From: an uncultured Eubacteriales bacterium
GTDB taxonomy: Bacteria > Bacillota > Clostridia > Oscillospirales > Acutalibacteraceae
Reading direction: 5' to 3'
Assembly: GCA_964433065.1 (NCBI GenBank)
Contig: CAYSPZ010000001.1
Location: 28,651 to 92,650 of the forward strand
DNA length: 64,000 bases
Part shown: piece by piece, positions 1-64,000 of the stretch
How the letters are laid out: every line of letters begins with the position of its first letter
Position numbering within the stretch: the stretch's first letter is position 1
Made by a program: the position numbers and the translations under genes
Notes under the pieces: model-generated
The model's input: the letters and a program-made list of their open reading frames with translations, nothing else
The model's database searches: none
Told to the model about the DNA's origin: nothing

Positions 1-132
1 AACCTTTGCGGAATCGAAACCGAAAATCTGGCGCGAAACCGCCGTTCGGAAGAGTTGACCGATTACGCGAAGAGTTGTATGCGGCAGATGAAACATGCCA
101 CCGATCAACTGGAAAAACAACTGGGGATCTGA
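1..132 (+). CDS. 3' end of an unidentified CDS entering from the left window edge (partial)
   Basis: Frame 1 is open from base 1 to TGA at 130-132 (..ENLARNRRSEELTDYAKSCMRQMKHATDQLEKQLGI*). A GC-rich hairpin follows 13 nt later. No family recognised. Confidence 0.3.
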   Translation, partial: NLCGIETENLARNRRSEELTDYAKSCMRQMKHATDQLEKQLGI

Positions 133-144
133 TGATACGAATAA

Positions 145-175
145 CAAGACCCGCGAGGACATCTCGCGGGTCTTG
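145..175. terminator. Stem-loop between convergent genes (putative bidirectional terminator)
   Basis: CAAGACCCGCGAG / CTCGCGGGTCTTG form a 13-bp perfect stem with a 5-nt loop. It sits between the stop at 130-132 (+) and the stop at 178-180 (-). The U-tracts are weak. Confidence 0.5.
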
Positions 176-177
176 TG

Positions 178-1332
178 TTATAAACCGAGTTGGTTGAGCA
201 TATTCACGACGGTGCCGCGTTTTTCGGCACTGATGTTTTTGACGATTCGGATCTCTTGCAAACCTCTGCTGAAGGCACGGGTTCTGAACAGGCGATGCCA
301 TCGGCGGAGTTGGAATACGGGGGTCATCCATTTTTTACCGCGCAGTTGCGGGTACAGGAGTGCCAATTTTTCGTAGGATAAGAACACCCGCTTGAAGCAG
401 TAACTGATCATACCGGTGTGGTTTTCTTTGTTGGTGGCATGTTTTTGGGCCAGGGTGCCGTAGACACCGCCGTCGAGCAGGAACCGCTCGCAATCTCTCG
501 AGAGGTCGGTGTGTGTGCCGTCCTCGATCCACACGTTCAATAACCGCAGCATGGTATCGTAAAACGTTTCGATACCGCAATCTTTCAGCATCGTGCGCAG
601 GGCGGTGTCGTCGTACGGCAGTTTGTGCCGTAAAATATACAGGTCGAGCAACGGTTTAAGACCGCATCCGCCTTCTGCGAAGTGGCGCACCATATGCGCG
701 ACCAGATAAAACATGGTGAATTCGTTGGTCAATTCACAGCGGTAGGAACCGTCGACAGGGGTAGCGAATTCCCACACCCGTTCCAACAGTTTGTCCAGAT
801 TGGGGGTACATTCAAAGATGTTGAAATGCAGTTCGAGGTGGACACCGCTTTTAGAAAATAGAGAAACGTTATGGTAGTGGGGACGGCGGTCGGTGGTATA
901 GCCGTAGGTATCGACCAGTACGTCGATGGCGCGGTCAAGGTCTTTTTTGTGTACCAACACGTCAAGGTCGCAACTGGTACGCATCCAGGCTTCGGCGTAC
1001 AGGTTGCGGATAACGGCACCCTTGAGCGGTATATACGGGATCTGCGCTTTTTCGAATGCCGCGCAGATGCAGGACAGGTCGTACTCGCTGATCTCGTACC
1101 GAAAAAGCGCTTTGTTCACCTCACTTGAAAACCGATCGTGCCAATCGCTTGTCAGCAAACCGCGGCGGTCGAGTGCCATACCGACCAGATGGGCGATGTC
1201 GTGACGCACGGAAAGGTCGTACAGGTCGTGGAGGTTTTTCTCGGTCAAGGGGTCGCAAGGTGTGGCGGATAACGTGGTGGGCATCGCCTCTTCGGCGAGC
1301 CACATCATCATATGATCCAGTAACCGTTTCAT
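178..1332 (-). CDS. Uncharacterised nucleotidyltransferase-family protein (NTP_transf_5-like), last gene of the polysaccharide operon
   Basis: The 391-aa ORF resembles the uncharacterised nucleotidyltransferase proteins common in capsule loci (recall only). I chose the ATG at 1332, 2 nt after the fnlC stop. A GTG at 1353 is the alternative start. Confidence 0.5.
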   Translation of the reverse strand: MKRLLDHMMMWLAEEAMPTTLSATPCDPLTEKNLHDLYDLSVRHDIAHLVGMALDRRGLLTSDWHDRFSSEVNKALFRYEISEYDLSCICAAFEKAQIPYIPLKGAVIRNLYAEAWMRTSCDLDVLVHKKDLDRAIDVLVDTYGYTTDRRPHYHNVSLFSKSGVHLELHFNIFECTPNLDKLLERVWEFATPVDGSYRCELTNEFTMFYLVAHMVRHFAEGGCGLKPLLDLYILRHKLPYDDTALRTMLKDCGIETFYDTMLRLLNVWIEDGTHTDLSRDCERFLLDGGVYGTLAQKHATNKENHTGMISYCFKRVFLSYEKLALLYPQLRGKKWMTPVFQLRRWHRLFRTRAFSRGLQEIRIVKNISAEKRGTVVNMLNQLGL

Positions 1333-1334
1333 AG

Positions 1335-2498
1335 TCAGCCGTCTTTTCTCCACACCATCTTGTCGACGACACCGGTGTAGGATTGAATGATCTTGACCAC
1401 TTTGGTGGACACATTTTCTTCGATATAATCGGGGACGGGAATGCCGTAGTCACCGTTTTGGTTTAAGGTGACGGCGGTTTCGACCGCTTGCAGTAACCCT
1501 TTTTGGTCGATGCCCGACAGGATGAAGCAGGCTTTATCGAGCGCTTCGGGACGTTCGGTGGAGGTGCGAATGCACACCGCGGGGAACGGGTGACCGACCG
1601 AGGTGAAGAAACTGGATTCTTCGGGGAGGGTACCGCTGTCAGACACCACCGCAAACGCGTTCATTTGCAGACAGTTGTAGTCGTGGAAACCGAGCGGTTC
1701 GTGGCGAATGACCCGTTTATCCAATTCGAAGCCGCTCTGTTCAAGACGGTTGCGGCTACGGGGGTGGCAGGAATACAGGATAGGCATATCGTACCGCTCT
1801 GCCAACGCGTTGATGGCACCGAACAGACTGTTGAAGTTCTTTTCGGTATCGATGTTTTCTTCGCGGTGGGCGGATAACAGGATGTATTTGCCTTTTTCAA
1901 GACCGAGCCGCGCGTGGATGTCGCTCGCCATGATCTCGTCGAGGTTGTTGTGCAACACTTCCGCCATCGGGGAACCGGTGACGTAGGTGCGTTCTTTCGG
2001 AAGACCGCAGTCGGCGAGGTAGCGGCGGGCGTGTTCGGAGTATGCGAGGTTGACGTCCGAAATGATGTCCACGATACGGCGGTTGGTTTCTTCGGGCAGA
2101 CATTCGTCTTTGCAACGGTTACCCGCTTCCATATGGAAGATCGGGATGTGCAGACGTTTCGCACCGATGACCGACAGGCAGGAGTTGGTATCGCCGAGGA
2201 CCAGAACGGCATCGGGTTTGATCTCGGTCATCAGTTTATACGATTTGGCAATGATGTTGCCGCAGGTTTCGCCGAGGTCGTTACCGACTGCGTCGAGGTA
2301 CACGTCTGGTTGGTCGAGTTTTAAGTCTTTGAAGAAGATACCGTTCAAGGTATAGTCGTAGTTCTGACCGGTATGTGCGAGAATGGTATCGAAATACTGA
2401 CGGCATTTCTGAATGACCGCCGCCAGACGAATGATCTCGGGGCGGGTGCCGACGATGATGAGCAGTTTCAGTTTACCGTTGTTCTTGAATGTTGCCAT
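1335..2498 (-). CDS. fnlC: UDP-N-acetylglucosamine 2-epimerase, non-hydrolysing (FnlC/Cap5G type)
   Basis: LKLLIIVGTRPEIIRLAAVI, GDTNSCL, HMEAGNRC, SAHREENID and a C-terminal NVSTKVVKIIQSY are colinear with Cap5G/FnlC as I recall it. Start taken at MATFKNN (2498), 1 nt after the fnlB stop. Confidence 0.9.
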   Translation of the reverse strand: MATFKNNGKLKLLIIVGTRPEIIRLAAVIQKCRQYFDTILAHTGQNYDYTLNGIFFKDLKLDQPDVYLDAVGNDLGETCGNIIAKSYKLMTEIKPDAVLVLGDTNSCLSVIGAKRLHIPIFHMEAGNRCKDECLPEETNRRIVDIISDVNLAYSEHARRYLADCGLPKERTYVTGSPMAEVLHNNLDEIMASDIHARLGLEKGKYILLSAHREENIDTEKNFNSLFGAINALAERYDMPILYSCHPRSRNRLEQSGFELDKRVIRHEPLGFHDYNCLQMNAFAVVSDSGTLPEESSFFTSVGHPFPAVCIRTSTERPEALDKACFILSGIDQKGLLQAVETAVTLNQNGDYGIPVPDYIEENVSTKVVKIIQSYTGVVDKMVWRKDG

Positions 2499-2499
2499 C

Positions 2500-3699
2500 T
2501 TATTCAACCTCCAGAAAGAAAGTGTCGGGGTGTTGCGGGTCAAACCGCTCGTTTGCCCACATCACGGTGACAAGGTCGTCCGTATCGGACAGGTTAATGA
2601 TGTTATGGGTATAGCCGGGGAGCATATGGACCGCTTCGATGCACTCTCCGCTGACTTCGAAGTTCAGCACCTCGTCGGTACCGACTTTGCGTTGTTGGAT
2701 GAGGCCGTGACCACTGACCACAATAAAAAATTCCCATTTGGTGTGGTGCCAGTGTTGACCTTTGGTGATGCCGGGTTTGGAGATGTTGACCGACACCTGT
2801 CCGCAGTTTTCGGTGCGCAGAAGTTCGGTGAACGAGCCGCGCGGGTCGACGTTCATTTTGAGGGGGAACGCGACCTTTTCTTTGGGAAGATAGGACAGGT
2901 AGGTACTGTACAATTTTTTGGCGAACGAGTCGTTCGGGATGTCGGGAATGGTCAGCGTGGTCGGTTGTGCGCGGAATTGTTCGAGCAGATCCACGATCTC
3001 GCCGAGTGTGACGTGATGGGTGGTGGGGACGGCGCAATAGGTGCCGTTTTCTTGGAGGACGGTGTTGATCCCGTCAAACTCGCAACGGTGTTCGCGTCCT
3101 TCGAGTGCGGCGATCATTTCCGCGATCAGATCGTCGATATACAACAGTTCGAGTTGTACCGACGGGTCGTTGACGGTGATCGGAAGGTCGTTGGCGAGGT
3201 TATGGCAAAACGTGGCGACCGCGCTGTTATAGTTGGGACGGCACCATTTGCCGAACAGGTTGGGGAAGCGGTAGACGAGCACCTTGGCGCCGCTTTCGCG
3301 ACCGTAGGCGAACATCAGGTCTTCCCCCGCTTTTTTACTGCGACCGTAGTCACCGTCGTAACGACCGATACAGGTCGCCTGAATGGACGACGAGATCATC
3401 ACGGGGCAGGTGTTACGGTGTTGTTTGAGCAGGGAAAGGAGGGTGTCGGTGAAGCCGCAGTTGCCTTTCATAAATTCGTCGGGGTTCTGCGGACGGTTGA
3501 CACCCGCGAGGTGAAACACAAAATCACAGTCGCGGCAACCGTCGTCCAGTACCGACGGGTCGGTATCGAGGTCGTACAGATACAACGTATCGATCGAAAG
3601 GGACGGGTGGGTCTTGTCTTTGCCGTCACGGATGTTTTGAAGTGCTTCCACCAGGTTTTTGCCGACGAAACCTTTGGCGCCGGTGATGAGAATGTTCAT
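2500..3699 (-). CDS. fnlB: FnlB/Cap5F-type reductase/epimerase (Rossmann N-terminus plus cupin C-terminus)
   Basis: MNILITGAKGFVGKNL, HLAGVNRP, NLFGKWCRPNYNS, LYSTYLSYLP and ISKPGITKGQHWHHTK match Cap5F almost block for block. Confidence 0.9.
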   Translation of the reverse strand: MNILITGAKGFVGKNLVEALQNIRDGKDKTHPSLSIDTLYLYDLDTDPSVLDDGCRDCDFVFHLAGVNRPQNPDEFMKGNCGFTDTLLSLLKQHRNTCPVMISSSIQATCIGRYDGDYGRSKKAGEDLMFAYGRESGAKVLVYRFPNLFGKWCRPNYNSAVATFCHNLANDLPITVNDPSVQLELLYIDDLIAEMIAALEGREHRCEFDGINTVLQENGTYCAVPTTHHVTLGEIVDLLEQFRAQPTTLTIPDIPNDSFAKKLYSTYLSYLPKEKVAFPLKMNVDPRGSFTELLRTENCGQVSVNISKPGITKGQHWHHTKWEFFIVVSGHGLIQQRKVGTDEVLNFEVSGECIEAVHMLPGYTHNIINLSDTDDLVTVMWANERFDPQHPDTFFLEVE

Positions 3700-3714
3700 A
3701 GTCCTCTGTCCTTT

Positions 3715-4761
3715 TTATTTGGTTTCTTTGGCGAGTTCTTCCTGAATATACGCGAGAGACGCGATCTTCGCTTTGGTTTCCTCCACCGTGAGCAGTTGGG
3801 TGTTGCTGGAGTTGAATTCGGTGAGGGGGTTACGTTCAGCATCGCCCTGCGACACGTATTTATCGTAGTTCAAGCCGCGTTTGTCCGACGGGACGCGGTA
3901 GAAGTTACCCATATCCACGGCGTTGGCGCATTCTTCGTTGGTGAGTAAGGTTTCGTACATTTTTTCGCCGTGCCGAATACCGATGACTTTGATGTTGTTC
4001 ACGTCGCCGCCAAACAGTTCGCAGACCGCTTTCGCCTGCGTTTCAATGGTGCAGGCGGGGGCTTTCTGTACTAAAATGTCACCGCTGACACCGTGTTCGA
4101 ACGCGAACAGGACGAGATCCACCGCTTCGTCGAGCGACATAATGAAGCGGGTCATCGAACCGTCGGTAATGGTGATGGGGTTGCCGCTGCGGATCTGGTC
4201 GATCCAGAGCGGAATGACCGAGCCGCGCGAACACATCACGTTGCCGTAACGGGTGCAGCAGATCTTGGTTTTGTTCGGGTCGACCGTACGGGATTTGGCG
4301 ACGATGACCTTTTCCATCATCGCCTTAGAAGTACCCATCGCGTTGACGGGGTATGCCGCTTTGTCGGTGGACAGGCAGACGACGTTTTTGACACCTGCTT
4401 CGATGGCGGCGGTCAGCACGTTTTCGGTGCCGATGACGTTGGTCTTGACCGCTTCGATGGGGAAGAATTCGCAGGAGGGGACCTGTTTGAGTGCCGCCGC
4501 GTGGAAGATATAGTCCACCCCGTGCATTGCGTTGCGGACCGAGTCAATGTCGCGCACGTCACCGATGTAGAATTTGATCTTGTCGGCGACTTCGGGCATT
4601 TTCACCTGAAATTCGTGGCGCATATCGTCCTGTTTCTTTTCGTCGCGCGAGAAGATGCGGATCTCGCCGATATCGGTTCTTAAGAAACGGTTTAACACGG
4701 CGTTACCGAACGAACCGGTACCACCGGTGATGAGCAGGGTTTTGTTAGTAAACAGTGACAT
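3715..4761 (-). CDS. fnlA: UDP-GlcNAc 4,6-dehydratase/5-epimerase (FnlA/Cap5E type)
   Basis: LLITGGTGSFGNAV..EIRIFSRDEKKQDDMR..FYIGDVRD is the hallmark CapE/FnlA N-terminus. The gene order fnlA-fnlB-fnlC is the canonical one. Confidence 0.9.
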   Translation of the reverse strand: MSLFTNKTLLITGGTGSFGNAVLNRFLRTDIGEIRIFSRDEKKQDDMRHEFQVKMPEVADKIKFYIGDVRDIDSVRNAMHGVDYIFHAAALKQVPSCEFFPIEAVKTNVIGTENVLTAAIEAGVKNVVCLSTDKAAYPVNAMGTSKAMMEKVIVAKSRTVDPNKTKICCTRYGNVMCSRGSVIPLWIDQIRSGNPITITDGSMTRFIMSLDEAVDLVLFAFEHGVSGDILVQKAPACTIETQAKAVCELFGGDVNNIKVIGIRHGEKMYETLLTNEECANAVDMGNFYRVPSDKRGLNYDKYVSQGDAERNPLTEFNSSNTQLLTVEETKAKIASLAYIQEELAKETK

Positions 4762-4776
4762 AGCGATTCTCCTTAT

Positions 4777-6126
4777 TTACACTTTTTCTTTTAAAAGTTT
4801 GTTTATCGTGATCGGTTCTGCGATACAGTACAATCCCACGGCAACCGTCGTGGCAAGCGGAACACCGATCCACGAATCCAGCGTCTGTACGAAAATCCAC
4901 GATAAGGCGATTTTCAGTACGGCACCGATGCCGAAGCAGATGAGTTGTGTTTTCAATTTACCCAGTCCGTTGGTGATGCTGGAAAGCACACTGTTAAAGC
5001 ACATCAAGCCGCCTTCAATTGCAAACACCGCCGCAAACGCGACCGAGGTTTGGATCGCTTCGTCGCCGAGCCAGAGGTTGACGCCGAGTTGTAAGAACGG
5101 GATGATCAAAAATTCACCCACCGTGGCAATGCCCGCAAACAGGCACAGTTTTTTGTACAATGAGCGGATCCAACGGTAGTCCTTTTCCGCAAAGGCTTTG
5201 GTAACCGCCGACCAGATGGGGGTCAGTGTCAGTGAAAACACCATACTGCCGAGTGAGAACAGTTTGTAGTATATCTGGTAGTCCACCACCGCGTCGGGGG
5301 AATACAGGGCGGTGATGAGATAGTCGTTGGTACTCATAATGAGCATATAGAAGACCTGAACCAACAAGAACACACCGCCGAGCGATAAGATCCCTTTCGC
5401 GTGTGTTTTACCGAAAAAGCGGGGTGACGGGCGGATGTCGCGCATACTTTTCTTCGCGAATACGACGACCGTTGCGACCAGTAACGGAAGCAAGACGGCA
5501 ACCGCGTGGACGATCGCCATCACGATCATATTACGGTCGTTCGAGCCGGAGGGAATGATCATGACGCACAGAACGGTCAATATAGAGGTGATCAGGTTCA
5601 GGAAGTTGTTGATAGACGATTTCTGTATTGCGTACAGAACGGAAGAGATCAGTTTAAAGAAGAACTGCAACATAATGCCGAAAAACACGATCGCGACCGA
5701 CAGGTACAGTGCTTTAGACGAAACGACCTGTGTTTCGATGTTGAAAACGGCGTTCCAATTGACAAACGAGAACGCGAACAGGAACACCGCCGACATCACC
5801 AGCACCAACGCGCCGATCGACAGGTAGGCGGAGGAAACGTATCGCCGTGCGTCGTCGCGGCGGTCTTCCGCAAGAGCCGACGTGAGGTGATTGCGCAGAC
5901 CGTTGCCGATACCCAGATCAAAGTTTAAGATCCAGTTGAGTACCGACAGTACCGTGAACCACAGACCAAGCGCCATTTCGTCGTGGAAAAAGCGCAGGTA
6001 GGCGGGCATGGTAAAGAGGGATACGCATAAACTGAGTCCTTTTACCAGAAACGCGCCGATCGTGTGGCGAAGAACGATCTTGTTGTTCTGGGACATATGT
6101 TTGTACTTTTCAATCCATCGTTTCAT
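4777..6126 (-). CDS. wzx: Oligosaccharide-unit flippase (MOP/Wzx family)
   Basis: 449-aa polytopic membrane protein with a Wzx-like N-terminus (..LVKGLSLCVSLFTMPAYLRFF..). Located inside the glycosyltransferase block. Confidence 0.7.
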   Translation of the reverse strand: MKRWIEKYKHMSQNNKIVLRHTIGAFLVKGLSLCVSLFTMPAYLRFFHDEMALGLWFTVLSVLNWILNFDLGIGNGLRNHLTSALAEDRRDDARRYVSSAYLSIGALVLVMSAVFLFAFSFVNWNAVFNIETQVVSSKALYLSVAIVFFGIMLQFFFKLISSVLYAIQKSSINNFLNLITSILTVLCVMIIPSGSNDRNMIVMAIVHAVAVLLPLLVATVVVFAKKSMRDIRPSPRFFGKTHAKGILSLGGVFLLVQVFYMLIMSTNDYLITALYSPDAVVDYQIYYKLFSLGSMVFSLTLTPIWSAVTKAFAEKDYRWIRSLYKKLCLFAGIATVGEFLIIPFLQLGVNLWLGDEAIQTSVAFAAVFAIEGGLMCFNSVLSSITNGLGKLKTQLICFGIGAVLKIALSWIFVQTLDSWIGVPLATTVAVGLYCIAEPITINKLLKEKV

Positions 6127-6128
6127 AG

Positions 6129-7274
6129 TTATTGATCCTCAATCAATCTGCAAAAAGAAGCAAAGAACGCGGTATCCAATTGTTGAATGACCCGTTTCCC
6201 GTCGTAGTCGTCGGCGAGGTCGATCGCTTGGATCGCTTTGGCAACACCTTCGGGGGTGTTTTCGTCGTAGTAGAACAGATCGTTGCCGACCTGCGACGTT
6301 TCGATTGCGGGAAGGCGCACCGTTACCACCCGCAGACCGTTTGCCATATATGCCAGGATCTTGGACGGGAAGGAGGTGGCGTTAAAGGCGGCATCCGGTT
6401 GTTGGGTGCTGAGGCCGATCTGACAACCGCCGAGAAAATTCAAGTAGTCGTCGCCCGACAAACATCCGTCGTAGGTGACGGTACACCCGCAACGGGAGGA
6501 AACGTCGGCGATGAGGTCTTTCATCTGTTGAACCTCCGAGTCGGTTCCGAAACCTAAAATATGTATATGGAACCGATCGGGCAGAAAGAGTGCCGCTTGC
6601 ACCGCCGTGCCGCCGCCTTTTCGCGGGTCGAGCGTACCGGCATACACACAATGCGTTTTGCCTTGTGCGGTGTCAATAAGAGGATGGACAACGGTTCGGT
6701 CATCGACCGTATGGTAGGTACCGTGCAATACGGTATAGGGTAAACGGCGGGTATTGATCAGTCGGTTGAGCATTTCACTTTGAAATACGTACCGATCGGC
6801 GAGTTGAAAGAACTCCAGTTCACGCTTTTTGATCCGCTCGTTTTCCGCTACGTCTCCGTAGATCTCACAGACCTGTAAGATCAAGTTGATATTGCGCTTT
6901 TTCAATACCGTTTTGACCGCATCCATAAACGAAAGCGAGTGATACACGAGAAGGGTGTCACCGTCATCGACCTGCTCCAGCAACGCACGTATCAAGCGGC
7001 GATGTTGGTGCCGTTTCCGTAAAAAACGGGATATCAGTTGCCAACATTTCGGACAGCGCTCGGTGGGTAACAGAATGGCTCTCACCGTTTCGCCGAGAGT
7101 GAGTTCCTGATACGGTAACGTTTGTCTGGACAGCGCGGGAGAAAGAACGACCGTTTCCCGTTTTGCGCGTTTCAGGCAATCGATGACGTATTCCATCACG
7201 GTGGTGCCGGCAGGAGAGGTACAGCGTCCGCCGTTCGCCACGTCGTAGTGGGCAAGATACACAATTTTACTCAT
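6129..7274 (-). CDS. Glycosyltransferase (GT-B fold, GT4-like)
   Basis: The C-terminal half (VYAGTLDPRKGG..ILGFG..SFPSKILAYMANGL) looks like the GT1/GT4 donor-binding domain. Confidence 0.6.
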   Translation of the reverse strand: MSKIVYLAHYDVANGGRCTSPAGTTVMEYVIDCLKRAKRETVVLSPALSRQTLPYQELTLGETVRAILLPTERCPKCWQLISRFLRKRHQHRRLIRALLEQVDDGDTLLVYHSLSFMDAVKTVLKKRNINLILQVCEIYGDVAENERIKKRELEFFQLADRYVFQSEMLNRLINTRRLPYTVLHGTYHTVDDRTVVHPLIDTAQGKTHCVYAGTLDPRKGGGTAVQAALFLPDRFHIHILGFGTDSEVQQMKDLIADVSSRCGCTVTYDGCLSGDDYLNFLGGCQIGLSTQQPDAAFNATSFPSKILAYMANGLRVVTVRLPAIETSQVGNDLFYYDENTPEGVAKAIQAIDLADDYDGKRVIQQLDTAFFASFCRLIEDQ

Positions 7275-7286
7275 AAAACGATCCCC

Positions 7287-8369
7287 TTATGACCAGAAGA
7301 AGCGGTATTCGTTGATACCGGCGCCGGGGGTGAGTACGATGTACTGCGCACAAAGCAGACCCACGATCAAACCATAAACGATCACCGTGTCGCGTTTTTT
7401 GAATGCCGCGTGGATGGACGGTGAGATCACCGCGTAGAACGGCAACATAAAGTAGTAACTGATGCGGAAAAAGACCGGCAGGTTCTGGCACATAATGGTG
7501 ATCATCATCGCGAGACACGCGACGTTGAACACCCGATCAAACGTATCTTTTTGGTCAAAGCGGTCTTTCGCATAGCACATTGCCACAACCACAAATGCGA
7601 AAAAGAACAGGTACAGGTAGAACGTACCGCCGCCCGAATACGACGTGAACTGGTCGGCGGCGGTGTATCCTTCGAACCGATCTTCTTGAAAGAACGCATT
7701 TGCCCCCCACGACACCAGACGGTGGTTGAGTGCCAGATCGATCACCGCAAAGGACAGACAAACCGCGCCGCTCACGATCGGTCGGCTCCATCGATAGAAC
7801 GGCCACGCGAGCAGGAAGGTGATCGCACTCGCATGGAACAACGATGCCGCGACGGTGAGTAACAAAAACCACAGCGTTTGTCCTTTTTGGAGTTTGACAA
7901 ACCCGATCCAACACAAGGACAGCGCGATCGCTTGACGAAGACCCGTCAGGGTGAAGGCATACATACGGAAGGTGACAAACAAAATATACAGCACCAACAT
8001 GTTGCCGGATTGGTGGTAGGCAAAATAAGAAAAAGAGATCGCCACGATGGCACCGACCGTGACCAGCAATAACTGCGGGTCGGGAGAAATGTAGGTGAGG
8101 ACTTTTCCGAACATCGAAAAGGTGGGGTCGCGTCCTTCTTTCCATTCTAAGATCTCCGCAAACGACAGTTTGGACAAATATTCATAGGTTTCGGCATAAC
8201 CGGGAAGGTCGATACCGACGGTGGTATCCCGCAATGCCGCAAATATAAACAAGATAAGACCCATCACGAAAACTTTCCGCTTTTTGTGGTTGGCGGCATT
8301 TTCGGACAGGCGCGGTTGACCGAAGGCGAGTTCGGTCACGACAAGTGAGATGAGCAGTAACAGGTGCAT
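7287..8369 (-). CDS. EpsG/Wzy-like polysaccharide polymerase (polytopic membrane protein)
   Basis: About 360 aa with many TM segments and EpsG-like composition, sitting between GT genes. Start moved to MHLLLLISL (8369); the longer ORF would overlap the upstream gene. Confidence 0.6.
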   Translation of the reverse strand: MHLLLLISLVVTELAFGQPRLSENAANHKKRKVFVMGLILFIFAALRDTTVGIDLPGYAETYEYLSKLSFAEILEWKEGRDPTFSMFGKVLTYISPDPQLLLVTVGAIVAISFSYFAYHQSGNMLVLYILFVTFRMYAFTLTGLRQAIALSLCWIGFVKLQKGQTLWFLLLTVAASLFHASAITFLLAWPFYRWSRPIVSGAVCLSFAVIDLALNHRLVSWGANAFFQEDRFEGYTAADQFTSYSGGGTFYLYLFFFAFVVVAMCYAKDRFDQKDTFDRVFNVACLAMMITIMCQNLPVFFRISYYFMLPFYAVISPSIHAAFKKRDTVIVYGLIVGLLCAQYIVLTPGAGINEYRFFWS

Positions 8370-8382
8370 AGTGTGTTCCTTC

Positions 8383-9594
8383 TTAACGATGGAGTTTACG
8401 GTAAAGGGCTTCGTAGTCCCGGTACATACGGCTTTCGCAGTATTGTTGTTGCGCGGCAACGGCGATCTTCTCTGCGTCAAACGCGGTGTTCAGGAAGGTG
8501 TCGATACACGCTTGTAGCCCGTCGAGATCGCCGTACGGTACGAATCGGGTACAGTCGGTAAGGGCGATGCTTTCGGGACCGCCCGCGCAAAAACCGACCA
8601 CGGGAGTGCCGCAACAAAGGCTTTCGGCGACCGGCATACTGAACGTTTCGCGTTTGCTGAGAATGACCGTCAGGTCTGCCGCCGAATACCACTCGGCAAG
8701 TTCATCCTGCGTTTTGGTTTTACCGAGCAGCAGGACGTTGTCGGGCAGTTCGCCGACCACCGAACGGTTGGCGGCGACCACGAATTTGATTGGCTGATCC
8801 TTCATTCGTTCGGCGAGTCTGAGCAGGTCTTTGCCGCCTTTTTCGTTGTCGTTGACCGTATCGAACAAGGCGGTGGCAAAAAAGACGATCTTCTCGTCGT
8901 TATCGGACGGGATCGGGGGATGTTCGCGGCGGTAGAATACCGACGTATCCACTCCGTTTAACACCGAGCAGTGGGAGAACCGCGATAACATCGGGGATTG
9001 TTCGGCGCGGCTTTGCAGCCACGGAGAAACCGCGACTACCGCGAATTGATCGGGATCAAACCCGTCGTAACACGCTTTCTGACTGCGCCACGTATGGGCA
9101 GTACCGTCAAAAAACATCGATTGGGTGGCAGCCCTTGCCACCGCGCAATGTCCGCAACCCGTTTTCCATTTTTCACAGTCGTGCGCGTGGGCGCAACCGC
9201 CCGTGTACGGGAATTCTGCGTGAAGGGTCAGTGCGGTCGGGATCTTGTGGGCGGACAGGTGCCGCAACAGACGGTAGACGTTGATGTTGTTGCCATTGAT
9301 ACAGTGCAGATGAACCACGTCGGGTCGTTCGCGTTTAAGGAGCGACAACAAACGGGAGGTCTGTACGAACGCGCCGTCAAACTGCCGCGCAAAAGCGCGG
9401 CGGTAGATGGCGGATAATTTCGATAAGATGGGGTTGGAAATGCTGTAAACGTTTCTGTCGGTGCCGCGTTGATGGCGCACCGCGCAGACCGCAACCGATT
9501 CGTGACCGTTTTGTTGCAGTTGTTCGTGGAGAACTTTAACGATCTTTCCCGTACTACCTTCGCCGTATACGCTGTTAATCTGACAGATCTTCAT
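8383..9594 (-). CDS. Glycosyltransferase family 4
   Basis: MKICQINSVYGEGSTGKIV is a GT4 N-terminus. The C-terminal region ..LLLGKT..LAEWYSAADLTVILSKRETFSMPVAESLCCGTPVVG carries an EX7E-like block. Confidence 0.7.
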   Translation of the reverse strand: MKICQINSVYGEGSTGKIVKVLHEQLQQNGHESVAVCAVRHQRGTDRNVYSISNPILSKLSAIYRRAFARQFDGAFVQTSRLLSLLKRERPDVVHLHCINGNNINVYRLLRHLSAHKIPTALTLHAEFPYTGGCAHAHDCEKWKTGCGHCAVARAATQSMFFDGTAHTWRSQKACYDGFDPDQFAVVAVSPWLQSRAEQSPMLSRFSHCSVLNGVDTSVFYRREHPPIPSDNDEKIVFFATALFDTVNDNEKGGKDLLRLAERMKDQPIKFVVAANRSVVGELPDNVLLLGKTKTQDELAEWYSAADLTVILSKRETFSMPVAESLCCGTPVVGFCAGGPESIALTDCTRFVPYGDLDGLQACIDTFLNTAFDAEKIAVAAQQQYCESRMYRDYEALYRKLHR

Positions 9595-10853
9595 TTCATC
9601 ACTTCATCGTATAAGATTTCACGCATCGTTTCGGCATTACATACCGTATTGTGATTGCGTGATGCGGTTGCTAAAGCGTTTTGAATATACCGTTGTTGCA
9701 AAGGTTCATCGTTTATCAGTTGTGATAACCGTTCGTGCAGGGTATCGGGATCGGTGATCACACAGGCACAGTCGTGCCGTTTTAAGTACTCGACACAGGC
9801 AAGGGGTTCGGGCGCGTACACCACGAAACATCTGCCGCTTGCCAGCGAATCACCGATCTTGGCGGTGAATGCCGTGCGCAATTTTTCGTACACGGTCGGG
9901 TCGAACGATTCGGTGTGGAGAAGAAAATCACTGTTTTCGATCACCCGTACCACCTGCTCGTACGGCACCCTGCTGTGGAAGCGGATACCTGCCTCCATAT
10001 TCAGTTCGTTGGTTGTGGTATCATCGGCACCGCCGTAAACGTCCAGCGCATAGTCAGACGAAATGGATTGCAGTGCTCTGGCGATCTCGATGAGGGAACG
10101 ATGCCGTTTTAAGCCGAGATTGCCCGCGTAGGAGAAGATCGGCGGATCGTTTAACGGTCGCGGTGACGGTTTGACCGTGGTTGACTGGTAGATAACGGTA
10201 CCGCGTTTGCCGAACGCCGTTTCGTATAATTGGTTGAGTGCGTCGTTTAAATAGATCTCGTGCGAACTGTACGCCATCAGTTTTCGGAATGCGCGGTTAC
10301 TTTCGGCGCGGTACAGTCTGTATAGCAGACCGTCGCCTTTTTGAGGACGGTCAAAGTAATAACTTTCGGTATTGTAAATGACAAGCGGCAACCGCCGTTT
10401 TTTGGCGATACGCAAGGCGATATTCGGAATAAAGGACGAGCCGCCGACCATCACGAGAACGATCTCGGGTGCGAAATCGTCGATCCAGCGGTCGAAGTCT
10501 TTCCCCCACCACCGCCGCGCGTTCCATACGGTATCGCGGATCAAGCGTTTTAAAGGGGATCGGGCACCTTTTCCCGCCGCCGAATCGGGTGCTGCGGACT
10601 CGGTGACTGCCGTCACCGTTTCGCCGTACCGTTTACCGGTCACAAACGAGCGCATGGCTTGTTTGTCGGTGACGCGGTAGTAGCGGCGGCAAACGGGGAA
10701 ATCGGGCGTTTCGTTTGCCACGAAAAACTGCGCCAGACAGTCGGGGTCCCATTCGCTGAAATATTGGCTCAGTACCTTGCCGTTGTTGGTGTTGCCGTAT
10801 GAAAATGCATTCATACTGATCACCAGTACGCGCGGAAAGTTGCCTTTGTTCAT
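9591..10853 (-). CDS. Glycosyltransferase-like protein (GT-B C-terminal domain, unassigned N-terminal domain)
   Basis: The C-terminal part (FSYAGNLG..DVYGG..FLLHTESF..KIGDSLASGRCFVVY) resembles a GT4 donor domain. A 4-nt overlap links it to the downstream GT. Confidence 0.5.
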   Translation of the reverse strand: MNKGNFPRVLVISMNAFSYGNTNNGKVLSQYFSEWDPDCLAQFFVANETPDFPVCRRYYRVTDKQAMRSFVTGKRYGETVTAVTESAAPDSAAGKGARSPLKRLIRDTVWNARRWWGKDFDRWIDDFAPEIVLVMVGGSSFIPNIALRIAKKRRLPLVIYNTESYYFDRPQKGDGLLYRLYRAESNRAFRKLMAYSSHEIYLNDALNQLYETAFGKRGTVIYQSTTVKPSPRPLNDPPIFSYAGNLGLKRHRSLIEIARALQSISSDYALDVYGGADDTTTNELNMEAGIRFHSRVPYEQVVRVIENSDFLLHTESFDPTVYEKLRTAFTAKIGDSLASGRCFVVYAPEPLACVEYLKRHDCACVITDPDTLHERLSQLINDEPLQQRYIQNALATASRNHNTVCNAETMREILYDEVMK

Positions 10854-10864
10854 AAATAAACTCC

Positions 10865-12136
10865 TTAAACGGTCAAGCCGTAGATGAACGGAACCGTTGT
10901 AATAATGGTCAAATAGGACAGGATATCAAACCAGATGGAGTATTTGAAATAGTCGTTGAACTGGTAGCCGACCGACATCGACATACCGAGCGTAGAACTC
11001 GCGAGCGGGCAACTGAGTGCAACACCCGACGCGATGGTGATACCGAGCGCGAAGGAATACGCGTTCAGACCCATCGACGGTGCGATTGCGAGGACGATGG
11101 GTAACACGATGAGGATCGCGGTGGAGTTGGACATAAATTCGCTGGTGAACTGTACGAAGAACACCAGAATACAGAACAGGACGAACGGGCTGACCGAGTC
11201 ACCCACCAGTTTGGCGAACAGGTCGGCGATCAGTTCGGTGCCGCCTGCTTTTTCGAGTGCTTTGGCAAGACCAAGACAACCGGCAAGTCTGCCGACAATG
11301 TTCCAGTTGACCGAGAGGATCGCTTTCTTCTGCGAGATGCAACCGGTGATGATACACAGAAGCGCCGCAGAGGTACTGGTGATGGCGAGCGGCAACCATT
11401 CGGTGATATACAGAACCACCGTGGCGGCAAAGATGACCGCCATCACGATCATTTTGGGTTTGCTGTGGGTAAGTTCGGTGCTCGGTGCGACGAGATCGTC
11501 CGCATCGTCGTCGGGACGGTTGCCCCAGATCTTTTCACCGCGTTTGCGGCCGACAAACAGGCAGTACAGCAGACCAAAGATGACCAGGATACCGCCGACC
11601 AGCGTAAAGTCAAACGTTTTGAAGGTGCGCAGACCTGCGTCTTCAAGCAGACCTTGCGCGGTCATTTGTTGGGTGGAACCGACCAGCGTGGACGCACCGC
11701 CGATGACACAACCGTAGGCGATCGGCATAATGAGGTTCTTTGCTTTCACCGCACCGGTCGCGGCAAGACCCATAATGATGGGAATAAAGATCGCGAGTAC
11801 TGCCGAGTTGGTCAAAAAGGCGGACATTGCCGCCGATACCAGATAGGTGCCGACGATCAGTTTCACTTCCGAGCCTTTGGACACCTTGACGATCCATGCG
11901 CCGATGGTTTCGGCAAGACCGGTTTCGGAGATCGCCGCGCCGATGATCATAACGCCGATGGTCAGAATGACGGTGCTGGATGCGAATTGACCGAACGCGG
12001 TCTTAAAATCGCACACACCGAAGATGACCATTACCGTGCAACCTAAGATCGCGGTGGTCGCCATCGGGAGTTTGTCCCACACGAACAACACGATACACGC
12101 GACAAATAAGATCAGTGATAATACGTCTAAACCCAT
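10865..12136 (-). CDS. SLC13/DASS (ArsB/NhaD superfamily) anion or carboxylate permease
   Basis: 423 aa made of two hydrophobic halves split by a charged loop (GRKRGEKIWGNRPDDDADD), typical of DASS-type permeases. It is embedded co-directionally in the polysaccharide operon. Confidence 0.6.
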   Translation of the reverse strand: MGLDVLSLILFVACIVLFVWDKLPMATTAILGCTVMVIFGVCDFKTAFGQFASSTVILTIGVMIIGAAISETGLAETIGAWIVKVSKGSEVKLIVGTYLVSAAMSAFLTNSAVLAIFIPIIMGLAATGAVKAKNLIMPIAYGCVIGGASTLVGSTQQMTAQGLLEDAGLRTFKTFDFTLVGGILVIFGLLYCLFVGRKRGEKIWGNRPDDDADDLVAPSTELTHSKPKMIVMAVIFAATVVLYITEWLPLAITSTSAALLCIITGCISQKKAILSVNWNIVGRLAGCLGLAKALEKAGGTELIADLFAKLVGDSVSPFVLFCILVFFVQFTSEFMSNSTAILIVLPIVLAIAPSMGLNAYSFALGITIASGVALSCPLASSTLGMSMSVGYQFNDYFKYSIWFDILSYLTIITTVPFIYGLTV

Positions 12137-12160
12137 AGTTAAAAACCTCTCTTTGTATAA

Positions 12161-13069
12161 TTATTTCGATACGCGATATGCGTTATCTTGTTCTTCATTG
12201 GAACGCAGGATGCGGTCCACCTCTTCGCGCGGTAAGAATTTCCGTTTGAATTTCATTGACAGAAAATTGCGAAGCGACGGCGGAATAAGCAGTTGGTACA
12301 CCACGCGCACGGCGCTTTGTTTCAGGTACGTTTTGCGGTCGCACAGACCGTGTTGCAACATATAGCGGCGCAAAGCGGCGCCCGCTTTGAAATACGTCCA
12401 GCCGCCGTGGCGACGGGCCTGGTTTCTGCCGATCCGCACATACACTAAATATTCGGGGATATTGCGGAAGGTGCAACCCGCTTCGATCATCCGCGTCCAC
12501 AGGTAATAGTCCTCGTGGTAGTGCAGGTGTTGGTAGTTGCCCGCTTTGAGTACCGCGTCGCGGCGGAACAGGACGGTCACGTGGCTCATCGGGCTGCGGC
12601 GCGGCAAAAACCGGGCAATCTCCTCGTGGGTGAGTTTCCGTTTCGCGGAAGAGACTTGTCCGCTTTGCAGATCGTCGCAAAAACCGAGCGTCCAACCGCC
12701 GATCACGTCGGCGGGTTGTTGTTTGTACGCTTCGATCTGTTTATAGAACCGACCGGGGGCGGAAATGTCGTCGCTGTCCATTCGCAGGATCAGGTCGTAC
12801 CGACATTCTTCCACCGCTAATTTTAAGGCTTGTCCCAGTCCGCCGTTTCGTTCCAGTTGACGGACGGTAAAGTTGCCGTATTGTGCGGCATAACGGTCGA
12901 TGATCTGTTGCAGTTCACTGCCGATCGGACCGTCGATCACCAGAAAGATCTCGTCCGCAGGCAGCGACTGGGTACAGATGCTTTCGAGCGCCTGTTCCAA
13001 CTGTTCCGGTCGGTCGTTCTTGTAGACCGACATTGCCACCGAAAATTGGTATTGTTTGTCTGACATCAT
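12161..13069 (-). CDS. Glycosyltransferase family 2
   Basis: FSVAMSVYKNDRPEQLEQALESI..QSLPADEIFLVIDGP..RMDSDD is the GT2 (GT-A) signature, including a DXD-type motif. Confidence 0.8.
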   Translation of the reverse strand: MMSDKQYQFSVAMSVYKNDRPEQLEQALESICTQSLPADEIFLVIDGPIGSELQQIIDRYAAQYGNFTVRQLERNGGLGQALKLAVEECRYDLILRMDSDDISAPGRFYKQIEAYKQQPADVIGGWTLGFCDDLQSGQVSSAKRKLTHEEIARFLPRRSPMSHVTVLFRRDAVLKAGNYQHLHYHEDYYLWTRMIEAGCTFRNIPEYLVYVRIGRNQARRHGGWTYFKAGAALRRYMLQHGLCDRKTYLKQSAVRVVYQLLIPPSLRNFLSMKFKRKFLPREEVDRILRSNEEQDNAYRVSK

Positions 13070-13078
13070 TGCAAACTC

Positions 13079-14239
13079 CTATCTCTTGCGTTTTTCCATT
13101 CCTTTTTTATTCTTCATAACGCATTGAATGGAGTAGGTAACGTACGGCAGGGGATCGGACAACGAGAAAACGATATCCTTGATTCCCTTACGACCGGTGG
13201 TGGAGGGTTCTTTGCGGAACCTGTCTTTCGATTTTGCCCACCACATAAACCCTGCCTGCGAGTGGGATACCCGCATACCGTAGTTGAGTTGTTCGGGAGC
13301 GGGGGTGACGATCACGCCGTAGGCAAGTTCCAGTAATTGACGGACGATGGGCAAACCCGCCAGTACGCTGACTTTGAAACTGGCGGAAATTCTTCCGTTG
13401 ATCTCCATCACTTTCGGGATCTTATCGTGTTCGTTTTCGATGAAGCACACCGACGCGTAGCCGCGCCAGCCCATCATCTGTAACAACAGTTCGGATTGTT
13501 TGGCAACGTCGGGCATATCGACGCTTTCAAACAGACTGTTGGTGCCGATGCCGAGCGGATACGGGCGGGTGGATTTGGAGATCATCGAGGATACGGCATT
13601 GCCGTTGTCGTCGATGACGGTATAGGATACGCGGTGTACTTCCGCTTCTTCGACAAATTCCTGAATGACGTATTCTTCGACCACCACATCGCCGCTTTCG
13701 ATGAGCGCGTCGAGTTCTTCGCGGTTATGTACTTTTTTAAAGCCGACCGAACCGCGACCCTGACGGGGTTTGAGCGCGAGCGGGAAGGACACTTTTTGAA
13801 GGTATTCGTCCATCGTTTCGTCGTCCATCTTGGTGATGGGGCAACCGATGCCGTTTTCCATACAGATCTTCATGGTCAACTGCTTGTCGTGCGCTTTTTT
13901 ACACGCGTCGAGCGGCGGCGCGACCACCTTGACGTAAGGGGTCAGGTCGTCGATACGACGGGCAATGATCTCGGTGGATTCTTCCAAAACAGGGAAGATG
14001 ACGTCGTATTCACCCGATCTCGCGGCATCGAGAATCCATTGCTCGTAGTACGCGAGATCCTCTTGAAACCGATCGTCCAGTATCCGCTTTTTCGGGTAAC
14101 GGGACGCGTATCCCACGTCCAATTTCGAGCCGTTGAGGGTGGTGACAATACATCCGAGTTTGTTCAGTTCTTTTAACAGGATCGCATTCTGGCGGCAGTA
14201 TCCGTCCAGCAGCAATACTCTGATACCCTTAAAATTCAT
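13079..14239 (-). CDS. ATP-grasp domain ligase
   Basis: Pre-ATP-grasp Rossmann-like N-terminus, then KPRQGRGSVGFKKV and EYVIQEF..VMEINGR motifs typical of ATP-grasp carboxylate-amine ligases. Confidence 0.7.
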   Translation of the reverse strand: MNFKGIRVLLLDGYCRQNAILLKELNKLGCIVTTLNGSKLDVGYASRYPKKRILDDRFQEDLAYYEQWILDAARSGEYDVIFPVLEESTEIIARRIDDLTPYVKVVAPPLDACKKAHDKQLTMKICMENGIGCPITKMDDETMDEYLQKVSFPLALKPRQGRGSVGFKKVHNREELDALIESGDVVVEEYVIQEFVEEAEVHRVSYTVIDDNGNAVSSMISKSTRPYPLGIGTNSLFESVDMPDVAKQSELLLQMMGWRGYASVCFIENEHDKIPKVMEINGRISASFKVSVLAGLPIVRQLLELAYGVIVTPAPEQLNYGMRVSHSQAGFMWWAKSKDRFRKEPSTTGRKGIKDIVFSLSDPLPYVTYSIQCVMKNKKGMEKRKR

Positions 14240-14256
14240 ACTGTTACTCCTTTTCG

Positions 14257-15117
14257 TTAACGGCTTCTCAGCGGGAATACCGCTTTGTGAAGCAGATACG
14301 TACGTTTATTTTCGCCAAGGATCGCTTTAAGTACCGCATACCCCGCACGGACCATCCATCGGGGAAGATATACCACGAATTTCGCGCGACCTTGTCGTTT
14401 TTCGTCACGGATATAGTCCGCCGTGTTCATCCGCTGTGCATCTTTGATGATCCGCACATCGTTTTGTGGCGTTTCACCGCACCAGTCGACCATCGCTTTT
14501 ACGGCGCCGTTGATATTTAAGATCTCATATTCTGTACCGCTGCCGATGCGGTAGGCAATGTTCGGATATTTCAGATAATACCGTTTTTGAATATCCCGTT
14601 TTACCGTGTCGGTATAGACGGGAGACAAGCGGAAGATCGTGTAGCAGTTGAGTTTTTGGCACTGCGTTTCCGCCAACACTTTGGAGGCCGCGTAATACGA
14701 GATCGGCTGCGGTTTTGTGTTCCCGTCAACCACCGACTGCGTAAACCCGTACACGTCTACCGTACTGATGAACAAGAGCGGTCGTTCATCCGCCGCTTCG
14801 AATACGTTGGCGGCACAATCCACGTTTACATGTCGGTATTCTTCCCACGTATAATCTTTTCCGTTAACGAAATGAGCCAACGCCGCCAGATGGATCACAC
14901 GGCCGACCGCGTGATCGCTGATGATCTGTTTGAGCGTTTGCGTATCCGCCAGATCGACAACGTAATGCGTGTATCGTTCGTCCTCCACACAGGCATTTTG
15001 GCGGTCGATACCGATAACACGGTATCCTGCCGCCAAAATTCCTTGCACCGTTGCCGACCCGATCATACCGGAGGCACCGGTTATGAGAACGGTCTGTAAG
15101 TTGGTTTGCTCAATCAT
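14257..15117 (-). CDS. NAD-dependent sugar epimerase/dehydratase (extended SDR)
   Basis: VLITGASGMIGS glycine motif and a YYAASK catalytic motif. Start moved to MIEQTN (15117), which gives an ATGA overlap with the upstream gene. Confidence 0.75.
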   Translation of the reverse strand: MIEQTNLQTVLITGASGMIGSATVQGILAAGYRVIGIDRQNACVEDERYTHYVVDLADTQTLKQIISDHAVGRVIHLAALAHFVNGKDYTWEEYRHVNVDCAANVFEAADERPLLFISTVDVYGFTQSVVDGNTKPQPISYYAASKVLAETQCQKLNCYTIFRLSPVYTDTVKRDIQKRYYLKYPNIAYRIGSGTEYEILNINGAVKAMVDWCGETPQNDVRIIKDAQRMNTADYIRDEKRQGRAKFVVYLPRWMVRAGYAVLKAILGENKRTYLLHKAVFPLRSR

Positions 15118-15815
15118 ACACGAACCTCTTGTTCTTGTGTTTCGTCCGTCGTCGGTGCGCAGGCGATCAGTTCGTCCAGCATCCATTGCGGGTTTTTACG
15201 GACGATCATCGAGAAGATGCAGATCACCGTGTACCAGATCAGTTTGATGTCGTACCACACACCCATATGGTTAGGGTAGTACACTTCCAGTTCCAATCGG
15301 GTGGGCAGGACCAATCGTTCGTAGTCGTCGGTGCCTTCGATGGCATCACCGTACAGGTAATCATACAGTGCCGCAGGGCTGGTCAGACCGGGACGAACCT
15401 CTGCCGCAACGGCATATTTGCCCGCGCGCATAATGTGGACCTGATCTTTCGCCGCAGGACGGGGACCGACCACCGACATCGAACCGTCCAGTACGTTGAG
15501 CAGTTGCGGCAGTTCGTCGATCTTTAGTTTGCGGATCACCTTACCGAACGGGAAGATACGGTCCGCGTCAGCCTTGAAACTGGCTTCGCTTTTCTCGGCA
15601 TCGTTTCTCGCAACCCGCATACTGCGGAATTTCCACATCGCAAATTCTTCGTTATGTAAGCCGATCCGCCGCGCTTTGAAGAAGATCGGACCGGGATCCG
15701 AAAGAAAGATACCCAGTATGGTGACGATCCAGATGGGGGACGTTACCAGAATGCCGAGCAACGCGGCAACGATATCAAAGCAGCGTTTACAGAATAAATA
15801 CCCTTTTCGGTTCAT
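15114..15815 (-). CDS. Small phosphoglycosyl transferase (bacterial sugar transferase, PglC/WbaP C-terminal type), initiating enzyme
   Basis: KRCFDIVAALLGILVTSPIW..GPIFFKARRIG..FAMWKFRSM..DELPQLLNVLDGSMSVVGPRP is the PF02397-type signature. Confidence 0.85.
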   Translation of the reverse strand: MNRKGYLFCKRCFDIVAALLGILVTSPIWIVTILGIFLSDPGPIFFKARRIGLHNEEFAMWKFRSMRVARNDAEKSEASFKADADRIFPFGKVIRKLKIDELPQLLNVLDGSMSVVGPRPAAKDQVHIMRAGKYAVAAEVRPGLTSPAALYDYLYGDAIEGTDDYERLVLPTRLELEVYYPNHMGVWYDIKLIWYTVICIFSMIVRKNPQWMLDELIACAPTTDETQEQEVRV

Positions 15816-16495
15816 TACACAATTCTCCTAAACACAGATTCAAACGCTTCCGCGTAGTAGCAACCCGCCTGTGAACCGCGATAGGCGGCAAGACCTTTCA
15901 GGGTCTCTTCACTGCGGGGGTGGGGGTACGGACGCATCACACCGCGATAGCGGGCAAGGGCGGCGATCTTCATATCGACACCGTCTTTACCGACCTCAAC
16001 AAAGGTGTTGGGTTGGAATCGGTTCATCGCGTTGTTCAGGTTCCAGTCGGTAGCGGAGAGCGCTTCCATAAACCAGACCTGCTGAATGGGTCTGACCTCC
16101 GGACGACGTTGGAACAACCGCACCGCCGCACTGCACGCGAGCGACGTGTGCAGATGGTCGTTGTTGGTGTCCGCCGGATGGTGGGTGATGACCACGTCCG
16201 CCTGTGACTCAATGATGGCTTTTTCGATAAACTGAACCAGACGCAGATGCGGTTCGGCATTCATCTCAATATTTGGGAAATCACCCAGATACAGATTGCG
16301 GACACCAAGCATTTTGGTGCTTTGACGCATATCGTCGTCCAATTCCTCATTTTCGGGACGGAACGCACGGGCTTTCGCCGCCGCGCACATAATGCAAACA
16401 TCGACGTTGTGTCCTTCCTTTGTCCATTTGTAGATCGACGCACCCGCGCCCAATGCCTCATCATCCGGATGAGCGACAACGATCAAATAGTTCAT
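15815..16495 (-). CDS. PIG-L/LmbE-family N-acetylglucosaminyl deacetylase
   Basis: The N-terminal VVAHPDDEALG motif plus HHPADTNNDH are the zinc-binding signature of the LmbE/PIG-L family. First gene of the operon. Confidence 0.8.
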   Translation of the reverse strand: MNYLIVVAHPDDEALGAGASIYKWTKEGHNVDVCIMCAAAKARAFRPENEELDDDMRQSTKMLGVRNLYLGDFPNIEMNAEPHLRLVQFIEKAIIESQADVVITHHPADTNNDHLHTSLACSAAVRLFQRRPEVRPIQQVWFMEALSATDWNLNNAMNRFQPNTFVEVGKDGVDMKIAALARYRGVMRPYPHPRSEETLKGLAAYRGSQAGCYYAEAFESVFRRIV

Positions 16496-16562
16496 ACCCT
16501 GACTCCCCTACTATCTCTAAAAAATATTACTCCCAGAATAAAAAAATAACTATACATTGTTT

Positions 16563-16591
16563 ATTATAGCACCCCTTTTTGTAAAACGCAA
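16563..16591 (-). promoter_or_regulatory. Candidate sigma-70-type promoter of the polysaccharide operon
   Basis: On the minus strand: TTGCGT, 17 nt, TATAAT, with a TGC just upstream of the -10. It lies about 70 nt upstream of the ATG at 16495. Confidence 0.45.
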
Positions 16592-16626
16592 CCATTATAT
16601 TTTTTGTGACCGTAAGAAGGATATTC

Positions 16627-16655
16627 TTGACTTTGCGCAGGAGCCATGCTTTAAT
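16627..16655 (+). promoter_or_regulatory. Candidate promoter of the GH43 gene
   Basis: TTGACT, 17 nt, TTTAAT preceded by TGC (extended -10). It lies about 15 nt upstream of the AAAGGA RBS and the GTG start. Confidence 0.45.
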
Positions 16656-16669
16656 TTTTTTGAAAGGAT

Positions 16670-18109
16670 GTGGTGAAGTTGAACCTGAAAGAAGTGCTTA
16701 AATGTGCCAATCCGTATATGCCGTTATGGGAACACGTTCCGGACGGCGAACCGCGTGTGTTTGAGTATAACGGCGAAAAGCGGTTGTACGTATACGGCTC
16801 TCACGACACCAATCCGAACAACTACTGCGGCAACGATTACGTGGTATGGAGCGCACCGATCGACGATCTGACCGACTGGACCTATCACGGTGTCTGCTAT
16901 GAGGTGGAAGAAACCAATCGTCTGTGTGCACCCGACGTCGTACAAAAAGGCGATACGTTTTATCTGTACGCGGCGGAAAAAGGCAACACCTTGACCACCG
17001 TTTCAAGCAGTAAATGTCCCTATGGTCCGTTTGTTGATCCTATTCCGACCAAGATCGGCGAGGACGTCGGTGTGTTGGTGGACGACGACGGAAAGGTGTA
17101 CGCCTACTGGGGATACGCGATGGCGCAATGTGCCGAACTTGAAGAGGATATGGCCACCATCAAAGAAGAAACGCGTCGTGAACACATGATCGGTCACACC
17201 CGTATCGATTTTCGCCCTCACGACGAGCACGAGATCGTTGAGGACGGTTTCTTCGAGGCGGCTTCCCCGCGCAAGATCAACGGAAAATACGTGTTCATCT
17301 ACTCGAAACGCGCCAGCGACCCCGATCCGAAATACGGATGTTGGGGCGGTTGCACGATGTTTTTATCCTACCATTACAGTGACCGTCCGCTGGACGGATA
17401 CGTGCGCGGCGGGGACATTTCCATCAACTGCGGTGAACTGATCACCTTGCCCGACGGCAAGATCGGACAGACCTATCCCGAGGGTAACAATCACGGCGGT
17501 ATGGTGGAGATCGGCGGTCAATGGTACATTTTCTACCACCGTCACACCAACGCGAAACCGTTTGCCCGTCAAGCGATGCTTGAGCCGATCGACGTGGCGA
17601 TGGATGAGGACGGGCATGTGTTTATCGGCAAGATCACCTACGACGAGAACGGCAGACCGATCGCAAGTAAACCCGTTGAAATGACCTCGCAAGGACCCCA
17701 TCTCAACGGCATCGACGCCCGTAAACTCATTCCTGCGGCATACACCTGCCACATCAGCGGTGATCGCCGCGCCTACGTACAGACGGTGCACGGCGATCGC
17801 TCACTCAAAGACACCCGCGTACGCGACATTCGCAACGGCACGACGATCGGATTTCGCTATCTGCAATTCGGTGATACGACGGTAAAAACGGTTACCGTAT
17901 ACGCGAACGCCGCTGCCGATCTGCGTATCAACGTACGGGTGGATTCTTATCAAGGCGAGATCGTGTCCGTCCTGACGATGGAAAGCGGCACAACGGAAGT
18001 GACCGCACCCGTGAGTGCCGATCTTTTCGGGAAACACGCGGTATATTTCGAATTCGTCAGTGAATCGGCAGACTGCATCGCCGATTTCTATCATTTCACT
18101 TTTGACTAA
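16670..18109 (+). CDS. Glycoside hydrolase family 43-like protein with a C-terminal CBM6-like domain, no signal peptide
   Basis: NPYMPLWEHVPDGEPRVFEYNGEKRLYVYGSHD and the later five-bladed-propeller-like blocks resemble GH43. The tail (GFRYLQFG..VYFEF) resembles CBM6. GTG start. Confidence 0.65.
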   Translation: MVKLNLKEVLKCANPYMPLWEHVPDGEPRVFEYNGEKRLYVYGSHDTNPNNYCGNDYVVWSAPIDDLTDWTYHGVCYEVEETNRLCAPDVVQKGDTFYLYAAEKGNTLTTVSSSKCPYGPFVDPIPTKIGEDVGVLVDDDGKVYAYWGYAMAQCAELEEDMATIKEETRREHMIGHTRIDFRPHDEHEIVEDGFFEAASPRKINGKYVFIYSKRASDPDPKYGCWGGCTMFLSYHYSDRPLDGYVRGGDISINCGELITLPDGKIGQTYPEGNNHGGMVEIGGQWYIFYHRHTNAKPFARQAMLEPIDVAMDEDGHVFIGKITYDENGRPIASKPVEMTSQGPHLNGIDARKLIPAAYTCHISGDRRAYVQTVHGDRSLKDTRVRDIRNGTTIGFRYLQFGDTTVKTVTVYANAAADLRINVRVDSYQGEIVSVLTMESGTTEVTAPVSADLFGKHAVYFEFVSESADCIADFYHFTFD

Positions 18110-18114
18110 CAGCG

Positions 18115-18151
18115 ATGCCGCCCGCCTTTAACGGGCGGCATACTTGATTTT
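18115..18151 (+). terminator. Rho-independent terminator after the GH43 gene
   Basis: ATGCCGCCCG / CGGGCGGCAT 10-bp stem with a 7-nt loop, followed by ACTTGATTTT. Confidence 0.6.
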
Positions 18152-18172
18152 GCGACGGTGTTGTAGTATAAT
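18144..18172 (+). promoter_or_regulatory. Candidate promoter of the glpA-like operon
   Basis: TTGATT, 17 nt, TATAAT, about 33 nt upstream of the ATG at 18206 (RBS GGAGAG). Confidence 0.5.
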
Positions 18173-18205
18173 GAACGACAGTTTTACGGAACGGAGAGAA
18201 ACAAT

Positions 18206-19642
18206 ATGTATGATGTCGTAATCATCGGTGGCGGTGTGATCGGCGGTATGGTCGCACGGGCGTTGTCCCGTTACCGTTTATCGGTGTGTATACTGGAAAA
18301 AGAAAACGACGTGGCGACCGGCGCGACCAAAGCCAATTCGGCGATCGTTCACGCGGGTTTTGACGCCAAAGAGGGCAGTCTGAAAGCGTTACTCAATGTC
18401 AGAGGCTCTCAAATGATGGCGGCGGTATGTGAGCAGTTGGGGGTCAAGTACCAACGAAACGGGTCGCTGGTCATCGGGTTTACCGACGAGGACCGCGCGA
18501 CCATCGAAGACTTGTACGAACGCGGTGTAAAAAACGGTGTGAAAGGGTTGCGCGTACTTGACGCGGGGGAAACGCATCGTTTAGAACCGTCGTTGTCCGA
18601 CGACGTTACTTGCGCATTACACGCGCCGACGGGTGCGATCGTCTGTCCGTACGACCTCGCGGTTGCCGCCATCGGTAACGCGATGGATAACGGGGTAACC
18701 CTTCGCCGCAATTTCCCCGTCTGCGGCATCGACAAGACCGACGACGGGTTTACGGTGCGGTCGGCAACTGACGCGGTGACCGCGCGGTTTATCGTCAACT
18801 GTGCAGGTGTGTATTCCGATGCGATCGCGGCGATGGTCGGGGATACGTCCTTTACGGTACATCCGCGAAAAGGTGAGTACCTGTTACTCGACCGCGAATG
18901 CGGTACGTTGCTCGGTCACACCATCTTCCGTACCCCGTCCAAGATGGGCAAGGGAATCCTGCTCTCCCCGACCGTCGACGGGAACCTGCTGCTCGGTCCG
19001 ACGTCGGTGGATATGGAAGACAAAGACAATAAAAACACCACCGCCGAAGGGATCGCGGAGGTGATCGCCAAAGCGAAAGAAAACGTACCGTCGGTACCGG
19101 TCGGTAAAGTCATCACCTCGTTTTGCGGGTTGCGCGCGGTGGGCAGTACGGGGGATTTCATTCTGACCTCCCCCGTCGCGGGATTTGTGAATGCCGCAGG
19201 GGTGGAATCACCGGGATTGTCCGCTTCCCCCGCCATCGCGGAACACGTATTGGAACGGTTAGCCGAGCAGGGGCTTACCCTGATCGAAAAGGACGATTAC
19301 CGCCCGACGCGGGTGTCCGCCCACGCGTTCCGTGACGCGACGATGGACGAGAAAAACACGATGATCCGTGAGAATCCCGCGTACGGGAAGATCGTCTGCC
19401 GTTGCGAAGGGGTGACCGAAGGCGAGATCTTAGATGCTCTCCGCCGCGAACCGAAAGCGGTGGATCTTGACGGTGTCAAGCGTCGTACCCGCGCACAGAT
19501 GGGACGGTGTCAGGGCGGATTCTGCGGTCCGTATATCACCGAGTTGCTGGCAAAAGAACAAGGAATTGCGTACGAACAGGTGACCAAATTCGGCGGCGGG
19601 TCGTATATCAACGTGGGTAAGACGAAGGGTGAAGAAGTATGA
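18206..19642 (+). CDS. FAD-dependent oxidoreductase, GlpA/LhgO-like, with a C-terminal BFD-like [2Fe-2S] domain
   Basis: YDVVIIGGGVIGG dinucleotide-binding motif. The C-terminus CRCEGVTEGEILDAL..RRTRAQMGRCQGGFC is a BFD-type Cys cluster. Confidence 0.75.
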   Translation: MYDVVIIGGGVIGGMVARALSRYRLSVCILEKENDVATGATKANSAIVHAGFDAKEGSLKALLNVRGSQMMAAVCEQLGVKYQRNGSLVIGFTDEDRATIEDLYERGVKNGVKGLRVLDAGETHRLEPSLSDDVTCALHAPTGAIVCPYDLAVAAIGNAMDNGVTLRRNFPVCGIDKTDDGFTVRSATDAVTARFIVNCAGVYSDAIAAMVGDTSFTVHPRKGEYLLLDRECGTLLGHTIFRTPSKMGKGILLSPTVDGNLLLGPTSVDMEDKDNKNTTAEGIAEVIAKAKENVPSVPVGKVITSFCGLRAVGSTGDFILTSPVAGFVNAAGVESPGLSASPAIAEHVLERLAEQGLTLIEKDDYRPTRVSAHAFRDATMDEKNTMIRENPAYGKIVCRCEGVTEGEILDALRREPKAVDLDGVKRRTRAQMGRCQGGFCGPYITELLAKEQGIAYEQVTKFGGGSYINVGKTKGEEV

Positions 19643-20874
19643 AAGATCTGATCATCATCGGCGGCGGTCCTGCGGGTATGAGCGCGGCGGTCGCGGCATA
19701 TGACAGCGGTATCACCGATATTCTGATTTTAGAACGGGACGAGCATTTGGGCGGTATTCTGCAACAGTGCATCCACAACGGGTTCGGGTTGCACAAGTTC
19801 GGCGAAGAGTTGACGGGACCCGAATACGCGTGGCGGTATGAACAACAGGTGCGTGAACGGAACATCGAATGTAAGTTAAACACGATGGTACTGGACGTAT
19901 CCGCCGACCGCGTGGTGACCGCCACCAACAGCGAAGACGGTATTTTTCAGGTACAGGCGAAAGCCATCGTGTTGGCGATGGGGTGCCGCGAACGCGCCAA
20001 AGGGGCGCTCAACATCGCGGGTTCTCGTCCTGCGGGGATCTACAGCGCGGGTACGGCACAAAAATACGTGAATATGAAAGGGTATCTGCCGGGCAAAGAC
20101 GTGGTCATTTTAGGCAGCGGCGATATCGGACTCATCATGGTGCGGCGGATGACCTTAGAGGGTGCGCGGGTTCACGCGGTATGCGAACTGATGCCCTATT
20201 CGGGCGGTCTTGCGCGAAACATTGAACAGTGCCTGAACGATTTTGATATTCCGCTGAAACTCAGCCACACGGTGGTAAAGATCCACGGAAAAGAACGGGT
20301 AACGGGTGTGACGATCGCCGAAGTGGACGAAAATCGACGTCCCAAACCCGAAACGGAAGAGTATATCCCGTGCGACACGCTGCTTCTGTCGGTGGGACTG
20401 ATTCCCGAAAACGAGTTGTCCAAGTGCGCCGACGTGAAACTGTGCGCCACCACGAGCGGTGCGGTGGTCGATCAGGATCGACAGACATCGGTGGAAGGGA
20501 TCTTCTCCTGCGGTAACGTGTTGCACGTACACGATCTGGTGGATTTTGTGTCGGATGAAGCGGAGATCGCGGGTAAAGCGGCGGCGGCATATATTCGCGG
20601 CGAACACCGCGAACGCGTGGCGGTGACCCTGAAACCCGACGGAAAGGTGCGGTATACCGTACCGCAGATCATCACCGAACGGGGGGACGTGACGGTGTAT
20701 TTCCGCGTCAGTGACGTGTATAAGAACGTGAACGTGACCGTCAAGAACGGCGATACCGTACTGCTTTCCAAAAAGCGCCCGAAAGTGGCGCCGGGTGAGA
20801 TGGAAACGGTGGTTATCAAGCGCGAATATCTGGACGGCGCAAACGAATTACAGATCGGGTTGGAGGTGTTGTGA
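19639..20874 (+). CDS. FAD/NAD(P)-binding pyridine-nucleotide-disulfide-type oxidoreductase (GlpB-like partner)
   Basis: DLIIIGGGPAGMSAA and a second VVILGSGDIGL Rossmann motif. A 4-nt overlap links it to the upstream gene. Confidence 0.7.
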   Translation: MKDLIIIGGGPAGMSAAVAAYDSGITDILILERDEHLGGILQQCIHNGFGLHKFGEELTGPEYAWRYEQQVRERNIECKLNTMVLDVSADRVVTATNSEDGIFQVQAKAIVLAMGCRERAKGALNIAGSRPAGIYSAGTAQKYVNMKGYLPGKDVVILGSGDIGLIMVRRMTLEGARVHAVCELMPYSGGLARNIEQCLNDFDIPLKLSHTVVKIHGKERVTGVTIAEVDENRRPKPETEEYIPCDTLLLSVGLIPENELSKCADVKLCATTSGAVVDQDRQTSVEGIFSCGNVLHVHDLVDFVSDEAEIAGKAAAAYIRGEHRERVAVTLKPDGKVRYTVPQIITERGDVTVYFRVSDVYKNVNVTVKNGDTVLLSKKRPKVAPGEMETVVIKREYLDGANELQIGLEVL

Positions 20875-20875
20875 G

Positions 20876-21220
20876 ATGGAACGGAAACTGACCTGTATCG
20901 TATGCCCTTTGGGTTGTGAGTTGACCGTGCAGTTGGACGGGAAAACGGTCACGGCGGTGTCGGGCAACACCTGTGTGCGCGGCAAAACGTATGCCGAGAC
21001 CGAATGTACAAACCCGATGCGTACGGTGTGTTCCACCATGCGGTGTGACGACGGTTCGATGGTGGCGGTCAAGACCGATCGCACCATCCCGAAAGAGAAA
21101 ATGTTCGAGTGTATGCGCCGTATCAACGACGCGGTCGCGACCTTACCCGTTCAGGTGGGGGACGTTCTCCTCACCGACGTGTGCGGCAGTAACATTGTCG
21201 CAACACAAAACAGAGAATAA
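20876..21220 (+). CDS. DUF1667-type small Cys-rich protein
   Basis: MERKLTCIVCPLGCEL..GNTCVRGKTYAE is the DUF1667 pattern. The ATG at 20876 lies 1 nt after the upstream stop; the longer ORF extension was rejected. Confidence 0.7.
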   Translation: MERKLTCIVCPLGCELTVQLDGKTVTAVSGNTCVRGKTYAETECTNPMRTVCSTMRCDDGSMVAVKTDRTIPKEKMFECMRRINDAVATLPVQVGDVLLTDVCGSNIVATQNRE

Positions 21221-21223
21221 ACG

Positions 21224-21262
21224 AAACGATCCGCGAGGCAATCAACCTCGCGGATCGTTTTT
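21224..21262. terminator. Bidirectional Rho-independent terminator (copy 1 of a repeated module)
   Basis: AAACGATCCGCGAGG / CCTCGCGGATCGTTT 15-bp stem with a 7-nt loop, then TTTTT. It sits between convergent stops at 21220 (+) and 21266 (-). Confidence 0.75.
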
Positions 21263-21265
21263 ATA

Positions 21266-22267
21266 TTACAGATAACGCAACAGGTTTTCGGCATAGTAGC
21301 CAAAACCGTCGTCACTCGGGTGGACGGTGCCGTCGCCGTACAGATTGACGTCGTGCGGGACAAGGTCGATGCCGTTGATCAACTCAATATTGTCGAAGCC
21401 GTCAAGGCAGTGTTCGATGGCGGTGTGCAACTCTTCGAACCGACCGAACGGCAGTTCGCCGCCGCGGGGGAGCCAGATCGGGGAGATCACCACCACACGC
21501 GTAGTGGGATAGGTCGCGCGTAGGTTTTTAAAAAAGGCGCGGCAATATTCCTCAAACTGTTCGCGGGTGCGGTGGTGGTAGTCGTTGCACCCGTACGCAA
21601 CGGTGATGATATCGGGGATGAATGCCTCTTTCGTTGCGGCGAGTTCGGGGAAAAACATCTCGCCGCCGATGGCTTTATTAAACTCATCGGCATCCAGCGC
21701 ACGTGCCAGACGGCACAGATAGGAATTGGACGGGTAAAGCGAATGATACCCTTGGGTGATGGAATCACCGAACGCGAGTAACGTGTGTTTACGGCGAACA
21801 GGCGTGACCGACGCGCCGTCGTCCAGTTCGACAAATTCCACCGACGGTTGTACCGACCACGGGAAGTACACTTCCACCGTTTTTTCGCCATCGCCGAGCG
21901 AAAAGGTCTTTTCCATTCGGGTAAAAGATAACGGAATACCGGTGTACGGGACGGTCATTTCCACCCCGTCAAAGTTGCAAAGATGATCGACACATTCACC
22001 ATTTACGTACACATCAAACCCGTAAAAAAGTGCGGATGAGGCGGAAGTCACGCGGGTCGCCAAAGTGAGGCGGGTACTGTCGGTACGAAACGCGAGACGG
22101 ACACCCGCCGACGACAATGAACGCAGATACGCGTCGTTACCTCTGTTTGCGTACAGGTCGCGTTGTTCTTCGGTAAACCGCCAGAACAGGAAACGACCGG
22201 TATTGGTCTGCTCCACCTCGGCGGCACCGACGGTGATCGCTTTTACTTGTTCGAGTGTGAGTTTCAT
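21266..22267 (-). CDS. SGNH/GDSL hydrolase with an N-terminal beta-sandwich (CE2-like carbohydrate O-acetyl esterase)
   Basis: LLAFGDSITQGY (Ser block I) and a C-terminal D..VHP block. A roughly 160-aa N-terminal extra domain matches CE2-type esterases. Confidence 0.65.
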   Translation of the reverse strand: MKLTLEQVKAITVGAAEVEQTNTGRFLFWRFTEEQRDLYANRGNDAYLRSLSSAGVRLAFRTDSTRLTLATRVTSASSALFYGFDVYVNGECVDHLCNFDGVEMTVPYTGIPLSFTRMEKTFSLGDGEKTVEVYFPWSVQPSVEFVELDDGASVTPVRRKHTLLAFGDSITQGYHSLYPSNSYLCRLARALDADEFNKAIGGEMFFPELAATKEAFIPDIITVAYGCNDYHHRTREQFEEYCRAFFKNLRATYPTTRVVVISPIWLPRGGELPFGRFEELHTAIEHCLDGFDNIELINGIDLVPHDVNLYGDGTVHPSDDGFGYYAENLLRYL

Positions 22268-22300
22268 ATCGATTTCTCCTTAAAGCAATCCGAACCTACC

Positions 22301-23179
22301 TTAAATCTCGCCGATGCGTTTGAGTTCGGCGCGGACCGCTTCGAACGCGGTTTCGGACAGGTCGGACACGTAGTCGGGCGCGTAGTTGCCTTCGTAGCCT
22401 AAGATGTTCATCGCGGCGGTGAAGGACGGCCACAGGTCGTTTGCGACAAAGAAGTCACGGAATGCGACGATGTTGTTGAGCGCAACCGCCGCTTTGTCGT
22501 AGTCGCCGTCCGCCATTGCGCGGAATAAGGCGGCGGTGTTTTTCGGGGTACAGGCAAGCATACCGTCGAGGCATTTGTCCATTCCCCATTTGTACGCAAC
22601 GTCAAACACGTCAAGACCCGAATACACCATAATGAAATCGGTCGGTACGTCGGGATCCAGTTTGAGTTTGCGGAACAGTTGGGTATCGTTGGATTTGATA
22701 CCGACGAAGTTCGGGACCGTTTTGAGCAGTTCCTTGACCATATCGTAGGTGATCTTGGTCTGGGTGACCGACGGCAGGTCATAGAGCAGAATGTTATGTT
22801 TGGTCAGTGCCGCGACCCCTCTGAAGAAGTTGAGCACCTGATCTTTTGACAGGGTATGGTAGTACGGGGTGGTGAATACCAATCCGTCGATGGCGAGGTC
22901 TTCCAGCGCGTCGATGCGTTGTTTGACACGCGCGATCGAGTTGTCCATCGCGCCCACGAACACGGGAACGCGGCCCGCCGCGGCTTCGACCGCCGTTTCG
23001 GCGACGGCGCGGAACACGTCGTGGCGGATAAACGCTTGGATGCCCATACTGCCCATACTGAGCAGACCGACCGCACCTGCGTTGATCTGGTCTTCGATCT
23101 GTTTTTTATAACTTTCGGGTAAGAAATTTCCGTCCTTGTCAAGCGGCGTACCGAGCGCCGGTACAAATCCTGCGTTCAT
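22301..23179 (-). CDS. DapA/NanA-family class I (pyruvate-dependent) aldolase
   Basis: TTPYY tyrosine motif and a GIKSND Schiff-base lysine block. Start moved to MNAGFVPALGTP (23179). Confidence 0.75.
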   Translation of the reverse strand: MNAGFVPALGTPLDKDGNFLPESYKKQIEDQINAGAVGLLSMGSMGIQAFIRHDVFRAVAETAVEAAAGRVPVFVGAMDNSIARVKQRIDALEDLAIDGLVFTTPYYHTLSKDQVLNFFRGVAALTKHNILLYDLPSVTQTKITYDMVKELLKTVPNFVGIKSNDTQLFRKLKLDPDVPTDFIMVYSGLDVFDVAYKWGMDKCLDGMLACTPKNTAALFRAMADGDYDKAAVALNNIVAFRDFFVANDLWPSFTAAMNILGYEGNYAPDYVSDLSETAFEAVRAELKRIGEI

Positions 23180-23192
23180 ATCGTTACACTCC

Positions 23193-23867
23193 TTAAAAAT
23201 CCAAAATAGTCTTATCGCCGTAGGTGTTCTGCCAATCCTTGTCAAATCCGCTGACGGCGGCATCGGTCATCGGGTGGGCGATCACCGCTTTTAACACGTC
23301 GGCGGTCATCGTCACGCAATGGCAACCCGCCGCGGCGCATTTATGCACCTGTTCGGCATTTTTGAAACTGGCGGCGAGCACTTCGCAGTCTACACCGTAG
23401 TAGTCAAACTGTTCGACGATTTCGGCTACCACGCGGGTACCGTCGCCGACAATGTTGTCCAGACGGTTGACGTAGGGTGCGACGTAGTCAGCACCTGCCG
23501 TTGCCGCGATCAACGCCTGTGCGGGGGTGAAGATGGCGGTCATCAGCACACGGATACCGCGTTTTTTGAGTTCCATCGTGGCTTTGAGTCCTTCTTCGCC
23601 GATCGGGATCTTGACGCAGAACGGACCGCCTGCGCGTTCGTTCATCAGCACCGCTTCTTCCACCATCTTATCCGCCGTTTTCTGCACCGTTTGGGCGAAA
23701 AGCAGTTTGTCGGGACCGATGATGGCGCGGATGTCCGCCATCAGTTTCCAGAAATCGGTGTGCTCTTTTGCGACGATGGACGGGTTGGTGGTGACACCGA
23801 AAACGGGATAGAATTCGTTGCAATGTTTGATTGCCGAAAGATCGGCGGTGTCCAGAATGTATTTCAT
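23193..23867 (-). CDS. Fructose-6-phosphate aldolase / TalC-type small transaldolase-family protein
   Basis: MKYILDTADL..GVTTNPSI..CVKIP (Schiff-base Lys)..YVAPYVNR, about 224 aa as in FSA/TalC. Start moved to 23867. Confidence 0.75.
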   Translation of the reverse strand: MKYILDTADLSAIKHCNEFYPVFGVTTNPSIVAKEHTDFWKLMADIRAIIGPDKLLFAQTVQKTADKMVEEAVLMNERAGGPFCVKIPIGEEGLKATMELKKRGIRVLMTAIFTPAQALIAATAGADYVAPYVNRLDNIVGDGTRVVAEIVEQFDYYGVDCEVLAASFKNAEQVHKCAAAGCHCVTMTADVLKAVIAHPMTDAAVSGFDKDWQNTYGDKTILDF

Positions 23868-23880
23868 AGTAAGTTCCTCC

Positions 23881-24816
23881 TTAAAAGCGATTAAACCATT
23901 GACGGGGATCGATGACGCGCGGGTCGATATCCGCAAACGCGTCGTGTAACATCGTCAGTTGATCGTCGGTGAGGGTCTGCACTTGATCGATCAACGAACA
24001 ATTGCTCTTGACGTGGTCGGCGATCTGACAACCGAGTACCACCGACGCGACCCCGTCGACCGACAGGATATACGACAGTGCCAATACCGCAGGTGTCATA
24101 CCGAAAGTATCGCACAATTCACGGTATTTTTCAAGATAGGGACGGCAAAAATCCATTCGCGGATCCAATTCGTCGGGAGAAAGGAATACCAATCCCTGTA
24201 AAAACACGCTGCGAACGAAGATCGCCATACCCGCGTCGGCAATTGCCTGAACGCCGCCGCTTTCGATCTGCCGCCAATCAAACACGTTGAGCGGGATCTG
24301 TACCGCGTCGAATCCCGAACGCGCGACATCAAAATAGTCGTCTTCGGAGTAGACCGACAAACCGCTGTAACGGATCTTGCCGCTCGCTTTGAGTTCGGCA
24401 AACACGTCGCGTACCACGTCGGGGTTTTTCGCGTAGTCGGCATAGGTATGTACCATCAGCATATCGAGCGACGAAACACCGAGCGTTTGTAAGCATCCGT
24501 CGGTCTGGCGCAGAATGTCGGCGCGCAATGCCGCGTCGGAACTGTGGTCGAACGGACCGATCTTGGTGACGATGAACGGACGCTCGTTTTCGGGTAAGGT
24601 TTGAAGCCATTCCCCGATGATCGCTTCCGAATCGCCGTAGTTGTTGGCGGTGTCCAGATTATCCACACCGCCGTCTTTGGCGCAGTCGAGCAGATAAAAC
24701 GCGTCCGCTTTCGTGGGTTTTACCGCGTGTTCGCCCAGTCCGTATGCCATACCGAGTTGCACCGTACCGAGCGAAAACACCGACATCTTTTCGCCGTGAA
24801 ACGAGGCATATTTCAA
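23881..24816 (-). CDS. Aldo/keto reductase
   Basis: LGTVQLGMAYG..LDTANNYGDSEAIIGEWL and the overall 311-aa AKR layout. Confidence 0.75.
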   Translation of the reverse strand: MKYASFHGEKMSVFSLGTVQLGMAYGLGEHAVKPTKADAFYLLDCAKDGGVDNLDTANNYGDSEAIIGEWLQTLPENERPFIVTKIGPFDHSSDAALRADILRQTDGCLQTLGVSSLDMLMVHTYADYAKNPDVVRDVFAELKASGKIRYSGLSVYSEDDYFDVARSGFDAVQIPLNVFDWRQIESGGVQAIADAGMAIFVRSVFLQGLVFLSPDELDPRMDFCRPYLEKYRELCDTFGMTPAVLALSYILSVDGVASVVLGCQIADHVKSNCSLIDQVQTLTDDQLTMLHDAFADIDPRVIDPRQWFNRF

Positions 24817-24829
24817 GCGTATTCCCCCT

Positions 24830-25627
24830 TTACCAGATGGTCCAGCCGCCGTCCATCACCAGCGTTGCGCCCGTCACGTAGGCGGAGGCTTCCGAGGCGA
24901 GAAACACGACGGGACCTTTGATATCGTCTTCGTTTGCCCAGCGGTGAAGCGGACAGTTATCGATGTAGTTTTTGACGAAATCTTTGCGGTCGGGGTCGTC
25001 CGACAGACCGGGGTTGAACCCGCCGGGTGCCAAACAGTTGACCCGCACGTTGTCTTTGCCGTAAAATCCCGCCATATATTTGGTCAGACCGATGAGCGCC
25101 CATTTTTCGGTGGTGTAGTTGACCGGTTGTTCGCTCATCGCGGGGGGATATAACGGGAAATGGGGGCAGTCCAGACCGCGCATCGAACCGACGTTGATCA
25201 CGCTGCCGCCGCCTTGTTTGACCATATACGGTACCACCGCTTGTGCCAGTAACAGTTGACCGTTCAGGTTGACCGAAGCGGAATCTTCCAGTTTTTCGCG
25301 GGTCGCTTTTTCGAACGACACCATATTGGTGCGGTCGACGGCATTGTTGACCAGTATATCGATCTTGCCGAACCGCTCGGCGACCGCGTCGGCGAGGGCG
25401 CGAATGGACGCGTCGTCCGAAAGGTCGAGCGAGTAACCGTACGCTTGGTGACCGTCCTTGCGTAATTCGGCGGCAAATTCTTCGCATTTGGCGCCGTTAC
25501 GGGACGCGATCACCACCGTCGCACCCGCTTCACACAAGCCTTTGGAAATGGACGCACCGTACAGACCTCTGCCACCCGTGACGATGGCGATCTTGCCGGT
25601 CAGGTCAAATAGTTCTTTGGTTGTCAT
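24830..25627 (-). CDS. Short-chain dehydrogenase/reductase (classical SDR)
   Basis: IAIVTGGRGLYG, LVNNA, and a C-terminus typical of gluconate-5-dehydrogenase-like SDRs. Confidence 0.8.
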   Translation of the reverse strand: MTTKELFDLTGKIAIVTGGRGLYGASISKGLCEAGATVVIASRNGAKCEEFAAELRKDGHQAYGYSLDLSDDASIRALADAVAERFGKIDILVNNAVDRTNMVSFEKATREKLEDSASVNLNGQLLLAQAVVPYMVKQGGGSVINVGSMRGLDCPHFPLYPPAMSEQPVNYTTEKWALIGLTKYMAGFYGKDNVRVNCLAPGGFNPGLSDDPDRKDFVKNYIDNCPLHRWANEDDIKGPVVFLASEASAYVTGATLVMDGGWTIW

Positions 25628-25638
25628 AATCGTTCACC

Positions 25639-26571
25639 TCAAGAGAAAGAGTATACGGCTTTGCCGGTAGCGGCGTCGTATTCTTCCATGCGGAAGGTGA
25701 GCGACGCGTGTTCGGCAAACACCTGCATCATCACCGTAGTGGTGTAGGAAAACCATTCGGATACCGTTCTGCCGGTGGCGGTGAGATGGGAAACGGCGGG
25801 GCAATATGCCACGGTGAACACCGTTTTGCCGTCCGTTTGTTGGATGGTGAGGACCTCTTCGCATTTTTCAAGGCGGTAGGTCTGTTTCACCTTGTCGCAG
25901 ATGGCATCGATCCCGCGTTCACGGATATCGGTGAGCGTTTTCGCATACACCCGTTCGGTGAAGGTGCGCAGATAATCGCACAACACATCGGTGCCGAAGT
26001 GTTCGCCCAGATACTGAACGGCATTGTTGGTACTGCTGTGAAAATCACGGTGGAAATACTCGTTATCCGACGCGTTGCGGTGCATCTGCAACGTATGGTC
26101 ATCAACGATGAGTTTGTTACGGAACCGTTTGGGGTCGTACACCAGAATGGAACAGGACGCGTTATCGGTACCGCAGAAGTCGTAGATATATTTGAGTCCC
26201 GCTTTTTCGACCGATTCACGGTAGTGGTCACAGTGCAGACAATAGTCGTGGTACGGGGTGATACCGAGGGTATCTTGCAGTTCCAGCAACCGTCCTTTTG
26301 ACGGGCAACGGTGCATCCGGATCTTAAACCAGCCGTCTTGTTCGTTTAAGTACATGGAGAAATCCGCCGCTTCTTCGTTGAGCGAACCGCTCCAATACGA
26401 ATAGCAACCCTTGATGCCTTCCTCGTTCAGGAAATTGATCAGCGGAATACCCGCGCCGTCGGGTTTAAACAGAAATTCCCAGAAACGGTCAACCTCCCCC
26501 CTACCGTAACGGTCTTCCAGGAAGGTGAACAATTCACTGTACGCGGGGATAAATTCGGTACACGAGATCAT
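25639..26571 (-). CDS. Hypothetical protein with an internal tandem duplication of a Cys-Pro-containing domain
   Basis: Clean 310-aa ORF packed in the operon (gaps of 11 and 9 nt). Both halves show the same pattern: helical segment, beta strand, CP, and a C-terminal YD(x)3-6G. No family recognised. Confidence 0.55.
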   Translation of the reverse strand: MISCTEFIPAYSELFTFLEDRYGRGEVDRFWEFLFKPDGAGIPLINFLNEEGIKGCYSYWSGSLNEEAADFSMYLNEQDGWFKIRMHRCPSKGRLLELQDTLGITPYHDYCLHCDHYRESVEKAGLKYIYDFCGTDNASCSILVYDPKRFRNKLIVDDHTLQMHRNASDNEYFHRDFHSSTNNAVQYLGEHFGTDVLCDYLRTFTERVYAKTLTDIRERGIDAICDKVKQTYRLEKCEEVLTIQQTDGKTVFTVAYCPAVSHLTATGRTVSEWFSYTTTVMMQVFAEHASLTFRMEEYDAATGKAVYSFS

Positions 26572-26580
26572 ACGGTCACC

Positions 26581-27552
26581 TCAATACTGGAAGAAATCGT
26601 CGTCGACGATGGTGGAGGCGAGGTTCTCGCTCATATACACGTTGGTGGGATTTTCACGCAACTGTAAGATGGAAGCGGGAACGTCCTGCGAGGGTTTGCC
26701 GAAAATGCTCAGCCGCGAGGACAGACGTTGCCACGTGACGTGGGTCCCTGCGGTGGTAATAGCGTGCATATCCAGCACTTCTTTCGCTTTCATCGCGTCG
26801 CGCGGACCCATCATCGCGCCTTTCGGGGGCACTTTGGAGATGTCACCCGAGCAACCGAAACAACCGTGCAGGGAGTTTTGCGCGATGGTGAGCGGGTGCA
26901 GTGACGCGACCTTCGCGCCCTGTTCGAGGTATTCTTCCATCGTGGGTTTGAACCAGTCGTCCACAGGGTCGATAAAGGCGAGGTGGGCGGGCCAACCGGG
27001 ACCCGAATACACGATATCCGCTTCGCCGTCCGCTTCCAGCATTTTGGAGAAGTCGGGGGTCACCTTGTTGCTGTGGTAGATGAAATTTTCTTCTTTAAAG
27101 CCGAGATCCAGAATGTTGGACACCATAAACCGATAAAACGCGTTGCCGAATCCCGCTTTGTACGAAAGCGGCGCGACGTTGCCCTGATCGTCTGCCCACT
27201 CGTCCATCATATAGAATTTGACGTTACGGCAGTTGACACCGAGTTTGCGCAACATATATGCCACCTTACGGTAGGTGGGACAGGGGTTGCACATAATCAT
27301 CACGCATTTTTTGTCGTAGCGGTCGGAGTCCAGAATACGCTGTACCATATCGGTGAGCATGATCATTTCAAACTCTTCGTTTTTGACCACCTGTACGCTC
27401 ATCGACGGGCTGGTAGGATGTTTGCCGTCGAGGGCGACGATGTCTTCTTTGGTGATGGCGCGAACACGCGCGATCTCGTCAAGATCCTTGAACGGATAAA
27501 AATCCGCCGGTTTGAAGGTAAAGTTGTCGTTCCCGTAAATCATTGCGTTCAC
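26581..27552 (-). CDS. NagB/6-phosphogluconolactonase-fold protein (glucosamine-6-P deaminase/isomerase-like)
   Basis: VMIMCNPCPTYRKVAYML..VKFYMMDEW parallels the GxTP..LDEY blocks of the NagB/Pgl family. It is 323 aa, longer than canonical NagB. Confidence 0.5.
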   Translation of the reverse strand: MNAMIYGNDNFTFKPADFYPFKDLDEIARVRAITKEDIVALDGKHPTSPSMSVQVVKNEEFEMIMLTDMVQRILDSDRYDKKCVMIMCNPCPTYRKVAYMLRKLGVNCRNVKFYMMDEWADDQGNVAPLSYKAGFGNAFYRFMVSNILDLGFKEENFIYHSNKVTPDFSKMLEADGEADIVYSGPGWPAHLAFIDPVDDWFKPTMEEYLEQGAKVASLHPLTIAQNSLHGCFGCSGDISKVPPKGAMMGPRDAMKAKEVLDMHAITTAGTHVTWQRLSSRLSIFGKPSQDVPASILQLRENPTNVYMSENLASTIVDDDFFQY

Positions 27553-27555
27553 TCC

Positions 27556-28890
27556 TTATTTCACACGTTCGATGGTGTCGAACACGTTTTCAACCAGATG
27601 TTTGCCGAACCGTTCGCCGAGCATAGAGGTGTCGGTTTCGTAACCGCCGGTTACCAGCGATTCGGGGGTGTAGAGGTAGCCGGGCAGACAACCGTTGGAG
27701 AGTTCGTTGACCACCACCATACCGAATCCCGCCATGGCTTTGATGTACAGTGCGTATTCCACGAACAGTTCGCCCTGAAGACCGACCATCAACAGGTCGC
27801 CCAGACGGAACACCTGAATTTCGGCGGGGGCTTCGTCTTCCAGCAGTTCCACTTTGATGCCCTGTTTGCGCATACGGACGTAACCGAGTTGGTCTTCCGA
27901 CCCGAGCAGTTTCAGGTTGGCATTTTGCCACAGATAATATTCTTCGCGCTTATCGGAGTTGCCGTATCGCGCGTAAAGGTCTTTGTAGATCGCCTCGTCG
28001 TGTTCCACCTGCGCGATGAGGTCTTCTTCGGTCCCGAAATCGCGCAGTTCCAGTTCGACGGTGCTTTGCGCCACGCGAATGGGTAACGTATCGGTCCACA
28101 CGGCGCGTTGTAAAACGGTATTTGCCGCTTTACCGAGCGTTCTGCCGACCCGTTCCGCTTCGTCGTAACTCTCACCCTGACGGTAGTACCGACTGGATTG
28201 GTTACCCGATGCGCCTTGCGCAAACCCGACGAGTGCAGAGGGGTATTGCTCTTCCAATTCCCTTTTCAGGTAGCACGGGTAATCGGCGGTACACACGTTA
28301 CTCCATTCGTGGATGAAGGTGGGGTGCAACGTGTAGTTGACCAGAATACCGCGTATCGTGTCGGCGGTATCCTTGACCGCCATCACGCTGACCAGCGGGT
28401 CGTGAGGGCCGCCGGGGATGCGGCGGTTTCCGCCGATGCCCGACTCCGCGCCGCACAAAGCGGTACCGCAGGTAAACTGCGCGTCGAACGCTTCTGCTTT
28501 CGCTTTGCCGATGAGGTCAACGACCGTGTCGATCACCGACCGCACGTATTCGTGAGGTTGTTCTTTTTTGGCTTCCAGACTTTCGATATCCAACCGTCCC
28601 GAAGCCCACGGACCCGAATGGGTGTGGGAACAACTGATCATCACGTTTTGCGGTAACAGACCGTACCGCTCTGCAACCGCCGATCGCACGGCGGCAACGT
28701 GTTTTTTGGAGAAAAATAACAGGTCAAGGGTGACCATCGCGACGGCCGTTTCGCCGTCACAGAGATACAGACACGCCGCATACAGCGGATCGTGTGCGCC
28801 CGTATTGTTACGGGGATAGTGCGGGTAACCCGCGAGTTCCAGTCCGAGCGGCGGTGTGATGTCCGCTCTCGTCATACCTGCTTTTAACAT
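27556..28890 (-). CDS. Neutral/alkaline ceramidase-like amidohydrolase (N-terminal ceramidase domain family)
   Basis: ADITPPLGLELAGY and CSHTHSGP motifs match the neutral ceramidase N-terminal domain family. No signal peptide. Confidence 0.6.
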   Translation of the reverse strand: MLKAGMTRADITPPLGLELAGYPHYPRNNTGAHDPLYAACLYLCDGETAVAMVTLDLLFFSKKHVAAVRSAVAERYGLLPQNVMISCSHTHSGPWASGRLDIESLEAKKEQPHEYVRSVIDTVVDLIGKAKAEAFDAQFTCGTALCGAESGIGGNRRIPGGPHDPLVSVMAVKDTADTIRGILVNYTLHPTFIHEWSNVCTADYPCYLKRELEEQYPSALVGFAQGASGNQSSRYYRQGESYDEAERVGRTLGKAANTVLQRAVWTDTLPIRVAQSTVELELRDFGTEEDLIAQVEHDEAIYKDLYARYGNSDKREEYYLWQNANLKLLGSEDQLGYVRMRKQGIKVELLEDEAPAEIQVFRLGDLLMVGLQGELFVEYALYIKAMAGFGMVVVNELSNGCLPGYLYTPESLVTGGYETDTSMLGERFGKHLVENVFDTIERVK

Positions 28891-28892
28891 TG

Positions 28893-30032
28893 TTATCTCA
28901 CCATTTTCCCGTTAAGAAATACATTTTTAATATCAAAATTGTCGTCCAAAACGACTAAATCGGCACGTTTGCCGACCGCGATACTCCCGATCTCGCCGTC
29001 CAGTTTGAGAGCGCGGGCGGGATTGCGGGATGCCATTAAAAAGACGTCGTTTACGGTGGCACCCGTGTGCTTTCGCATATTGCGACAGGCGACGTTTAAG
29101 GTCAGCGTACTGCCGCACAGGTCACCGTTGTCATCAAAATTGAGGTCGGTGATATGCGCGAAGGCGGGCGGCGAAGGGTTATCACTCACAAAACTGTCGG
29201 AAATGAGGATCACCTTGTCCACCCCTTTGATCTTGACGATCAGTTGCAGCATATCGGGGTGTACGTGGATGCCCTGCGAATCGCAGATGACTTCCGCGTA
29301 CATATCGTCGTCGAGGAAACACGCTTCGTCGGGACCGCAACTGCGGGTACCCGCCGCCGTGGGGATGCGACCCGTCGCATCGGTACAATGGGTAAGTACC
29401 GACAACCCGTACGGTTTAAGCGCCGCGATCTGTTCGGGGGTCGCTTCACTGTGCGCGACCGAGAACACCGCGTGGGGGGTAAGTGTATGTACCGCTTTGA
29501 CAAATTCGGGTACCCCGTCCCGTTCGGGCGCGACCGCCCACAGTTTGGTCAGTTCACCCGCGTGGCGCACGATCGGTTCGTAGTCTTCACGGCGGATCAT
29601 ACCGCGCCAGCGGTTCTTTTCGGGACAGGCACCGTATTTTTCGTTGGTGTACGGGCCTTCCATATACAGTCCGCCGAGGTTCGGGCTGGTCGGCATTGCC
29701 GCTTTGACGCGGTCGATCGCCTCGATGTATCCGTCGGCGTCAATGTCGGTATACAAGGTCGCGAGTACGGTGGTGGTACCGCTATCCAAAAAATGCGTGG
29801 CGGCACCGACGGGATCGCGGTCGAACCGACAACCGCCGCCACCGTGGCAATGAATGTCCACGAAACCGGGACCGACGATATGTCCGTCGGCATCGTATAT
29901 CTGTGCGTCCGACGGTATGGTGATCGCGTCGGTGTCACCGTACGCGACGATTCGACCGTCGTCGATCAATACCGCACCGTCATCGATGCGGTCGTATTCT
30001 AAAATGAGTTGTGCGTGGATAATGGCAATCAT
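28893..30032 (-). CDS. N-acetylglucosamine-6-phosphate deacetylase-like amidohydrolase (NagA/AgaA family)
   Basis: PGFVDIHCHGGGG, then later ..SVAHSEA.. and a C-terminal GSIAVGKRADLVVLD, as in NagA. Start moved to MIAIIHAQ (30032). Confidence 0.8.
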   Translation of the reverse strand: MIAIIHAQLILEYDRIDDGAVLIDDGRIVAYGDTDAITIPSDAQIYDADGHIVGPGFVDIHCHGGGGCRFDRDPVGAATHFLDSGTTTVLATLYTDIDADGYIEAIDRVKAAMPTSPNLGGLYMEGPYTNEKYGACPEKNRWRGMIRREDYEPIVRHAGELTKLWAVAPERDGVPEFVKAVHTLTPHAVFSVAHSEATPEQIAALKPYGLSVLTHCTDATGRIPTAAGTRSCGPDEACFLDDDMYAEVICDSQGIHVHPDMLQLIVKIKGVDKVILISDSFVSDNPSPPAFAHITDLNFDDNGDLCGSTLTLNVACRNMRKHTGATVNDVFLMASRNPARALKLDGEIGSIAVGKRADLVVLDDNFDIKNVFLNGKMVR

Positions 30033-30036
30033 CGGC

Positions 30037-31446
30037 TCACCTCGTTTGTAAGGCTTGTTTGACGGCGCAGAAACGCGCATATCCGTCATCGGTATGTTGC
30101 GGTTTGAACACCCGCGTGACGGTGAGCGGCGAAAGCGGTACACCGACCGCTTTGGCGGCAAGTCTTGCGGCACCCGCGCCTGCGGCTTCACACGTTTGGG
30201 GTGTGTGAATGGTAAGACCGGTCACGTCCGCCAGGATCGACGGCCACAGGTCGCCTTTGGCACCGCCGCCAAACAGGATCACGGTATGGACGTTGCCGTA
30301 CGCGTTCATCCGTTCGAGCAGTGAACGGATCTCACAGGCGACCCCTTTCATCACCGCGAGTGCCATTTCACCGCGGTCGGTGGCGAGGGTGATGCCGTGG
30401 AAGGTACCGCCGTTCTCACCCGCAAGATACGGGAAGAACAACAACGATGAACCGCGCGCGGCGGCTGCCGCCGCCTCGTCGTCGATCACGCGGTAGTCGG
30501 TGTCGGTAAACAGGGTATCCCGCGCCCAGCGCAGACAGGTACCCGCCGTCGACACCACCCCTTCGGATACGAAGGTATCGGGGTCGACGTATCCGCAGAA
30601 ACTCATTCCCTGTCCGTACAGGTCGGGCTGATAGGTATCCCACCGTTTGGTCACGGCGGCGGCAGTGCCGAGCGAAACGGTCATGACACCGTCCCGTAAC
30701 CCTACACCGTACGCGGCGCATTTCTGGTCTTGTGCGCCCACCGCCACCACGCAATCGGCGCGAAGACCGAGTGTTTTGGCAACCGACGGCAACACGTATC
30801 CGACCGCCTCCCCCGAACGGGCGAGGGTCGGTAAGGTGTCAACGTTAATACCGTAGCGGGATAACAGGTCGTGATGCCAACAGGCATTTTTGACGTCGTA
30901 CATCAGCGTACCCGATGCCATACTGTGGTCGGTGACAAACCGACCGGTAAATTTCGCAATGAGATAGTCCATCGGCATTACGAATTTATACGCTTGTTCG
31001 TAGATCGACCGACGGTGTTGCCTGAGCCATAACAGTTTGGGAAGGGTGTATGCCGCGGTGATGGGTTTGCCGGTCGTTTGCCCGATCCACTCGTCACCGA
31101 AATCGGCGCGGATCTGCGCGGCTTCACGCTCGGCGCGGGTATCCAGCCAGGTCATCGCCGCGCACAAGGGATTTGCGTCACGGTCGACGGGGACAACGGT
31201 GATGCCCTGCGAACTGATCGAGATACTGTCGATCCGTTCGCCGCAACCGCCCGCCTTGCCGATCGCGTTTTTCGCGGTGCGCAAGGTGAGTTCCCACCAC
31301 GATTCGGCATTCTGTTCCACCCATTTTTCCTGCGGTGTGGACAGGGGATATTCCTCGTAGTCGGTCGATACGGTATTCAGTTGTTGGTCAAACAGGATAC
31401 TGCGGCAACCGGTCGTGCCGAGATCGATGGCAAGATAGAGCGACAA
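30037..31446 (-). CDS. FGGY-family carbohydrate kinase
   Basis: LAIDLGTTGCRSILFD N-terminus and a C-terminal FGGGAKGDLW block, typical of xylulokinase/FGGY kinases. Confidence 0.8.
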   Translation of the reverse strand: MSLYLAIDLGTTGCRSILFDQQLNTVSTDYEEYPLSTPQEKWVEQNAESWWELTLRTAKNAIGKAGGCGERIDSISISSQGITVVPVDRDANPLCAAMTWLDTRAEREAAQIRADFGDEWIGQTTGKPITAAYTLPKLLWLRQHRRSIYEQAYKFVMPMDYLIAKFTGRFVTDHSMASGTLMYDVKNACWHHDLLSRYGINVDTLPTLARSGEAVGYVLPSVAKTLGLRADCVVAVGAQDQKCAAYGVGLRDGVMTVSLGTAAAVTKRWDTYQPDLYGQGMSFCGYVDPDTFVSEGVVSTAGTCLRWARDTLFTDTDYRVIDDEAAAAAARGSSLLFFPYLAGENGGTFHGITLATDRGEMALAVMKGVACEIRSLLERMNAYGNVHTVILFGGGAKGDLWPSILADVTGLTIHTPQTCEAAGAGAARLAAKAVGVPLSPLTVTRVFKPQHTDDGYARFCAVKQALQTR

Positions 31447-31460
31447 CCTCTTCCCCTCCG

Positions 31461-32081
31461 TCAGCGTTTGAGTTGCAGATCGTAGTGAACGTCGTAGGCT
31501 TTTTCTTCGTCGGTAAACTTGTGCAGCGTGTTGATCACTTCACCGTTGTTCCATTTACGGTCTTCCACCGCGTCGGTGGTACCCATAACGGTGACGTTGA
31601 GTTGGCGGCGACGGGCGCGGACGTGGTCCCAGTCGATGAAATAGACGTGGGCGAATTCGCCGCCGTCCAGTACACCGTCTTTGATGGTCATCGTTTCGCT
31701 TCTGCCGAAGAACACACTGCGCAGGTGACCGTCGGTGTTCATACTGGTGAAGTCGCCGGGTTCGTTCACGTAGCGACCGAATTGCGCGTGGATCGGGCCG
31801 GGATGACGGTAGTCGCCCTCGTTCGTGTAATCGGGAATCATTTTACGCATAATGTCCAGCAGATCGTGTTGCAGGTATTCGAGGTCAAACGAGTCGATGT
31901 CGTGCGAACATTCCTGAATCATCACCGAGCAGGTGGTGTGATGGGACGCGATGCAGACGGTACCGTTTTGAATACCCGACGCTTTGACGATCTCGATCAC
32001 CTCTTTGGACACGTCGTGGAAGGTGGGGATCCACCCGCGGGATTGCAGTTCGAGTTCTTTTTGAAATACTTTGAATTCCAT
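31461..32081 (-). CDS. YjbQ/UPF0047-family protein with a roughly 60-aa C-terminal extension
   Basis: The core (..GTVCIASHHTTCSVMIQE..) is the UPF0047 signature. At 206 aa it is longer than the usual roughly 140 aa. Confidence 0.65.
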   Translation of the reverse strand: MEFKVFQKELELQSRGWIPTFHDVSKEVIEIVKASGIQNGTVCIASHHTTCSVMIQECSHDIDSFDLEYLQHDLLDIMRKMIPDYTNEGDYRHPGPIHAQFGRYVNEPGDFTSMNTDGHLRSVFFGRSETMTIKDGVLDGGEFAHVYFIDWDHVRARRRQLNVTVMGTTDAVEDRKWNNGEVINTLHKFTDEEKAYDVHYDLQLKR

Positions 32082-32114
32082 AGTCGTTATCTCCTTTAAA
32101 AATAATGGTTGATA

Positions 32115-32816
32115 TTATTGATGACGCTCGTCCCACGCGCGGCGGACGGCGGCGATCATCTCGTCCACCATCGCGGCGCGGTCTTCGGCTTTGGCGATAC
32201 CCGACGACGAACCGGTCGCGTCGGCACCTGCGACGATGGTGTTATACACGTCGTCGCCGTTCGCGATCCCCGCCGCGGTCAACACCAGAATATCGGGGTC
32301 GACGTCCTTGACCGAACGGGTGGCGGCTTCGACGTATTCTTTGCCGACACTGACACCCGTGCCGATCAGTTCGGACGGTTCGGCAACGATGATATCGGGA
32401 TGAAGCGCGGCGATCTCACTCGCCTGCGCGGAGGAGTCTGCGCACACGATGGTGGTCAGTCCCACCTCGTCGGCACGGGCGATGGTTTCGCGCAACACCT
32501 CAAAGGTCAACGGTTTTTCACAATGGTTGAGCATCACGCCGTCGGCACCCGCCGCGACCAGCGATTCGGGTAACACGTCCGCCAACCCTCTGCCGGGATA
32601 GAGCGGGTCCATATGCGGCGCAAATACGTGAATGTGTTCGGTCGCTTCTCGGACACGGCGGATATCCACGATCGGGGTGGTGAAGAGAATATCCACTCCG
32701 TATTTTTCGGATGCGCGGTCTGCCGCTTTTGCCAATTCCAAAACGTCGTCGCCGTACAGATACGATTTGGGACCGATCTCGAAAAACGGCAATCGAACGG
32801 GTCTTGTTTTGTTCAC
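32115..32816 (-). CDS. Triose-phosphate-isomerase-family isomerase (short, archaeal-like type)
   Basis: MLNHCE (the NHSE His block), AEPSELIGTG (catalytic Glu block) and GSSSG (phosphate loop). GTG start at 32816, 7 nt after AAAGGAAG. Confidence 0.7.
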   Translation of the reverse strand: MNKTRPVRLPFFEIGPKSYLYGDDVLELAKAADRASEKYGVDILFTTPIVDIRRVREATEHIHVFAPHMDPLYPGRGLADVLPESLVAAGADGVMLNHCEKPLTFEVLRETIARADEVGLTTIVCADSSAQASEIAALHPDIIVAEPSELIGTGVSVGKEYVEAATRSVKDVDPDILVLTAAGIANGDDVYNTIVAGADATGSSSGIAKAEDRAAMVDEMIAAVRRAWDERHQ

Positions 32817-32853
32817 TTTTTTTCTTCCTTTCTGCCACATTTCTACAGTTAAC

Positions 32854-32882
32854 ATTATATTTTAAACACGCGTATTTTTCAA
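32854..32882 (-). promoter_or_regulatory. Candidate promoter of the 12-gene catabolic operon
   Basis: On the minus strand: TTGAAA, 17 nt, TATAAT, about 38 nt upstream of the GTG start. Confidence 0.55.
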
Positions 32883-32955
32883 TCGCATTTTCCAAAACGA
32901 AAAAAATTCGTAAACATAACCGAAGACTACGGCTAAATCTTGTCATTTTTGTGTA

Positions 32956-32984
32956 TTGAAAAAGAAAAAAGAAAGGTTTATACT
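32956..32984 (+). promoter_or_regulatory. Candidate divergent promoter of the SIS-DeoR pair
   Basis: TTGAAA, 17 nt, TATACT, 37 nt upstream of the ATG at 33021. Confidence 0.5.
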
Positions 32985-32986
32985 GT

Positions 32987-33007
32987 AAAACGAAAGAAAA
33001 ACGAAAA
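32987..33007 (+). promoter_or_regulatory. Tandem AAAACGAAA direct repeat (operator-like) just downstream of the -10
   Basis: AAAACGAAAG AAAAACGAAAA with an 11-bp period, overlapping the predicted transcription start. A third copy lies at 32894-32905 near the opposing promoter. Confidence 0.3.
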
Positions 33008-33020
33008 TAAGGTGACAGGT

Positions 33021-33620
33021 ATGATCCAACAAAACTCTCTGGACGCCGCCAAAGCGGCATACGACATTGAAGCGGCATGTATCACGCAGATGAAAGACTA
33101 TTTTGACGACGAAGCGTTTTCGAAAGCGGTGGAACTGCTGTGTAACGCGCGGTGTATCGGCGCGGCGGGGTGCGGACATTCGGGTATCCTGTGTCAGCAT
33201 TTCGCGCATCTGATGTGTTGCGTGGAGCGTCCCGCCAAATTCATCTCCCCTGCCGAGGCGGTACACGGCGGTACGGGGTTTTTACAGGCGGGGGACGTGA
33301 TGGTGTTTGCTTCCCGCGGCGGCAGTACCAAGGAGTTGTTCCCGATCGCCGATATCTGCAAGGCGAAAGGGGTTCACGTCATCACCATTACCGAGAACCT
33401 CTCTTCCCCGCTCGCAGAGGCGGCAGACGTGGTGATCAAACAATTCGTCAACCGTGAGACCGATAAGTACAATATGCAGGGAACGACCAGTTCGACGGCA
33501 CTTTGTATGTTGTTCCACGCGTTACAGACGGCGGTGATCGAGGAGACCGATTACCAAAAAGAACAGTTTGCGCTGATTCATCCGGGCGGTGCGGTCGGCG
33601 AACGTTTGAATAAACGATAA
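33021..33620 (+). CDS. Single-SIS-domain sugar-phosphate isomerase (KpsF/GutQ/PHI-like)
   Basis: CIGAAGCGHSGILCQHFAHLM..VMVFASRGGSTKE..VITITEN is the SIS phosphosugar-binding pattern. Start moved to MIQQNS. Confidence 0.7.
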   Translation: MIQQNSLDAAKAAYDIEAACITQMKDYFDDEAFSKAVELLCNARCIGAAGCGHSGILCQHFAHLMCCVERPAKFISPAEAVHGGTGFLQAGDVMVFASRGGSTKELFPIADICKAKGVHVITITENLSSPLAEAADVVIKQFVNRETDKYNMQGTTSSTALCMLFHALQTAVIEETDYQKEQFALIHPGGAVGERLNKR

Positions 33621-33631
33621 AGAGGGATAGT

Positions 33632-34402
33632 ATGTCAACCAGTCGGGAAAAGATCGACGGTCGCCGTCGGGCGATCGTGGAAGAATTACACCGTGAAGGA
33701 AAAGTATACGTCAACGAACTGAGTCGGTCGTTCGCGGTAACGGCGGTCACCATCCGTCACGATCTGGACGTCCTCGAACAAGAGGGAAAACTGGTGCGGA
33801 TGAACGGCGGCGCGGTCTGCGTGGGCGGCGAACACATCGAACCGCTCGACGGCAGGATCAAAAACGTCGCCGAAAAAGAAACGGTGGCGCGGACGGTGGC
33901 GCGGATGGTCAAAAACGGCAGTACCGTGTTCCTCAATTCGGGTACCACCACCTTGTGTATCGCGCAAGCGTTGAAGTCGGCGCGGCATTTGAATATCGTC
34001 ACCAATTCGCTGGACATAGCGACGGTGCTCGGTAACGTACCCACCTTTCGCGTGATCCTGCTCGGCGGCGAGATCAACAGCAACTATCGGTTCACCTACG
34101 GCAGCGACGCGCAGGAACAACTCGCGCGGTACCAGTCGGATTGGGCGATCTTGTCGATGGACGGTGTGGCACAGGAAAACGGTATCACCACCTACCACGC
34201 GGAGGAGGCGATCCTCGACCGTATGATGATGGATCGCGCGGTCAAAACGGTGATCGCCGCCGACCATACCAAGATCGGGAAAACGGGATTTACCAAGGTG
34301 TGCGATTGTTCGCCGAAGATCACGTTGGTGACCGACCCGAACGCGGATACGACCGCTCTCGCAACACTCACCGAAAACGGTGTGACCGTGATCTGCGAAT
34401 AA
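33632..34402 (+). CDS. DeoR/GlpR-family transcriptional regulator
   Basis: N-terminal HTH (RRRAIVEELHREGKVYVNELSRSFAVTAVTIRHDL) plus a DeoR C-terminal sensor domain (VFLNSGTTT..ILSMDG). Confidence 0.85.
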   Translation: MSTSREKIDGRRRAIVEELHREGKVYVNELSRSFAVTAVTIRHDLDVLEQEGKLVRMNGGAVCVGGEHIEPLDGRIKNVAEKETVARTVARMVKNGSTVFLNSGTTTLCIAQALKSARHLNIVTNSLDIATVLGNVPTFRVILLGGEINSNYRFTYGSDAQEQLARYQSDWAILSMDGVAQENGITTYHAEEAILDRMMMDRAVKTVIAADHTKIGKTGFTKVCDCSPKITLVTDPNADTTALATLTENGVTVICE

Positions 34403-34423
34403 ACAATGGCTTTTTACAAACGA

Positions 34424-34457
34424 AACGATCCGCGAGGTAAACACCTCGCGGATCGTT
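34424..34457. terminator. Stem-loop terminator (copy 2 of the repeated module)
   Basis: AACGATCCGCGAGG / CCTCGCGGATCGTT 14-bp stem with a 6-nt loop. On the minus strand it is followed by TTTCGTTT; on the plus strand only GTTGTT follows. Confidence 0.55.
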
Positions 34458-34464
34458 GTTGGTT

Positions 34465-34743
34465 ATAGCCGAAGAGAGCCGAACTCCTTATCGCCCATAG
34501 GGCGACTTTTCGGCAAAAATCTTGTTTTATCGCTTGAAATACGGGCGTATGTCGGCGCGACTCAACTTCGTTTTTGCACGAAAAGTCGCGCCTATGGGTT
34601 GTGTGCAAGTCAAAATAAACAATTTTGGTTTGCAACAAGGCATACAAGCGACGAAATACTATATGCATTGGGAGCGAAGTATAACGCAGTTGCAGAGCAA
34701 AATTGTTATTTTGACCGATGAGGGTTCGGCTCTCTTCGGCTAT
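34465..34743. repeat. 279-bp structured element closed by a perfect 20-bp inverted repeat (MITE-like element or structured RNA)
   Basis: ATAGCCGAAGAGAGCCGAAC (34465-34484) is the exact reverse complement of 34724-34743. Inside, 34494-34519 pairs with 34571-34598 (about 26 bp) and 34611-34627 pairs with 34698-34713. Confidence 0.6.
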
Positions 34744-36047
34744 GCGGCGGGGGTACTCAGCACCGTATCCCATCCGTTAAGATGCCGTTGCAGGATACCC
34801 ACGTCTTTGTTGTTGATGATACCGTCACCGTTCGCGTCGGCAGCGGTGGTGTTGATCTCCACATCCCATCCGTTGATATACCGTTGTAAAAGTCCGACGT
34901 CTTTGTTGTTGATCAACCCGTCGCCGTTCGCGTCACCGAGAATGTTGTTGATGACGGTGATCGTCCCGTCGACCGTGCCAAAGGTCACGTTTTCGAAATC
35001 GTAATCGTACACGTCGTCCGGCGGATAGGTCACGGTGATGGCGGTGGCCCCTTCGGGTGCGTCCTCTTTCACGCGGAAGGTGAGGACCGCCACCACACCG
35101 TTGGTGGTGTTGTTCGGGCTGACCGCAGCCACCCAACTGACCGAGATCGGGTTGTTTGCAAGCGGACCGTAGGTGGTTCCCGCAAAATCCTGTCCCGTGA
35201 TCGAAACCGGTTCTAAGACGGTCGCGTCGTATCCGATCTCCACTTTAAATGCAACGATACCTGTGTTTCGCTCGGTACGGACGGTCACCGTCACGGTGTC
35301 CCCCGCTTTCGCCGTCGCGCCGTCTACCACAAAGAGCGGTTGGTCGGTCGGTTCGATCGGCTTGTCGGGTACCTCGCGGACACACCCGCAAACGTTACAA
35401 TCCGCATCGTACTCATCGTCGTACACGTGACCGCTCGTTTCGCGCACGTCACCGCAGATGTTACAATCGGTATCACACGCGTCGTCGTAGGTATGTTCGC
35501 TGCTGCACGTATTGTAATGCCACGCAGCGTTCAGGATAGAGGAGTTGGGCGTCACGATGGTCATATTCGCCCGATCCGCTTCAGATCCCTTGTAATACAC
35601 GTCGGTCAAACTGCTGCAACCCGAAAATCCGCGAGAACCGATGTTGGTCACACTGTCGGGAAGGACGACGTAGGTCAGACCGGTACAACCCGCAAACGCG
35701 GAATCGCCGATATTGGTCACACCGTTCGGGATGACCACGTCGGTCAGACTACTGCAATAGTAGAACGCGTAAACGTCAATGTTCGTCACCCCGCTCGGAA
35801 TGACCGCGTCGGTCAAACTGCTGCAGAATGCAAACGTCGAATCGGCAATGTTCGTCACACCGTTCGGAATGTTTATACTGGTCAGGTTTTCGCACTTGCA
35901 GAACGCATAACCGCCGATACTCGTGACACTGTCGGGAAGGGTGACGCTCGTCAAATTACCGCATTCATAGAAGGCTTCGTTGCCGATAGCGACGACGGGA
36001 CAACCCTCGATCGTGCTCGGAATGGTCAACGTACCTGTCACAGACAT
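34740..36047 (-). CDS. C-terminal fragment: BspA-type LRR block, two Cys mini-repeats, cohesin-like domain, type I dockerin
   Basis: LRR units as above. The cohesin-like module begins FVVDGATAKAGDTVTVTV..IVAFKVEIGYD. The dockerin duplicate is DANGDGLINNKDVGLLQRYI..DANGDGIINNKDVGILQRHL. The first in-frame ATG after the frame change is at 36047. Confidence 0.65.
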   Translation of the reverse strand: MSVTGTLTIPSTIEGCPVVAIGNEAFYECGNLTSVTLPDSVTSIGGYAFCKCENLTSINIPNGVTNIADSTFAFCSSLTDAVIPSGVTNIDVYAFYYCSSLTDVVIPNGVTNIGDSAFAGCTGLTYVVLPDSVTNIGSRGFSGCSSLTDVYYKGSEADRANMTIVTPNSSILNAAWHYNTCSSEHTYDDACDTDCNICGDVRETSGHVYDDEYDADCNVCGCVREVPDKPIEPTDQPLFVVDGATAKAGDTVTVTVRTERNTGIVAFKVEIGYDATVLEPVSITGQDFAGTTYGPLANNPISVSWVAAVSPNNTTNGVVAVLTFRVKEDAPEGATAITVTYPPDDVYDYDFENVTFGTVDGTITVINNILGDANGDGLINNKDVGLLQRYINGWDVEINTTAADANGDGIINNKDVGILQRHLNGWDTVLSTPAA

Positions 36048-37687
36048 ACTGCACCCGATGCAACCGTACCGCCGTTTGCATCGGGTGTGATGGTATACAA
36101 CAGATCGCCCAACACGTCGGTTACGCTGTCGACCGCCCGTTCTATGCCGCACACATCACAGGTGGTGTCGTAGTCGGTGGTGTATTCGTGTTCGGTCACG
36201 CGCACGGTGCCGCATCGGTTACAATCCGTATCGCAATCGTGATCGTATACGTGACTGTCCGCTTCACGGACCGCACCGCAGAGGTTACAATACGCGTCAC
36301 AATCGTAGTCGTACACGTGGTTGCACACGTAACGAACATGGCCGCACACGTTGCAATCCGCGTCTTTCGCGTTGTCGTATACGTGGTTGGTCGACACGTT
36401 TCGTATCCACTCGCAATCGTTGCAGACCGCATCACAAATACCGCCGTAGGTGTGTTCGTCACAAGTGTCGTAATGCCAGTTTCGGTTGTTGACGAGAGTA
36501 TCTGCAACGGTCATCGCCGCTCGGTCCGTTTCGGAACCGGCATACCACACGTCGGTCAACCGAGTACAACCCGAGAATGCGTTTTGGTTAATGTTCACGA
36601 CGCTGTCGGGTAAAAAGATGGTTTTGAGCACCGTCGCCGCGTTGCTGAACGCACCCTGCGCGATTACTTTGGTATCGTCGGCAACGACACAGTGAGGCGA
36701 GATGGTCGAGTTCGCGCCGAGCAGATATTGACCTGCGTACAGAACACCGTCCGCCCAGTTGGCAAACGTCGTGTAGTACTGCGTATTGGTAAACGCGTTC
36801 GCACCGATCTGCGTGACACCGCTGCCGATGGTAATATCGTTCAATTTGGTGCAATCGGCAAAGGCATCCGCCGCAATGGTTCTCACACTGTCGGGAACGG
36901 TCACCGCCGTCACGTTGTCACAACCGTCAAACAAGCGGGAATTGATCGACGTACCGTCGGTAAGCACGACCTCAAGCGCGGCAGGCGCGGAATCGGCGCC
37001 CATAAACAACGCGTCTGTCAAACTGCTTTCAATCGGTATCACGCTGATCGGCAACGACACTTTCGTCACGTTGGAACAACCATAGAACGCACCGCCGTAA
37101 ACGCTGCCTTTGGGCAGTTTCAATTCGGTCAACGAGGTATCACTTATAAACGACCTCTCGTAAAAGGTTATGTTCGCATTTTCGCCGAAAACGACCTCTT
37201 TCAGGTTGTCACAATGCCCGAGCCCTTCGCGTTCGATGACCGTCGTACTGTTACCGAACACCACCTTCGTAAGGTTGGTGTTACAGTCAAACGCGCGAAA
37301 ATTGATGATTTTTAAACTATCCGGCAACACCACGCGGGTCACGTGTACCGATCCGTCAAAACAACCCGAAAAGGCATACTCTGCGATCTCGGTAACGGGA
37401 CATCCGTCGATCTCGTTGGGGATGACCACGTCCGAAACCGACGCACCCGTAATGGATACGTACCCGCCGTTTTCGTCCGCCGTGATGGTGTACGATAATC
37501 CGTCGCTCGTACCCGAAACGCTGTCCACCGTTCTGGTGCCGCCGCAAATATTGCAAGTGGTGTCGTAGCCGTTCGTATAATCGTGCGCAGACGCACACGA
37601 CGCGGCAGAGACCGATAATGCCGTGACAGGGGTGACCCCGATCAACAACGTCAAACATAACAGGATCGCCAATCCTTTTTTCGCCAT
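36038..37687 (-). CDS. N-terminal fragment: signal peptide, two BspA-type leucine-rich-repeat blocks, CxxxCNxCG mini-repeats
   Basis: MAKKGLAILLCLTLLIGVTPVTALSVSAAS signal peptide. Repeated ..IP.SVT.I...AF..C..L.. LRR_5-like units. Five tandem HxYDxxCDxxCNxCGxxR units at 36137-36478. Confidence 0.7.
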   Translation of the reverse strand: MAKKGLAILLCLTLLIGVTPVTALSVSAASCASAHDYTNGYDTTCNICGGTRTVDSVSGTSDGLSYTITADENGGYVSITGASVSDVVIPNEIDGCPVTEIAEYAFSGCFDGSVHVTRVVLPDSLKIINFRAFDCNTNLTKVVFGNSTTVIEREGLGHCDNLKEVVFGENANITFYERSFISDTSLTELKLPKGSVYGGAFYGCSNVTKVSLPISVIPIESSLTDALFMGADSAPAALEVVLTDGTSINSRLFDGCDNVTAVTVPDSVRTIAADAFADCTKLNDITIGSGVTQIGANAFTNTQYYTTFANWADGVLYAGQYLLGANSTISPHCVVADDTKVIAQGAFSNAATVLKTIFLPDSVVNINQNAFSGCTRLTDVWYAGSETDRAAMTVADTLVNNRNWHYDTCDEHTYGGICDAVCNDCEWIRNVSTNHVYDNAKDADCNVCGHVRYVCNHVYDYDCDAYCNLCGAVREADSHVYDHDCDTDCNRCGTVRVTEHEYTTDYDTTCDVCGIERAVDSVTDVLGDLLYTITPDANGGTVASGAVCL

Positions 37688-37724
37688 CTCAGAGCCCCCC
37701 TTTTTTCAACGTATGATCAGATTC

Positions 37725-37753
37725 AGTATACTCCCTTTTTTCAAAAAATGCAA
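37725..37753 (-). promoter_or_regulatory. Candidate promoter of the LRR surface-protein gene
   Basis: On the minus strand: TTGCAT, 17 nt, TATACT, about 38 nt upstream of the ATG at 37687 (RBS AAGGGGGG). Confidence 0.45.
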
Positions 37754-37758
37754 ATACT

Positions 37759-38005
37759 GACGGTATACAAAGAAAAACCGCTTCGGGCATAGCCCTATTG
37801 TGGTAGTGCCCGATAAAGCCTCCCTCGGGAGGGAGGTGACCGAGGCGGCATTCCGCCGACGAGGTCGGAGGGAGCCTGACGAGCCACTGTTGGTCGCACG
37901 ATACGTGTTTATAATAACGCATTCTCCCCCAGTCAAACGCTTTGCGTTTGCCGACCCCCTCCCGGAGGGGGCCTTTTTCGCTGCGACGGTATATAAAAGA
38001 AAAAC
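37759..38005. repeat. Roughly 205-bp multi-hairpin insert flanked by a 20/21-bp direct repeat
   Basis: GACGGTATACAAAGAAAAAC (37759-37778) and GACGGTATATAAAAGAAAAAC (37985-38005) flank hairpins CCTCCCTC/GAGGGAGG (37819-37836), 37838-37866, CAAACGC/GCGTTTG (37934-37950) and CCCCCTCC/GGAGGGGG (37955-37971), followed by TTTTT. Confidence 0.55.
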
Positions 38006-38040
38006 TGCCCTTTCCGATCGGAAAGAGCAGTTTTTATTTA
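38005..38040 (-). terminator. Rho-independent terminator of the redox operon (works on both strands)
   Basis: CTGCCCTTTCC GATC GGAAAGAGCAG forms an 11-bp stem with one mismatch. It is flanked by an A-run and a T-run, 66 nt downstream of the stop at 38106. Confidence 0.7.
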
Positions 38041-38105
38041 TTGCAAAACAACAAGGTTCCGGGGCACCCGCCCGCAATTTTCAATTGCGTCGGCGGGTCG
38101 GGTTC

Positions 38106-39089
38106 TTATCCAACGGTGAGTACCACTTTGCCGACGTTCTCGCCGCGATACAGAATGTCGTGGGCGGCTTCGGCTTCGGTGATGGGTAACACCTTGTAGA
38201 TGGTGGGGCGCACTTCGCCCGTTGCCACCTTCGGCCACACCCGTTCGACCAGTTGCGCAAGGATCTGCGCTTTGGTTTCGGGGGTACGCGAACGCAAGGT
38301 ACTGCCGATGATGCGCACGTTGCGCACGTAGATATTTTTGAGGTCGATCTCGGTCTTAGTACCCGCGAGGGCGGCGATCATGATCCACCGCGCGCCGTGT
38401 TTTAAGAAATGGATACATTTGCCCATCACTTTGCCGCCGAGGCAGTCGATGGCGACGTCGACGGGGTGACCGTTATCCAGTTCTTCTTTGAGAACCGCCG
38501 CAATATCCTCTTCGGTGGTGACCACCACGCGGTCGGCATTTAAATGGGTGATACGGTCGGCGATCTCCCTCGTCAGCACGGTGGTGATGACGCGGATCCC
38601 GAACGCTTTCGCCATCGGGATGATGACGCTGGCAAGACCCGACGCACCCGCGTTCATCAAGAGGGTATCGCCTTCTTTGATATTGCCTTCGATGAACAGG
38701 TTTAAGTACGCGGTGGCGAACGCTTCGGGGATGGCGGCGGCTTCCACCATCGAGCAGTTTTCGGGGACGGGCATCAGCATATCGTACCGCACGTTGGCAT
38801 ATTCGGCATATCCGCCGCCGCCGAGCAGGGCACACACTTTATCGCCGACTTTCCAGTTGGAATTCGCTTTCGCGCCGTCGCCCACTTCGACGATCGTACC
38901 CGCGATCTCCAGACCCATCCATTCGGGACAACCGGGCGGGGGCGGATAGTCTCCTTCGCGTTGCATCAGGTCGGCGCGGTTGAGCGCCGCCGCTTCGATC
39001 TTCACAAGGCAATCGTCCGCACCGCAGACGGGATCTGGTACGTTGTCCCACCGCAGTGAGCGGTCGTCGTTCACTAAAATTGCTTTCAT
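38106..39089 (-). CDS. NAD(P)H:quinone oxidoreductase (MDR superfamily, PIG3/Qor type)
   Basis: ..AAALNRADLMQREGDYPPPPG..LGLEIAG..GGGYAEY..AGASGL.. is the zinc-free MDR quinone-reductase pattern. Confidence 0.75.
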   Translation of the reverse strand: MKAILVNDDRSLRWDNVPDPVCGADDCLVKIEAAALNRADLMQREGDYPPPPGCPEWMGLEIAGTIVEVGDGAKANSNWKVGDKVCALLGGGGYAEYANVRYDMLMPVPENCSMVEAAAIPEAFATAYLNLFIEGNIKEGDTLLMNAGASGLASVIIPMAKAFGIRVITTVLTREIADRITHLNADRVVVTTEEDIAAVLKEELDNGHPVDVAIDCLGGKVMGKCIHFLKHGARWIMIAALAGTKTEIDLKNIYVRNVRIIGSTLRSRTPETKAQILAQLVERVWPKVATGEVRPTIYKVLPITEAEAAHDILYRGENVGKVVLTVG

Positions 39090-40030
39090 TTCATTTTCTC
39101 CTTTTCGTTCAACTCATATATGAGGCCCTCTTCGATCGAGGTGAAATCGTCCTCGCAAAGACCCGTTGCCTGTAAGATCTTGCGGTTGTCGATGTCGCGG
39201 TCGAACAGGCGGTCGTAGATATAGGTCCACAGGGTCTCTCGGTCGGAATGTTTATAGCGAATATATTCGTCGGTGTCGATCCATTCGACCTTCAAATTCA
39301 GATGCTTTTGATACAGGTCGGCGACCTGTCCCCACGTGAGGTTTTGGGCGGAGGACACGGTATACGCTTGTCCGAACGTTTCGGGTTTGAACAGTAAATT
39401 CGCGATGAGTTTACCCGAATTTCCCGCCCAGTCAAGACCCGCCGTGAGGTCTTTAGACCCGATCGGCAGGTACACCGTTTCGCCGCTTTTGGCTTTTTCA
39501 AGCAACAGGTCACCCGACCAGGTCACCAGATCGAAACGGTATTTCGAAAATGAGATGACGGGACGTACCACCGTCCACGCTTGACCCTTACATTCCGCAT
39601 TCAAAAAACGTTCTAATTTCGCTTTGGCGAGTGCGTACCATTCTGTTTTTAGAAATTCTTCGTCGGTACTGACGTCCAGCAGTTGCGGTGCGGTTTCGGT
39701 GACGGGGTGTTGTTCGTCGGCATACACGCGGTAGGAGGACAGCACGATGAGATGTTTCGTGTGTGCGATGAGCAGTTTGTGAAACGGCGGGTAGTCCTCT
39801 GCGTCGCGGTAGTGGATGAAATTGACGATACCGTCGTACGTCTTCCCGTCCAGCAACGCGGTGAGCACACCCATCGTCGCGTAGTCGCGGATAAAGGTGA
39901 GATTTTCGTTATCACTGTGTTTTTCTTCGGGACAGAGGATGTCCACGCGATGACCTTGCGTGAGCAATTCTTTTGCCACGTAAGTACCGAGCGTTCCGCC
40001 GCCGCCGATCAATAGGACGTGTTTTTGCAT
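39086..40030 (-). CDS. NAD(P)-binding epimerase/dehydratase-like protein (atypical or extended SDR)
   Basis: VLLIGGGGTLGTYVAKELL Rossmann motif and a YALAK Tyr-Lys motif. ATGA overlap with the downstream gene. Confidence 0.55.
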   Translation of the reverse strand: MQKHVLLIGGGGTLGTYVAKELLTQGHRVDILCPEEKHSDNENLTFIRDYATMGVLTALLDGKTYDGIVNFIHYRDAEDYPPFHKLLIAHTKHLIVLSSYRVYADEQHPVTETAPQLLDVSTDEEFLKTEWYALAKAKLERFLNAECKGQAWTVVRPVISFSKYRFDLVTWSGDLLLEKAKSGETVYLPIGSKDLTAGLDWAGNSGKLIANLLFKPETFGQAYTVSSAQNLTWGQVADLYQKHLNLKVEWIDTDEYIRYKHSDRETLWTYIYDRLFDRDIDNRKILQATGLCEDDFTSIEEGLIYELNEKEKMK

Positions 40031-41029
40031 TTAAAGTTCCTCCCCGCAGGCTTTTAACAGGGTTTGGTACACCTGCCACTCGTAGTCAAGGGTGTAGGGG
40101 TTTTGCCGTTCGCCGCGCACCATCGCGGCAAATGCCGCCATCATATCGTCGTAGCGGTCAAACGGTTGTGAACGGGAGGGGGTACCGCTTTCGCACCAGT
40201 CACCCGTCAGATACTTGACACGGTCGGTATACACTCCCGTGTCGCTGACGGCGTGTTCGAGCGGTTGCAGTTGGACGGTACCTTTGATACCGGTAACGAC
40301 CAGTTGCCGCCGTTCAAACCCACCCCATTCGTACGCGTTGGTTTTGACCAGCGAGGTACCGTGTTCGTATTCGAAGACGGCAAACCCGAAATCGGTGGTG
40401 TTGACGACGTCTTTTCCCGTACATTTGTTGTAGGGGATCACCGCTTTGGGCAGTCCTTGAATGAGCAATACAAGGTCGACCATATGGCAACCGAGGAAGA
40501 ACATCATCCCACCGGGGAAGTCCTGCAACCATTGGCGCACGGCAGGACCGTGCGGCGCGTTCATCTGCGCTTCCACGCAGAGGATGTCGCCGAGTTTGCC
40601 GTTTTTAATATCGTCTAAGAGTTCGCGGATATACGGGTTATAGCGGTACATATACCCGATATGGAACACGTTGCCTTTTTCCCTCGCGGTGTCAAGCAAA
40701 CGTTTAAAGGCGACGGGGTCACACCCGCCGGGTTTTTCCATATGCACGTGTTTACCCGCTTCGACCGCCATCTGCGCGTATTTGGTGAGGTACACTTCGT
40801 CGGTCTCAATGGTGACCGCTTCGATGGTGGGGTCGTCTAACACCTCGTCGAGGGTGAGAATCGGGAGATCGTGGTTCATACGATCGGGGTCGATGCGCTC
40901 TCGTTCGTTTTCGGGGAACACGACACCGACCACTTCAAACAGATCGGATTGTTTGAGTAAACTGTCTAAAATGACGTTGGAATGACTGTAGGTGTTCGCG
41001 CCGATCTGCGCGATCTTAATTTTACGCAT
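40031..41029 (-). CDS. Gfo/Idh/MocA-family oxidoreductase
   Basis: KIAQIGANTYSH..VVGVV..AGKHVHMEKP is the N-terminal Rossmann/EKP signature of this family. Start moved to MRKIKI (41029). Confidence 0.8.
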   Translation of the reverse strand: MRKIKIAQIGANTYSHSNVILDSLLKQSDLFEVVGVVFPENERERIDPDRMNHDLPILTLDEVLDDPTIEAVTIETDEVYLTKYAQMAVEAGKHVHMEKPGGCDPVAFKRLLDTAREKGNVFHIGYMYRYNPYIRELLDDIKNGKLGDILCVEAQMNAPHGPAVRQWLQDFPGGMMFFLGCHMVDLVLLIQGLPKAVIPYNKCTGKDVVNTTDFGFAVFEYEHGTSLVKTNAYEWGGFERRQLVVTGIKGTVQLQPLEHAVSDTGVYTDRVKYLTGDWCESGTPSRSQPFDRYDDMMAAFAAMVRGERQNPYTLDYEWQVYQTLLKACGEEL

Positions 41030-42045
41030 TACAGTTGCCTCCAATCAAATTCCACGATGGGAAAGGTGGGATCGGTCAGCAGGCGGTGATAGACTTGTTC
41101 GGCATCGGACGGCGAGTGGGTTTCGTCCACCATACCCGCGAGATCCAGGCGGTGTGTCGCAACCAAACGGATCAGCGATTCGATGTCGTCTTTTTGCGTC
41201 CACCATCCCGCAAACGATTCGGTTTTGGGACGGGCAAAGGTGTGTGCGCCGATAAGGGTGATACCGGGACCGTGGACTTTACGGTAGTAGTCGATGGTAA
41301 AGTCGCGGTTACGGGTACAACCGAGCAACGCAACACGACCGAACGGTGCCATACAATCCAATATCCCGTCCAGTCCCGCGCCGATACCCGTCACCTCAAT
41401 GCCGACGTTGGCACCGCCGTTGGTGACGACTTTGGCGGTTTCGGCGAAACCCTCCGCGTGCGGGTCGAGTGCGACGTCTGCGCCGCACCGCAACGCTTTT
41501 TCGCGTTTGAGGGGGTCGGGATCAACCGCGATGACGGGGGTCGCACCCGCCGCACGCAGCAGTGCGACGGCGGCAAGACCCAAAACACCCAGTCCCATCA
41601 CGACGGCGCTCTCCCCCAGTTCCAGACGGCATTTGCGAATGGCGGCAAGAGGGAATGCGGCAACGTGAACCAGTGCCGCGTCTTCGAACGACACGTCGCC
41701 GAGTTTGAAGACGTTTTCTTCGGGGGCAACGACGTATTGGTTATGCGTACCCCACACGACCGCGACGCGGTCGCCGACTTTGACCGACGTGACGGCATTG
41801 CCGACCTGTTCGACGATACCCGCCGAACTGTATCCGCCGCGGCGGGGAAATTTGGGTGCGTCTTCGTCTTTGATACCCACACCCACCGTTTTGCAACCGC
41901 TCAGGTTGGCGCGTTCGGTACCACTGCTGACGGCGGACACACAGAGTTTCACCAGTACCTGCCCGTCACCCAAAACGGGGACGGGTTCGGTCACCAATTT
42001 TACAACGTTCGGTTCGGTGAAGACAATGTTTTGACTTTTCATCAT
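41029..42045 (-). CDS. Zinc-type alcohol/polyol dehydrogenase (MDR superfamily)
   Basis: ..CVSAVSSGTE..GYSSAG..VMGLGVLGL.. MDR layout. ATG at 42045 preceded by AAAGGGTGA. The stop overlaps the next start (TAATG). Confidence 0.7.
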   Translation of the reverse strand: MMKSQNIVFTEPNVVKLVTEPVPVLGDGQVLVKLCVSAVSSGTERANLSGCKTVGVGIKDEDAPKFPRRGGYSSAGIVEQVGNAVTSVKVGDRVAVVWGTHNQYVVAPEENVFKLGDVSFEDAALVHVAAFPLAAIRKCRLELGESAVVMGLGVLGLAAVALLRAAGATPVIAVDPDPLKREKALRCGADVALDPHAEGFAETAKVVTNGGANVGIEVTGIGAGLDGILDCMAPFGRVALLGCTRNRDFTIDYYRKVHGPGITLIGAHTFARPKTESFAGWWTQKDDIESLIRLVATHRLDLAGMVDETHSPSDAEQVYHRLLTDPTFPIVEFDWRQL

Positions 42046-42053
42046 ATCACCCT

Positions 42054-42788
42054 TTATAGTTTGCGACGGCAACCGTCGATCAGGATATTTTGTCCCGAAA
42101 TATAGGCGGCAGAGTCACTTGACAGATAGCAAATGAGGTCAGCGTTTTCTTTGTCGCTTCCCGTTCTGCCGACGTAGCACATATCGGTTTCCTGCGTATA
42201 GGTGATATCGCGTTCATCGGCGGGACTGACCGTGCCGGGCGATACCGCGTTAACGGTGATACCGTGGGATGCCAGTTCCTTGGCGAGTGCTTTGGTGAAA
42301 GAAATGAGCGCGCCTTTGGTGGCGGAATACGGTGCCATCGTCGCGATACCGTTCACCCCCGCGACCGACGCGACGTTGACGATACGGCCGAATCCGTTTT
42401 TGATCATATACGGGACGACCGCTTTGGTGACGGTCACCGTACCGAGCATATTGACGCGGAAAAAGGTGTCCCACACGTCGAGCGGGGTGTCGACGAAGAG
42501 CGAGGAATGCCGCCACAGTGCCGCGTTGTTGACCAGAATGTCGAAGCCGCCGAACCGTTTTGCCGATTCATTGACGGCGGCGGTGACCGCGTTTTGGTCG
42601 CAGATGTCGCAGGTGTATGCCGCCACACGGTCGGTGATGGCGCGCAGTTCCTGCTCGGTCTGGGCTAAGGTTTCTTCGTTCACGTCCATTAAAACGACGT
42701 TGGCGCCTTGTTCGGCGAAGCGGATCGCCGCCGCTCTGCCGATGCCGACCGCCGCGCCCGTGATGAGAACCGTCCTGTTACTAAACAT
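42054..42788 (-). CDS. Short-chain dehydrogenase/reductase (FabG-like)
   Basis: VLITGAAVGIGRA, LVNNAA, and a YSATKGAL catalytic motif. Confidence 0.8.
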   Translation of the reverse strand: MFSNRTVLITGAAVGIGRAAAIRFAEQGANVVLMDVNEETLAQTEQELRAITDRVAAYTCDICDQNAVTAAVNESAKRFGGFDILVNNAALWRHSSLFVDTPLDVWDTFFRVNMLGTVTVTKAVVPYMIKNGFGRIVNVASVAGVNGIATMAPYSATKGALISFTKALAKELASHGITVNAVSPGTVSPADERDITYTQETDMCYVGRTGSDKENADLICYLSSDSAAYISGQNILIDGCRRKL

Positions 42789-42799
42789 TCTATGTCACC

Positions 42800-43564
42800 T
42801 CAAAAATCAATGAAATCCCGTACCGTTTTCATGGTACTGAGCAACGGTTGCACGGGGGCGGAGATGTGGTCGTGTTCCCACACGCACAAACTCATACAGC
42901 AACCGAGTTTGATACCGAGCCGACGGTGAAGGGAACATTCGCCGCCCGACAGGAATAAAAACGGTGCGCCCAGTTCGCGTTTTAACAGGTCGGTGATGCG
43001 CAGGTTTTCAATCTGCTGTTCCATCGTATCGGCGGCGGTGACGATCTTGATGACGTCCGCACCGCGCCGTTTTTGTTCGAGTGCCATTTCCAGTACCCGT
43101 TCGGCGGGGGTGAAACGGCACACGTGGGACGAGATAAGTACCTCTGCCCCTTTTGCGTGGAGTTCGTCGATGAGTTTCATCTGTTTTTCGATGGCGACGG
43201 GGTCGTCGGTGAGTTCGTCGGGATGCCCTTTGGCATACAGGTTACCGATGACGTCGCAAAGGGTCGCGCCGCAATCGGCGATGGTGAGCAGTTCGTTTGC
43301 GAGTTGTTCGTCGGAACGCTCGTTTTTGTTGTTGCCGCCGCGGTAGAAGGTCGCATAGACGGGTCTGCCTTTCGCTTCGGCAAACAGACGGCGGTAAACG
43401 TCGGGGTTTTTCTCCTCGTCGCGCAACCATTCCAGTTGCATACCGAACGCGTCGGTGCCTTGACAGATCGCGTTGCGCATCAGGCGGACGGTGTTATCCG
43501 CCGTTTCGGAGATCGCCATGGTGGTGAGCAGAGGACGCTCGTGACCCAAAAAGGACGGTTTCAT
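42800..43564 (-). CDS. Type I 3-dehydroquinate dehydratase-like protein (AroD fold)
   Basis: VLISSHVCRFTP..GADVIKIVTAAD mirrors the AroD His and Schiff-base Lys blocks. His and Lys are 26 residues apart, against 27 in enteric AroD as I recall it. Confidence 0.55.
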   Translation of the reverse strand: MKPSFLGHERPLLTTMAISETADNTVRLMRNAICQGTDAFGMQLEWLRDEEKNPDVYRRLFAEAKGRPVYATFYRGGNNKNERSDEQLANELLTIADCGATLCDVIGNLYAKGHPDELTDDPVAIEKQMKLIDELHAKGAEVLISSHVCRFTPAERVLEMALEQKRRGADVIKIVTAADTMEQQIENLRITDLLKRELGAPFLFLSGGECSLHRRLGIKLGCCMSLCVWEHDHISAPVQPLLSTMKTVRDFIDF

Positions 43565-43566
43565 TC

Positions 43567-44328
43567 TTACGCCCTCCCCATCGCTTCGCGGCCGCCGTCG
43601 ATCATCATATTGGTACCATTGATGAACTGACCTTTATCCGACGCCACGAACAGGCACAGGTCGATGATCTCCTGCGGTTCGGCGGCTCTGCCGAGCAGGG
43701 TGGGCATCTGCGCCATCGCGGCACGGGTGAGCACGGGACCGGGTGAGATACACACACTACGTACCCCGAACGGTGCGCCGGCTTGGGCGAGCGATTTGGT
43801 AAGACCGTACATAAGACCCACTTTCGCCACGCAATAGTCGGGACCGTACCCGCTGCCTTCCGCGCCGGTAATGGAACCGATATTGATGATCAGACCGCTC
43901 TTTTGTTCCATCATCGGTTTCATCACCGCGTGGGCAAAGTAGAACGGACCTTTCAGGTTAACGTCTAAACCCCAGTCGTACACTTCGATCGGCACGTCGG
44001 GGAAGGTGGGGTATTTTTCGATATCCACCTGCTTGATGCGAATGGACGAGCCGCCCGCGAAGTTCGCCATCACGTCGATTCTGCCGAACTGTTCGAGTGC
44101 CGCGTCGCGCGCCGCACAGACTTGTGCGTAGTCGCGCACGTCGCACAGTTGCGCGTAGGCTCTGCCTTGTCCTTTTTGGTTGATCTCGTTTACCTTTTCG
44201 GCTAATACCGCTTCGTTAACGTCGCACATCAACACGTTACCGCCGAGTGCAGCAAAATTCTGCGCGAATAACAGCCCCATACCCGAGGCGGCACCCGTTG
44301 AGATGGCTACTTGTCCCGTAAAATCCAT
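43567..44328 (-). CDS. Short-chain dehydrogenase/reductase
   Basis: VAISTGAASGMGL and a YCVAKVGL (YxxxK) motif. First gene of the operon. Confidence 0.8.
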   Translation of the reverse strand: MDFTGQVAISTGAASGMGLLFAQNFAALGGNVLMCDVNEAVLAEKVNEINQKGQGRAYAQLCDVRDYAQVCAARDAALEQFGRIDVMANFAGGSSIRIKQVDIEKYPTFPDVPIEVYDWGLDVNLKGPFYFAHAVMKPMMEQKSGLIINIGSITGAEGSGYGPDYCVAKVGLMYGLTKSLAQAGAPFGVRSVCISPGPVLTRAAMAQMPTLLGRAAEPQEIIDLCLFVASDKGQFINGTNMMIDGGREAMGRA

Positions 44329-44351
44329 TTTGAATTCCCCCTTTTTTCTTG

Positions 44352-44380
44352 ATTGTACCGTCTGCCTGTCTGTTTTTCAA
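44352..44380 (-). promoter_or_regulatory. Candidate promoter of the seven-gene redox operon
   Basis: On the minus strand: TTGAAA, 17 nt, TACAAT, about 24 nt upstream of the ATG at 44328 (RBS AAGGGGGA). Confidence 0.5.
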
Positions 44381-44432
44381 TAGGAAAAACGATAGCATTT
44401 TATCTTTTCTGATACTTTTTGTGCCGCTTTTG

Positions 44433-44460
44433 CTTGACATTGTTGATAAATTTGATATAC
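44433..44460 (+). promoter_or_regulatory. Candidate promoter of the AraC-family regulator gene
   Basis: TTGACA, 16 nt, TATACT with TGA immediately upstream (extended -10). It lies 21 nt before the ATG at 44481 (RBS AGGTGA). Confidence 0.55.
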
Positions 44461-44480
44461 TCAGCGTAAGAGGTGATAAA

Positions 44481-45239
44481 ATGGATGCGTTGGCATTGAC
44501 CCTTTCGTCGGTGGAAGAAGTGACGCTGTTTCAAGCAAAGCGGGGACACGTCAACACCGTCAATAAACGATGGTCGAACGGTCTCGCGTTGTGTCTTCGC
44601 GGACAGATCACCTATACGATGGGAAACCGTCAATTTGTACTGAACGAAAACCGCGCAGTGTTGTTGCCGAAGGGATGCGATTACTCGTTCGTATGCGACG
44701 AGGAAGGGGTATTCCCCGTCGTCAATTTTTCGTGCGTGGGGTTGTCGGCAACCGAACTTCAGGAATTTGAACTATCCGATGCCGCGTCGTGTATCCGCTC
44801 GTTTAAACGATTGCGACAGGCGTTTCTTGAGCCCGATACGCGCCTCAAACGGTTTGCGCTTACGTACGAGTTGCTTCACAAGGTCACCGACCGCCGTAAA
44901 GCGGTACCCGACCCCTTGCGCCGTGCGATACAGTATATGGAAGAACACCTCGGCGATCCCGACCTGTCCAACGTAAAAACGGCAGAGCAGGTGGGAATCA
45001 GCGAGGTGTATCTGCGTCGATTGTTTGATCTCTACCAACACACGTCACCGAGACAGTACGTGTTGGCGCGGCGGATCGCGAGGGCGGAACAGTTGCTCAC
45101 CGATACCGCGTTGTCGGTGACGGCGGTCGCGGAACAGTGCGGATTTTCCAGCGTATATCATTTCTGCCGTGCGTTCAAGCAAAAGACGGGGATGACCCCC
45201 ACTCAGTATGCCGCCGCGCATAAAGTGTATCAAATCTAA
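44481..45239 (+). CDS. AraC-family transcriptional regulator (cupin-like sensor plus HTH)
   Basis: The C-terminal ..ISEVYLRRLF..SPRQYV..RIARAEQLL..SVTAVAEQCGFSSVYHFCRAFKQKTGMTPTQY is the AraC double HTH. Start moved to MDALAL. Confidence 0.85.
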   Translation: MDALALTLSSVEEVTLFQAKRGHVNTVNKRWSNGLALCLRGQITYTMGNRQFVLNENRAVLLPKGCDYSFVCDEEGVFPVVNFSCVGLSATELQEFELSDAASCIRSFKRLRQAFLEPDTRLKRFALTYELLHKVTDRRKAVPDPLRRAIQYMEEHLGDPDLSNVKTAEQVGISEVYLRRLFDLYQHTSPRQYVLARRIARAEQLLTDTALSVTAVAEQCGFSSVYHFCRAFKQKTGMTPTQYAAAHKVYQI

Positions 45240-45240
45240 C

Positions 45241-45268
45241 TTGAAAACCGGTAAAAACGTACTATAAT
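45241..45268 (+). promoter_or_regulatory. Candidate promoter of the metallophosphoesterase gene
   Basis: TTGAAA, 16 nt, TATAAT, 24 nt before the ATG at 45292 (RBS AAGGGAGG). Confidence 0.5.
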
Positions 45269-45291
45269 GAAAGGCAAAGGGAGGCCGTGTT

Positions 45292-46392
45292 ATGAACGTA
45301 TTGAAAACCGCACCCGCGGTGTTTGCCGTGGGGAAAACGTATCAGATCTTCGTACCCGTCACCTGTGAAACGCTGATGTGTGTCAAGGTGGGGGACGAAC
45401 GGTATTACGACGAGAGCAACGGGACGTTTCGTTCCCACGTGTCGGTACACCGTATGGAAGTGCCGATGGCGGCACTGGACGAAGCGAAAGAGTATACCAT
45501 TTGTTACTATCGCATCATTGAGCGCAAACCCTATTTTACCGAAACCCACGAAGAGGAGTATGAAACCTTTTCGTTTACCCCCGTGACGGGCGATACCGTA
45601 CGCGCGTATCAGTTGGCAGATACCCATAATCTGGTGGAGGAGCCCATCGGGGCGGTGCGCCGTTTTGAACAGGAATACGGCGCGATCGATTTTCTCATCT
45701 TAAACGGGGACATTCCCGATCACAGCGGGGATATCCGCAATTTTGACAACATTTATCGGTTGGTGGGCACCCTCACGGGCGGTCGGATCCCCACCGTCTT
45801 CTCGCGCGGTAACCACGATATGCGGGGAATCTGTGCGGAAAATCTTGCCGAGTACACCCCGACCGAAAACGGCAATTCGTATTTCTCGTTCCGTCTGGGG
45901 AGTTTCTGGGGAATCGTACTGGATTGCGGTGAGGACAAAGCCGATTTCCGCGACGAGTACGGACACACCATCTGCTGTCACCCGTTCCGTTTGCGCGAGA
46001 CCGCCTACTTAAAAGAGGTCATCCGCAACGCGGCAACCGAATACGACGAGGGCGGGGTGACCCGCAAACTGGTGATCGTACACAGCCCGTTTACGCGGCG
46101 GTATCGCGAACCGTTCAACATTGAAGAGGACATCTATGCCGAATGGGCAGCGCTGCTGCGCGAACACGTGAAACCGGATCTGATGTTGTGCGGACACGTG
46201 CACACGCAACAGATCAATCCCGTCGGTTGTGAACACGACGTGTTCGGGCAACCGTGTCCCATCGTCATCGGGTCGACCGTGAAGATCCCCGAAAAGTATT
46301 ACGCGGGAACGGGATTTTTGTTCGAGGGCGAGTCGGTCACCGCCGTGTTTACCGACAAAGACGAGATATTGGGTGTTAATAAGGTCCTGTAA
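45292..46392 (+). CDS. Calcineurin-like metallophosphoesterase
   Basis: LADTHN, LNGDIPDH, RGNHD, VHSP and CGHVH are the five phosphoesterase metal-binding blocks, in the expected order. Confidence 0.75.
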   Translation: MNVLKTAPAVFAVGKTYQIFVPVTCETLMCVKVGDERYYDESNGTFRSHVSVHRMEVPMAALDEAKEYTICYYRIIERKPYFTETHEEEYETFSFTPVTGDTVRAYQLADTHNLVEEPIGAVRRFEQEYGAIDFLILNGDIPDHSGDIRNFDNIYRLVGTLTGGRIPTVFSRGNHDMRGICAENLAEYTPTENGNSYFSFRLGSFWGIVLDCGEDKADFRDEYGHTICCHPFRLRETAYLKEVIRNAATEYDEGGVTRKLVIVHSPFTRRYREPFNIEEDIYAEWAALLREHVKPDLMLCGHVHTQQINPVGCEHDVFGQPCPIVIGSTVKIPEKYYAGTGFLFEGESVTAVFTDKDEILGVNKVL

Positions 46393-46396
46393 CGCA

Positions 46397-46426
46397 AGAC
46401 CGCGACGATCGTCGCGGTCTTTTTTA
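46397..46426 (+). terminator. Rho-independent terminator
   Basis: AGACCGCGAC GATC GTCGCGGTCT 10-bp stem followed by TTTTTT. Confidence 0.75.
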
Positions 46427-46483
46427 TCGGTTATCCGCAACGCAATATGTCGGATTTTTTCTCCTTTTGTCGCATATTTGCAT

Positions 46484-46512
46484 TTACAAAGGAAACAAAA
46501 CCATCGTATAAT
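46484..46512 (+). promoter_or_regulatory. Candidate promoter of the GH127 gene
   Basis: TTACAA, 17 nt, TATAAT, 36 nt before the ATG at 46548 (RBS GGAGG). Confidence 0.5.
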
Positions 46513-46547
46513 ATAGGTAAAAGAATCGGTCTGCAGGAGGTATCGCT

Positions 46548-48371
46548 ATGAAAAATATCGGGTATACTCACGTCACGGTCAACGACGGATTTTGGAAAGA
46601 AAAGCAGGATATGGTGCGTCGCACGACGGTGGATGCCGAGTATAAGCGGTTTTCCGAAACGCACCGTTTTGACGCGATGTTGTTCAACTGGACACCCGAA
46701 TCACCGTTTACCCCTCACGTGTACTGGGATTCGGATATCGCCAAATGGATGGAAGGTGTCGCGTATCTTCTCCGTTTCGAGCGTGATCCCAAATGGGAGG
46801 CGGTCATCGACGCGGTGGTGGACAGTATCGAAAAAAATCGCGACGAGAACGGGTATTACAATTCCCATTATCTGCAAATAGAACCTGAAAACAAGTTTTC
46901 CCACCGCGAGTATCACGAACTGTACTGCGCGGGGCATCTCGTGGAAGCGGCGGTCGCGTATGCCGAGGCAACGGGGAAACGAAAATTCCTTGATCTGATG
47001 TGCGATTACGTCGATTACATCGAAAAGCGGTTTAAGATCGAACAGTCCACCCCGTTCGTCACCCCCGGTCATCCCGAGTTGGAGTTGGCTCTGGTGAAAC
47101 TGTATAAGGCGACGGGTGAAAAACGGTATTTAGAACTGTCCAAATTCTTTGTCGATATGCGCGGCAACAACGACAAAGACGTAAACTTCGTTCCCAAAGA
47201 ACAGGATATGATCCACTGTGAAATGGACGCACTGCCGCTTCGCGAGATCAGCGATCCCCGCGGTCACGCGGTACGCGCAATGTATCTGCTCGCGGGAATG
47301 ACCGACGTAGCATTGGCATACGGCGACAAAGAACTGCTCGACGCGTGCGAGCGGGTGTATCAGACCACCGTGAATCGGCGGATGTATATCACCGGCGGTG
47401 TAGGGTCTTCCCACAACGGTGAGTCGTTTGCCGCTGACTATTATCTGCCCAACCGCACCGCATATGCGGAGACCTGTGCGTCGATCGGTCTTGCGTTGTT
47501 CAGCCACCGTATGTCCGAAACGAACGAGAACGCCGGGTATGCCGACACGGTGGAACGCGCCCTCTACAACAATATGTTATCGGGTATCTCGATGGACGGG
47601 GACGCGTTCTTCTACCAGAACCCGCTGGAGATCGACCTTGAGTTCAATCACACCAATATTTACCATTGTGTGAAAGACCGATTCCCCATCACCCGCCGTC
47701 CGCAGATGTATAACTGCGCGTGTTGTCCGCCCAACGTGTTGCGGATGATCGCGTCGATCGGCGGATACGCGTACGCGCAAAACGACGATACGGTGTTTAT
47801 CAACCAGTTTATCGATTCTACCTTAACGATAGACGGTACCACCCTCACGGTTAAGACCGCCTATCCCGCCGACGGAAAACTGACGATCACCTGCCGCAGT
47901 GATAAACAGCAGTTAGCGGTGCGTATCCCCGCGTGGTGCGATACGGTGGTGACCGATACCCCCTACACCGCCGCAAACGGGTATGCGTATTTCGATCTGC
48001 ACGGGGAGGATACCCTGTCGATCGAATTCCCGATGGAGGTACGGGTGATCGCCGCCAACCTGACCGTTCACGAAAACGCGGGACGGGTCGCGGTGACGCG
48101 CGGACCGATCGTGTACTGTGCCGAATCGGTGGATAACGGGGAGGATCTGCGTTGCGTGTCGATCGATCCCGACGCACCGTTTACGCTCGGCGAAACGGCA
48201 TTTCTGTTGCCGAATCTTCAAACGACGGGATACCGTCCCGTTAAAACCGACGGGTTGTACGGCAAGGCGACCAAAGAACGCGACGCGTTCACCCTCAACC
48301 TCATTCCCTACTACGCGTTCGCCAACCGCGAAGAAGCGTCGATGCAGGTGTGGTTTTTGCAAACACGATAA
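46548..48371 (+). CDS. Glycoside hydrolase family 127-like protein (DUF1680, beta-L-arabinofuranosidase type)
   Basis: A 607-aa protein whose N-terminus ..VTVNDGFWKEKQ.. and overall layout recall HypBA1-type GH127. No signal peptide. Confidence 0.7.
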   Translation: MKNIGYTHVTVNDGFWKEKQDMVRRTTVDAEYKRFSETHRFDAMLFNWTPESPFTPHVYWDSDIAKWMEGVAYLLRFERDPKWEAVIDAVVDSIEKNRDENGYYNSHYLQIEPENKFSHREYHELYCAGHLVEAAVAYAEATGKRKFLDLMCDYVDYIEKRFKIEQSTPFVTPGHPELELALVKLYKATGEKRYLELSKFFVDMRGNNDKDVNFVPKEQDMIHCEMDALPLREISDPRGHAVRAMYLLAGMTDVALAYGDKELLDACERVYQTTVNRRMYITGGVGSSHNGESFAADYYLPNRTAYAETCASIGLALFSHRMSETNENAGYADTVERALYNNMLSGISMDGDAFFYQNPLEIDLEFNHTNIYHCVKDRFPITRRPQMYNCACCPPNVLRMIASIGGYAYAQNDDTVFINQFIDSTLTIDGTTLTVKTAYPADGKLTITCRSDKQQLAVRIPAWCDTVVTDTPYTAANGYAYFDLHGEDTLSIEFPMEVRVIAANLTVHENAGRVAVTRGPIVYCAESVDNGEDLRCVSIDPDAPFTLGETAFLLPNLQTTGYRPVKTDGLYGKATKERDAFTLNLIPYYAFANREEASMQVWFLQTR

Positions 48372-48384
48372 CACAAATTACAAA

Positions 48385-48417
48385 ACGGGATGATCCGCGC
48401 GGATCATCCCGTTTTTG
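48385..48417 (+). terminator. Rho-independent terminator
   Basis: ACGGGATGATCCG / CGGATCATCCCGT stem followed by TTTTT. Confidence 0.7.
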
Positions 48418-48601
48418 ATTTTAGCAACATTTGATAAGGAATACGCAATTTCGGCTATAGTAGAATAAAACTATACGCTTTGCAGAGAATGCAATGTTTT
48501 TTGCAGATTATCCTATTTACTTTGCTATATCCGTTTTGTAAAATGAATTCAGAGTAGATCCACCGTTTCGGCGCAAACGTTACTTTGAGTGGGGTGAGTA
48601 A

Positions 48602-48961
48602 ATGGAAACGCCTATAAAACCGCATACGGTGCGATACACCGACGAGGCGGCGATCACCACGGCGAAACGGTATATTGCCGACAACATTGAGCGCGCGCCC
48701 ACCGTGCGGGAGGTTGCCGCGTATACGTTTGTCAGTCCGCGTCATCTCACGCGTCTGTTCCAACTGTCAACCGATATGACACCGGGCGAATACATCGCCG
48801 CCGCGCGGATCGAGCGGATCGTCGCGTTGTTGCGAAATCCCGCGTTATCACTCAGCGAGATCAGTACGCAGATGCATTTCAGCAGTGAATGTTATTTCAA
48901 TTCGTATTTTAAAAAGCACATCGGCATTCCGCCGGGTGAATACCGACGTCGTTCAGGTTGA
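48602..48961 (+). CDS. Stand-alone AraC-type DNA-binding domain protein (MarA/SoxS-like)
   Basis: 119 aa consisting only of the double HTH (..TVREVAAYTFVSPRHLTRLF..EYIAAARIERI..LSEISTQMHFSSECYFNSYFKKHIG). There is no sensor domain. Confidence 0.75.
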   Translation: METPIKPHTVRYTDEAAITTAKRYIADNIERAPTVREVAAYTFVSPRHLTRLFQLSTDMTPGEYIAAARIERIVALLRNPALSLSEISTQMHFSSECYFNSYFKKHIGIPPGEYRRRSG

Positions 48962-48977
48962 ACGACGTCGGTTTTTT
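48943..48977 (+). terminator. Rho-independent terminator overlapping the stop codon
   Basis: CCGACGTCGTT / AACGACGTCGG 11-bp stem with a 7-nt loop, then TTTTTT. Confidence 0.7.
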
Positions 48978-48991
48978 ATAAAACAAACCGC

Positions 48992-49020
48992 TTGATTTTC
49001 GGGTGCTTAAACCGTATACT
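48992..49020 (+). promoter_or_regulatory. Candidate promoter of the BNR/sialidase-like gene
   Basis: TTGATT, 17 nt, TATACT, 33 nt before the ATG at 49053 (RBS AAGGAGG). Confidence 0.5.
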
Positions 49021-49052
49021 CGTAGTAGAAACACCAATAAGGAGGACGTTCT

Positions 49053-50459
49053 ATGCGAGGATGCAATTTGTGGAGTTACACACCCTTTCGCCCGCCGCTG
49101 TTCGAGGTAGGCGACCCGTATATCTGTCGTGTGGTACCGTCGCCCACCGCCATTCATGTTGAATGGCTTGCAAAAGACGGCGCGACCGAGTATACGGTGT
49201 ATTATCGTGTGCGCGAACAGGGCGATTTTATCCGTTTTGCGACGGTGACCGCTCTCGAATGTGATATCACGGGTCTTACGACCGATCTCGACTACGAGTT
49301 CTACGTGGAAGCGACGGGAAGTCGCAGTCGTATCCGTCTGGCACACACGGGTGAAATGGTGGGTGTGGTGATCAACTACTATCACCCCGAAGACAAAGCG
49401 TACGATTACGCGGGACATTGTTTATGTTCGCCGTCCCTGCTCAAACATCCCGACGGGTATCTGCTCGCGACGATGGACGTATACGGCGGCGGTGAACCGC
49501 AAAATCTCTCCTTCATTTTCCGTTCGGACGATAACGGCGAAACGTGGCATTACGTGAGCGAAGTGTTCCCGTGTTTCTGGGGCAGAACGTTCCTTCTCAA
49601 CGGCGATCTCTATCTGGTCGGTATGTCCACCGAATACGGTGACCTGACGATCGGTCGCTCGACCGACGGCGGCAAGACCTTCTCGGCACCCGTTTCGCTT
49701 CTGCGCGGATTCGGCGGTAAAGGGGGACGCGGCGGTTGTCACCGCAGTCCTTCGGAAACGCTGATACACAACGGTCGCATCTGGTTTAACTTCCAATGGG
49801 GATCGTGGGACGTGTGGCAAGGGTACTATCACAGTGAACTGATGGCGTCCTGTCCCGTCGATGCCGATCCGCTGGTTCCCGAAAACTGGTCGTTCACCGA
49901 ACCACTTATCTTTGACAAGAACTGGGACGGCGCGGTAGCGGATGCCGAAAACACCTACGGCACGATGGAGGGATCGCCGGTGGTCGGTCCCGACGGCAAC
50001 CTGTATTGTATTTCACGGTACAACTATTCGGGCGGTACTCCGCCGTACGGTGTCATCGTGGCGTACAAGATCGACGAAAACGATCCCGAAGCGCCGATGG
50101 CATTCTCCCACACCATTCGGATGTCGTGCAACAACAACTCGAAACTCGCCGTTCAACGCGACGAGGTGACGGGACGGTATTTCTGCATCGCCAACGAGGC
50201 GGTGAATGAAGAGCAGGCGATGCGCCGCAATTTGTTGTCGCTGTTCGTATCGGACGATATGAACAACTGGCGGGTGGCGCGGCGGTTGCTGAACGCGCTC
50301 GATCAGGATAGGGAGAAGGTCGGGTTCCAGTACGTCAACTTTTTGTTTGACGGAGAAGACATTCTGTTCTTGTCCCGCACCGCTATCAATCAAGCGGAAA
50401 GTTTCCACAACACCAACTGTATCACCTTCCACCGCATCGAAAATTTCCGTAACTTATGA
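49053..50459 (+). CDS. BNR/Asp-box beta-propeller protein (sialidase-like) with an N-terminal FN3-like domain, no signal peptide
   Basis: Two Asp-boxes, SDDNGETW and STDGGKTF (SxDxGxTW/F). The N-terminal ..VEWLAKDGATEYTVYYR.. stretch is FN3-like. Confidence 0.6.
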   Translation: MRGCNLWSYTPFRPPLFEVGDPYICRVVPSPTAIHVEWLAKDGATEYTVYYRVREQGDFIRFATVTALECDITGLTTDLDYEFYVEATGSRSRIRLAHTGEMVGVVINYYHPEDKAYDYAGHCLCSPSLLKHPDGYLLATMDVYGGGEPQNLSFIFRSDDNGETWHYVSEVFPCFWGRTFLLNGDLYLVGMSTEYGDLTIGRSTDGGKTFSAPVSLLRGFGGKGGRGGCHRSPSETLIHNGRIWFNFQWGSWDVWQGYYHSELMASCPVDADPLVPENWSFTEPLIFDKNWDGAVADAENTYGTMEGSPVVGPDGNLYCISRYNYSGGTPPYGVIVAYKIDENDPEAPMAFSHTIRMSCNNNSKLAVQRDEVTGRYFCIANEAVNEEQAMRRNLLSLFVSDDMNNWRVARRLLNALDQDREKVGFQYVNFLFDGEDILFLSRTAINQAESFHNTNCITFHRIENFRNL

Positions 50460-50463
50460 TAAA

Positions 50464-50493
50464 AGACCGCCGACATCGTCGGCGGTCTTTTTA
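50464..50493. terminator. Bidirectional Rho-independent terminator
   Basis: AGACCGCCGAC ATC GTCGGCGGTCT 11-bp stem flanked by AAA and TTTTT, between convergent genes. Confidence 0.75.
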
Positions 50494-51207
50494 TAATACT
50501 TCGTCCATAAACCGAAGAAGTTGTTCGAAGTTGCCGTGCGGGTAGGCGGTGATATCGGCGTCTTTGCGGTTAATGAGGTGGTCGGTGAGCAAAAACACCC
50601 GCATACCGAGTTGCGACGCGATCATATCCTCCCCCACGTCGTTGCCGATCATCAGGCATTCGTCGGCGCGCAGGTCGAACGCATCGAGCAGATCCTGATA
50701 GTACGCGAGGTTGGGTTTGCAGTGATAGGTATCCTCGTAGGTGGTGTAGCGGTCGAAATCGGACGGTTCAAGACCCGCCCAACGGATACGTTGTTCGGTC
50801 GCGACCGCGGGGAAGAACGGGTTGGTCGCCAAGATGACGCGGCGACCGTTGCCGCCCGCGCGCTCGACCGCCTGTTTCGCGTACGGGGTGGGGTGGCAGA
50901 TCGCCTCGATCTTGCCGAACTCGTCACGGTAAAACCGGTCGAGTACCCAGCGGTCGTTCCGCGATTTCTCGCCGTACTGCGTCTCAAACACGCGCCAGAA
51001 CACCGTTTCGTTGGTGGCGGCACCGTCGTTTTTCGCCATCGCGTAGATGCCGCGTTCGATGGTATCGGTGAGCAGTTTCGGTTCGTACCCGTGCGGTTCC
51101 ATCAACGGGTTTAAATATTGATAATACGCGACGATAAACTCGTCGGCATCCATCGGCAGTAACGTACCGTCGAGGTCGAATAATACGGCTTTGATCAAGT
51201 CATCCAC
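50491..51207 (-). CDS. HAD-superfamily hydrolase
   Basis: AVLFDLDGTLL (motif I) and a C-terminal GNDVGEDM (motif IV-like). Confidence 0.7.
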   Translation of the reverse strand: MDDLIKAVLFDLDGTLLPMDADEFIVAYYQYLNPLMEPHGYEPKLLTDTIERGIYAMAKNDGAATNETVFWRVFETQYGEKSRNDRWVLDRFYRDEFGKIEAICHPTPYAKQAVERAGGNGRRVILATNPFFPAVATEQRIRWAGLEPSDFDRYTTYEDTYHCKPNLAYYQDLLDAFDLRADECLMIGNDVGEDMIASQLGMRVFLLTDHLINRKDADITAYPHGNFEQLLRFMDEVL

Positions 51208-51259
51208 CTGCTTTCAAACAATCATTATACGGGATTTTTCAAAATTCGTCAATTGATAG

Positions 51260-51288
51260 TTGCAAAATAACGATAACACCGCTATAAT
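51260..51288 (+). promoter_or_regulatory. Candidate promoter of the DMT-like transporter gene
   Basis: TTGCAA, 17 nt, TATAAT, followed by AAGGAGG and a TTG start at 51314. Confidence 0.5.
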
Positions 51289-51313
51289 GGCAGGGTATAA
51301 GGAGGAATCAAAT

Positions 51314-52174
51314 TTGAACGTTCTGTATCTCATTTTGATCATTCTGTTTATTTCGGCACAGCATATCACCCGCAAACCGTATACCAAAAGGACGGAAGGG
51401 AAAGGCGCTTTTCTGTTTTCGTTGTTATCGGTCAGTGCCACGCTGTTGTTTTTCTTCCTCACCTCCGGTGAGTTGCATTTCGAGGCAACACTTCTCCCCT
51501 ATTCCGCGTTGTTTGCGCTCGCGTACGGGTTAGGAACCGTTTTTACGGTACTTGCCGTCTCCTGCGGTCCGTTGTCGTTGACCACCCTGATCCTTTCCTA
51601 CGCGTTGTTGTTACCGACCGTTTACGGATTGGCGGTATTGCACGATCCCATCCGCGTCTGGTTCTTCCCCGGTATCTGTCTGTTGGTGATCTCCTTATTT
51701 CTGCTCAACCGCAAAAGCGAAAAAAGTGCGCCGATCACCGCAAAATGGCTCCTGTATGTGATATTGGCGTTCCTTGGCGAGGGCGGTTGTACCGTTTCGC
51801 TCAAAATGCAACAAGTCGCATTCAACGGCGCATACAAAAACGAATTTATGTGTCTTGCGCTTTCGCTTGTCGTCATCACGTTGTGCGGATGCCTTGTGTT
51901 TTCAAACGAACGAAAGCACCTGAAAACCTACGTGAAGTCCGGTTGGTATCTGGCACCGCTTTGCGGTATCTTCAACGGGATCGTCAATCTGCTCGTTATG
52001 GTCCTGTCGGGTCCCGACGGTATGGCAGCGTCGGTGATGTTTCCGCTCATATCGGCGGGCGGCATCGTCACCACCTATTGCGTATCGCGGTTTTTATACA
52101 AAGAACAACTCTCCCCTTCTCAACAATGGGCATTGATACTGGGGATCGGATCGGTCGTGTTTCTGAATCTGTAA
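51314..52174 (+). CDS. Polytopic membrane protein, EamA/DMT-like transporter
   Basis: About 286 aa with roughly 10 hydrophobic segments. TTG start chosen because AAGGAGG lies 7 nt upstream; the ATGs further upstream have no RBS. Confidence 0.5.
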   Translation: MNVLYLILIILFISAQHITRKPYTKRTEGKGAFLFSLLSVSATLLFFFLTSGELHFEATLLPYSALFALAYGLGTVFTVLAVSCGPLSLTTLILSYALLLPTVYGLAVLHDPIRVWFFPGICLLVISLFLLNRKSEKSAPITAKWLLYVILAFLGEGGCTVSLKMQQVAFNGAYKNEFMCLALSLVVITLCGCLVFSNERKHLKTYVKSGWYLAPLCGIFNGIVNLLVMVLSGPDGMAASVMFPLISAGGIVTTYCVSRFLYKEQLSPSQQWALILGIGSVVFLNL

Positions 52175-52186
52175 AATGACAAAAAA

Positions 52187-52219
52187 GCAGGCGAAGCCGT
52201 TGGCTTCGCCTGCTTTTTT
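52187..52219. terminator. Bidirectional Rho-independent terminator
   Basis: GCAGGCGAAGCC GTT GGCTTCGCCTGC 12-bp stem flanked by AAAAAA and TTTTTT. Confidence 0.8.
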
Positions 52220-52221
52220 CG

Positions 52222-52461
52222 TTATGCTAACAATTGATCTGCCGAAATACCGAACACGTCGGCAAACGCAACGATCTCAATATCGGTCACAAACCGTTTT
52301 CCGCACTCGATCCGTTGCACGGCGTTTTTATCAATGTCCAACCCGACCAACTGTAACCTGTCCGCCAACGCCCGTTGGGAGATGCCCATCTGCATACGAT
52401 ACCGCGCTACATTCTTGCCGCAACGGTTATTCAGTCCTTCGTCGGTTTTGTTGATAAACAT
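52222..52461 (-). CDS. XRE-family helix-turn-helix transcriptional regulator (79 aa)
   Basis: ..VARYRMQMGISQRALADRLQLVGLDIDKNAVQRIECGKRFVTDIEIVAFADVFGIS.. is a Cro/C1-type HTH. The rest of the 185-aa ORF overlaps the permease gene and was rejected. Confidence 0.7.
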   Translation of the reverse strand: MFINKTDEGLNNRCGKNVARYRMQMGISQRALADRLQLVGLDIDKNAVQRIECGKRFVTDIEIVAFADVFGISADQLLA

Positions 52462-52497
52462 ACGCTTCCCTCGCTTTTGACATTCCGTGTTTTTCAA

Positions 52498-52532
52498 AAC
52501 GGACAGAGAATGCGTTGCATTCTCTGTCCGTT
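52498..52532 (-). terminator. Strong hairpin between the permease and XRE genes (terminator or attenuator)
   Basis: AACGGACAGAGAATGC / GCATTCTCTGTCCGTT perfect 16-bp stem with a 3-nt loop. On the minus strand only TTTGAAAAA follows, so the U-tract is weak. Confidence 0.45.
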
Positions 52533-52543
52533 TTCGTTTTGGT

Positions 52544-53815
52544 TTATGCCCCGAAGACCAGCCACAGGTAGATGTAGGCGGGGACGATCGCTGCCAGCGT
52601 GAAGGGGATGCCGATCTTGAAGAAGTCGCTGTTCTTGACGGTGTAGCCTTCGCGGCGAAGAATACCGATACCCGTGATGTTGGCGGACGCGCCGATGGGG
52701 GTACAGTTGCCGCCGAGGGTCGCGCCCGAAAGCAGACCGAAGTACAACACGGTCGGGTCGACGTTGAGCGCGGCGGCAAGACCGCCGATGACGGGGATCA
52801 TGGTCGCGACGTAGGGGATGTTATCGATGAATGCCGAGATGACCACCGAACCCCACACGACCACCGTGTACAGAAGGAAGATATTCCCGCCGCCGACCTT
52901 GGCAAGCAAGTTCGCCGCTGCGTCGATGACACCTTGTTCGGTGATACCGCCGATCATCAAAAACAGACCGAACAGTAAGCCGATGGTTTCAAAGTCGATG
53001 GTTTTGAGCGGTTCGACGATCGCGTCGAGGGTGCGTTTGCGCGCAAAGTTATACACAAGACCGACAACGAGCAGACCGCAACAGATGAGACCGTTGGTCA
53101 CGTCGGGTTTGTTCGGGATGAACGACGCGCAGATGAGTAACAGAATGGTGCCGAGCAACAGGATCGTAGGCACGTAATCGGTCACTTCGGTGCGCACACC
53201 CGTGCGCGGGATCGCATCTTTCTCTTTGCGGAACAGCCACAGTAAGATGATCGCGGATAACACCGCGCCGAGTTCCACCGCGAAGAACACACCTGGTCTG
53301 CCGTTGTACCAGAAGAAGTCCATAAAGGACATATCCAATGCCGAGCCGAGCATAATGGCGGTGGTGTCACCCACCAGCGTGGCGGCACCTTGCAGGTTGG
53401 AGGATACCGCGATGGCGATGATGAACGGGACGGGATTGGTTTTGAGTTTTTTACAGATCTCCAGCGCGACCGGCGCGATCATCAGTACGGTCGCGACGTT
53501 GTCCACAAACGCGGAGATGACACCCGCGAACAACGCCATCACCACCGCCGCCCATTGGACGTTCGGGACCCGTTCCATCAACAGGTCGGCGAGCAGTTCG
53601 GGCATACGGCTTTCGACAAACAGGGCGACGATGCCCATCGTACCCGCGATCATCAGCAGTACGTTAAAGTCGATCGCGCCGAAGACGTTTTGGAGCGGTA
53701 ACATACCCGTGACGATGAAGATGAGCGCCGATGCGATCGCGATATACGGACGGTATTTGGAGAAGACGAGCATCAGTACGTAGGTGACAGCAAACAAGAC
53801 AAGTGCCGGTATCAT
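52544..53815 (-). CDS. ArsB/NhaD-superfamily permease (YbiR/citrate-transporter-like)
   Basis: 423 aa and polytopic. ..FNVLLMIAGTMGIV..ISAFVDNVATVLMIAPV.. is typical of this ion-transporter superfamily. Confidence 0.6.
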   Translation of the reverse strand: MIPALVLFAVTYVLMLVFSKYRPYIAIASALIFIVTGMLPLQNVFGAIDFNVLLMIAGTMGIVALFVESRMPELLADLLMERVPNVQWAAVVMALFAGVISAFVDNVATVLMIAPVALEICKKLKTNPVPFIIAIAVSSNLQGAATLVGDTTAIMLGSALDMSFMDFFWYNGRPGVFFAVELGAVLSAIILLWLFRKEKDAIPRTGVRTEVTDYVPTILLLGTILLLICASFIPNKPDVTNGLICCGLLVVGLVYNFARKRTLDAIVEPLKTIDFETIGLLFGLFLMIGGITEQGVIDAAANLLAKVGGGNIFLLYTVVVWGSVVISAFIDNIPYVATMIPVIGGLAAALNVDPTVLYFGLLSGATLGGNCTPIGASANITGIGILRREGYTVKNSDFFKIGIPFTLAAIVPAYIYLWLVFGA

Positions 53816-53872
53816 ACAACATCCCTCTTTTCACATTTTTATCAGTGTACCATATTTTAAGGAATGATGCAA

Positions 53873-55285
53873 CTATATTTCTTCGATCTTGATGAGGTTG
53901 GTGTTGCCCGACTGACCGGTCGTGTCACCGCCGGTGATGATGATCTTATCGCCTTTTTTGAGCGAGAGGGTCTGTTCGGCGATCTTTTTGGCGGTGTAGA
54001 ACAGCACGTCGGTAGAGGTAAATTTCTCGCACATGGCGGGGGTCACACCCCACGACAGGGAGAGTTTCCGCCAGGTATTTTCGTCGGTGGTCAGACCGAT
54101 GATCGGGACGGGAGAACGGAAACGGGAAACCATTCGCGCGGTCATACCCGACAACGAACAGGCGACGATGGCTTTCGCGCCGATATCGATCGCCATACCG
54201 CAGGTGGAATGGGAGATGGCGTCCACCGCGTTGCGGATCTGAAATTCGTTGCGGTAGAACCGTTTGTTGTAGTGAATGTTCTGTTCCGCCGTTTTTGCGA
54301 TCTTCGCCATGGTGGCGACCGCTTCGACGGGATATTTCCCCGCCGCCGTTTCGCCCGACAACATAATCGCGCTGGTCCCGTCGTACACCGCGTTGGCGAC
54401 GTCGGAGATCTCCGCACGGGTGGGGCGGGGATTCTGGATCATGGATTCCAGCATTTCGGTGGCGGTGATCACCCGTTTACCGAGCATACGGCATTTGGTG
54501 ATCAGTTTTTTCTGAATGGCGGGGAGTTGTTCAAACGGGATCTCCACACCCATATCGCCGCGCGCGACCATGATCCCGTCGCACACTTCGCAGATCTCCT
54601 CAATGTGATCAAACCCCGACTGATTTTCGATCTTGGCGATCAGTTCGATGTGGTCGGCACCGATCTCTTTCAGGTATTCGTGCACGTCGACGAGATCCTG
54701 CTTTTTCGACACGAACGAACACGCGATGTAGTCCACCCCGTTTTGAACACCGAACGCAATATCCTGCTTGTCCTGTTCGGACAGGTACGGTTGGGTCATC
54801 ACCTTGCCGGGGAAACTCATACTTTTACGGTCGGACAGTTCACCGCCGAATACCACGCGGGTATCAATACGGTCGTCACAGATGGCGGTGACCGTAAACG
54901 ACAGCAGACCGTTGTTCAGCAGAATGGTATCCCCCACGTCGAGTTCGCGGGGTAGGTCAGCGTAACTGACCGACACTTCCCGTTCGTTGCCCACCACCTG
55001 TGCGGTGGTAAAGGTGAAGGGATCCCCCTCGTTCAACTGCACCTTCCCGTTTTCGAAGGTGCCGATACGGTATTCGGGACCCTTGGTATCCAACATCACC
55101 GCAATCGGCATTTGCAGATCGGTACGTACCTTTTTGATCATATCAATGCGCCGTTGATGGTCGGCGTGGGTATTGTGAGAAAAGTTGAGGCGGGCAACGT
55201 TCATACCCGCTTTACACATACCGATAAGTGTCTGTTCGTCGTTACACGCGGGACCGAGCGTGCAGACGATCTTGGTTTTGCGCAT
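53873..55285 (-). CDS. pyk: Pyruvate kinase
   Basis: MRKTKIVCTLGPA..MNVARLNFSHN..MLDTKGPEYRIG..ARGDMGVEIP..TATEMLESM are canonical PK motifs. Start moved from 55528 to 55285. Confidence 0.9.
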   Translation of the reverse strand: MRKTKIVCTLGPACNDEQTLIGMCKAGMNVARLNFSHNTHADHQRRIDMIKKVRTDLQMPIAVMLDTKGPEYRIGTFENGKVQLNEGDPFTFTTAQVVGNEREVSVSYADLPRELDVGDTILLNNGLLSFTVTAICDDRIDTRVVFGGELSDRKSMSFPGKVMTQPYLSEQDKQDIAFGVQNGVDYIACSFVSKKQDLVDVHEYLKEIGADHIELIAKIENQSGFDHIEEICEVCDGIMVARGDMGVEIPFEQLPAIQKKLITKCRMLGKRVITATEMLESMIQNPRPTRAEISDVANAVYDGTSAIMLSGETAAGKYPVEAVATMAKIAKTAEQNIHYNKRFYRNEFQIRNAVDAISHSTCGMAIDIGAKAIVACSLSGMTARMVSRFRSPVPIIGLTTDENTWRKLSLSWGVTPAMCEKFTSTDVLFYTAKKIAEQTLSLKKGDKIIITGGDTTGQSGNTNLIKIEEI

Positions 55286-55347
55286 ACTATCACTCCGTTT
55301 CGGTATTAGTATACACCGCCGCGACGAAAAACACCATACCGTTTCGG

Positions 55348-55376
55348 TTGATTTTTTTACATATATATGATAAAAT
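55348..55376 (+). promoter_or_regulatory. Candidate promoter of the cytidylyltransferase gene
   Basis: TTGATT, 17 nt, TAAAAT preceded by TGA (extended -10), 26 nt before the ATG at 55402. Confidence 0.5.
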
Positions 55377-55401
55377 AGCGAAAAAGCGAGGTGAACAACG
55401 T

Positions 55402-56112
55402 ATGATCTTTGGTGCGATACTGGCGGGCGGTACGGGTACGCGGATGGGATCGGCACCGCTTCCCAAACAGTTTTTACCGCTCGGTGACAAACCGATCTTG
55501 TTTCATTCGTTGGACACCTTTTTGTCATACGACGGGTTGGACGCGGTGTATATCGGCATTCATCCCGATTGGGAGGACTATCTGTGCGAACTCATCGACG
55601 CGCGGTATACAGGTGCGGTACGCGAACGCATCCACGTTGCGGTAGGCGGCAGCGACCGTCATCAATCGTTGCTCAACGTCATTGCCGCAATCGAGGACGC
55701 GTACGGTGAGAGTGACGAGCATATCCTGGTCACCCACGACGCGGTACGTCCGTTCGTGACAGCGCGAATGATCGAGGAGAACATCGCCGCCGCGCGGGAA
55801 TACGGCGCGGTCAACACAGTGATCCCGTCGGTGGATACCATGCTGTATTCCGAAAACGGCGAGGTGATCGACCGTGTCGCCGACCGTACGCGATTGTATC
55901 ACGCGCAAACACCGCAATCCTTTCAAATGTCACTGCTCAGATCGTTGTACCGCTCGCTGGATGCCGAAAAGATCGCGCGGCTGACCGACGCGTGTTCGGT
56001 GTTCGTGGCGCACGGGAAAACGGTGCGGCTCGTACAAGGCGATCCGCAAAACCTCAAGATCACCACACCCGCCGATTACGCGATCGCACAAGCGTTAATG
56101 AAAAATCCCTGA
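55402..56112 (+). CDS. IspD/TarI-family cytidylyltransferase, closest in pattern to ribitol-5-phosphate cytidylyltransferase TarI
   Basis: AILAGGTGTRMGSAPLPKQFLPLGDKPIL..VTHDAVRPF..HAQTPQSF..NLKITTPAD follows the TarI sequence I recall more closely than IspD (AAGxGxRM). Confidence 0.7.
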   Translation: MIFGAILAGGTGTRMGSAPLPKQFLPLGDKPILFHSLDTFLSYDGLDAVYIGIHPDWEDYLCELIDARYTGAVRERIHVAVGGSDRHQSLLNVIAAIEDAYGESDEHILVTHDAVRPFVTARMIEENIAAAREYGAVNTVIPSVDTMLYSENGEVIDRVADRTRLYHAQTPQSFQMSLLRSLYRSLDAEKIARLTDACSVFVAHGKTVRLVQGDPQNLKITTPADYAIAQALMKNP

Positions 56113-56136
56113 CACGACGTGTCAGGGATTTGTTTT
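56107..56136. terminator. Bidirectional terminator between convergent genes
   Basis: CCCTGACAC GAC GTGTCAGGG 9-bp stem followed by ATTTGTTTT. It overlaps both stop codons. Confidence 0.6.
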
Positions 56137-56590
56137 ATGTTTTATCCATCAGTTTGCGGATCTCCGCCTGGAACGAGTTGATATCTTTGAATTGACGGTA
56201 GACCGACGCGAAACGGACGTATGCCACCTCGTCGATCTTTTTGAGCGCTTCCATCGTGTATTCGCCGATCTGTTCGGTGGACACTTCCTTGTCGAGCGAG
56301 TTCTGGATACGCATCTCGATATCGGCGATGGCGTTTTCCAGCGTCTGTAACGTGACGGGACGTTTCTGACAGGCGCGGAGCATACCGTTTAACAGTTTGG
56401 TACGGTCAAACAGTTCGCGCGATCCGTCTTTTTTGACCACGACCAGCGGTACACTTTCAACCATCTCGTAGGTGGTAAACCGCTTGGCGCATTTCAAACA
56501 TTCGCGGCGGCGGCGGATACGGGTACCTTCGTCGGTAGGACGGGAATCGATAACTTTACTGTCTTCGGTTCCGCAAAACGGGCATTTCAT
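56135..56590 (-). CDS. nrdR: Transcriptional repressor NrdR
   Basis: [32 protein letters not shown] zinc ribbon plus an ATP-cone C-terminus. Confidence 0.9.
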
Positions 56591-56705
56591 CGGTGAACGC
56601 TCCCTTCACTAACTCAATACACGGTTATTGTACCACAAAGTATCGTGGTTGTGCAAGTAATTTTTTCATTTACGTACATACTAATCCCGTAACGGAGGCT
56701 TTGTT

Positions 56706-57269
56706 ATGTACGGTATTATCAAACGGATGCTGGATCTGTGTTTGTCGGTGCTGTTGCTTATTTTACTCGCACCGCTTTTTTTGATCGTATTCGCCGCCAT
56801 CCGCCGTGACGGGGACGGCGCGGTATTGTTTCGTCAAGAACGCGTCGGGCGGTACGGCAAACCGTTTACCATTTACAAGTTCCGCACCATGTCGGTCAAA
56901 GCACCCAACGTCCCGTCGGCGCAGATGAGTGACGGGTATCTCACCGAAACGGGGCGGTTGCTCCGACAAACCAGTCTGGACGAGTTACCGCAACTGTTCA
57001 ACGTATTAAAAGGGGATATGAGTTTTGTCGGACCCCGTCCGGTGATCCCGTGTGAAGAGGAATTGTTGTCGTTGCGCCGAAAACTCGGTGCCGACCGCGT
57101 ACTGCCGGGGATCACGGGACTGGCGCAGATCCTCGGTCGGGACGACGTCGCGCCCAAGCGGAAAGCGGAATACGATGCCGAATACGCGCGGCGGTGTTCG
57201 TTCTGGTTGGACGTGCGCATCTTTTTAGCATCGGTGAGCGCAGTATTAACGCGCGACGGTGCGCACTGA
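56706..57269 (+). CDS. Second small phosphoglycosyl transferase (bacterial sugar transferase family)
   Basis: KRMLDLCLSVLLLILLAPLF..VLFRQERVGRYGKPFTIYKFRTM..DELPQLFNVLKGDMSFVGPRP. Confidence 0.85.
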   Translation: MYGIIKRMLDLCLSVLLLILLAPLFLIVFAAIRRDGDGAVLFRQERVGRYGKPFTIYKFRTMSVKAPNVPSAQMSDGYLTETGRLLRQTSLDELPQLFNVLKGDMSFVGPRPVIPCEEELLSLRRKLGADRVLPGITGLAQILGRDDVAPKRKAEYDAEYARRCSFWLDVRIFLASVSAVLTRDGAH

Positions 57270-57313
57270 GTCAAGCCTTCCTGCATACTGTGTGTAGGAA
57301 GGGAGTGGTGACC

Positions 57314-58357
57314 GTGCAATTCTTTTTGGGAAGCAACACACCGTCGGGATTTCGGCATACCGCCGCCGAGTTGTACAGTGTCAAAGAGGGGTATCGCACC
57401 TATCTGTTATACGGTGCGGCGGGGTCGGGGAAATCCACCCTGCTCAAACGGGTATACGAGCGTCTGCGTGAAACCGATGAGGGGTGCGTATATCGGTGTT
57501 CGTCCGATCCCGATTCGTGGGACGGGGTGTGTTTTGAGGGAGCGCGGTGTTGCGTGTTGGACGCGACCGCGCCGCATACGGTCACACCGTCGTTGCTCGG
57601 CGGGTGTGAGCAATTGGTGCCGCTCACCGTCTGTACCGACGAACGGGTATTGTACCCCGAACGCGAGCGGATGCGGCAACTCACCGAGCAAAGCGCCGAA
57701 GGGCATTTGCGGTGTCGGCGGTTGCTTACGGGTGCGGCACAACAGTTGAGCGAAAATGAACGGCGGATGCGGGAACGGTTGGACTTGGATAAACTGGTAG
57801 CGTTCGCCGAGCGGTTGGCGCACGACGAGGCGGTACCGTGTGACGAGCCGTATCTCAAGCGGCGGTATCTGGCGGCGATCACCCCGCACGGGTTGCAGGT
57901 GCGGTGGGACACGGTACAGGCACTTTGTCCGCGCATTTACGTCATCGTGGACGAAGACGGTGCCGCCGCGACGCTTCTGATGCAGACGTTGTTACATAAA
58001 ACGGCGGGGATGGGGCGGATCGCCTGTCCTTCTCCCCTGTTCCCCGACCGTCGGTTGAACGCGTTGTTGTTGCCGCAGACGGGGACGGCGTTCGTGGTAT
58101 CGGATGCGCGGTTCACGGTGGATTTTCCCGTCTACCGCCGCATTCACGCGACGCGGTTTTACACCGACGACGGGGATCGTCAAAAGCGGTCGTTTTGCCG
58201 TCGCGCCGCCGACGAGATGTTAAACGGCGCGGCAGAGGCGATGGCGGATGCCGCCGCCGCACACCGTGAACTGGAACACATCGTCGGCGCGGCGACCGAT
58301 TGGGACGCGGTAACACAGATGGGCGAACGGCTTTTGACGACGATTGCATCGCCCTGA
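57314..58357 (+). CDS. Uncharacterised P-loop NTPase
   Basis: Walker A motif YGAAGSGKSTLL about 30 aa into the protein. The start is uncertain: GTG at 57305, 57308 or 57314 after AGGAAGGGAG. The longer ORF from 57194 overlaps the upstream gene. Confidence 0.45.
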   Translation: MQFFLGSNTPSGFRHTAAELYSVKEGYRTYLLYGAAGSGKSTLLKRVYERLRETDEGCVYRCSSDPDSWDGVCFEGARCCVLDATAPHTVTPSLLGGCEQLVPLTVCTDERVLYPERERMRQLTEQSAEGHLRCRRLLTGAAQQLSENERRMRERLDLDKLVAFAERLAHDEAVPCDEPYLKRRYLAAITPHGLQVRWDTVQALCPRIYVIVDEDGAAATLLMQTLLHKTAGMGRIACPSPLFPDRRLNALLLPQTGTAFVVSDARFTVDFPVYRRIHATRFYTDDGDRQKRSFCRRAADEMLNGAAEAMADAAAAHRELEHIVGAATDWDAVTQMGERLLTTIASP

Positions 58358-58373
58358 TATTCCGTACGATTTT

Positions 58374-58562
58374 TGTCTTGCACCCGCCCCCCTTGCCTAA
58401 AGGGGGGTGGATTTTTGCGTAGCAAAAAGACGGGGGGATATTCTAATTTGTGGAAGAAAACAAAGGGTAAGACATTAGCCTTAGTGGCAACCCCTCCGTC
58501 ACGGCGAAGCCGTGACACCTCCCCTTACACAGGGGAGGCGAAAAACGGGCGGGCACAAGACA
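58374..58562. repeat. Multi-hairpin element closed by an imperfect 16-bp inverted repeat, in the 3' region of the P-loop gene
   Basis: TGTCTTGCACCCGCCC (58374-58389) pairs with GGGCGGGCACAAGACA (58547-58562) at 14 of 16 positions. Internal hairpins lie at 58387-58407 (CCCCCCTT/AAGGGGGG), 58412-58428, 58498-58516 (GTCACGGC/GCCGTGAC) and 58518-58538 (CCTCCCC/GGGGAGG). Confidence 0.5.
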
Positions 58563-58580
58563 TTAATTAGGCAGACAAAA

Positions 58581-58617
58581 AGCGCATAGGATCGTCCTAT
58601 GCGCTTATCTTTTTTTA
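58581..58617. terminator. Bidirectional Rho-independent terminator
   Basis: AGCGCATAGGA TCG TCCTATGCGCT 11-bp stem, A-rich upstream and with TTTTTTT downstream, between convergent genes. Confidence 0.75.
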
Positions 58618-59532
58618 TTTTTCTTCCTCTTTGACGGGGCGGAAGCCGTTGCCGAACACTTCGTCGGTGGTGGTGACGATGACGAAGGCGGCGGGATCGA
58701 TGTCGGCGACCAGACGGCGCAGGGCATACAGTTGTGACGGGCGCACCGCACAGAGCAACACCTTGCGGGGTTCGCCGCTGTACGCGCCGACGCTTTCGAG
58801 TTTGGTACAACCGCGTCCGAGTTTTTGTATCACCGCGGCGGCGATCTCGTCTTCCTTGGTGCTCATAATCAGCGCCATCTTGCCGACGTTACCGCCGTAG
58901 ACGACCGCGTCCATCACGCGCGAAGACACGAAAATGAGAATGACCGCGTACATGGCGGACGACACGTCGCGGAACACGAATGCCGCGAGGGCGACCACCG
59001 TCGCGTCCACCATCAGAATGATACGGCCGACCGACAGGTGGGGAAACCGACGTTCGAGCAGGCGGGCGATGATCTCACTGCCTCCGGTACACGAACCGCG
59101 CAAAAGCAACAGTCCCAGACCGAACCCCATCAGCAGTCCCCCGAAGATGGGGACGAGCAGGGAATCTTCCTTGACGAAGGTGGGAACGTACGGGGTGAGC
59201 AGGTCAATGGCAGCCGACGCCCAGACCGTACAAAATACGGTGCGCACCGTAAACGCGCGTCCGCCCTTGAACCACGACGCAATGAGCAACGGGATATTGA
59301 GCACCAGAATGGTGGTACCGATGGGGATACGCGCGTCTAAAAAGTTTAAGACGGTGGCGATACCCGTCAGTCCGCCGGGGGCGATATGGTTGGGTGCGGT
59401 AAAGATGATTACCGACAACGCGTACGCGATACCGCCGACGAGGTAACACAGCACGTCCAACAAAAACCGACCGACGGCGGCACCGCTTATCTTTCGCTTT
59501 TCACGGGGTTTGCGTTCTTTGCGCCGTTTCAT
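58615..59532 (-). CDS. YitT-family membrane protein (DUF161/DUF2179)
   Basis: ..YALSVIIFTAPNHIAPGGLTGIATVLNF.. and a soluble C-terminal domain, typical of the YitT family. ATGA overlap with mrnC. Confidence 0.75.
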   Translation of the reverse strand: MKRRKERKPREKRKISGAAVGRFLLDVLCYLVGGIAYALSVIIFTAPNHIAPGGLTGIATVLNFLDARIPIGTTILVLNIPLLIASWFKGGRAFTVRTVFCTVWASAAIDLLTPYVPTFVKEDSLLVPIFGGLLMGFGLGLLLLRGSCTGGSEIIARLLERRFPHLSVGRIILMVDATVVALAAFVFRDVSSAMYAVILIFVSSRVMDAVVYGGNVGKMALIMSTKEDEIAAAVIQKLGRGCTKLESVGAYSGEPRKVLLCAVRPSQLYALRRLVADIDPAAFVIVTTTDEVFGNGFRPVKEEEK

Positions 59533-59915
59533 TTCGGTTCCTCCTCGATGGCGAGTAAAAACAGTTCCCGCACACGATCGAGGTTGCCCGACAGGTACAG
59601 GTACCCGAACAACGCTTCCAATCCCGTGGCTTTGTGGTAACCGTCGCCGCTACGGGAAGTATGCGCGTTTCGTCCGCGTTTATACACCGCGACCTCCTGC
59701 TCGGTCAGATGGGGCATCAGGCGGTCGACCGCCTGTGCCTGTGCTTCGGCGCGTACCAGCGTGACCGAAAGTTTATGCAGTTCTTTGTTGGGGCGGTTGG
59801 CAAGCGATACCAACCGTTCCCGTACCATCAATTCGTACACACCGTCCCCCACGAACGCTAAATTGAGCGGACTGATCGTGCGCAGATCGACCTCGAGCGG
59901 TAATAAACGTTCCAT
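59529..59915 (-). CDS. mrnC: Mini-ribonuclease 3
   Basis: LNLAFVGDGVYELMVRERL..YKRGRNA.. in a 128-aa protein is the Mini-III signature. Confidence 0.85.
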   Translation of the reverse strand: MERLLPLEVDLRTISPLNLAFVGDGVYELMVRERLVSLANRPNKELHKLSVTLVRAEAQAQAVDRLMPHLTEQEVAVYKRGRNAHTSRSGDGYHKATGLEALFGYLYLSGNLDRVRELFLLAIEEEPK

Positions 59916-59926
59916 ATGACACCTCG

Positions 59927-61198
59927 TTAGAACACGAAATCAAATTCCAGATCGTAGATACTGACCGTGTCGCCTTCCGCGACCCCCGCATCGACCAGTT
60001 TCTGAATGACGCCGGTGGATTGCAATACCCGTTCGAAATACTGTAAACTGTCGGGTTCTTGCAGGTCGATGGTCTGTAACAGGCGGAGTAACCATTCCCC
60101 TTCCACGAAAAACACACCGTCGTGATTTTGAATGGTGACCTCTTTGCCTTTGAGCGATTCGATGTCCGCGACGGGGACGGGATCCGCTTCAAACGCGCGG
60201 ATAGGCGGCAGTTGCGATAACCGTTCGGCGCACGCGTTGACGAGGTCGCCCGTTCCGTGTGCGATTGCCGCCATCATCGGGAAATACGCGTATCCGCGTT
60301 TTTTCATTTCTTCTTCGAATGCCGCCAACTGTTCGTCGGTCGCGAGGTCGCATTTGTTCCCCGCCACGATCATCGGACGGGCGGCGAGTTCGGGATTGAA
60401 CTTTTCAAGTTCCGCGTTGATGGTATCGAAATCTTCGATGGGATCGCGTCCTTCACTGCCCGCCACATCGACGATGTGGACCAGCAGACGGCACCGCTCT
60501 ACGTGCCGTAAAAATTCGTGACCGAGACCCACCCCTTCGCTGGCGCCTTCGATGACACCGGGGATGTCCGCCATCACGAACGAAACACCTTCCTGTACGC
60601 GGACGACACCGAGTACGGGGGTGATGGTGGTGAAATGGTAGTTGGCGATCTCGGGTTTGGCTTCACTGACCACCGACACTAAGGTGGATTTGCCGACGTT
60701 GGGAAAACCCACCAGACCCACGTCCGCGAGCAGTTTGAGTTCTAAACGCAGTTCGTATTCCTCGCCGGGTGTACCGGGTTTGGCGAAACGGGGGACCTGA
60801 CGGGTGGGGGTGGCAAAATGACGGTTACCCCAGCCGCCTCTGCCGCCTTTTGCGGCGATAAACGGCTCGTCCGACGAGATATCCGCAAGCAGTCTGCCGG
60901 TCGCGTTATCGTACAGCAACGTACCGCGCGGTACCGCGATGACCAGATCGTCACCGCGTTTTCCGCAACAACGGTTGGTCCCGCCGTTTTCACCCGACGG
61001 CGCTGTGTATTTGCGTTTATACCGAAAATCCGACAGGGTATTACTGCCGTCCTGTGCGACGAACACGACGTTGCCGCCGCGACCGCCGTCACCGCCGTCG
61101 GGACCGCCAGCCGCCACAAACTTTTCACGGTGAAACGCCACCGCGCCGTGACCGCCGTTCCCCGCTTTGATGCGGATGACCGCTTTATCGATAAACAT
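59927..61198 (-). CDS. obg: GTPase Obg/CgtA
   Basis: MFIDKAVIRIKAGNGGHGAVAFHREKF..GGPDGGDGGRGG..GFPNVGKST..DIPG..NKCD plus a C-terminal TGS-like OCT domain. Confidence 0.95.
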   Translation of the reverse strand: MFIDKAVIRIKAGNGGHGAVAFHREKFVAAGGPDGGDGGRGGNVVFVAQDGSNTLSDFRYKRKYTAPSGENGGTNRCCGKRGDDLVIAVPRGTLLYDNATGRLLADISSDEPFIAAKGGRGGWGNRHFATPTRQVPRFAKPGTPGEEYELRLELKLLADVGLVGFPNVGKSTLVSVVSEAKPEIANYHFTTITPVLGVVRVQEGVSFVMADIPGVIEGASEGVGLGHEFLRHVERCRLLVHIVDVAGSEGRDPIEDFDTINAELEKFNPELAARPMIVAGNKCDLATDEQLAAFEEEMKKRGYAYFPMMAAIAHGTGDLVNACAERLSQLPPIRAFEADPVPVADIESLKGKEVTIQNHDGVFFVEGEWLLRLLQTIDLQEPDSLQYFERVLQSTGVIQKLVDAGVAEGDTVSIYDLEFDFVF

Positions 61199-61243
61199 AG
61201 GATCTCCTCCTTTATGGTGTGCTTAGATGTGGAATCCTGCCCG

Positions 61244-61423
61244 AACGCAACAGTACCCGAGTATGTTGCGGCTTTCTGTCCTTGCGGACAGAGAAATTTT
61301 CGTTTCGCCTAAGCCGCGAAGCGCCGTTATCCTAACGGATCACAAGCGACAAGGCAACGGCGAACGGGAATTTATCGTTTGCAAGGCAGAACAAGGCGCA
61401 ACAGATTCGGGTACTGTTGCGTT
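61244..61423. other. Structured 180-nt element in the obg upstream region, with mutually exclusive long-range and local helices
   Basis: AACGCAACAGTACCCGA (61244-61260) is the exact reverse complement of 61407-61423. Each arm can instead fold locally (61246-61270 and 61397-21). Internal hairpins include TCTGTCC/GGACAGA near 61276. Confidence 0.5.
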
Positions 61424-61456
61424 AAAAAAAGCGCAGCCGCATACTGCGGTTGCGCT
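61424..61456 (-). terminator. Rho-independent terminator of ptsH
   Basis: On the minus strand: AGCGCAACCGC AGTAT GCGGCTGCGCT (11-bp stem with one G-U pair) followed by TTTTTTT, 14 nt after the stop at 61470. Confidence 0.75.
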
Positions 61457-61469
61457 TTTACAGACGGAA

Positions 61470-61733
61470 TTATTCCGCGAAGCCGGATTGCACCAGAGCA
61501 ACCAACGCTTCAACGGCGGCTTCTTCGTCCGCACCGTCGGCGATGATACGAATGTTCGTACCGCCCACGATACCGAGCGACAACACACCTAACAAACTTT
61601 TTGCATTGACGCGGCGCTCCTCACGTTCGACCCACAAAGAGGATTTGAACTCGTTGGCTTTCTGGATGAAAAAGGTCGCCGGACGGGCATGCAGACCGAC
61701 TTGGTTCTGTACCAAAACATCTTTAACGTACAT
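61470..61733 (-). CDS. ptsH: Phosphocarrier protein HPr
   Basis: GLHARPA (His15 site) and NAKSLLGVLSLG (Ser46 site) in an 87-aa protein. Start moved to MYVKDV. Confidence 0.9.
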   Translation of the reverse strand: MYVKDVLVQNQVGLHARPATFFIQKANEFKSSLWVEREERRVNAKSLLGVLSLGIVGGTNIRIIADGADEEAAVEALVALVQSGFAE

Positions 61734-61770
61734 AATTTTCTCCCTTTCGTCTTTGCAAAATCTACTATTA

Positions 61771-61798
61771 TAGTATACCAAAAACGACCCGCCAGTCA
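61771..61798 (-). promoter_or_regulatory. Candidate promoter of ptsH
   Basis: On the minus strand: TTGACT, 16 nt, TATACT with TGG upstream (extended -10), about 38 nt upstream of the ATG (RBS AAGGGAG). Confidence 0.55.
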
Positions 61799-61910
61799 AC
61801 AAATTTTCCTGCTAAAATCCGCCAAAAATCGCATTTTTGGAACTCTGCCCTATTTTGGACAACCGTCGACCGCGCCGTTTGTGCAATTTCACAATACTGT
61901 GGAAGAAATT

Positions 61911-62657
61911 TTATGTATCTTGTTCAGTTTCCTGCGCCCATTCGGCTAAAAAACTCTTTTCTTTCTCCGAAAGATCGGCATTTTTTAGCATATCGGGGCG
62001 GTGTTTTAAGGTGCGTTTGAGTGACTGTTCCCGCCGCCATTTTTCAATGTTGGCATGGTGACCCGACAGTAACACTTCGGGTACTTCCCGTCCTTCCCAC
62101 ACGGCGGGACGGGTGTATTGCGGGTATTCGAGCAAGGACGAAAAATGGCTCTCTTCGGTGAAACAGATCTCGTCCGCCAGTACACCCGGTACCATCCGCG
62201 AAACGCAGTCGACCAGTACCATCGCGGGCAGTTCACCGCCCGTCAGTACGTAGTCGCCGATGGAGATCTGCTCGTCAACGAGCGCGTCCAGTACCCGCTC
62301 GTCCACCCCTTCGTAGTGACCGCACAGCAGACACAGTTCGGGCAACTCGGCAAGTTCCCGCGCCCGCTGTTGGGTGAGGGTCTTGCCCTGCGGCGAGAGG
62401 TAAATGAGATGGGGCTTATGTCCCAGTTCGGCACACACCGCGCGAAAACAGTCGGCGATGGGTTGCGCGTTCATCACCATGCCCATTCCGCCGCCGTACG
62501 GGTAGTCGTCCACCTGTTTTTGTTTGTTTTCGGTGTAGTCGCGAATTTGATGACACCGAATATCCAGTATCCTCTTTTGCCGTGCGCGACCGATGATACT
62601 CTCGCCGAGTACCGCGTCGCACGCGTCGGGGAACAGGGTCAAAATATCAAATCTCAT
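61911..62657 (-). CDS. trmD: tRNA (guanine37-N1)-methyltransferase
   Basis: [32 protein letters not shown] are canonical TrmD motifs. Start moved to 62657. Confidence 0.95.
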   Translation of the reverse strand: MRFDILTLFPDACDAVLGESIIGRARQKRILDIRCHQIRDYTENKQKQVDDYPYGGGMGMVMNAQPIADCFRAVCAELGHKPHLIYLSPQGKTLTQQRARELAELPELCLLCGHYEGVDERVLDALVDEQISIGDYVLTGGELPAMVLVDCVSRMVPGVLADEICFTEESHFSSLLEYPQYTRPAVWEGREVPEVLLSGHHANIEKWRREQSLKRTLKHRPDMLKNADLSEKEKSFLAEWAQETEQDT

Positions 62658-63159
62658 CGTCAAACAATCCTGCCATTGCAAAAATTCGGATCTCGCCGCC
62701 GTCGATGTCCACTTTTCGAATCACGTCGGGAATGGCGGGGATCAGGATCTCTTTCCCGTCGGTGGTGCGCAGATGATACACGTTGTTGGAACCCGTTTCG
62801 CTGACGTCCACACATTCACCGTAGACGGTGCCGTTATCGTCGTCCACCACCGAAAGCCCGATCAGGTCACAGATGAAATACCGTCCTTTTTCGAGTTTCA
62901 CGTCCTTGCGGTTTAAGTACAGCACGGTACCGCGAAGCGCCTGTGCCTGTTCGACGGTATCCACACCGCCGAGTTTCGCGAGGACGATGTTCTTATGCGG
63001 ACGGCAACTGACCTTGACGGGGCGGGCGCCCTCGTCAAAATACAGCGTCTTGATGGGGGTCAGTACGGCGGGGGAATCGCACCACGGTTGGATACGTACT
63101 TCGCCGCGCACACCGTGGGTGCCCACGATCTGACCCGCTTCCAGAAACCGTTTATTCAT
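62647..63159 (-). CDS. rimM: 16S rRNA processing protein RimM
   Basis: ..[19 protein letters not shown].. N-terminal barrel plus a PRC barrel C-terminus. Start moved to MNKRFLE (63159). Confidence 0.9.
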
Positions 63160-64000
63160 CGTACTGCCTCTTTCAACGCGTCGACGCGGTCGGTCTTTTC
63201 CCATTGCACGTCCACGTCTTCGCGACCCATATGTCCGTATGCCGCGAGCGCGCGGTATTGCGGACGGCGCAGTCTGAGCGTTTCAATGATGGCGGCGGGA
63301 CGGAAATCGAACACCGCCTGCACCGCTTCGGCTAACCGCTCGTCCGACACGATGCCGGTCCCTTTGGTATCCACCAGCACCGATACGGGACGCGCCACAC
63401 CGATGGCATACGCGACCTGTACTTCGCAACGGGTGGCAAGACCTGCGGCAACCACGTTTTTCGCGGCATACCGCGCCATATAACTGGCGGAACGGTCAAC
63501 CTTGGTCGGGTCTTTGCCCGAGAACGCGCCGCCGCCGTGCGCGGCATAACCGCCGTAGGTGTCGACGATGATCTTACGACCGGTAAGACCGCTGTCGCCC
63601 TGCGGACCGCCGACCACGAACCGTCCGGTCGGGTTGATGAAGAATTTGGTGTTTTCGTCTAACAGGTGCGCGGGAACGGTCGGGCGAATGAGCAACCGCT
63701 CGATGTCGGCGCGGATCTGCGACAGTTCCACGTCGGCGGCGTGTTGGGTGGAGACCACCACCGTGTCCACGCGGACGGGGGTATCGCCGTCGTATTCCAC
63801 CGTCACCTGCGTTTTCCCGTCGGGACGCAGATACGGCAACGTGCCGTTTTTACGAAGCGCGGTCAGTTCTTTCGCCAACCGATGCGACAGCGCGATGGGA
63901 AGCGGCATCAGTTCGTCCGTTTCGGTACACGCGTACCCGAACATCAAGCCCTGGTCACCCGCGCCGATACGGTCGTACGCGTCGGTACTCTCTTCACGGG
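63156..64000 (-). CDS. metK: S-adenosylmethionine synthetase (C-terminal about 280 aa; the N-terminus lies beyond the right window edge)
   Basis: ..[49 protein letters not shown].. The frame stays open to base 64000. Its stop overlaps the rimM start (ATGA). Confidence 0.95.

Follow-up and report, generated by a model that had tools for sequence, protein, structure and literature searches.

PglC-family enzymes load N-acetylhexosamine-1-phosphate onto undecaprenyl phosphate, and the acylating domain of Neisseria PglB2 is an ATP-grasp. LicB, the choline permease of the lic operons, is an importer dedicated to a surface-glycan substituent. The primary study of the Pat/Pyl UDP-yelosamine pathway of Bacillus cereus ATCC 14579 is reportedly that of Hwang et al. 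(2014). In the excerpt of PMC11626204 used here, an ATP-grasp of this pathway joins 2-oxoglutarate to an amino sugar. The Neisseria PglB2 GATDH pathway attaches glycerate to the amine of the first sugar, the one that PglC transfers (PMC6959607). For the Wbp/Vim linking-sugar pathway of Porphyromonas gingivalis and Tannerella forsythia, deacetylation at C2 followed by re-acylation was proposed, with VimE as the putative CE4 deacetylase (PMC7468200). Malyl, hydroxyglutaryl, succinyl, glyceryl and 4-hydroxybutyryl amides are known on bacterial glycans, some of them as backbone linkers (PMC3210612, also a precedent for the chemistry proposed here, among other sources).

Literature searches on ATP-grasp or PIG-L proteins with O-antigen clusters and on malyl glycans with their genes returned no account of the cassette presented here. 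No paper on a deacetylase plus ATP-grasp route to such amides was found within an incomplete paper coverage, and the T. maritimum O-antigen paper did not mention an ATP-grasp. We lean toward reading it as a mobile gene set of a Wzx/Wzy surface-polysaccharide locus, in which the first sugar would be de-N-acetylated and then N-acylated with an imported small carboxylate.

Layout of the polysaccharide operon

The window (the whole analyzed stretch of 64,000 nucleotides) comes from a MAG of gut-Clostridia type, the genome being 83% complete. Gene content and order were as the first-pass annotation had described them, with all ORFs found on the minus strand and typed with Pfam (Table 1). The initiating transferase, glycosyltransferases, flippase and polymerase recognized in this way define a Wzx/Wzy-dependent locus. 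Neither Wzz nor a kinase was found in the operon; LCP proteins are encoded elsewhere in the same genome. The permease gene is separated from its neighbors by 24 and 11 nt (the lower value had been given as 10), the remaining junctions range from -4 to 17 nt, and downstream of the permease the operon continues with GT4, GT4, Wzy, GT4, Wzx, FnlABC and NTP_transf_5.

Table 1. Predicted features of the operon, with positions in the window.
Feature	Position	Strand	Basis
Likely sigma-A promoter of the operon	16563..16591	-	TTGCGT, 17 nt, TG-n-TATAAT extended -10
PIG-L/LmbE-family Zn de-N-acetylase, 226 aa	15815..16495	-	PF02585, E 1.7e-18
Small monotopic PglC-type phosphoglycosyl transferase, initiating enzyme	15114..15815	-	PF02397, E 7.9e-52
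Extended SDR, likely 4-epimerase or reductase	14257..15117	-	PF01370
ATP-grasp carboxylate-amine ligase (predicted), 386 aa	13079..14239	-	PF02655/PF02786
GT2 glycosyltransferase	12161..13069	-	PF00535
SLC13/DASS-type permease, 423 aa	10865..12136	-	PF03600 223.8 bits, PF00939
GT4-type glycosyltransferase	9591..10853	-	Pfam
GT4 glycosyltransferase	8383..9594	-	Pfam
Wzy polymerase, EpsG family	7287..8369	-	PF14897
GT4-like glycosyltransferase	6129..7274	-	PF13692, weak
Wzx flippase	4777..6126	-	PF01554/PF01943
FnlA, FnlB (WbcJ type), FnlC	1335..4761	-	TIGR04130 519 bits and NF047837 350 bits (both below curated cut-off), TIGR00236 (the only one reaching it)
Uncharacterised nucleotidyltransferase (NTP_transf_5), last operon gene	178..1332	-	PF14907

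The promoter was assigned as likely from its match to the consensus, and a promoter scan returned a weaker, overlapping match at 16585-16556. Judged by profile, FnlABC likely constitutes a UDP-L-FucNAc-type 6-deoxy amino sugar pathway. The likely start of Wzy at 8369 gives 360 aa, in agreement with the length of the orthologue in the relative L129. For the SDR, the most probable start is the ATG at 15117 (286 aa); its weak top PDB matches are UDP-glucose 4-epimerases and dehydratases. The SDR gene is absent from L020 and also from the close relatives L129 and L133, hence it is optional in the cassette.

The deacetylase, the ligase and the permease

The PIG-L protein scored 67.8 bits against PF02585 (cut-off 28.2) and carries AHPDDE and D-x-N-x-DH motifs. 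Its metal motifs HPDD and DH are invariant among 27 homologues, and in this subfamily Asn (or Gln) replaces His of the usual H-P-D-H motif; we assumed the protein to be catalytic despite this replacement and predict that it exposes a sugar amine. The closest solved structure is diacetylchitobiose deacetylase. A thiol-cofactor deacetylase of the BshB/MshB type was rejected, the score being 44.6 bits against an equivalog cut-off of 182.5 and the gene lying in a Wzx/Wzy context and not beside BshA/BshC.

The ATP-grasp protein has the three-domain fold, nucleotide lysines, glycine loop and E-x-N metal motif of its superfamily, with K119, K157, G161/G163, Q193, E279-x-N281 and R283 invariant. Its AlphaFold model (pLDDT 91) showed a biotin-carboxylase-like fold with a TM of about 0.65 and C-terminal helices of aromatic and basic character. 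It had been suggested that clustering with a characterised unrelated enzyme would speak against the proposed role, and no such family emerged: sequence and fold searches of the PDB returned only generic matches at ≤18% identity, and among the curated ligase equivalogs (PRK12767 CPS-like, Ddl, RimK, PylC) the best score was 74.9 bits against an NCBIfam cut-off of 218. We predict a carboxylate-amine ligase of an uncharacterised family.

The permease adopts a VcINDY-like fold (TM 0.79) and has two hairpin S/T-N-S/T motifs, TNS (109-111) and SNS (336-338), versus the two SNT motifs of VcINDY, which place it in the SLC13/DASS fold. It scored above cut-off with PF03600 and PF00939; against the DASS subfamily profile TIGR00785, it reached 130 bits, under the cut-off of 198.6. 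Like VcINDY and the SLC13 Na+-coupled anion symporters, it keeps both hairpin asparagines and their flanking hydroxyl residues. Its identity to VcINDY is only ~20%, however, and GSTQQ/ASSTL stand in place of the GSPPN/ATPPN-type motifs, so the substrate is not readable from the sequence.

Neighborhoods of the ligase and the permease

Among 23 well-covered ATP-grasp loci (at least 4 kb on either side), 21 encoded exactly one deacetylase, either PIG-L (14) or an unrelated NodB/CE4-like DUF3473 protein of the XrtA type (7), and both were never seen together; the compared loci are related and include near-duplicates, hence these and the following counts overstate independence. The alternative deacetylase matched best the XrtA-system deacetylase TIGR03006 (166.6 bits, under cut-off). 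The two types were equally frequent in the assessable GTDB loci (7 versus 7), and at least 10 switches between them were forced on the ATP-grasp tree, which was built with FastTree only. A deacetylase and PglC accompanied all 14 assessable GTDB loci having both this ATP-grasp and the permease. The fixed core of the cassette is the deacetylase, PglC and the ATP-grasp. The association of PIG-L, ATP-grasp and permease put forward in the first-pass annotation is partly supported, but not as a fixed triad, PIG-L being interchangeable.

The near-obligate pairing of the ligase with one deacetylase and PglC would go unexplained if the ATP-grasp worked in the direction demonstrated for a C. jejuni capsule amidoligase (PMC11800379), activating the carboxyl of a glycan uronic acid to add an amine, with the deacetylase yielding an amino sugar that stays free and positively charged. 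Nucleotide-sugar dehydrogenase-like genes do occur in the relatives L056 and L099. Nevertheless, the ligase gave no TupA-like Pfam match, and a UDP-sugar 6-dehydrogenase was found neither in the operon nor above cut-off (PF03721) in the 83%-complete genome. We rejected membership in the TupA/Cj1438 family and regard this polarity as very improbable.

Within the window's ATP-grasp clade (14 members), the permease was present in 12 and missing only from two, both on truncated contigs, and it was kept even when relocated 10-18 kb within the locus to the operon tail; the absence or variability in relatives that would have weighed against a dedicated importer was not seen within this clade. Of the 43 permease genomes, 15 had this ATP-grasp family, in every case encoded on the permease contig, on the same strand and no more than 20 kb away; in unselected genomes it was present in 4 of 400. 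Among 400 genomes of the order, G270 alone has a close permease orthologue, and a single contig carries both it and the close ATP-grasp of that genome; none was found in 200 genomes of the family. Since close orthologues of both proteins are rare, the arrangement is not due to chance.

In more distant ATP-grasp clades, the permease is replaced by opine dehydrogenase, by PrpD/hydro-lyase modules or by a DctM transporter; in loci of this ATP-grasp family, neither opine dehydrogenase nor PrpD with an Fe-S hydro-lyase nor DctM ever occurred together with it. Among metagenome loci of the wider family, many of them on short contigs, just 3 in 78 included the permease. Its clade, 67-94% identical across the different neighborhoods, also adjoins two other ATP-grasp lineages (about 23-25% identical to the window's ligase) and an AMP-ligase/ACP/MBOAT system. 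In loci with an aminotransferase-derived amine, the neighbors of the permease were either those other ATP-grasps, around which no deacetylase was seen, or AMP-ligase, ACP and MBOAT; L015 and L031 encode the sugar aminotransferase and 4,6-dehydratase. We regard the permease as a supply module outside the core, a role that neighborhood analysis strongly supported.

It might be argued that re-acylation is real but relies on an acid made inside the cell, with the permease being a passenger or importing something unrelated (sulfate, phosphate or a growth substrate). The permease was broken in 3 of 43 copies (L034, L036, L040), lay outside glycan loci in at least four genomes (L005, L029, L039, L043), was often preceded by LysR (L004, L005, L009, L018, L023, probably L030) and was absent from most distant ATP-grasp loci; in fold it is comparably close to carriers of dicarboxylate, sulfate (NaS1) and phosphate (Pho90). 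Against this stand its retention after relocation and a carboxylate-activating enzyme in 33 of 43 permease loci, a type of neighbor that persisted while partners were exchanged many times (17 label changes, minimum 5, on a quick permease tree). Moreover, neither sulfotransferase nor PAPS genes came to light in the neighborhoods examined, and a search of 600 unselected relatives at >45% identity gave no permease outside the cassette. We consider this reading unlikely.

Even less probable, in our view, is that the ligase attaches an amino acid or a derived acid (aspartate, an opine) imported by the permease. In its favor, opine dehydrogenase accompanies a more remote clade of this ATP-grasp family (15 loci), the related loci L009, L016 and L028 contain APC amino-acid permeases, the ATP-grasp shows weak similarity to L-amino acid ligases, and VimA and N-acetyl-aspartyl amides provide precedents. 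The opine clade is, however, just 30-33% identical, whereas the nearest sister clade carries PrpD/hydro-lyase/decarboxylase/AKR7 modules typical of hydroxy-acid chemistry, and the same permease serves PrpD-containing loci too.

The proposed route and its precedents

In the preferred route of deacetylation and re-acylation, PglC would, as is typical of its family, place N-acetylhexosamine-1-phosphate on undecaprenyl phosphate, and PIG-L would strip the N-acetyl group. The ATP-grasp could then convert the carboxylate into an acyl-phosphate and couple it to the freed amine as an amide; the DASS permease would presumably bring in this acid or its immediate precursor. GT2 and the GT4 enzymes would lengthen the unit, Wzx flip it and Wzy polymerise it. 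The lipid-linked sugar may be a likelier site of acylation than the UDP-sugar, as the PglC sequence follows the deacetylase type rather than the ATP-grasp clade and the C-terminal helices of the ligase are aromatic and basic. The likeliest acid would be a C4-C5 (hydroxy)dicarboxylate, e.g., malate, succinate, 2-oxoglutarate or 2-hydroxyglutarate, but it may be a hydroxy-monocarboxylate.

Class I fumarase, malic enzyme and LDH/MDH gave no match in this genome (83% complete). An importer compensating for missing TCA enzymes was rejected as a general rule, as 25 of the 43 permease genomes encode class I fumarase, among them 10 of the 15 with this ATP-grasp, and import is therefore not a simple compensation for an inability to make malate.

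A broader idea, tentative and rather doubtful at present, is that gut Clostridia use a clade of dedicated importers to take up a particular organic acid from the host, the diet or the community and incorporate it into their surface glycan. There it might serve as a linker in the main chain, its hydroxyl glycosylated by the adjacent GT2; a single transporter would have been plugged into four unrelated acylation systems. The GT2 gene follows the ATP-grasp gene in most loci of the window's clade. If the acid is external, the structure of a surface antigen would depend on an outside metabolite, and if the importer is required, the surface structure of these gut bacteria would be linked to outside metabolites. 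The compact cassette of a non-pathogen offers a four-protein system for probing the deacetylase plus ATP-grasp route, and its modular supply genes might allow the acyl group to be predicted from genomes.

The comparative data strongly support the deacetylate-then-reacylate route, which is less unprecedented than first claimed: each chemical step has known precedent. LicB belongs to another transporter family, with a cationic substrate and a phosphodiester rather than an amide linkage. The Cj1438/TupA-like amidoligases share the ATP-grasp fold and form amides in a surface glycan, but they belong to a different ATP-grasp family, need a uronic acid and work with the opposite polarity, joining a sugar carboxylate to a small amine (PMC11800379). 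In the PglB2 pathway, the acylating domain is fused to the transferase, the 4-amine is aminotransferase-derived, the product serves protein glycosylation, and neither a deacetylase nor an importer takes part (PMC6959607). The Wbp/Vim pathway has a putative CE4 deacetylase, and the alternative deacetylase of the cassette family is likewise NodB/CE4-like; the ligase of that pathway, VimA, is N-acetyltransferase/FemAB-like and adds serine or glycine, unlike the ATP-grasp of the window, the sugar is a di-N-acetyl uronic acid, and the pathway has no importer (PMC7468200). No VimA/FemAB-type amino-acyl transferase or Wbp genes were found in the window's operon, nor was a sugar aminotransferase. The Pat/Pyl pathway, as covered by the excerpt of PMC11626204, uses an aminotransferase to supply the 4-amine on a UDP-sugar, where the window presumably uses a deacetylase, and that excerpt mentions no importer, whereas the window encodes a permease. 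In both, the ATP-grasp is encoded beside a small PglC-type transferase.

Organization of the operon and features of its products

The first-pass annotation had placed PIG-L, PglC, SDR, ATP-grasp and permease genes together, and this arrangement was borne out, with all genes lying in a single minus-strand operon. The order was PIG-L, PglC, SDR (an optional member), ATP-grasp, GT2, SLC13/DASS permease, GT4, GT4, Wzy, GT4, Wzx, FnlABC and an NTP_transf_5 gene. The checked junctions ranged from -4 to 24 nt, and the gaps flanking the permease gene were 24 and 11 nt. No chain-length or kinase genes were found in the operon (178-16495); contigs C5, C14 and C22 of the source genome carried two genes for LCP proteins and a single borderline Wzz hit (1.76 Mb, 83% complete, window on contig C1). 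Relatives of this genome are uncultured gut Clostridia.

Features of the window and of related loci (L-numbers)
Feature	Position	Strand	Remarks
Likely operon promoter	16591-16563	-	upstream of PIG-L
SDR, probable start	15117	-	
NTP_transf_5 nucleotidyltransferase	178-1332	-	last operon gene; also in 7 other permease loci
GH43 + CBM6 gene	16670-18109	+	divergent from operon; missing from close relatives L129 and L131, with an FAD-oxidoreductase gene directly upstream of PIG-L there
Second 423-aa permease, CitMHS/IT-superfamily	52544-53815	-	adjoins pyruvate kinase; unrelated to operon permease (24% identity over 176 aa)
PrpD, divergent TtdAB/fumarase subunits, C-C bond lyase, phosphonopyruvate-decarboxylase-like TPP enzyme, AKR7-like reductase, conserved 300-aa protein	L068:14894-21028; L099:12219-21161; L060:2333-10011		300-aa protein: no match in Pfam, NCBIfam or PDB
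Orphan DctM-type transporter, 96-aa membrane partner, LysR	L099:13633-15304; L056:12255-13926		adjoins sister-clade ATP-grasp
Opine/octopine dehydrogenase	L103:4660-5907		immediately after ATP-grasp; also in 14 other loci; distant clade
WecG-type glycosyltransferase fused to ATP-grasp	L081:9227-11152		641 aa

The ATP-grasp protein was confidently predicted (pLDDT 91) to adopt a biotin-carboxylase-like fold and retained the catalytic motifs. It shared at most 18% identity with solved structures and scored above the cut-off of no curated family; its neighbours in the Atlas were labelled carboxylate-amine ligases. The PIG-L zinc ligands were kept across 27 homologues, and the closest structure was diacetylchitobiose deacetylase. 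The permease shared its fold with VcINDY (TM 0.79) and retained the two hairpin asparagines, beside which the motifs differed from those of VcINDY. Sulfate and phosphate carriers matched the fold about as closely as dicarboxylate carriers did, and the sequence does not specify the substrate.

Partners of the ATP-grasp ligase

Among 80 metagenome loci with the ATP-grasp family, exactly one deacetylase was present in 21 of the 23 flanked by at least 4 kb on each side (here and below, locus counts are not independent, as the loci are related and include near-duplicates). It was PIG-L in 14 and NodB/DUF3473 (XrtA-type) in seven, never both, with at least 10 switches of type on the ATP-grasp tree. 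Two unrelated deacetylase folds occupying one slot are good evidence that the ligase would require a deacetylated amine.

Three kinds of accessory module, no two of which were seen together in these loci, followed the ATP-grasp clades. The DASS permease accompanied 12 of 14 members of the window's clade (100% support), the other two lying on truncated contigs. The sister clade carried PrpD, an Fe-S hydro-lyase, a C-C lyase, a TPP decarboxylase and an AKR7-like reductase or 2-hydroxyacid dehydrogenase, joined in two loci by LysR and a DctM transporter; the distant clade carried opine dehydrogenase. Characterised PrpD-family enzymes have di- and tricarboxylates as substrates (PMC12290011). All three modules are most simply read as routes supplying the acid.

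The module of L068, L099 and L060 looks like an undescribed hydroxy-acid pathway within glycan loci, and the placement of opine dehydrogenase suggests opine amides on amino sugars. In L071 and L072, a 712-aa ATP-grasp protein was followed by a 760-aa PrpD-AKR fusion. On the Haloprofundus plasmid pMHR1-4 (L142), an ATP-grasp of 27% identity adjoined an archaeal glycan cluster that also encodes a polysaccharide deacetylase and an aminotransferase.

Permease loci and distribution of the cassette

Of 43 GTDB permease loci, 33 held a carboxylate-activating enzyme. The ATP-grasp family occurred in 15, in every case no more than 20 kb from the permease and on its contig and strand, and the 14 assessable ones all had PglC and a deacetylase (7 PIG-L, 7 DUF3473). 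A second ATP-grasp lineage adjoined the permease in 10 loci, followed in five by a DesI/VioA-like aminotransferase with RmlA and RmlB; a third, with PrpD, occurred in five, two of which had a LegC/PglE-like aminotransferase and PglC. No deacetylase was seen near the permease in loci with an aminotransferase as amine source. Three loci (L032, L033, L042) showed a Dlt-like acyl-transfer set of AMP-ligase, acyl carrier protein and MBOAT, and PrpD lay on truncated contigs in two more. Counting against this association, no ligase was seen in eight loci: three cut near a contig edge, four not glycan loci and one remnant-like. A quick permease tree needed 17 partner changes (minimum 5).

Also against it, the permease was broken in 3/43 loci (L034, L036, L040); these copies and that of L078, 40% identical and in the same setting, had frameshifts or an internal deletion, from decay or assembly error. 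In L009, L016 and L028, an APC amino-acid permease and sugar-transfer-associated ATP-grasps shared glycan loci with the DASS permease.

The cassette is rare and patchy, and probably mobile. Apart from the source genome, the ATP-grasp family was found in 4 of 400 genomes of the order and a close permease in one, where both shared a locus. Neither was detected among 200 genomes from the family, one of them 99% complete and from the same genus.

Proposed route and relation to known systems

The best explanation, to which we give slightly better than even chances, is de-N-acetylation of the first sugar followed by N-acylation with a small carboxylate imported by the permease. PglC would form Und-PP-HexNAc, PIG-L would free its amine, ATP-grasp would join the imported acid to it, and GT2 would extend the repeat unit. 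Acylation probably targets the first sugar and not the Fnl product, since the cassette stays with PglC and is found in loci without Fnl genes. In PIG-L loci, regardless of ATP-grasp clade, PglC shared 41-72% identity with the PglC of the window, and in DUF3473 loci 29-37%, though the ligases there were 40-64% identical; hence, PglC does not track the acyl module. This, and the aromatic, basic C-terminal helices of the ligase, hint that acylation might take place on the lipid-linked sugar.

The deacetylate-then-reacylate route proposed in the first-pass annotation found strong support in the deacetylase pairing (21/23), and so did the supply role of the permease in the activating enzymes (33/43). 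The interpretation as a whole was partly supported, the permease being replaced by other modules in more distant clades. Permease import as a substitute for a missing fumarase failed, with class I fumarase present in 25/43 permease genomes.

The opposite direction, known from C. jejuni Cj1438, in which the ligase would join a sugar carboxylate to an amine, is unlikely because a uronic-acid pathway is lacking: no UDP-sugar 6-dehydrogenase scored above cut-off in the 83%-complete genome. B. cereus Pat/Pyl likewise combines ATP-grasp, a dicarboxylate (here a proposed one), an amino sugar and a small PGT (PMC11626204), and the cassette would share the deacetylate-then-reacylate logic of Porphyromonas VimE/VimA (PMC7468200); on the features examined it fits neither. 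N-malyl and N-hydroxyglutaryl sugars are existing examples of such products (PMC3210612), and succinyl, glyceryl and 4-hydroxybutyryl amides are likewise known. Amino-sugar N-acylation is familiar, and what differs is the combination of deacetylase, ATP-grasp and permease: the cassette is a so far uncharacterised form of it with unusually clean comparative support.

Follow-up and report, generated by a model that had tools for sequence, protein, structure and literature searches.

Organization of the operon

Twelve co-directional genes occupy positions 21266-32816 on the minus strand of the window, the 64-kb stretch of DNA analysed here, and run from gene 1 to gene 12 in the order TIM-like, YjbQ, FGGY, NagA-like, ceramidase-like, NagB-like, UNK, SDR, AKR, FSA, DHDPS and SGNH (Table 1), with ORF order and strand as first described. 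The host is an uncultured gut member of the Clostridia, probably from the Oscillospiraceae or Acutalibacteraceae. With corrected start codons, the intergenic gaps measure 33, 14, 4, 2, 12, 9, 11, 13, 13, 13 and 33 nt, and a Shine-Dalgarno-like sequence lies ahead of every corrected operon start. The start of the TIM-like gene was placed at the GTG at 32816 because the ATG at 32855 falls inside the -10 box. Starts of the NagB-like, FSA, DHDPS and SIS genes were corrected to 27543, 23867, 23179 and 33021, respectively, and that of the NagA-like gene was fixed by a 379-aa ortholog in a related locus, L085, which is fully syntenic with the operon.

The operon promoter (32882-32854) was the top-scoring site in a scan of 20800-34600, a region in which the total count of promoter-like sites was not above chance, and the GTG of gene 1 lies 38 nt downstream of it. 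At the other end, a 14-nt stem of the terminator hairpin was found again only at 34424-34457 in a search of the 64 kb; the stems of these two hairpins are identical. Short gaps, Shine-Dalgarno sequences, a strong promoter and terminator, and synteny with L085 support the prediction of one single-transcript operon. The earlier note had described 12 co-directional genes with gaps of 2-33 nt behind a near-consensus promoter, and this description stands (11/12 promoter positions), with starts slightly corrected. Its statement that transporter, PTS and glycoside hydrolase genes are absent was likewise borne out by Pfam and NCBIfam domain searches of 21266-34402.

Table 1. Features of the operon and its divergent flank.
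Feature	Position	Strand	Basis
Gene 1, archaeal-type TIM-family isomerase, 233 aa	32115-32816	-	NCBIfam PRK04302, 185.7 bits (cut-off 132)
Gene 2, YjbQ/UPF0047 protein, 206 aa	31461-32081	-	Pfam PF01894, 85.2 bits
Gene 3, FGGY sugar kinase, xylulokinase-like, 469 aa	30037-31446	-	Pfam FGGY_N, FGGY_C
Gene 4, NagA-like amidohydrolase, 379 aa	28893-30032	-	Pfam Amidohydro_1
Gene 5, neutral-ceramidase-like Zn amidase, 444 aa	27556-28890	-	Pfam Ceramidase_alk, 43.5 bits
Gene 6, NagB-fold isomerase/deaminase-like protein, 320 aa	26581-27543	-	AF2 model, Foldseek
Gene 7, UNK, tandem H-NOX/V4R/ATC-hydrolase-like, 310 aa	25639-26571	-	AF2 model, Foldseek, invariant Cys/His
Gene 8, SDR oxidoreductase, 265 aa	24830-25627	-	Pfam adh_short, adh_short_C2
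Gene 9, aldo-keto reductase (AKR), 311 aa	23881-24816	-	Pfam Aldo_ket_red, 121 bits
Gene 10, FSA/TalC-type class I aldolase, 224 aa	23193-23867	-	Pfam TAL_FSA, 168.6 bits
Gene 11, DHDPS-family class I pyruvate lyase, 292 aa	22301-23179	-	Pfam DHDPS, 120 bits
Gene 12, SGNH/GDSL esterase with extra N-terminal domain, 333 aa	21266-22267	-	Lipase_GDSL_2, residues 165-321, 59.9 bits
Operon promoter, sigma-70	32854-32882	-	TTGAAA-17 nt-TATAAT, 11/12 positions
Operon terminator hairpin	21224-21260	-	16-bp stem, T-rich tail, directly after gene 12
SIS sugar-phosphate isomerase, GutQ/KpsF-like without CBS domains, 199 aa	33021-33620	+	Pfam SIS
DeoR-family repressor, AgaR-like, 256 aa	33632-34402	+	Pfam HTH_DeoR, DeoRC
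Divergent promoter for SIS and DeoR genes	32956-32984	+	TTGAAA-17-TATACT, 10/12 positions
Candidate DeoR operator, three AAACGAAA boxes	32895-33006	+	Boxes at 32895, 32988, 32999
Hairpin terminator after DeoR gene	34424-34457	.	Bidirectional, 15-bp stem, detected on both strands

The SIS and DeoR genes are divergent, as previously stated, and are served by their own promoter, 37 nt ahead of the corrected SIS start codon. The SIS protein, which has a 199-aa ortholog in L085, reaches 111 bits with GutQ (cut-off 481) and 106.7 with the KpsF/GutQ family model (cut-off 203.7), and the DeoR protein scores 191.3 bits on AgaR (cut-off 260). L085 carries the same three AAACGAAA boxes with the same spacing of 93 and 11 nt, although this conservation is weak evidence for an operator because L085 is a close relative. 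The inducer is probably a phosphorylated pathway intermediate.

Family assignments and conserved residues

None of the proteins reached a curated equivalog cut-off in NCBIfam. The family calls made earlier were nonetheless upheld by Pfam, NCBIfam and AF2/Foldseek, with small start-codon corrections. The closest NCBIfam model for the FGGY kinase is XylB (335 bits, cut-off 380), and among solved structures it comes closest to E. coli xylulokinase (2itm, 187 bits). The NagA-like protein scores 180.5 bits on TIGR00221 nagA, under the cut-off of 225.65. Alignment of gene 5 with the Pseudomonas aeruginosa ceramidase 2zws places HTHSGP, the LHPT His and the GEL Glu in register, along with the Tyr residues of GYLY and GYETD, so that the Zn ligands match up; by Pfam, only the N-terminal catalytic domain is present and the ceramidase C-terminal domain is absent. 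The NagB-like protein has no Pfam match and only weak NCBIfam nagB matches. Its AF2 model (pLDDT 65.7) retrieved GlcN6P deaminases first in Foldseek (E 2.7e-9), followed by 6-phosphogluconolactonases, and hhalign paired MDEW with MDEY (Asp72), GHLAF with GHIAF (His143) and IDP with NEP (Glu148 to Asp); identity among its best 120 homologs is 79-95%. Catalytic residues are kept in both amidases and in the NagB-like protein.

The TIM-like protein aligns with Pyrococcus woesei TIM (1hg3, E 3.5e-43) at the Lys, His (NHCE) and Glu (AEPSELIGTG), but Gly (EIGPK) replaces the catalytic Asn of INFK; this Gly is found in 15/16 orthologs and Thr in 1/16. The best NCBIfam match of the SDR is the gluconate 5-dehydrogenase subfamily (204.6 bits, cut-off 279), and the AKR passed the cut-off of no specific NCBIfam model. 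On fructose-6-phosphate aldolase models the FSA protein scores 225.5, 223.3 and 207.8 bits, under cut-offs of 306, 246 and 214. It contains LFAQT, CVKIP and APYVNRLD, and by comparison with E. coli FSA residues Gln59, Lys85 and Tyr131 the signature is that of a predicted aldolase and not a transaldolase. Inspection by eye of the DHDPS protein showed that the Schiff-base Lys is kept, in VGIKS, as is the Tyr, in LYDLPS; DapA Arg138 is missing, and GSMGI replaces GTTGE or GSTGE. Its bit scores are 105.5 on dapA, against a cut-off of 206, and 69 and 52 on the nanA models, whose cut-offs are 281 and 382. The protein stays far under these NanA thresholds, and neither NanA motif, GSTGE or DE, is present. 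For the esterase, earlier called CE2-like, the SGNH assignment held, whereas the CE2 part rests on weak matches to AxeC2 (E 8e-4) and, for the N-terminal part, SsfX3_N (E 1.5e-3).

UNK (gene 7), earlier described as an unknown duplicated protein, has neither a Pfam nor a PDB sequence match, and its AF2 model (pLDDT 85.6) comprises two similar helix/sheet halves. Each half weakly resembles H-NOX, Bet3 or PoxR/MopR V4R domains in Foldseek, a weak ATC_hydrolase match occurs in 8/22 members, and single-domain relatives exist. C4, C56, H87, C89, C111, H113, C114, C140, H174, H178 and C257 are invariant. All 1299 homologs are unnamed; at least 510 species genomes encode UNK, whose best 80 matches are nearly all gut Clostridia MAGs, with herbivore and human guts as hosts. 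A natural fusion of a ceramidase-like and an UNK domain (P0401), together with Cer2-UNK adjacency, links UNK to the amidase step.

Related loci and gene neighborhoods

A literature search found nothing on the gene cluster. Its core genes recur in hundreds of gut species, and three belong to protein families never studied. Across 82 related loci, the families present were DHDPS (45, making it the commonest UNK neighbor), NagA (35), FGGY (31), SDR (31), NagB-like (26), Cer (25, plus 7 Cer2), AKR (22), DUF386 (22) and TIM (16). Adjacent pairs were FGGY-NagA (22), Cer-NagB-like (19), DHDPS-UNK (19), SDR-AKR (18), SDR-UNK (17), DHDPS-DUF386 (14) and YjbQ-TIM-like (9); median identity of YjbQ across families is 92%. 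As these neighborhoods show, the operon combines three recurring modules in a mosaic and is not one fixed pathway of 12 steps.

Related loci often add DUF386, BNR/Asp-box propellers, GH20 hexosaminidase, GH29 fucosidase and ABC transporters with SBP_bac_5 or SBP_bac_1 binding proteins, and a GFO/IDH/MocA oxidoreductase occurs there as well; the most widespread variant unites DUF386, BNR, GH20, GH29, GFO/IDH/MocA and SBP_bac_5 in one island. The DUF386 protein (YhcH/YjgK/YiaL family) scores 94 bits on the model of NanQ, which acts on Neu5Ac as an anomerase for NanA (PMC8141875, PMC10017367). Each BNR_2 propeller contains 3-4 Asp boxes and is distantly similar to GH33, with no clear FRIP motif, and SBP_bac_5 and SBP_bac_1 are the families to which the binding proteins of known sialic-acid ABC transporters belong (PMC8461474). 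No homolog of these transporters, DUF386 or BNR proteins was found anywhere in the 64 kb, and the sialic link is therefore borrowed from homologous loci.

Proposed catabolic route

The operon fits no known pathway, and the earlier note was right that it matches neither sialic-acid nor GalNAc catabolism. The canonical sialic-acid pathway employs the ROK kinase NanK and NanE, whereas the operon has neither, nor an AGE epimerase; the GalNAc pathway employs the double-SIS AgaS and tagatose enzymes, and these too are missing. We tentatively favor, at slightly less than an even chance, a DeoR-repressed operon for NanK/NanE-independent catabolism of a sialic-acid-type sugar or a derived N-acyl-amino sugar. 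The candidate substrate would be an N-acylated 2-keto-3-deoxy nonulosonic acid or an N-acyl-hexosamine product. This general idea was already raised in the earlier note, and the DUF386, BNR, GH20, GH29, GFO/IDH/MocA and SBP neighbors lend it independent support. If true, a sialic-acid-like sugar would be broken down by a route not yet described.

The substrates named previously, legionaminic acid, pseudaminic acid and bacillosamine, gained no support. Legionaminic or pseudaminic acid is a possible but not favored substrate, and the GH29 fucosidase and GH20 hexosaminidase neighbors in relatives point rather to host glycans. A counterpoint to the favored route is a simple ManNAc-6-P deacetylase/deaminase bypass, which would need no Cer, UNK, SDR, AKR, YjbQ or TIM-like protein.

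All steps of the sialic-acid-type route, and the parts that UNK, SDR, AKR, YjbQ and the TIM-like protein would play in it, are inferred from protein family, retained residues and genomic context. The SGNH esterase would take off O-acyl groups, and the DHDPS-type lyase would then split off pyruvate. The FGGY kinase would phosphorylate the N-acyl-amino sugar or a ketose made from it, after which the NagA-like amidohydrolase and the ceramidase-like amidase, with UNK as its putative working partner, would remove N-acyl groups; two amidases may signify two such groups, but this is one reading among several. The NagB-like enzyme could turn the amino-sugar phosphate into a keto-sugar phosphate by isomerization and deamination, from which the FSA aldolase, the TIM-like protein (with YjbQ) and the SIS isomerase would yield intermediates of glycolysis or the pentose-phosphate pathway. 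The adjoining SDR and AKR genes sit beside UNK, and their products would most likely perform redox isomerization (aldose to polyol to ketose) or epimerization, standing in for NanE. The scheme thereby proposes roles for the SDR, AKR, YjbQ, UNK and SIS proteins, to which the earlier one gave none. Uptake and glycoside cleavage would be encoded elsewhere in the genome; in relatives, neighboring genes for ABC transporters and for BNR, GH20 or GH29 enzymes may cover both tasks. The amino-sugar module can seemingly work without a lyase, because ~6 CUT2-type loci carry the FGGY-NagA-Cer-UNK set with no DHDPS lyase within the 10-kb flanks fetched; four of these loci contain an SftI-like isomerase.

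Operon architecture

ORF calling confirmed the twelve minus-strand genes lying head to tail that the earlier note had described. Their products are, in order, a TIM-like isomerase, YjbQ, an FGGY kinase, a NagA-like deacetylase, a ceramidase-like amidase, a NagB-like protein, the uncharacterised protein UNK, an SDR, an AKR, an FSA/TalC-type aldolase, a DHDPS-family lyase and an SGNH esterase. Starts were corrected from Shine-Dalgarno sequences and from the orthologous genes of L085 (assembly GCA_054289445.1). In this syntenic relative, UNK is 90% identical to that of the window and the complete 12-gene order is found again. After correction, the intergenic gaps are 33, 14, 4, 2, 12, 9, 11, 13, 13, 13 and 33 nt. 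The promoter proposed in the earlier note, TTGAAA-17-TATAAT, also stood, matching consensus at 11 of 12 positions and forming the top site of a region where promoter-like matches as a class are not in excess (8 observed versus 8.6 expected from shuffles). Because an ATG at 32855 falls within the -10 box, the start of gene 1 was assigned to GTG 32816, which is preceded by the ribosome-binding site AAAGGAAG and gives a product of 233 aa, as in L085.

Three AAACGAAA boxes in the divergent promoter region constitute a candidate operator for the DeoR regulator. Their number and their spacing of 93 and 11 nt are the same in L085 (3557-3668), a conservation whose weight is limited by the A-rich composition of the region and by the closeness of this relative. 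The 13.2-kb locus is flanked by two hairpins with the stem AACGATCCGCGAGG and its complement, with no other copy in the 64 kb. We considered and rejected these hairpins as the ends of a mobile element: only the stems are common, while the flanks differ and extended repeats are absent, and for this reason they were treated as shared terminators. They may be just that, or else a REP-like element that tags a transferred cassette.

Positions of the operon, its regulatory features and neighbouring genes in the window
Feature	Position	Strand	Description
Twelve-gene operon, ORFs as called	21266-32855	minus	head to tail
Gene 1, TIM-like	32115-32816	minus	start after correction
Operon promoter	32882-32854	minus	TTGAAA-17-TATAAT
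Operon terminator	21260-21224	minus	16-bp-stem hairpin and T-rich tail, 3' of the last stop codon
SIS	33021-33620	plus	divergent from operon
DeoR	33632-34402	plus	divergent from operon
SIS/DeoR promoter	32956-32984	plus	10/12 match
AAACGAAA boxes, three	32895-33006		divergent promoter region; candidate DeoR operator
Flanking hairpins	21224-21260, 34424-34457		stem AACGATCCGCGAGG and complement
Three-gene redox set	18206-21220	plus	convergent with operon 3' end
Two LRR_5 proteins	34740-37687	minus	between DeoR and oxidoreductase operon
Seven-gene oxidoreductase operon	38106-44328	minus
Plant-glycan genes	16670-18109, 46548-48371, 49053-50459		GH43 with CBM6, GH127, 468-aa protein with sub-threshold BNR_2

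Enzymes of recognised families

The family assignments of the earlier note were upheld in essentially every case, yet no operon protein reached an NCBIfam equivalog cut-off. Nor did we find the counter-case that the note had raised, namely characterised orthologs above 50% identity that jointly form a known pathway. The archaeal-type TIM-like protein passes the PRK04302 subfamily cut-off (185.7 versus 132) and matches P. woesei TIM with an E value of 3.5e-43, but scores 84 versus a cut-off of 130.6 with the equivalog model TIGR00419. Its catalytic Lys, His and Glu are retained, and the catalytic Asn of the INFK motif is replaced by Gly (PFFE[IV]GPK) in 15 of 16 orthologs and by Thr in the other, a substitution that suggests a substrate other than, or additional to, triose phosphate. 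Gene 2 encodes a YjbQ/UPF0047 protein. The FGGY kinase (gene 3) is nearest xylulokinase, with 335 bits against a XylB cut-off of 380 and 187 bits to E. coli XylB (2itm). The NagA-like protein (gene 4) is a full-length Amidohydro_1 enzyme that falls short of both TIGR00221 (180.5 versus 225.65 bits) and NF008371 (136 versus 483).

Genes 8 and 9 encode the SDR and the AKR. The FSA/TalC-type protein (gene 10) lies slightly under three cut-offs (225.5, 223.3 and 207.8 bits versus 306, 245.95 and 214). Read by eye against the E. coli FSA signature (Gln59, Lys85 and Tyr131), it appears to carry the Gln, Lys and Tyr that mark aldolases and not transaldolases. The DHDPS-family lyase (gene 11) scored far below the NanA models NF003164 (69.1 bits, cut-off 281) and TIGR00683 (52.3 bits, cut-off 382). 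On inspection against residues known from the E. coli enzymes, it retains the Schiff-base Lys along with the Tyr but has neither DapA Arg138 nor the NanA GSTGE and DE motifs, and GSMGI occupies the position of DapA GTTGE or NanA GSTGE. This residue pattern, with which the scores agree, therefore makes it neither DapA nor canonical NanA. The SGNH esterase (gene 12) has an extra N-terminal domain. The divergent SIS protein is a single-domain GutQ/KpsF-like protein whose top matches are arabinose-5-phosphate isomerases, and the DeoR regulator scores 191.3 bits with the AgaR model (cut-off 260).

A divergent NagB-like protein and a short ceramidase-like amidase

The NagB-like protein has no Pfam match and reaches only 22-26 bits with the NCBIfam nagB models (cut-offs 237-326). 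Foldseek searches with its AF2 model, of modest confidence (pLDDT 65.7), placed glucosamine-6-phosphate deaminases first (E 2.7e-9) and 6-phosphogluconolactonases second. Profile alignment to E. coli NagB set MDEW on MDEY with Asp72 retained, GHLAF on GHIAF with His143 retained, and IDP on NEP, equivalent to Glu148 to Asp, together with Asp141 to Pro. The family is under extreme constraint, its best 120 homologs being 79-95% identical.

The ceramidase-like protein (gene 5) matches the Pfam N-terminal domain at 43.5 bits (cut-off 32.1). Compared to the neutral ceramidase of P. aeruginosa (2zws) and human ASAH2, it shares the fold signature and aligns the Zn/catalytic His, Glu and Tyr; against the Pseudomonas enzyme, the HTHSGP motif, second His, Glu and both Tyr are in register. 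It is probably an active Zn amidase. Unlike neutral ceramidases, it is ~200 residues shorter (444 aa versus 646 aa), has no C-terminal domain, is cytoplasmic, and occurs in sugar operons paired with a UNK-type domain. Ceramide is an unlikely substrate.

UNK is a tandem protein linked to the amidase

All 1299 homologs of UNK are unnamed, and sequence searches against Pfam, NCBIfam and the PDB returned nothing usable. Weak matches to PTP1B (E >0.1) were dismissed as noise. Invariant Cys and His residues occur in the motifs MHRCPSKGRLL, DYCLHCD, YFHRDFHSS and YCPAV. In the structural model (pLDDT 85.6) the two halves are alike, and each weakly resembles H-NOX, TRAPP Bet3 and the Zn-containing V4R sensor domains of PoxR and MopR (Foldseek E ~1e-2, TM 0.4-0.56 to target, one half at a time). 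A library-wide profile search returned 545 clusters, mostly single-domain proteins of ~155 aa that correspond to one half; in one related locus (L046, 11077-12023) UNK is split into two half-size genes in reversed order, and five others (L009, L069, L027, L040 and L041) encode two or three tandem full-length paralogs.

Sub-threshold matches to PF14196 ATC_hydrolase were obtained for 8 of 22 family members (best E 0.0056). The UNK halves appear to share a fold class with L-ATC hydrolase (AtcB) as well as with the small-molecule-binding V4R and H-NOX domains, but differ from the hydrolase in the tandem duplication, in their own invariant Cys/His set and in the weakness of the match. The ATC pathway comprises a ring-opening hydrolase followed by an amidohydrolase, an order paralleled by the coupling of UNK and the ceramidase-like protein. 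One match of the profile search, the 600-aa P0401, is a natural fusion in which an intact N-terminal ceramidase-like domain (HTHSGP kept, Ceramidase_alk 37.9 bits) is joined to a C-terminal domain corresponding to the UNK C-half. Two further ceramidase-like/C-half fusions (P0378 and P0382) have degenerate amidase parts.

Related loci in gut Clostridia

UNK occurs in at least 510 species-representative genomes. The best 80 of these are almost all metagenome-assembled genomes of gut Clostridia (Oscillospiraceae, Faecousia, Acutalibacteraceae, Lachnospiraceae and Christensenellaceae), sampled from goat, sheep, deer, horse, cattle, chicken and human. A codon-usage-scored ORF caller, which had been validated on L085, was applied to 82 non-redundant loci; the gene products were then clustered, and the clusters that recurred were annotated. 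The lyase was encoded within 10 kb of UNK at 45 of the 82 loci, the NagA-like protein at 35, FGGY and SDR at 31 each, the NagB-like protein at 26, the ceramidase-like protein at 25 (with its distant paralog Cer2 at 7 more), AKR and DUF386 at 22 each, TIM-like at 16, DeoR at 14, YjbQ at 12 and SIS at 10. Adjacency counts resolved three modules. Module A is DHDPS-(DUF386)-UNK-SDR-AKR (DHDPS-UNK 19, SDR-UNK 17, SDR-AKR 18, DHDPS-DUF386 14), module B joins FGGY to NagA (22) and the ceramidase-like to the NagB-like gene (19), and module C joins TIM-like to YjbQ (9) with SIS and, at times, FSA. The TIM-like subfamily with the Gly substitution is, as a rule, accompanied by YjbQ.

Recurrent accessory genes encode a GH29 fucosidase, a GH20 hexosaminidase, a GFO/IDH/MocA oxidoreductase and an Amidohydro_2 protein, along with ABC transporters of four binding-protein kinds (SBP_bac_5, PotD-like, CUT1 and CUT2). 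The known sialic-acid ABC transporters SatABCD, SAT2 and SAT3 use binding proteins of the SBP_bac_5 and SBP_bac_1 families (PMC8461474), and NanQ, the anomerase supplying NanA, belongs to DUF386 (PMC8141875, PMC10017367). The BNR_2 propellers that also recur have 3-4 Asp boxes and a distant likeness to GH33 (44 bits with the B. thetaiotaomicron sialidase); since no clear FRIP motif was found in these related-locus proteins, we describe them only as having a sialidase-like fold. The commonest variant (98 collection blocks) unites core and accessory genes in one island. Across the 64 kb of the window, we looked for homologs of the DUF386, BNR, ABC-transporter and Amidohydro_2 proteins of related loci and found none.

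Identity to the window proteins between different Clostridia families (loci L001-L084) is unusually high for YjbQ (92%), TIM-like (82%), NagB-like (81%) and SIS (78%), compared to just 56-59% for the kinase, NagA-like protein and UNK. These values suggest that constraint is strong, that module C and the NagB-like gene have spread horizontally, or that both apply.

A possible non-canonical route for a sialic-acid-type sugar

In the canonical nan pathway, the NanA lyase, the ROK kinase NanK and NanE precede NagA and NagB, with the NanS esterase and NanQ anomerase as accessories; a Bacteroides variant proceeds via NanE-II and RokA (PMC10017367). The operon resembles this scheme in its class I DHDPS-family lyase, esterase, sugar kinase, NagA-type deacetylase and NagB-fold deaminase-like enzyme, and the related loci add DUF386, BNR propellers and SBP_bac_5/SBP_bac_1 transporters beside the core. 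It departs from nan in having an FGGY kinase, the sole kinase in 21266-34402, where no ROK domain was detected. The NanE/AGE epimerase family is likewise absent by Pfam from the 14 proteins of the locus and from the annotated recurrent neighbour clusters, and neither a sialic-acid transporter nor a sialidase is present in the window. The lyase, NagA-like and NagB-like proteins all score under curated thresholds, and further conserved genes (ceramidase-like, UNK, SDR, AKR, TIM-like, YjbQ, SIS and FSA) have no counterpart in nan.

A second comparison is the GalNAc/GalN (aga) pathway, which comprises the DeoR-type regulator AgaR, AgaA and AgaS, followed by tagatose-6-phosphate kinase and aldolase. 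Shared features are a DeoR regulator nearest AgaR, a NagA/AgaA-type deacetylase and a SIS-domain protein. On the other hand, the SIS protein is of the single-domain GutQ/KpsF type rather than double-SIS like AgaS, AgaR scores under its cut-off, and the locus encodes no PTS component, PfkB kinase or tagatose-6-phosphate kinase, or tagatose-bisphosphate aldolase. The view of the earlier note that the gene set fits neither pathway is supported by the comparisons with NanA, NanK, NanE, AgaS and AgaR.

Overall, the canonical lyase/esterase/deacetylase/deaminase logic combined with an FGGY rather than ROK kinase, no epimerase and six extra conserved genes leads us to a coarse model, held with slightly less than even confidence, in which the operon encodes a non-canonical pathway acting on either a sugar of the sialic-acid type or the N-acyl-hexosamine derived from it. 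Chemistry replacing or extending the NanK and NanE steps would come from the SDR/AKR pair and from UNK with the ceramidase-like amidase, and FSA, TIM-like (with YjbQ) and SIS would link the product to central metabolism. The model draws on direct observations of operon structure, conserved active sites, conserved neighbourhood and the ceramidase-like/UNK fusion. From these we infer a substrate, an order of steps and roles for UNK, SDR, AKR, YjbQ and TIM.

More tentatively, the operon may represent a third, undescribed route for sialic or nonulosonic acids in uncultured gut Clostridia, spread over the same species genomes as UNK. NanK and NanE would be replaced by a metal-binding tandem V4R/ATC-hydrolase-like protein acting with a ceramidase-like amidase (fused in some organisms), an SDR/AKR redox pair, a divergent NagB-like deaminase and an Asn-to-Gly TIM-like isomerase. 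Full-text literature searches on nonulosonic-acid, non-canonical sialic-acid and Kdo catabolism, on sialic acid with FGGY or DUF386, and on ceramidase homologs in amino-sugar clusters returned no description of this cluster. If correct, the proposal would amount to several new enzyme families and perhaps also a new class of substrate, with Neu5Gc, O-acetylated or de-N-acetylated sialic acids and bacterial nonulosonic acids as examples.

In the gut, sialic acids and the sugars related to them are key currencies that influence colonisation, cross-feeding and pathogen blooms. To our knowledge, the textbook catabolic routes number only two, NanA/K/E and the Bacteroides NanE-II/RokA pathway. The gene set described here, conserved across hundreds of uncultured species (Oscillospiraceae, Lachnospiraceae and Christensenellaceae) sampled from humans and livestock, lies outside both. 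It belongs among the sugar-acid/amino-sugar catabolic operons and is not categorically new, because most of its parts come from familiar catabolic enzyme families; it contains at least three protein families without assigned function, represented by UNK, the short ceramidase-like amidase and the divergent NagB-like protein. Solving the operon would give functions to 'hypothetical' gut proteins by the thousand, sharpen the metabolic models of abundant uncultured Clostridia and perhaps uncover new sugar chemistry that handles amides or imines. Should it prove an ordinary hexosamine pathway with redundant enzymes, its value would be one of annotation only.

Alternative substrates and functions

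One alternative substrate, developed from the proposal of the earlier note, is a di-N-acylated 9-deoxy nonulosonic acid (legionaminic or pseudaminic) or a bacillosamine-type sugar, with one N-acyl group for each amidase. The lyase product would then be deoxy at C6, so the AKR would make a primary alcohol for FGGY and the FSA-type aldolase would cut a ketose that cannot be phosphorylated at C6. This substrate explains the two distinct, co-conserved amidases with intact active sites, accommodates the distance of the lyase and BNR proteins from canonical NanA and GH33, and provides roles for the SDR and AKR. It also draws on a likeness to the sulfoquinovose transaldolase pathway, whose 6-substituted sugar is likewise barred from phosphorylation at C6 and which in Firmicutes employs the isomerase SftI and SftT, an FSA/TalC-type enzyme.

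Here, too, an FSA/TalC-family enzyme occurs in a peripheral sugar pathway, and four CUT2-type loci (L033, L042, L058 and L060; ~8600-9970) encode, directly upstream of UNK, a 440-aa protein with no Pfam match that is a distant full-length relative of SftI and L-arabinose isomerase (104 bits versus a cut-off of 700). The DHDPS-family lyase is absent from the 10-kb flanks of these four loci. Unlike the sulfo-pathway, the operon has no sulfo-sugar genes, the window has no SftI-like gene, and the FSA protein appears to bear the signature of an aldolase, not of a transaldolase. We found nothing specific to legionaminic or pseudaminic acid, host glycans are favoured by the GH29 and GH20 neighbours, the NagB-like protein keeps phospho-sugar deaminase residues, and many loci have one amidase only; we consider this substrate unlikely.

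Equally doubtful, in our judgement, is a lyase module acting on a non-amino 2-keto-3-deoxy sugar acid, such as Kdo or Dha (from plant rhamnogalacturonan II or LPS), KDN, or uronate-derived KDG. The lyase would release pyruvate and an aldose such as D-arabinose, which the AKR would reduce to a polyol, the SDR oxidise to a ketose and FGGY phosphorylate; the GutQ/KpsF-like SIS would interconvert arabinose-5-phosphate and ribulose-5-phosphate, leaving the NagA-like, ceramidase-like and NagB-like proteins as a separate co-regulated hexosamine module. The best matches of SIS and the kinase, to arabinose-5-phosphate isomerases and xylulokinase, respectively, agree with these steps, and SDR-AKR adjacency suits an oxidoreductive aldose-to-ketose route.

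In two loci without amino-sugar genes (L086 and L047), SDR-AKR-DHDPS-UNK is accompanied by a 1226-aa beta-helix (Pel9A-like) protein, an HpcH/HpaI aldolase adjoins the lyase gene in L089, the window contains GH43, GH127 and weak BNR_2 genes, and a large share of the hosts are herbivores. However, FGGY adjoins NagA (22 loci) rather than SDR/AKR, and UNK spans both modules and is fused to the amidase. DUF386, GH20 and GH29 suit host sialoglycans at least equally, and no Kdo-specific enzyme was identified.

It is also conceivable, if improbable, that the operon is a mosaic of three independent co-transcribed modules (lyase-UNK-SDR-AKR, kinase-NagA-ceramidase-like-NagB-like and TIM-YjbQ-SIS-FSA) joined by horizontal transfer under one repressor and serving different substrates. 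The modules are found apart and in many orders, the cross-family identity of YjbQ, TIM and NagB-like suggests mobile cassettes, and identical hairpins flank the locus. These points are countered by the tight gaps, single promoter and single terminator, by the repetition of the complete gene order in L085, and by the co-occurrence of UNK with every module, which argues for shared chemistry.

Finally, we give almost no credence to biosynthesis of an amino-sugar-derived metabolite or cell-surface nonulosonic acid: DHDPS-type and FSA-type aldolases are reversible and UNK carries no assigned function, but the reading is rejected because the activating and transfer enzymes are lacking (no nucleotidyltransferase, aminotransferase, acetyltransferase, glycosyltransferase or PEP-dependent synthase by Pfam or NCBIfam), and the DeoR repressor, deacylases, deaminase-like enzyme and the transporters and glycosidases of relatives are catabolic hallmarks.

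Neighbouring genes

The three genes convergent with the operon encode a DAO protein with a BFD-like [2Fe-2S] domain, a Pyr_redox_2 protein and a DUF1667 protein, a set that we take to resemble anaerobic glycerol-3-phosphate dehydrogenase. On proximity, this set could take glycerol-3-phosphate from the pathway. The lyase could in that case yield glyceraldehyde, which the AKR would reduce to glycerol and FGGY phosphorylate to glycerol-3-phosphate for the adjacent glpA-like operon; gene proximity is the one point in its favour, and FGGY-NagA adjacency speaks against it.

Plant-glycan genes in the window include a GH127 member, a beta-L-arabinofuranosidase family. On the far side of the DeoR gene, the seven-gene operon consists almost entirely of oxidoreductases (two Zn-ADH, a GFO/IDH/MocA protein, two SDR, a type I dehydroquinase-like protein and one protein without a Pfam match). 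In L085, its last genes (1-2124) directly adjoin the DeoR gene, and this operon may share the regulon or form part of a cyclitol-type pathway. The two intervening LRR_5 proteins of the window are BspA-type, one with cohesin and dockerin; their genes are absent at this position in L085, indicating either an insertion in the window or a deletion in L085.
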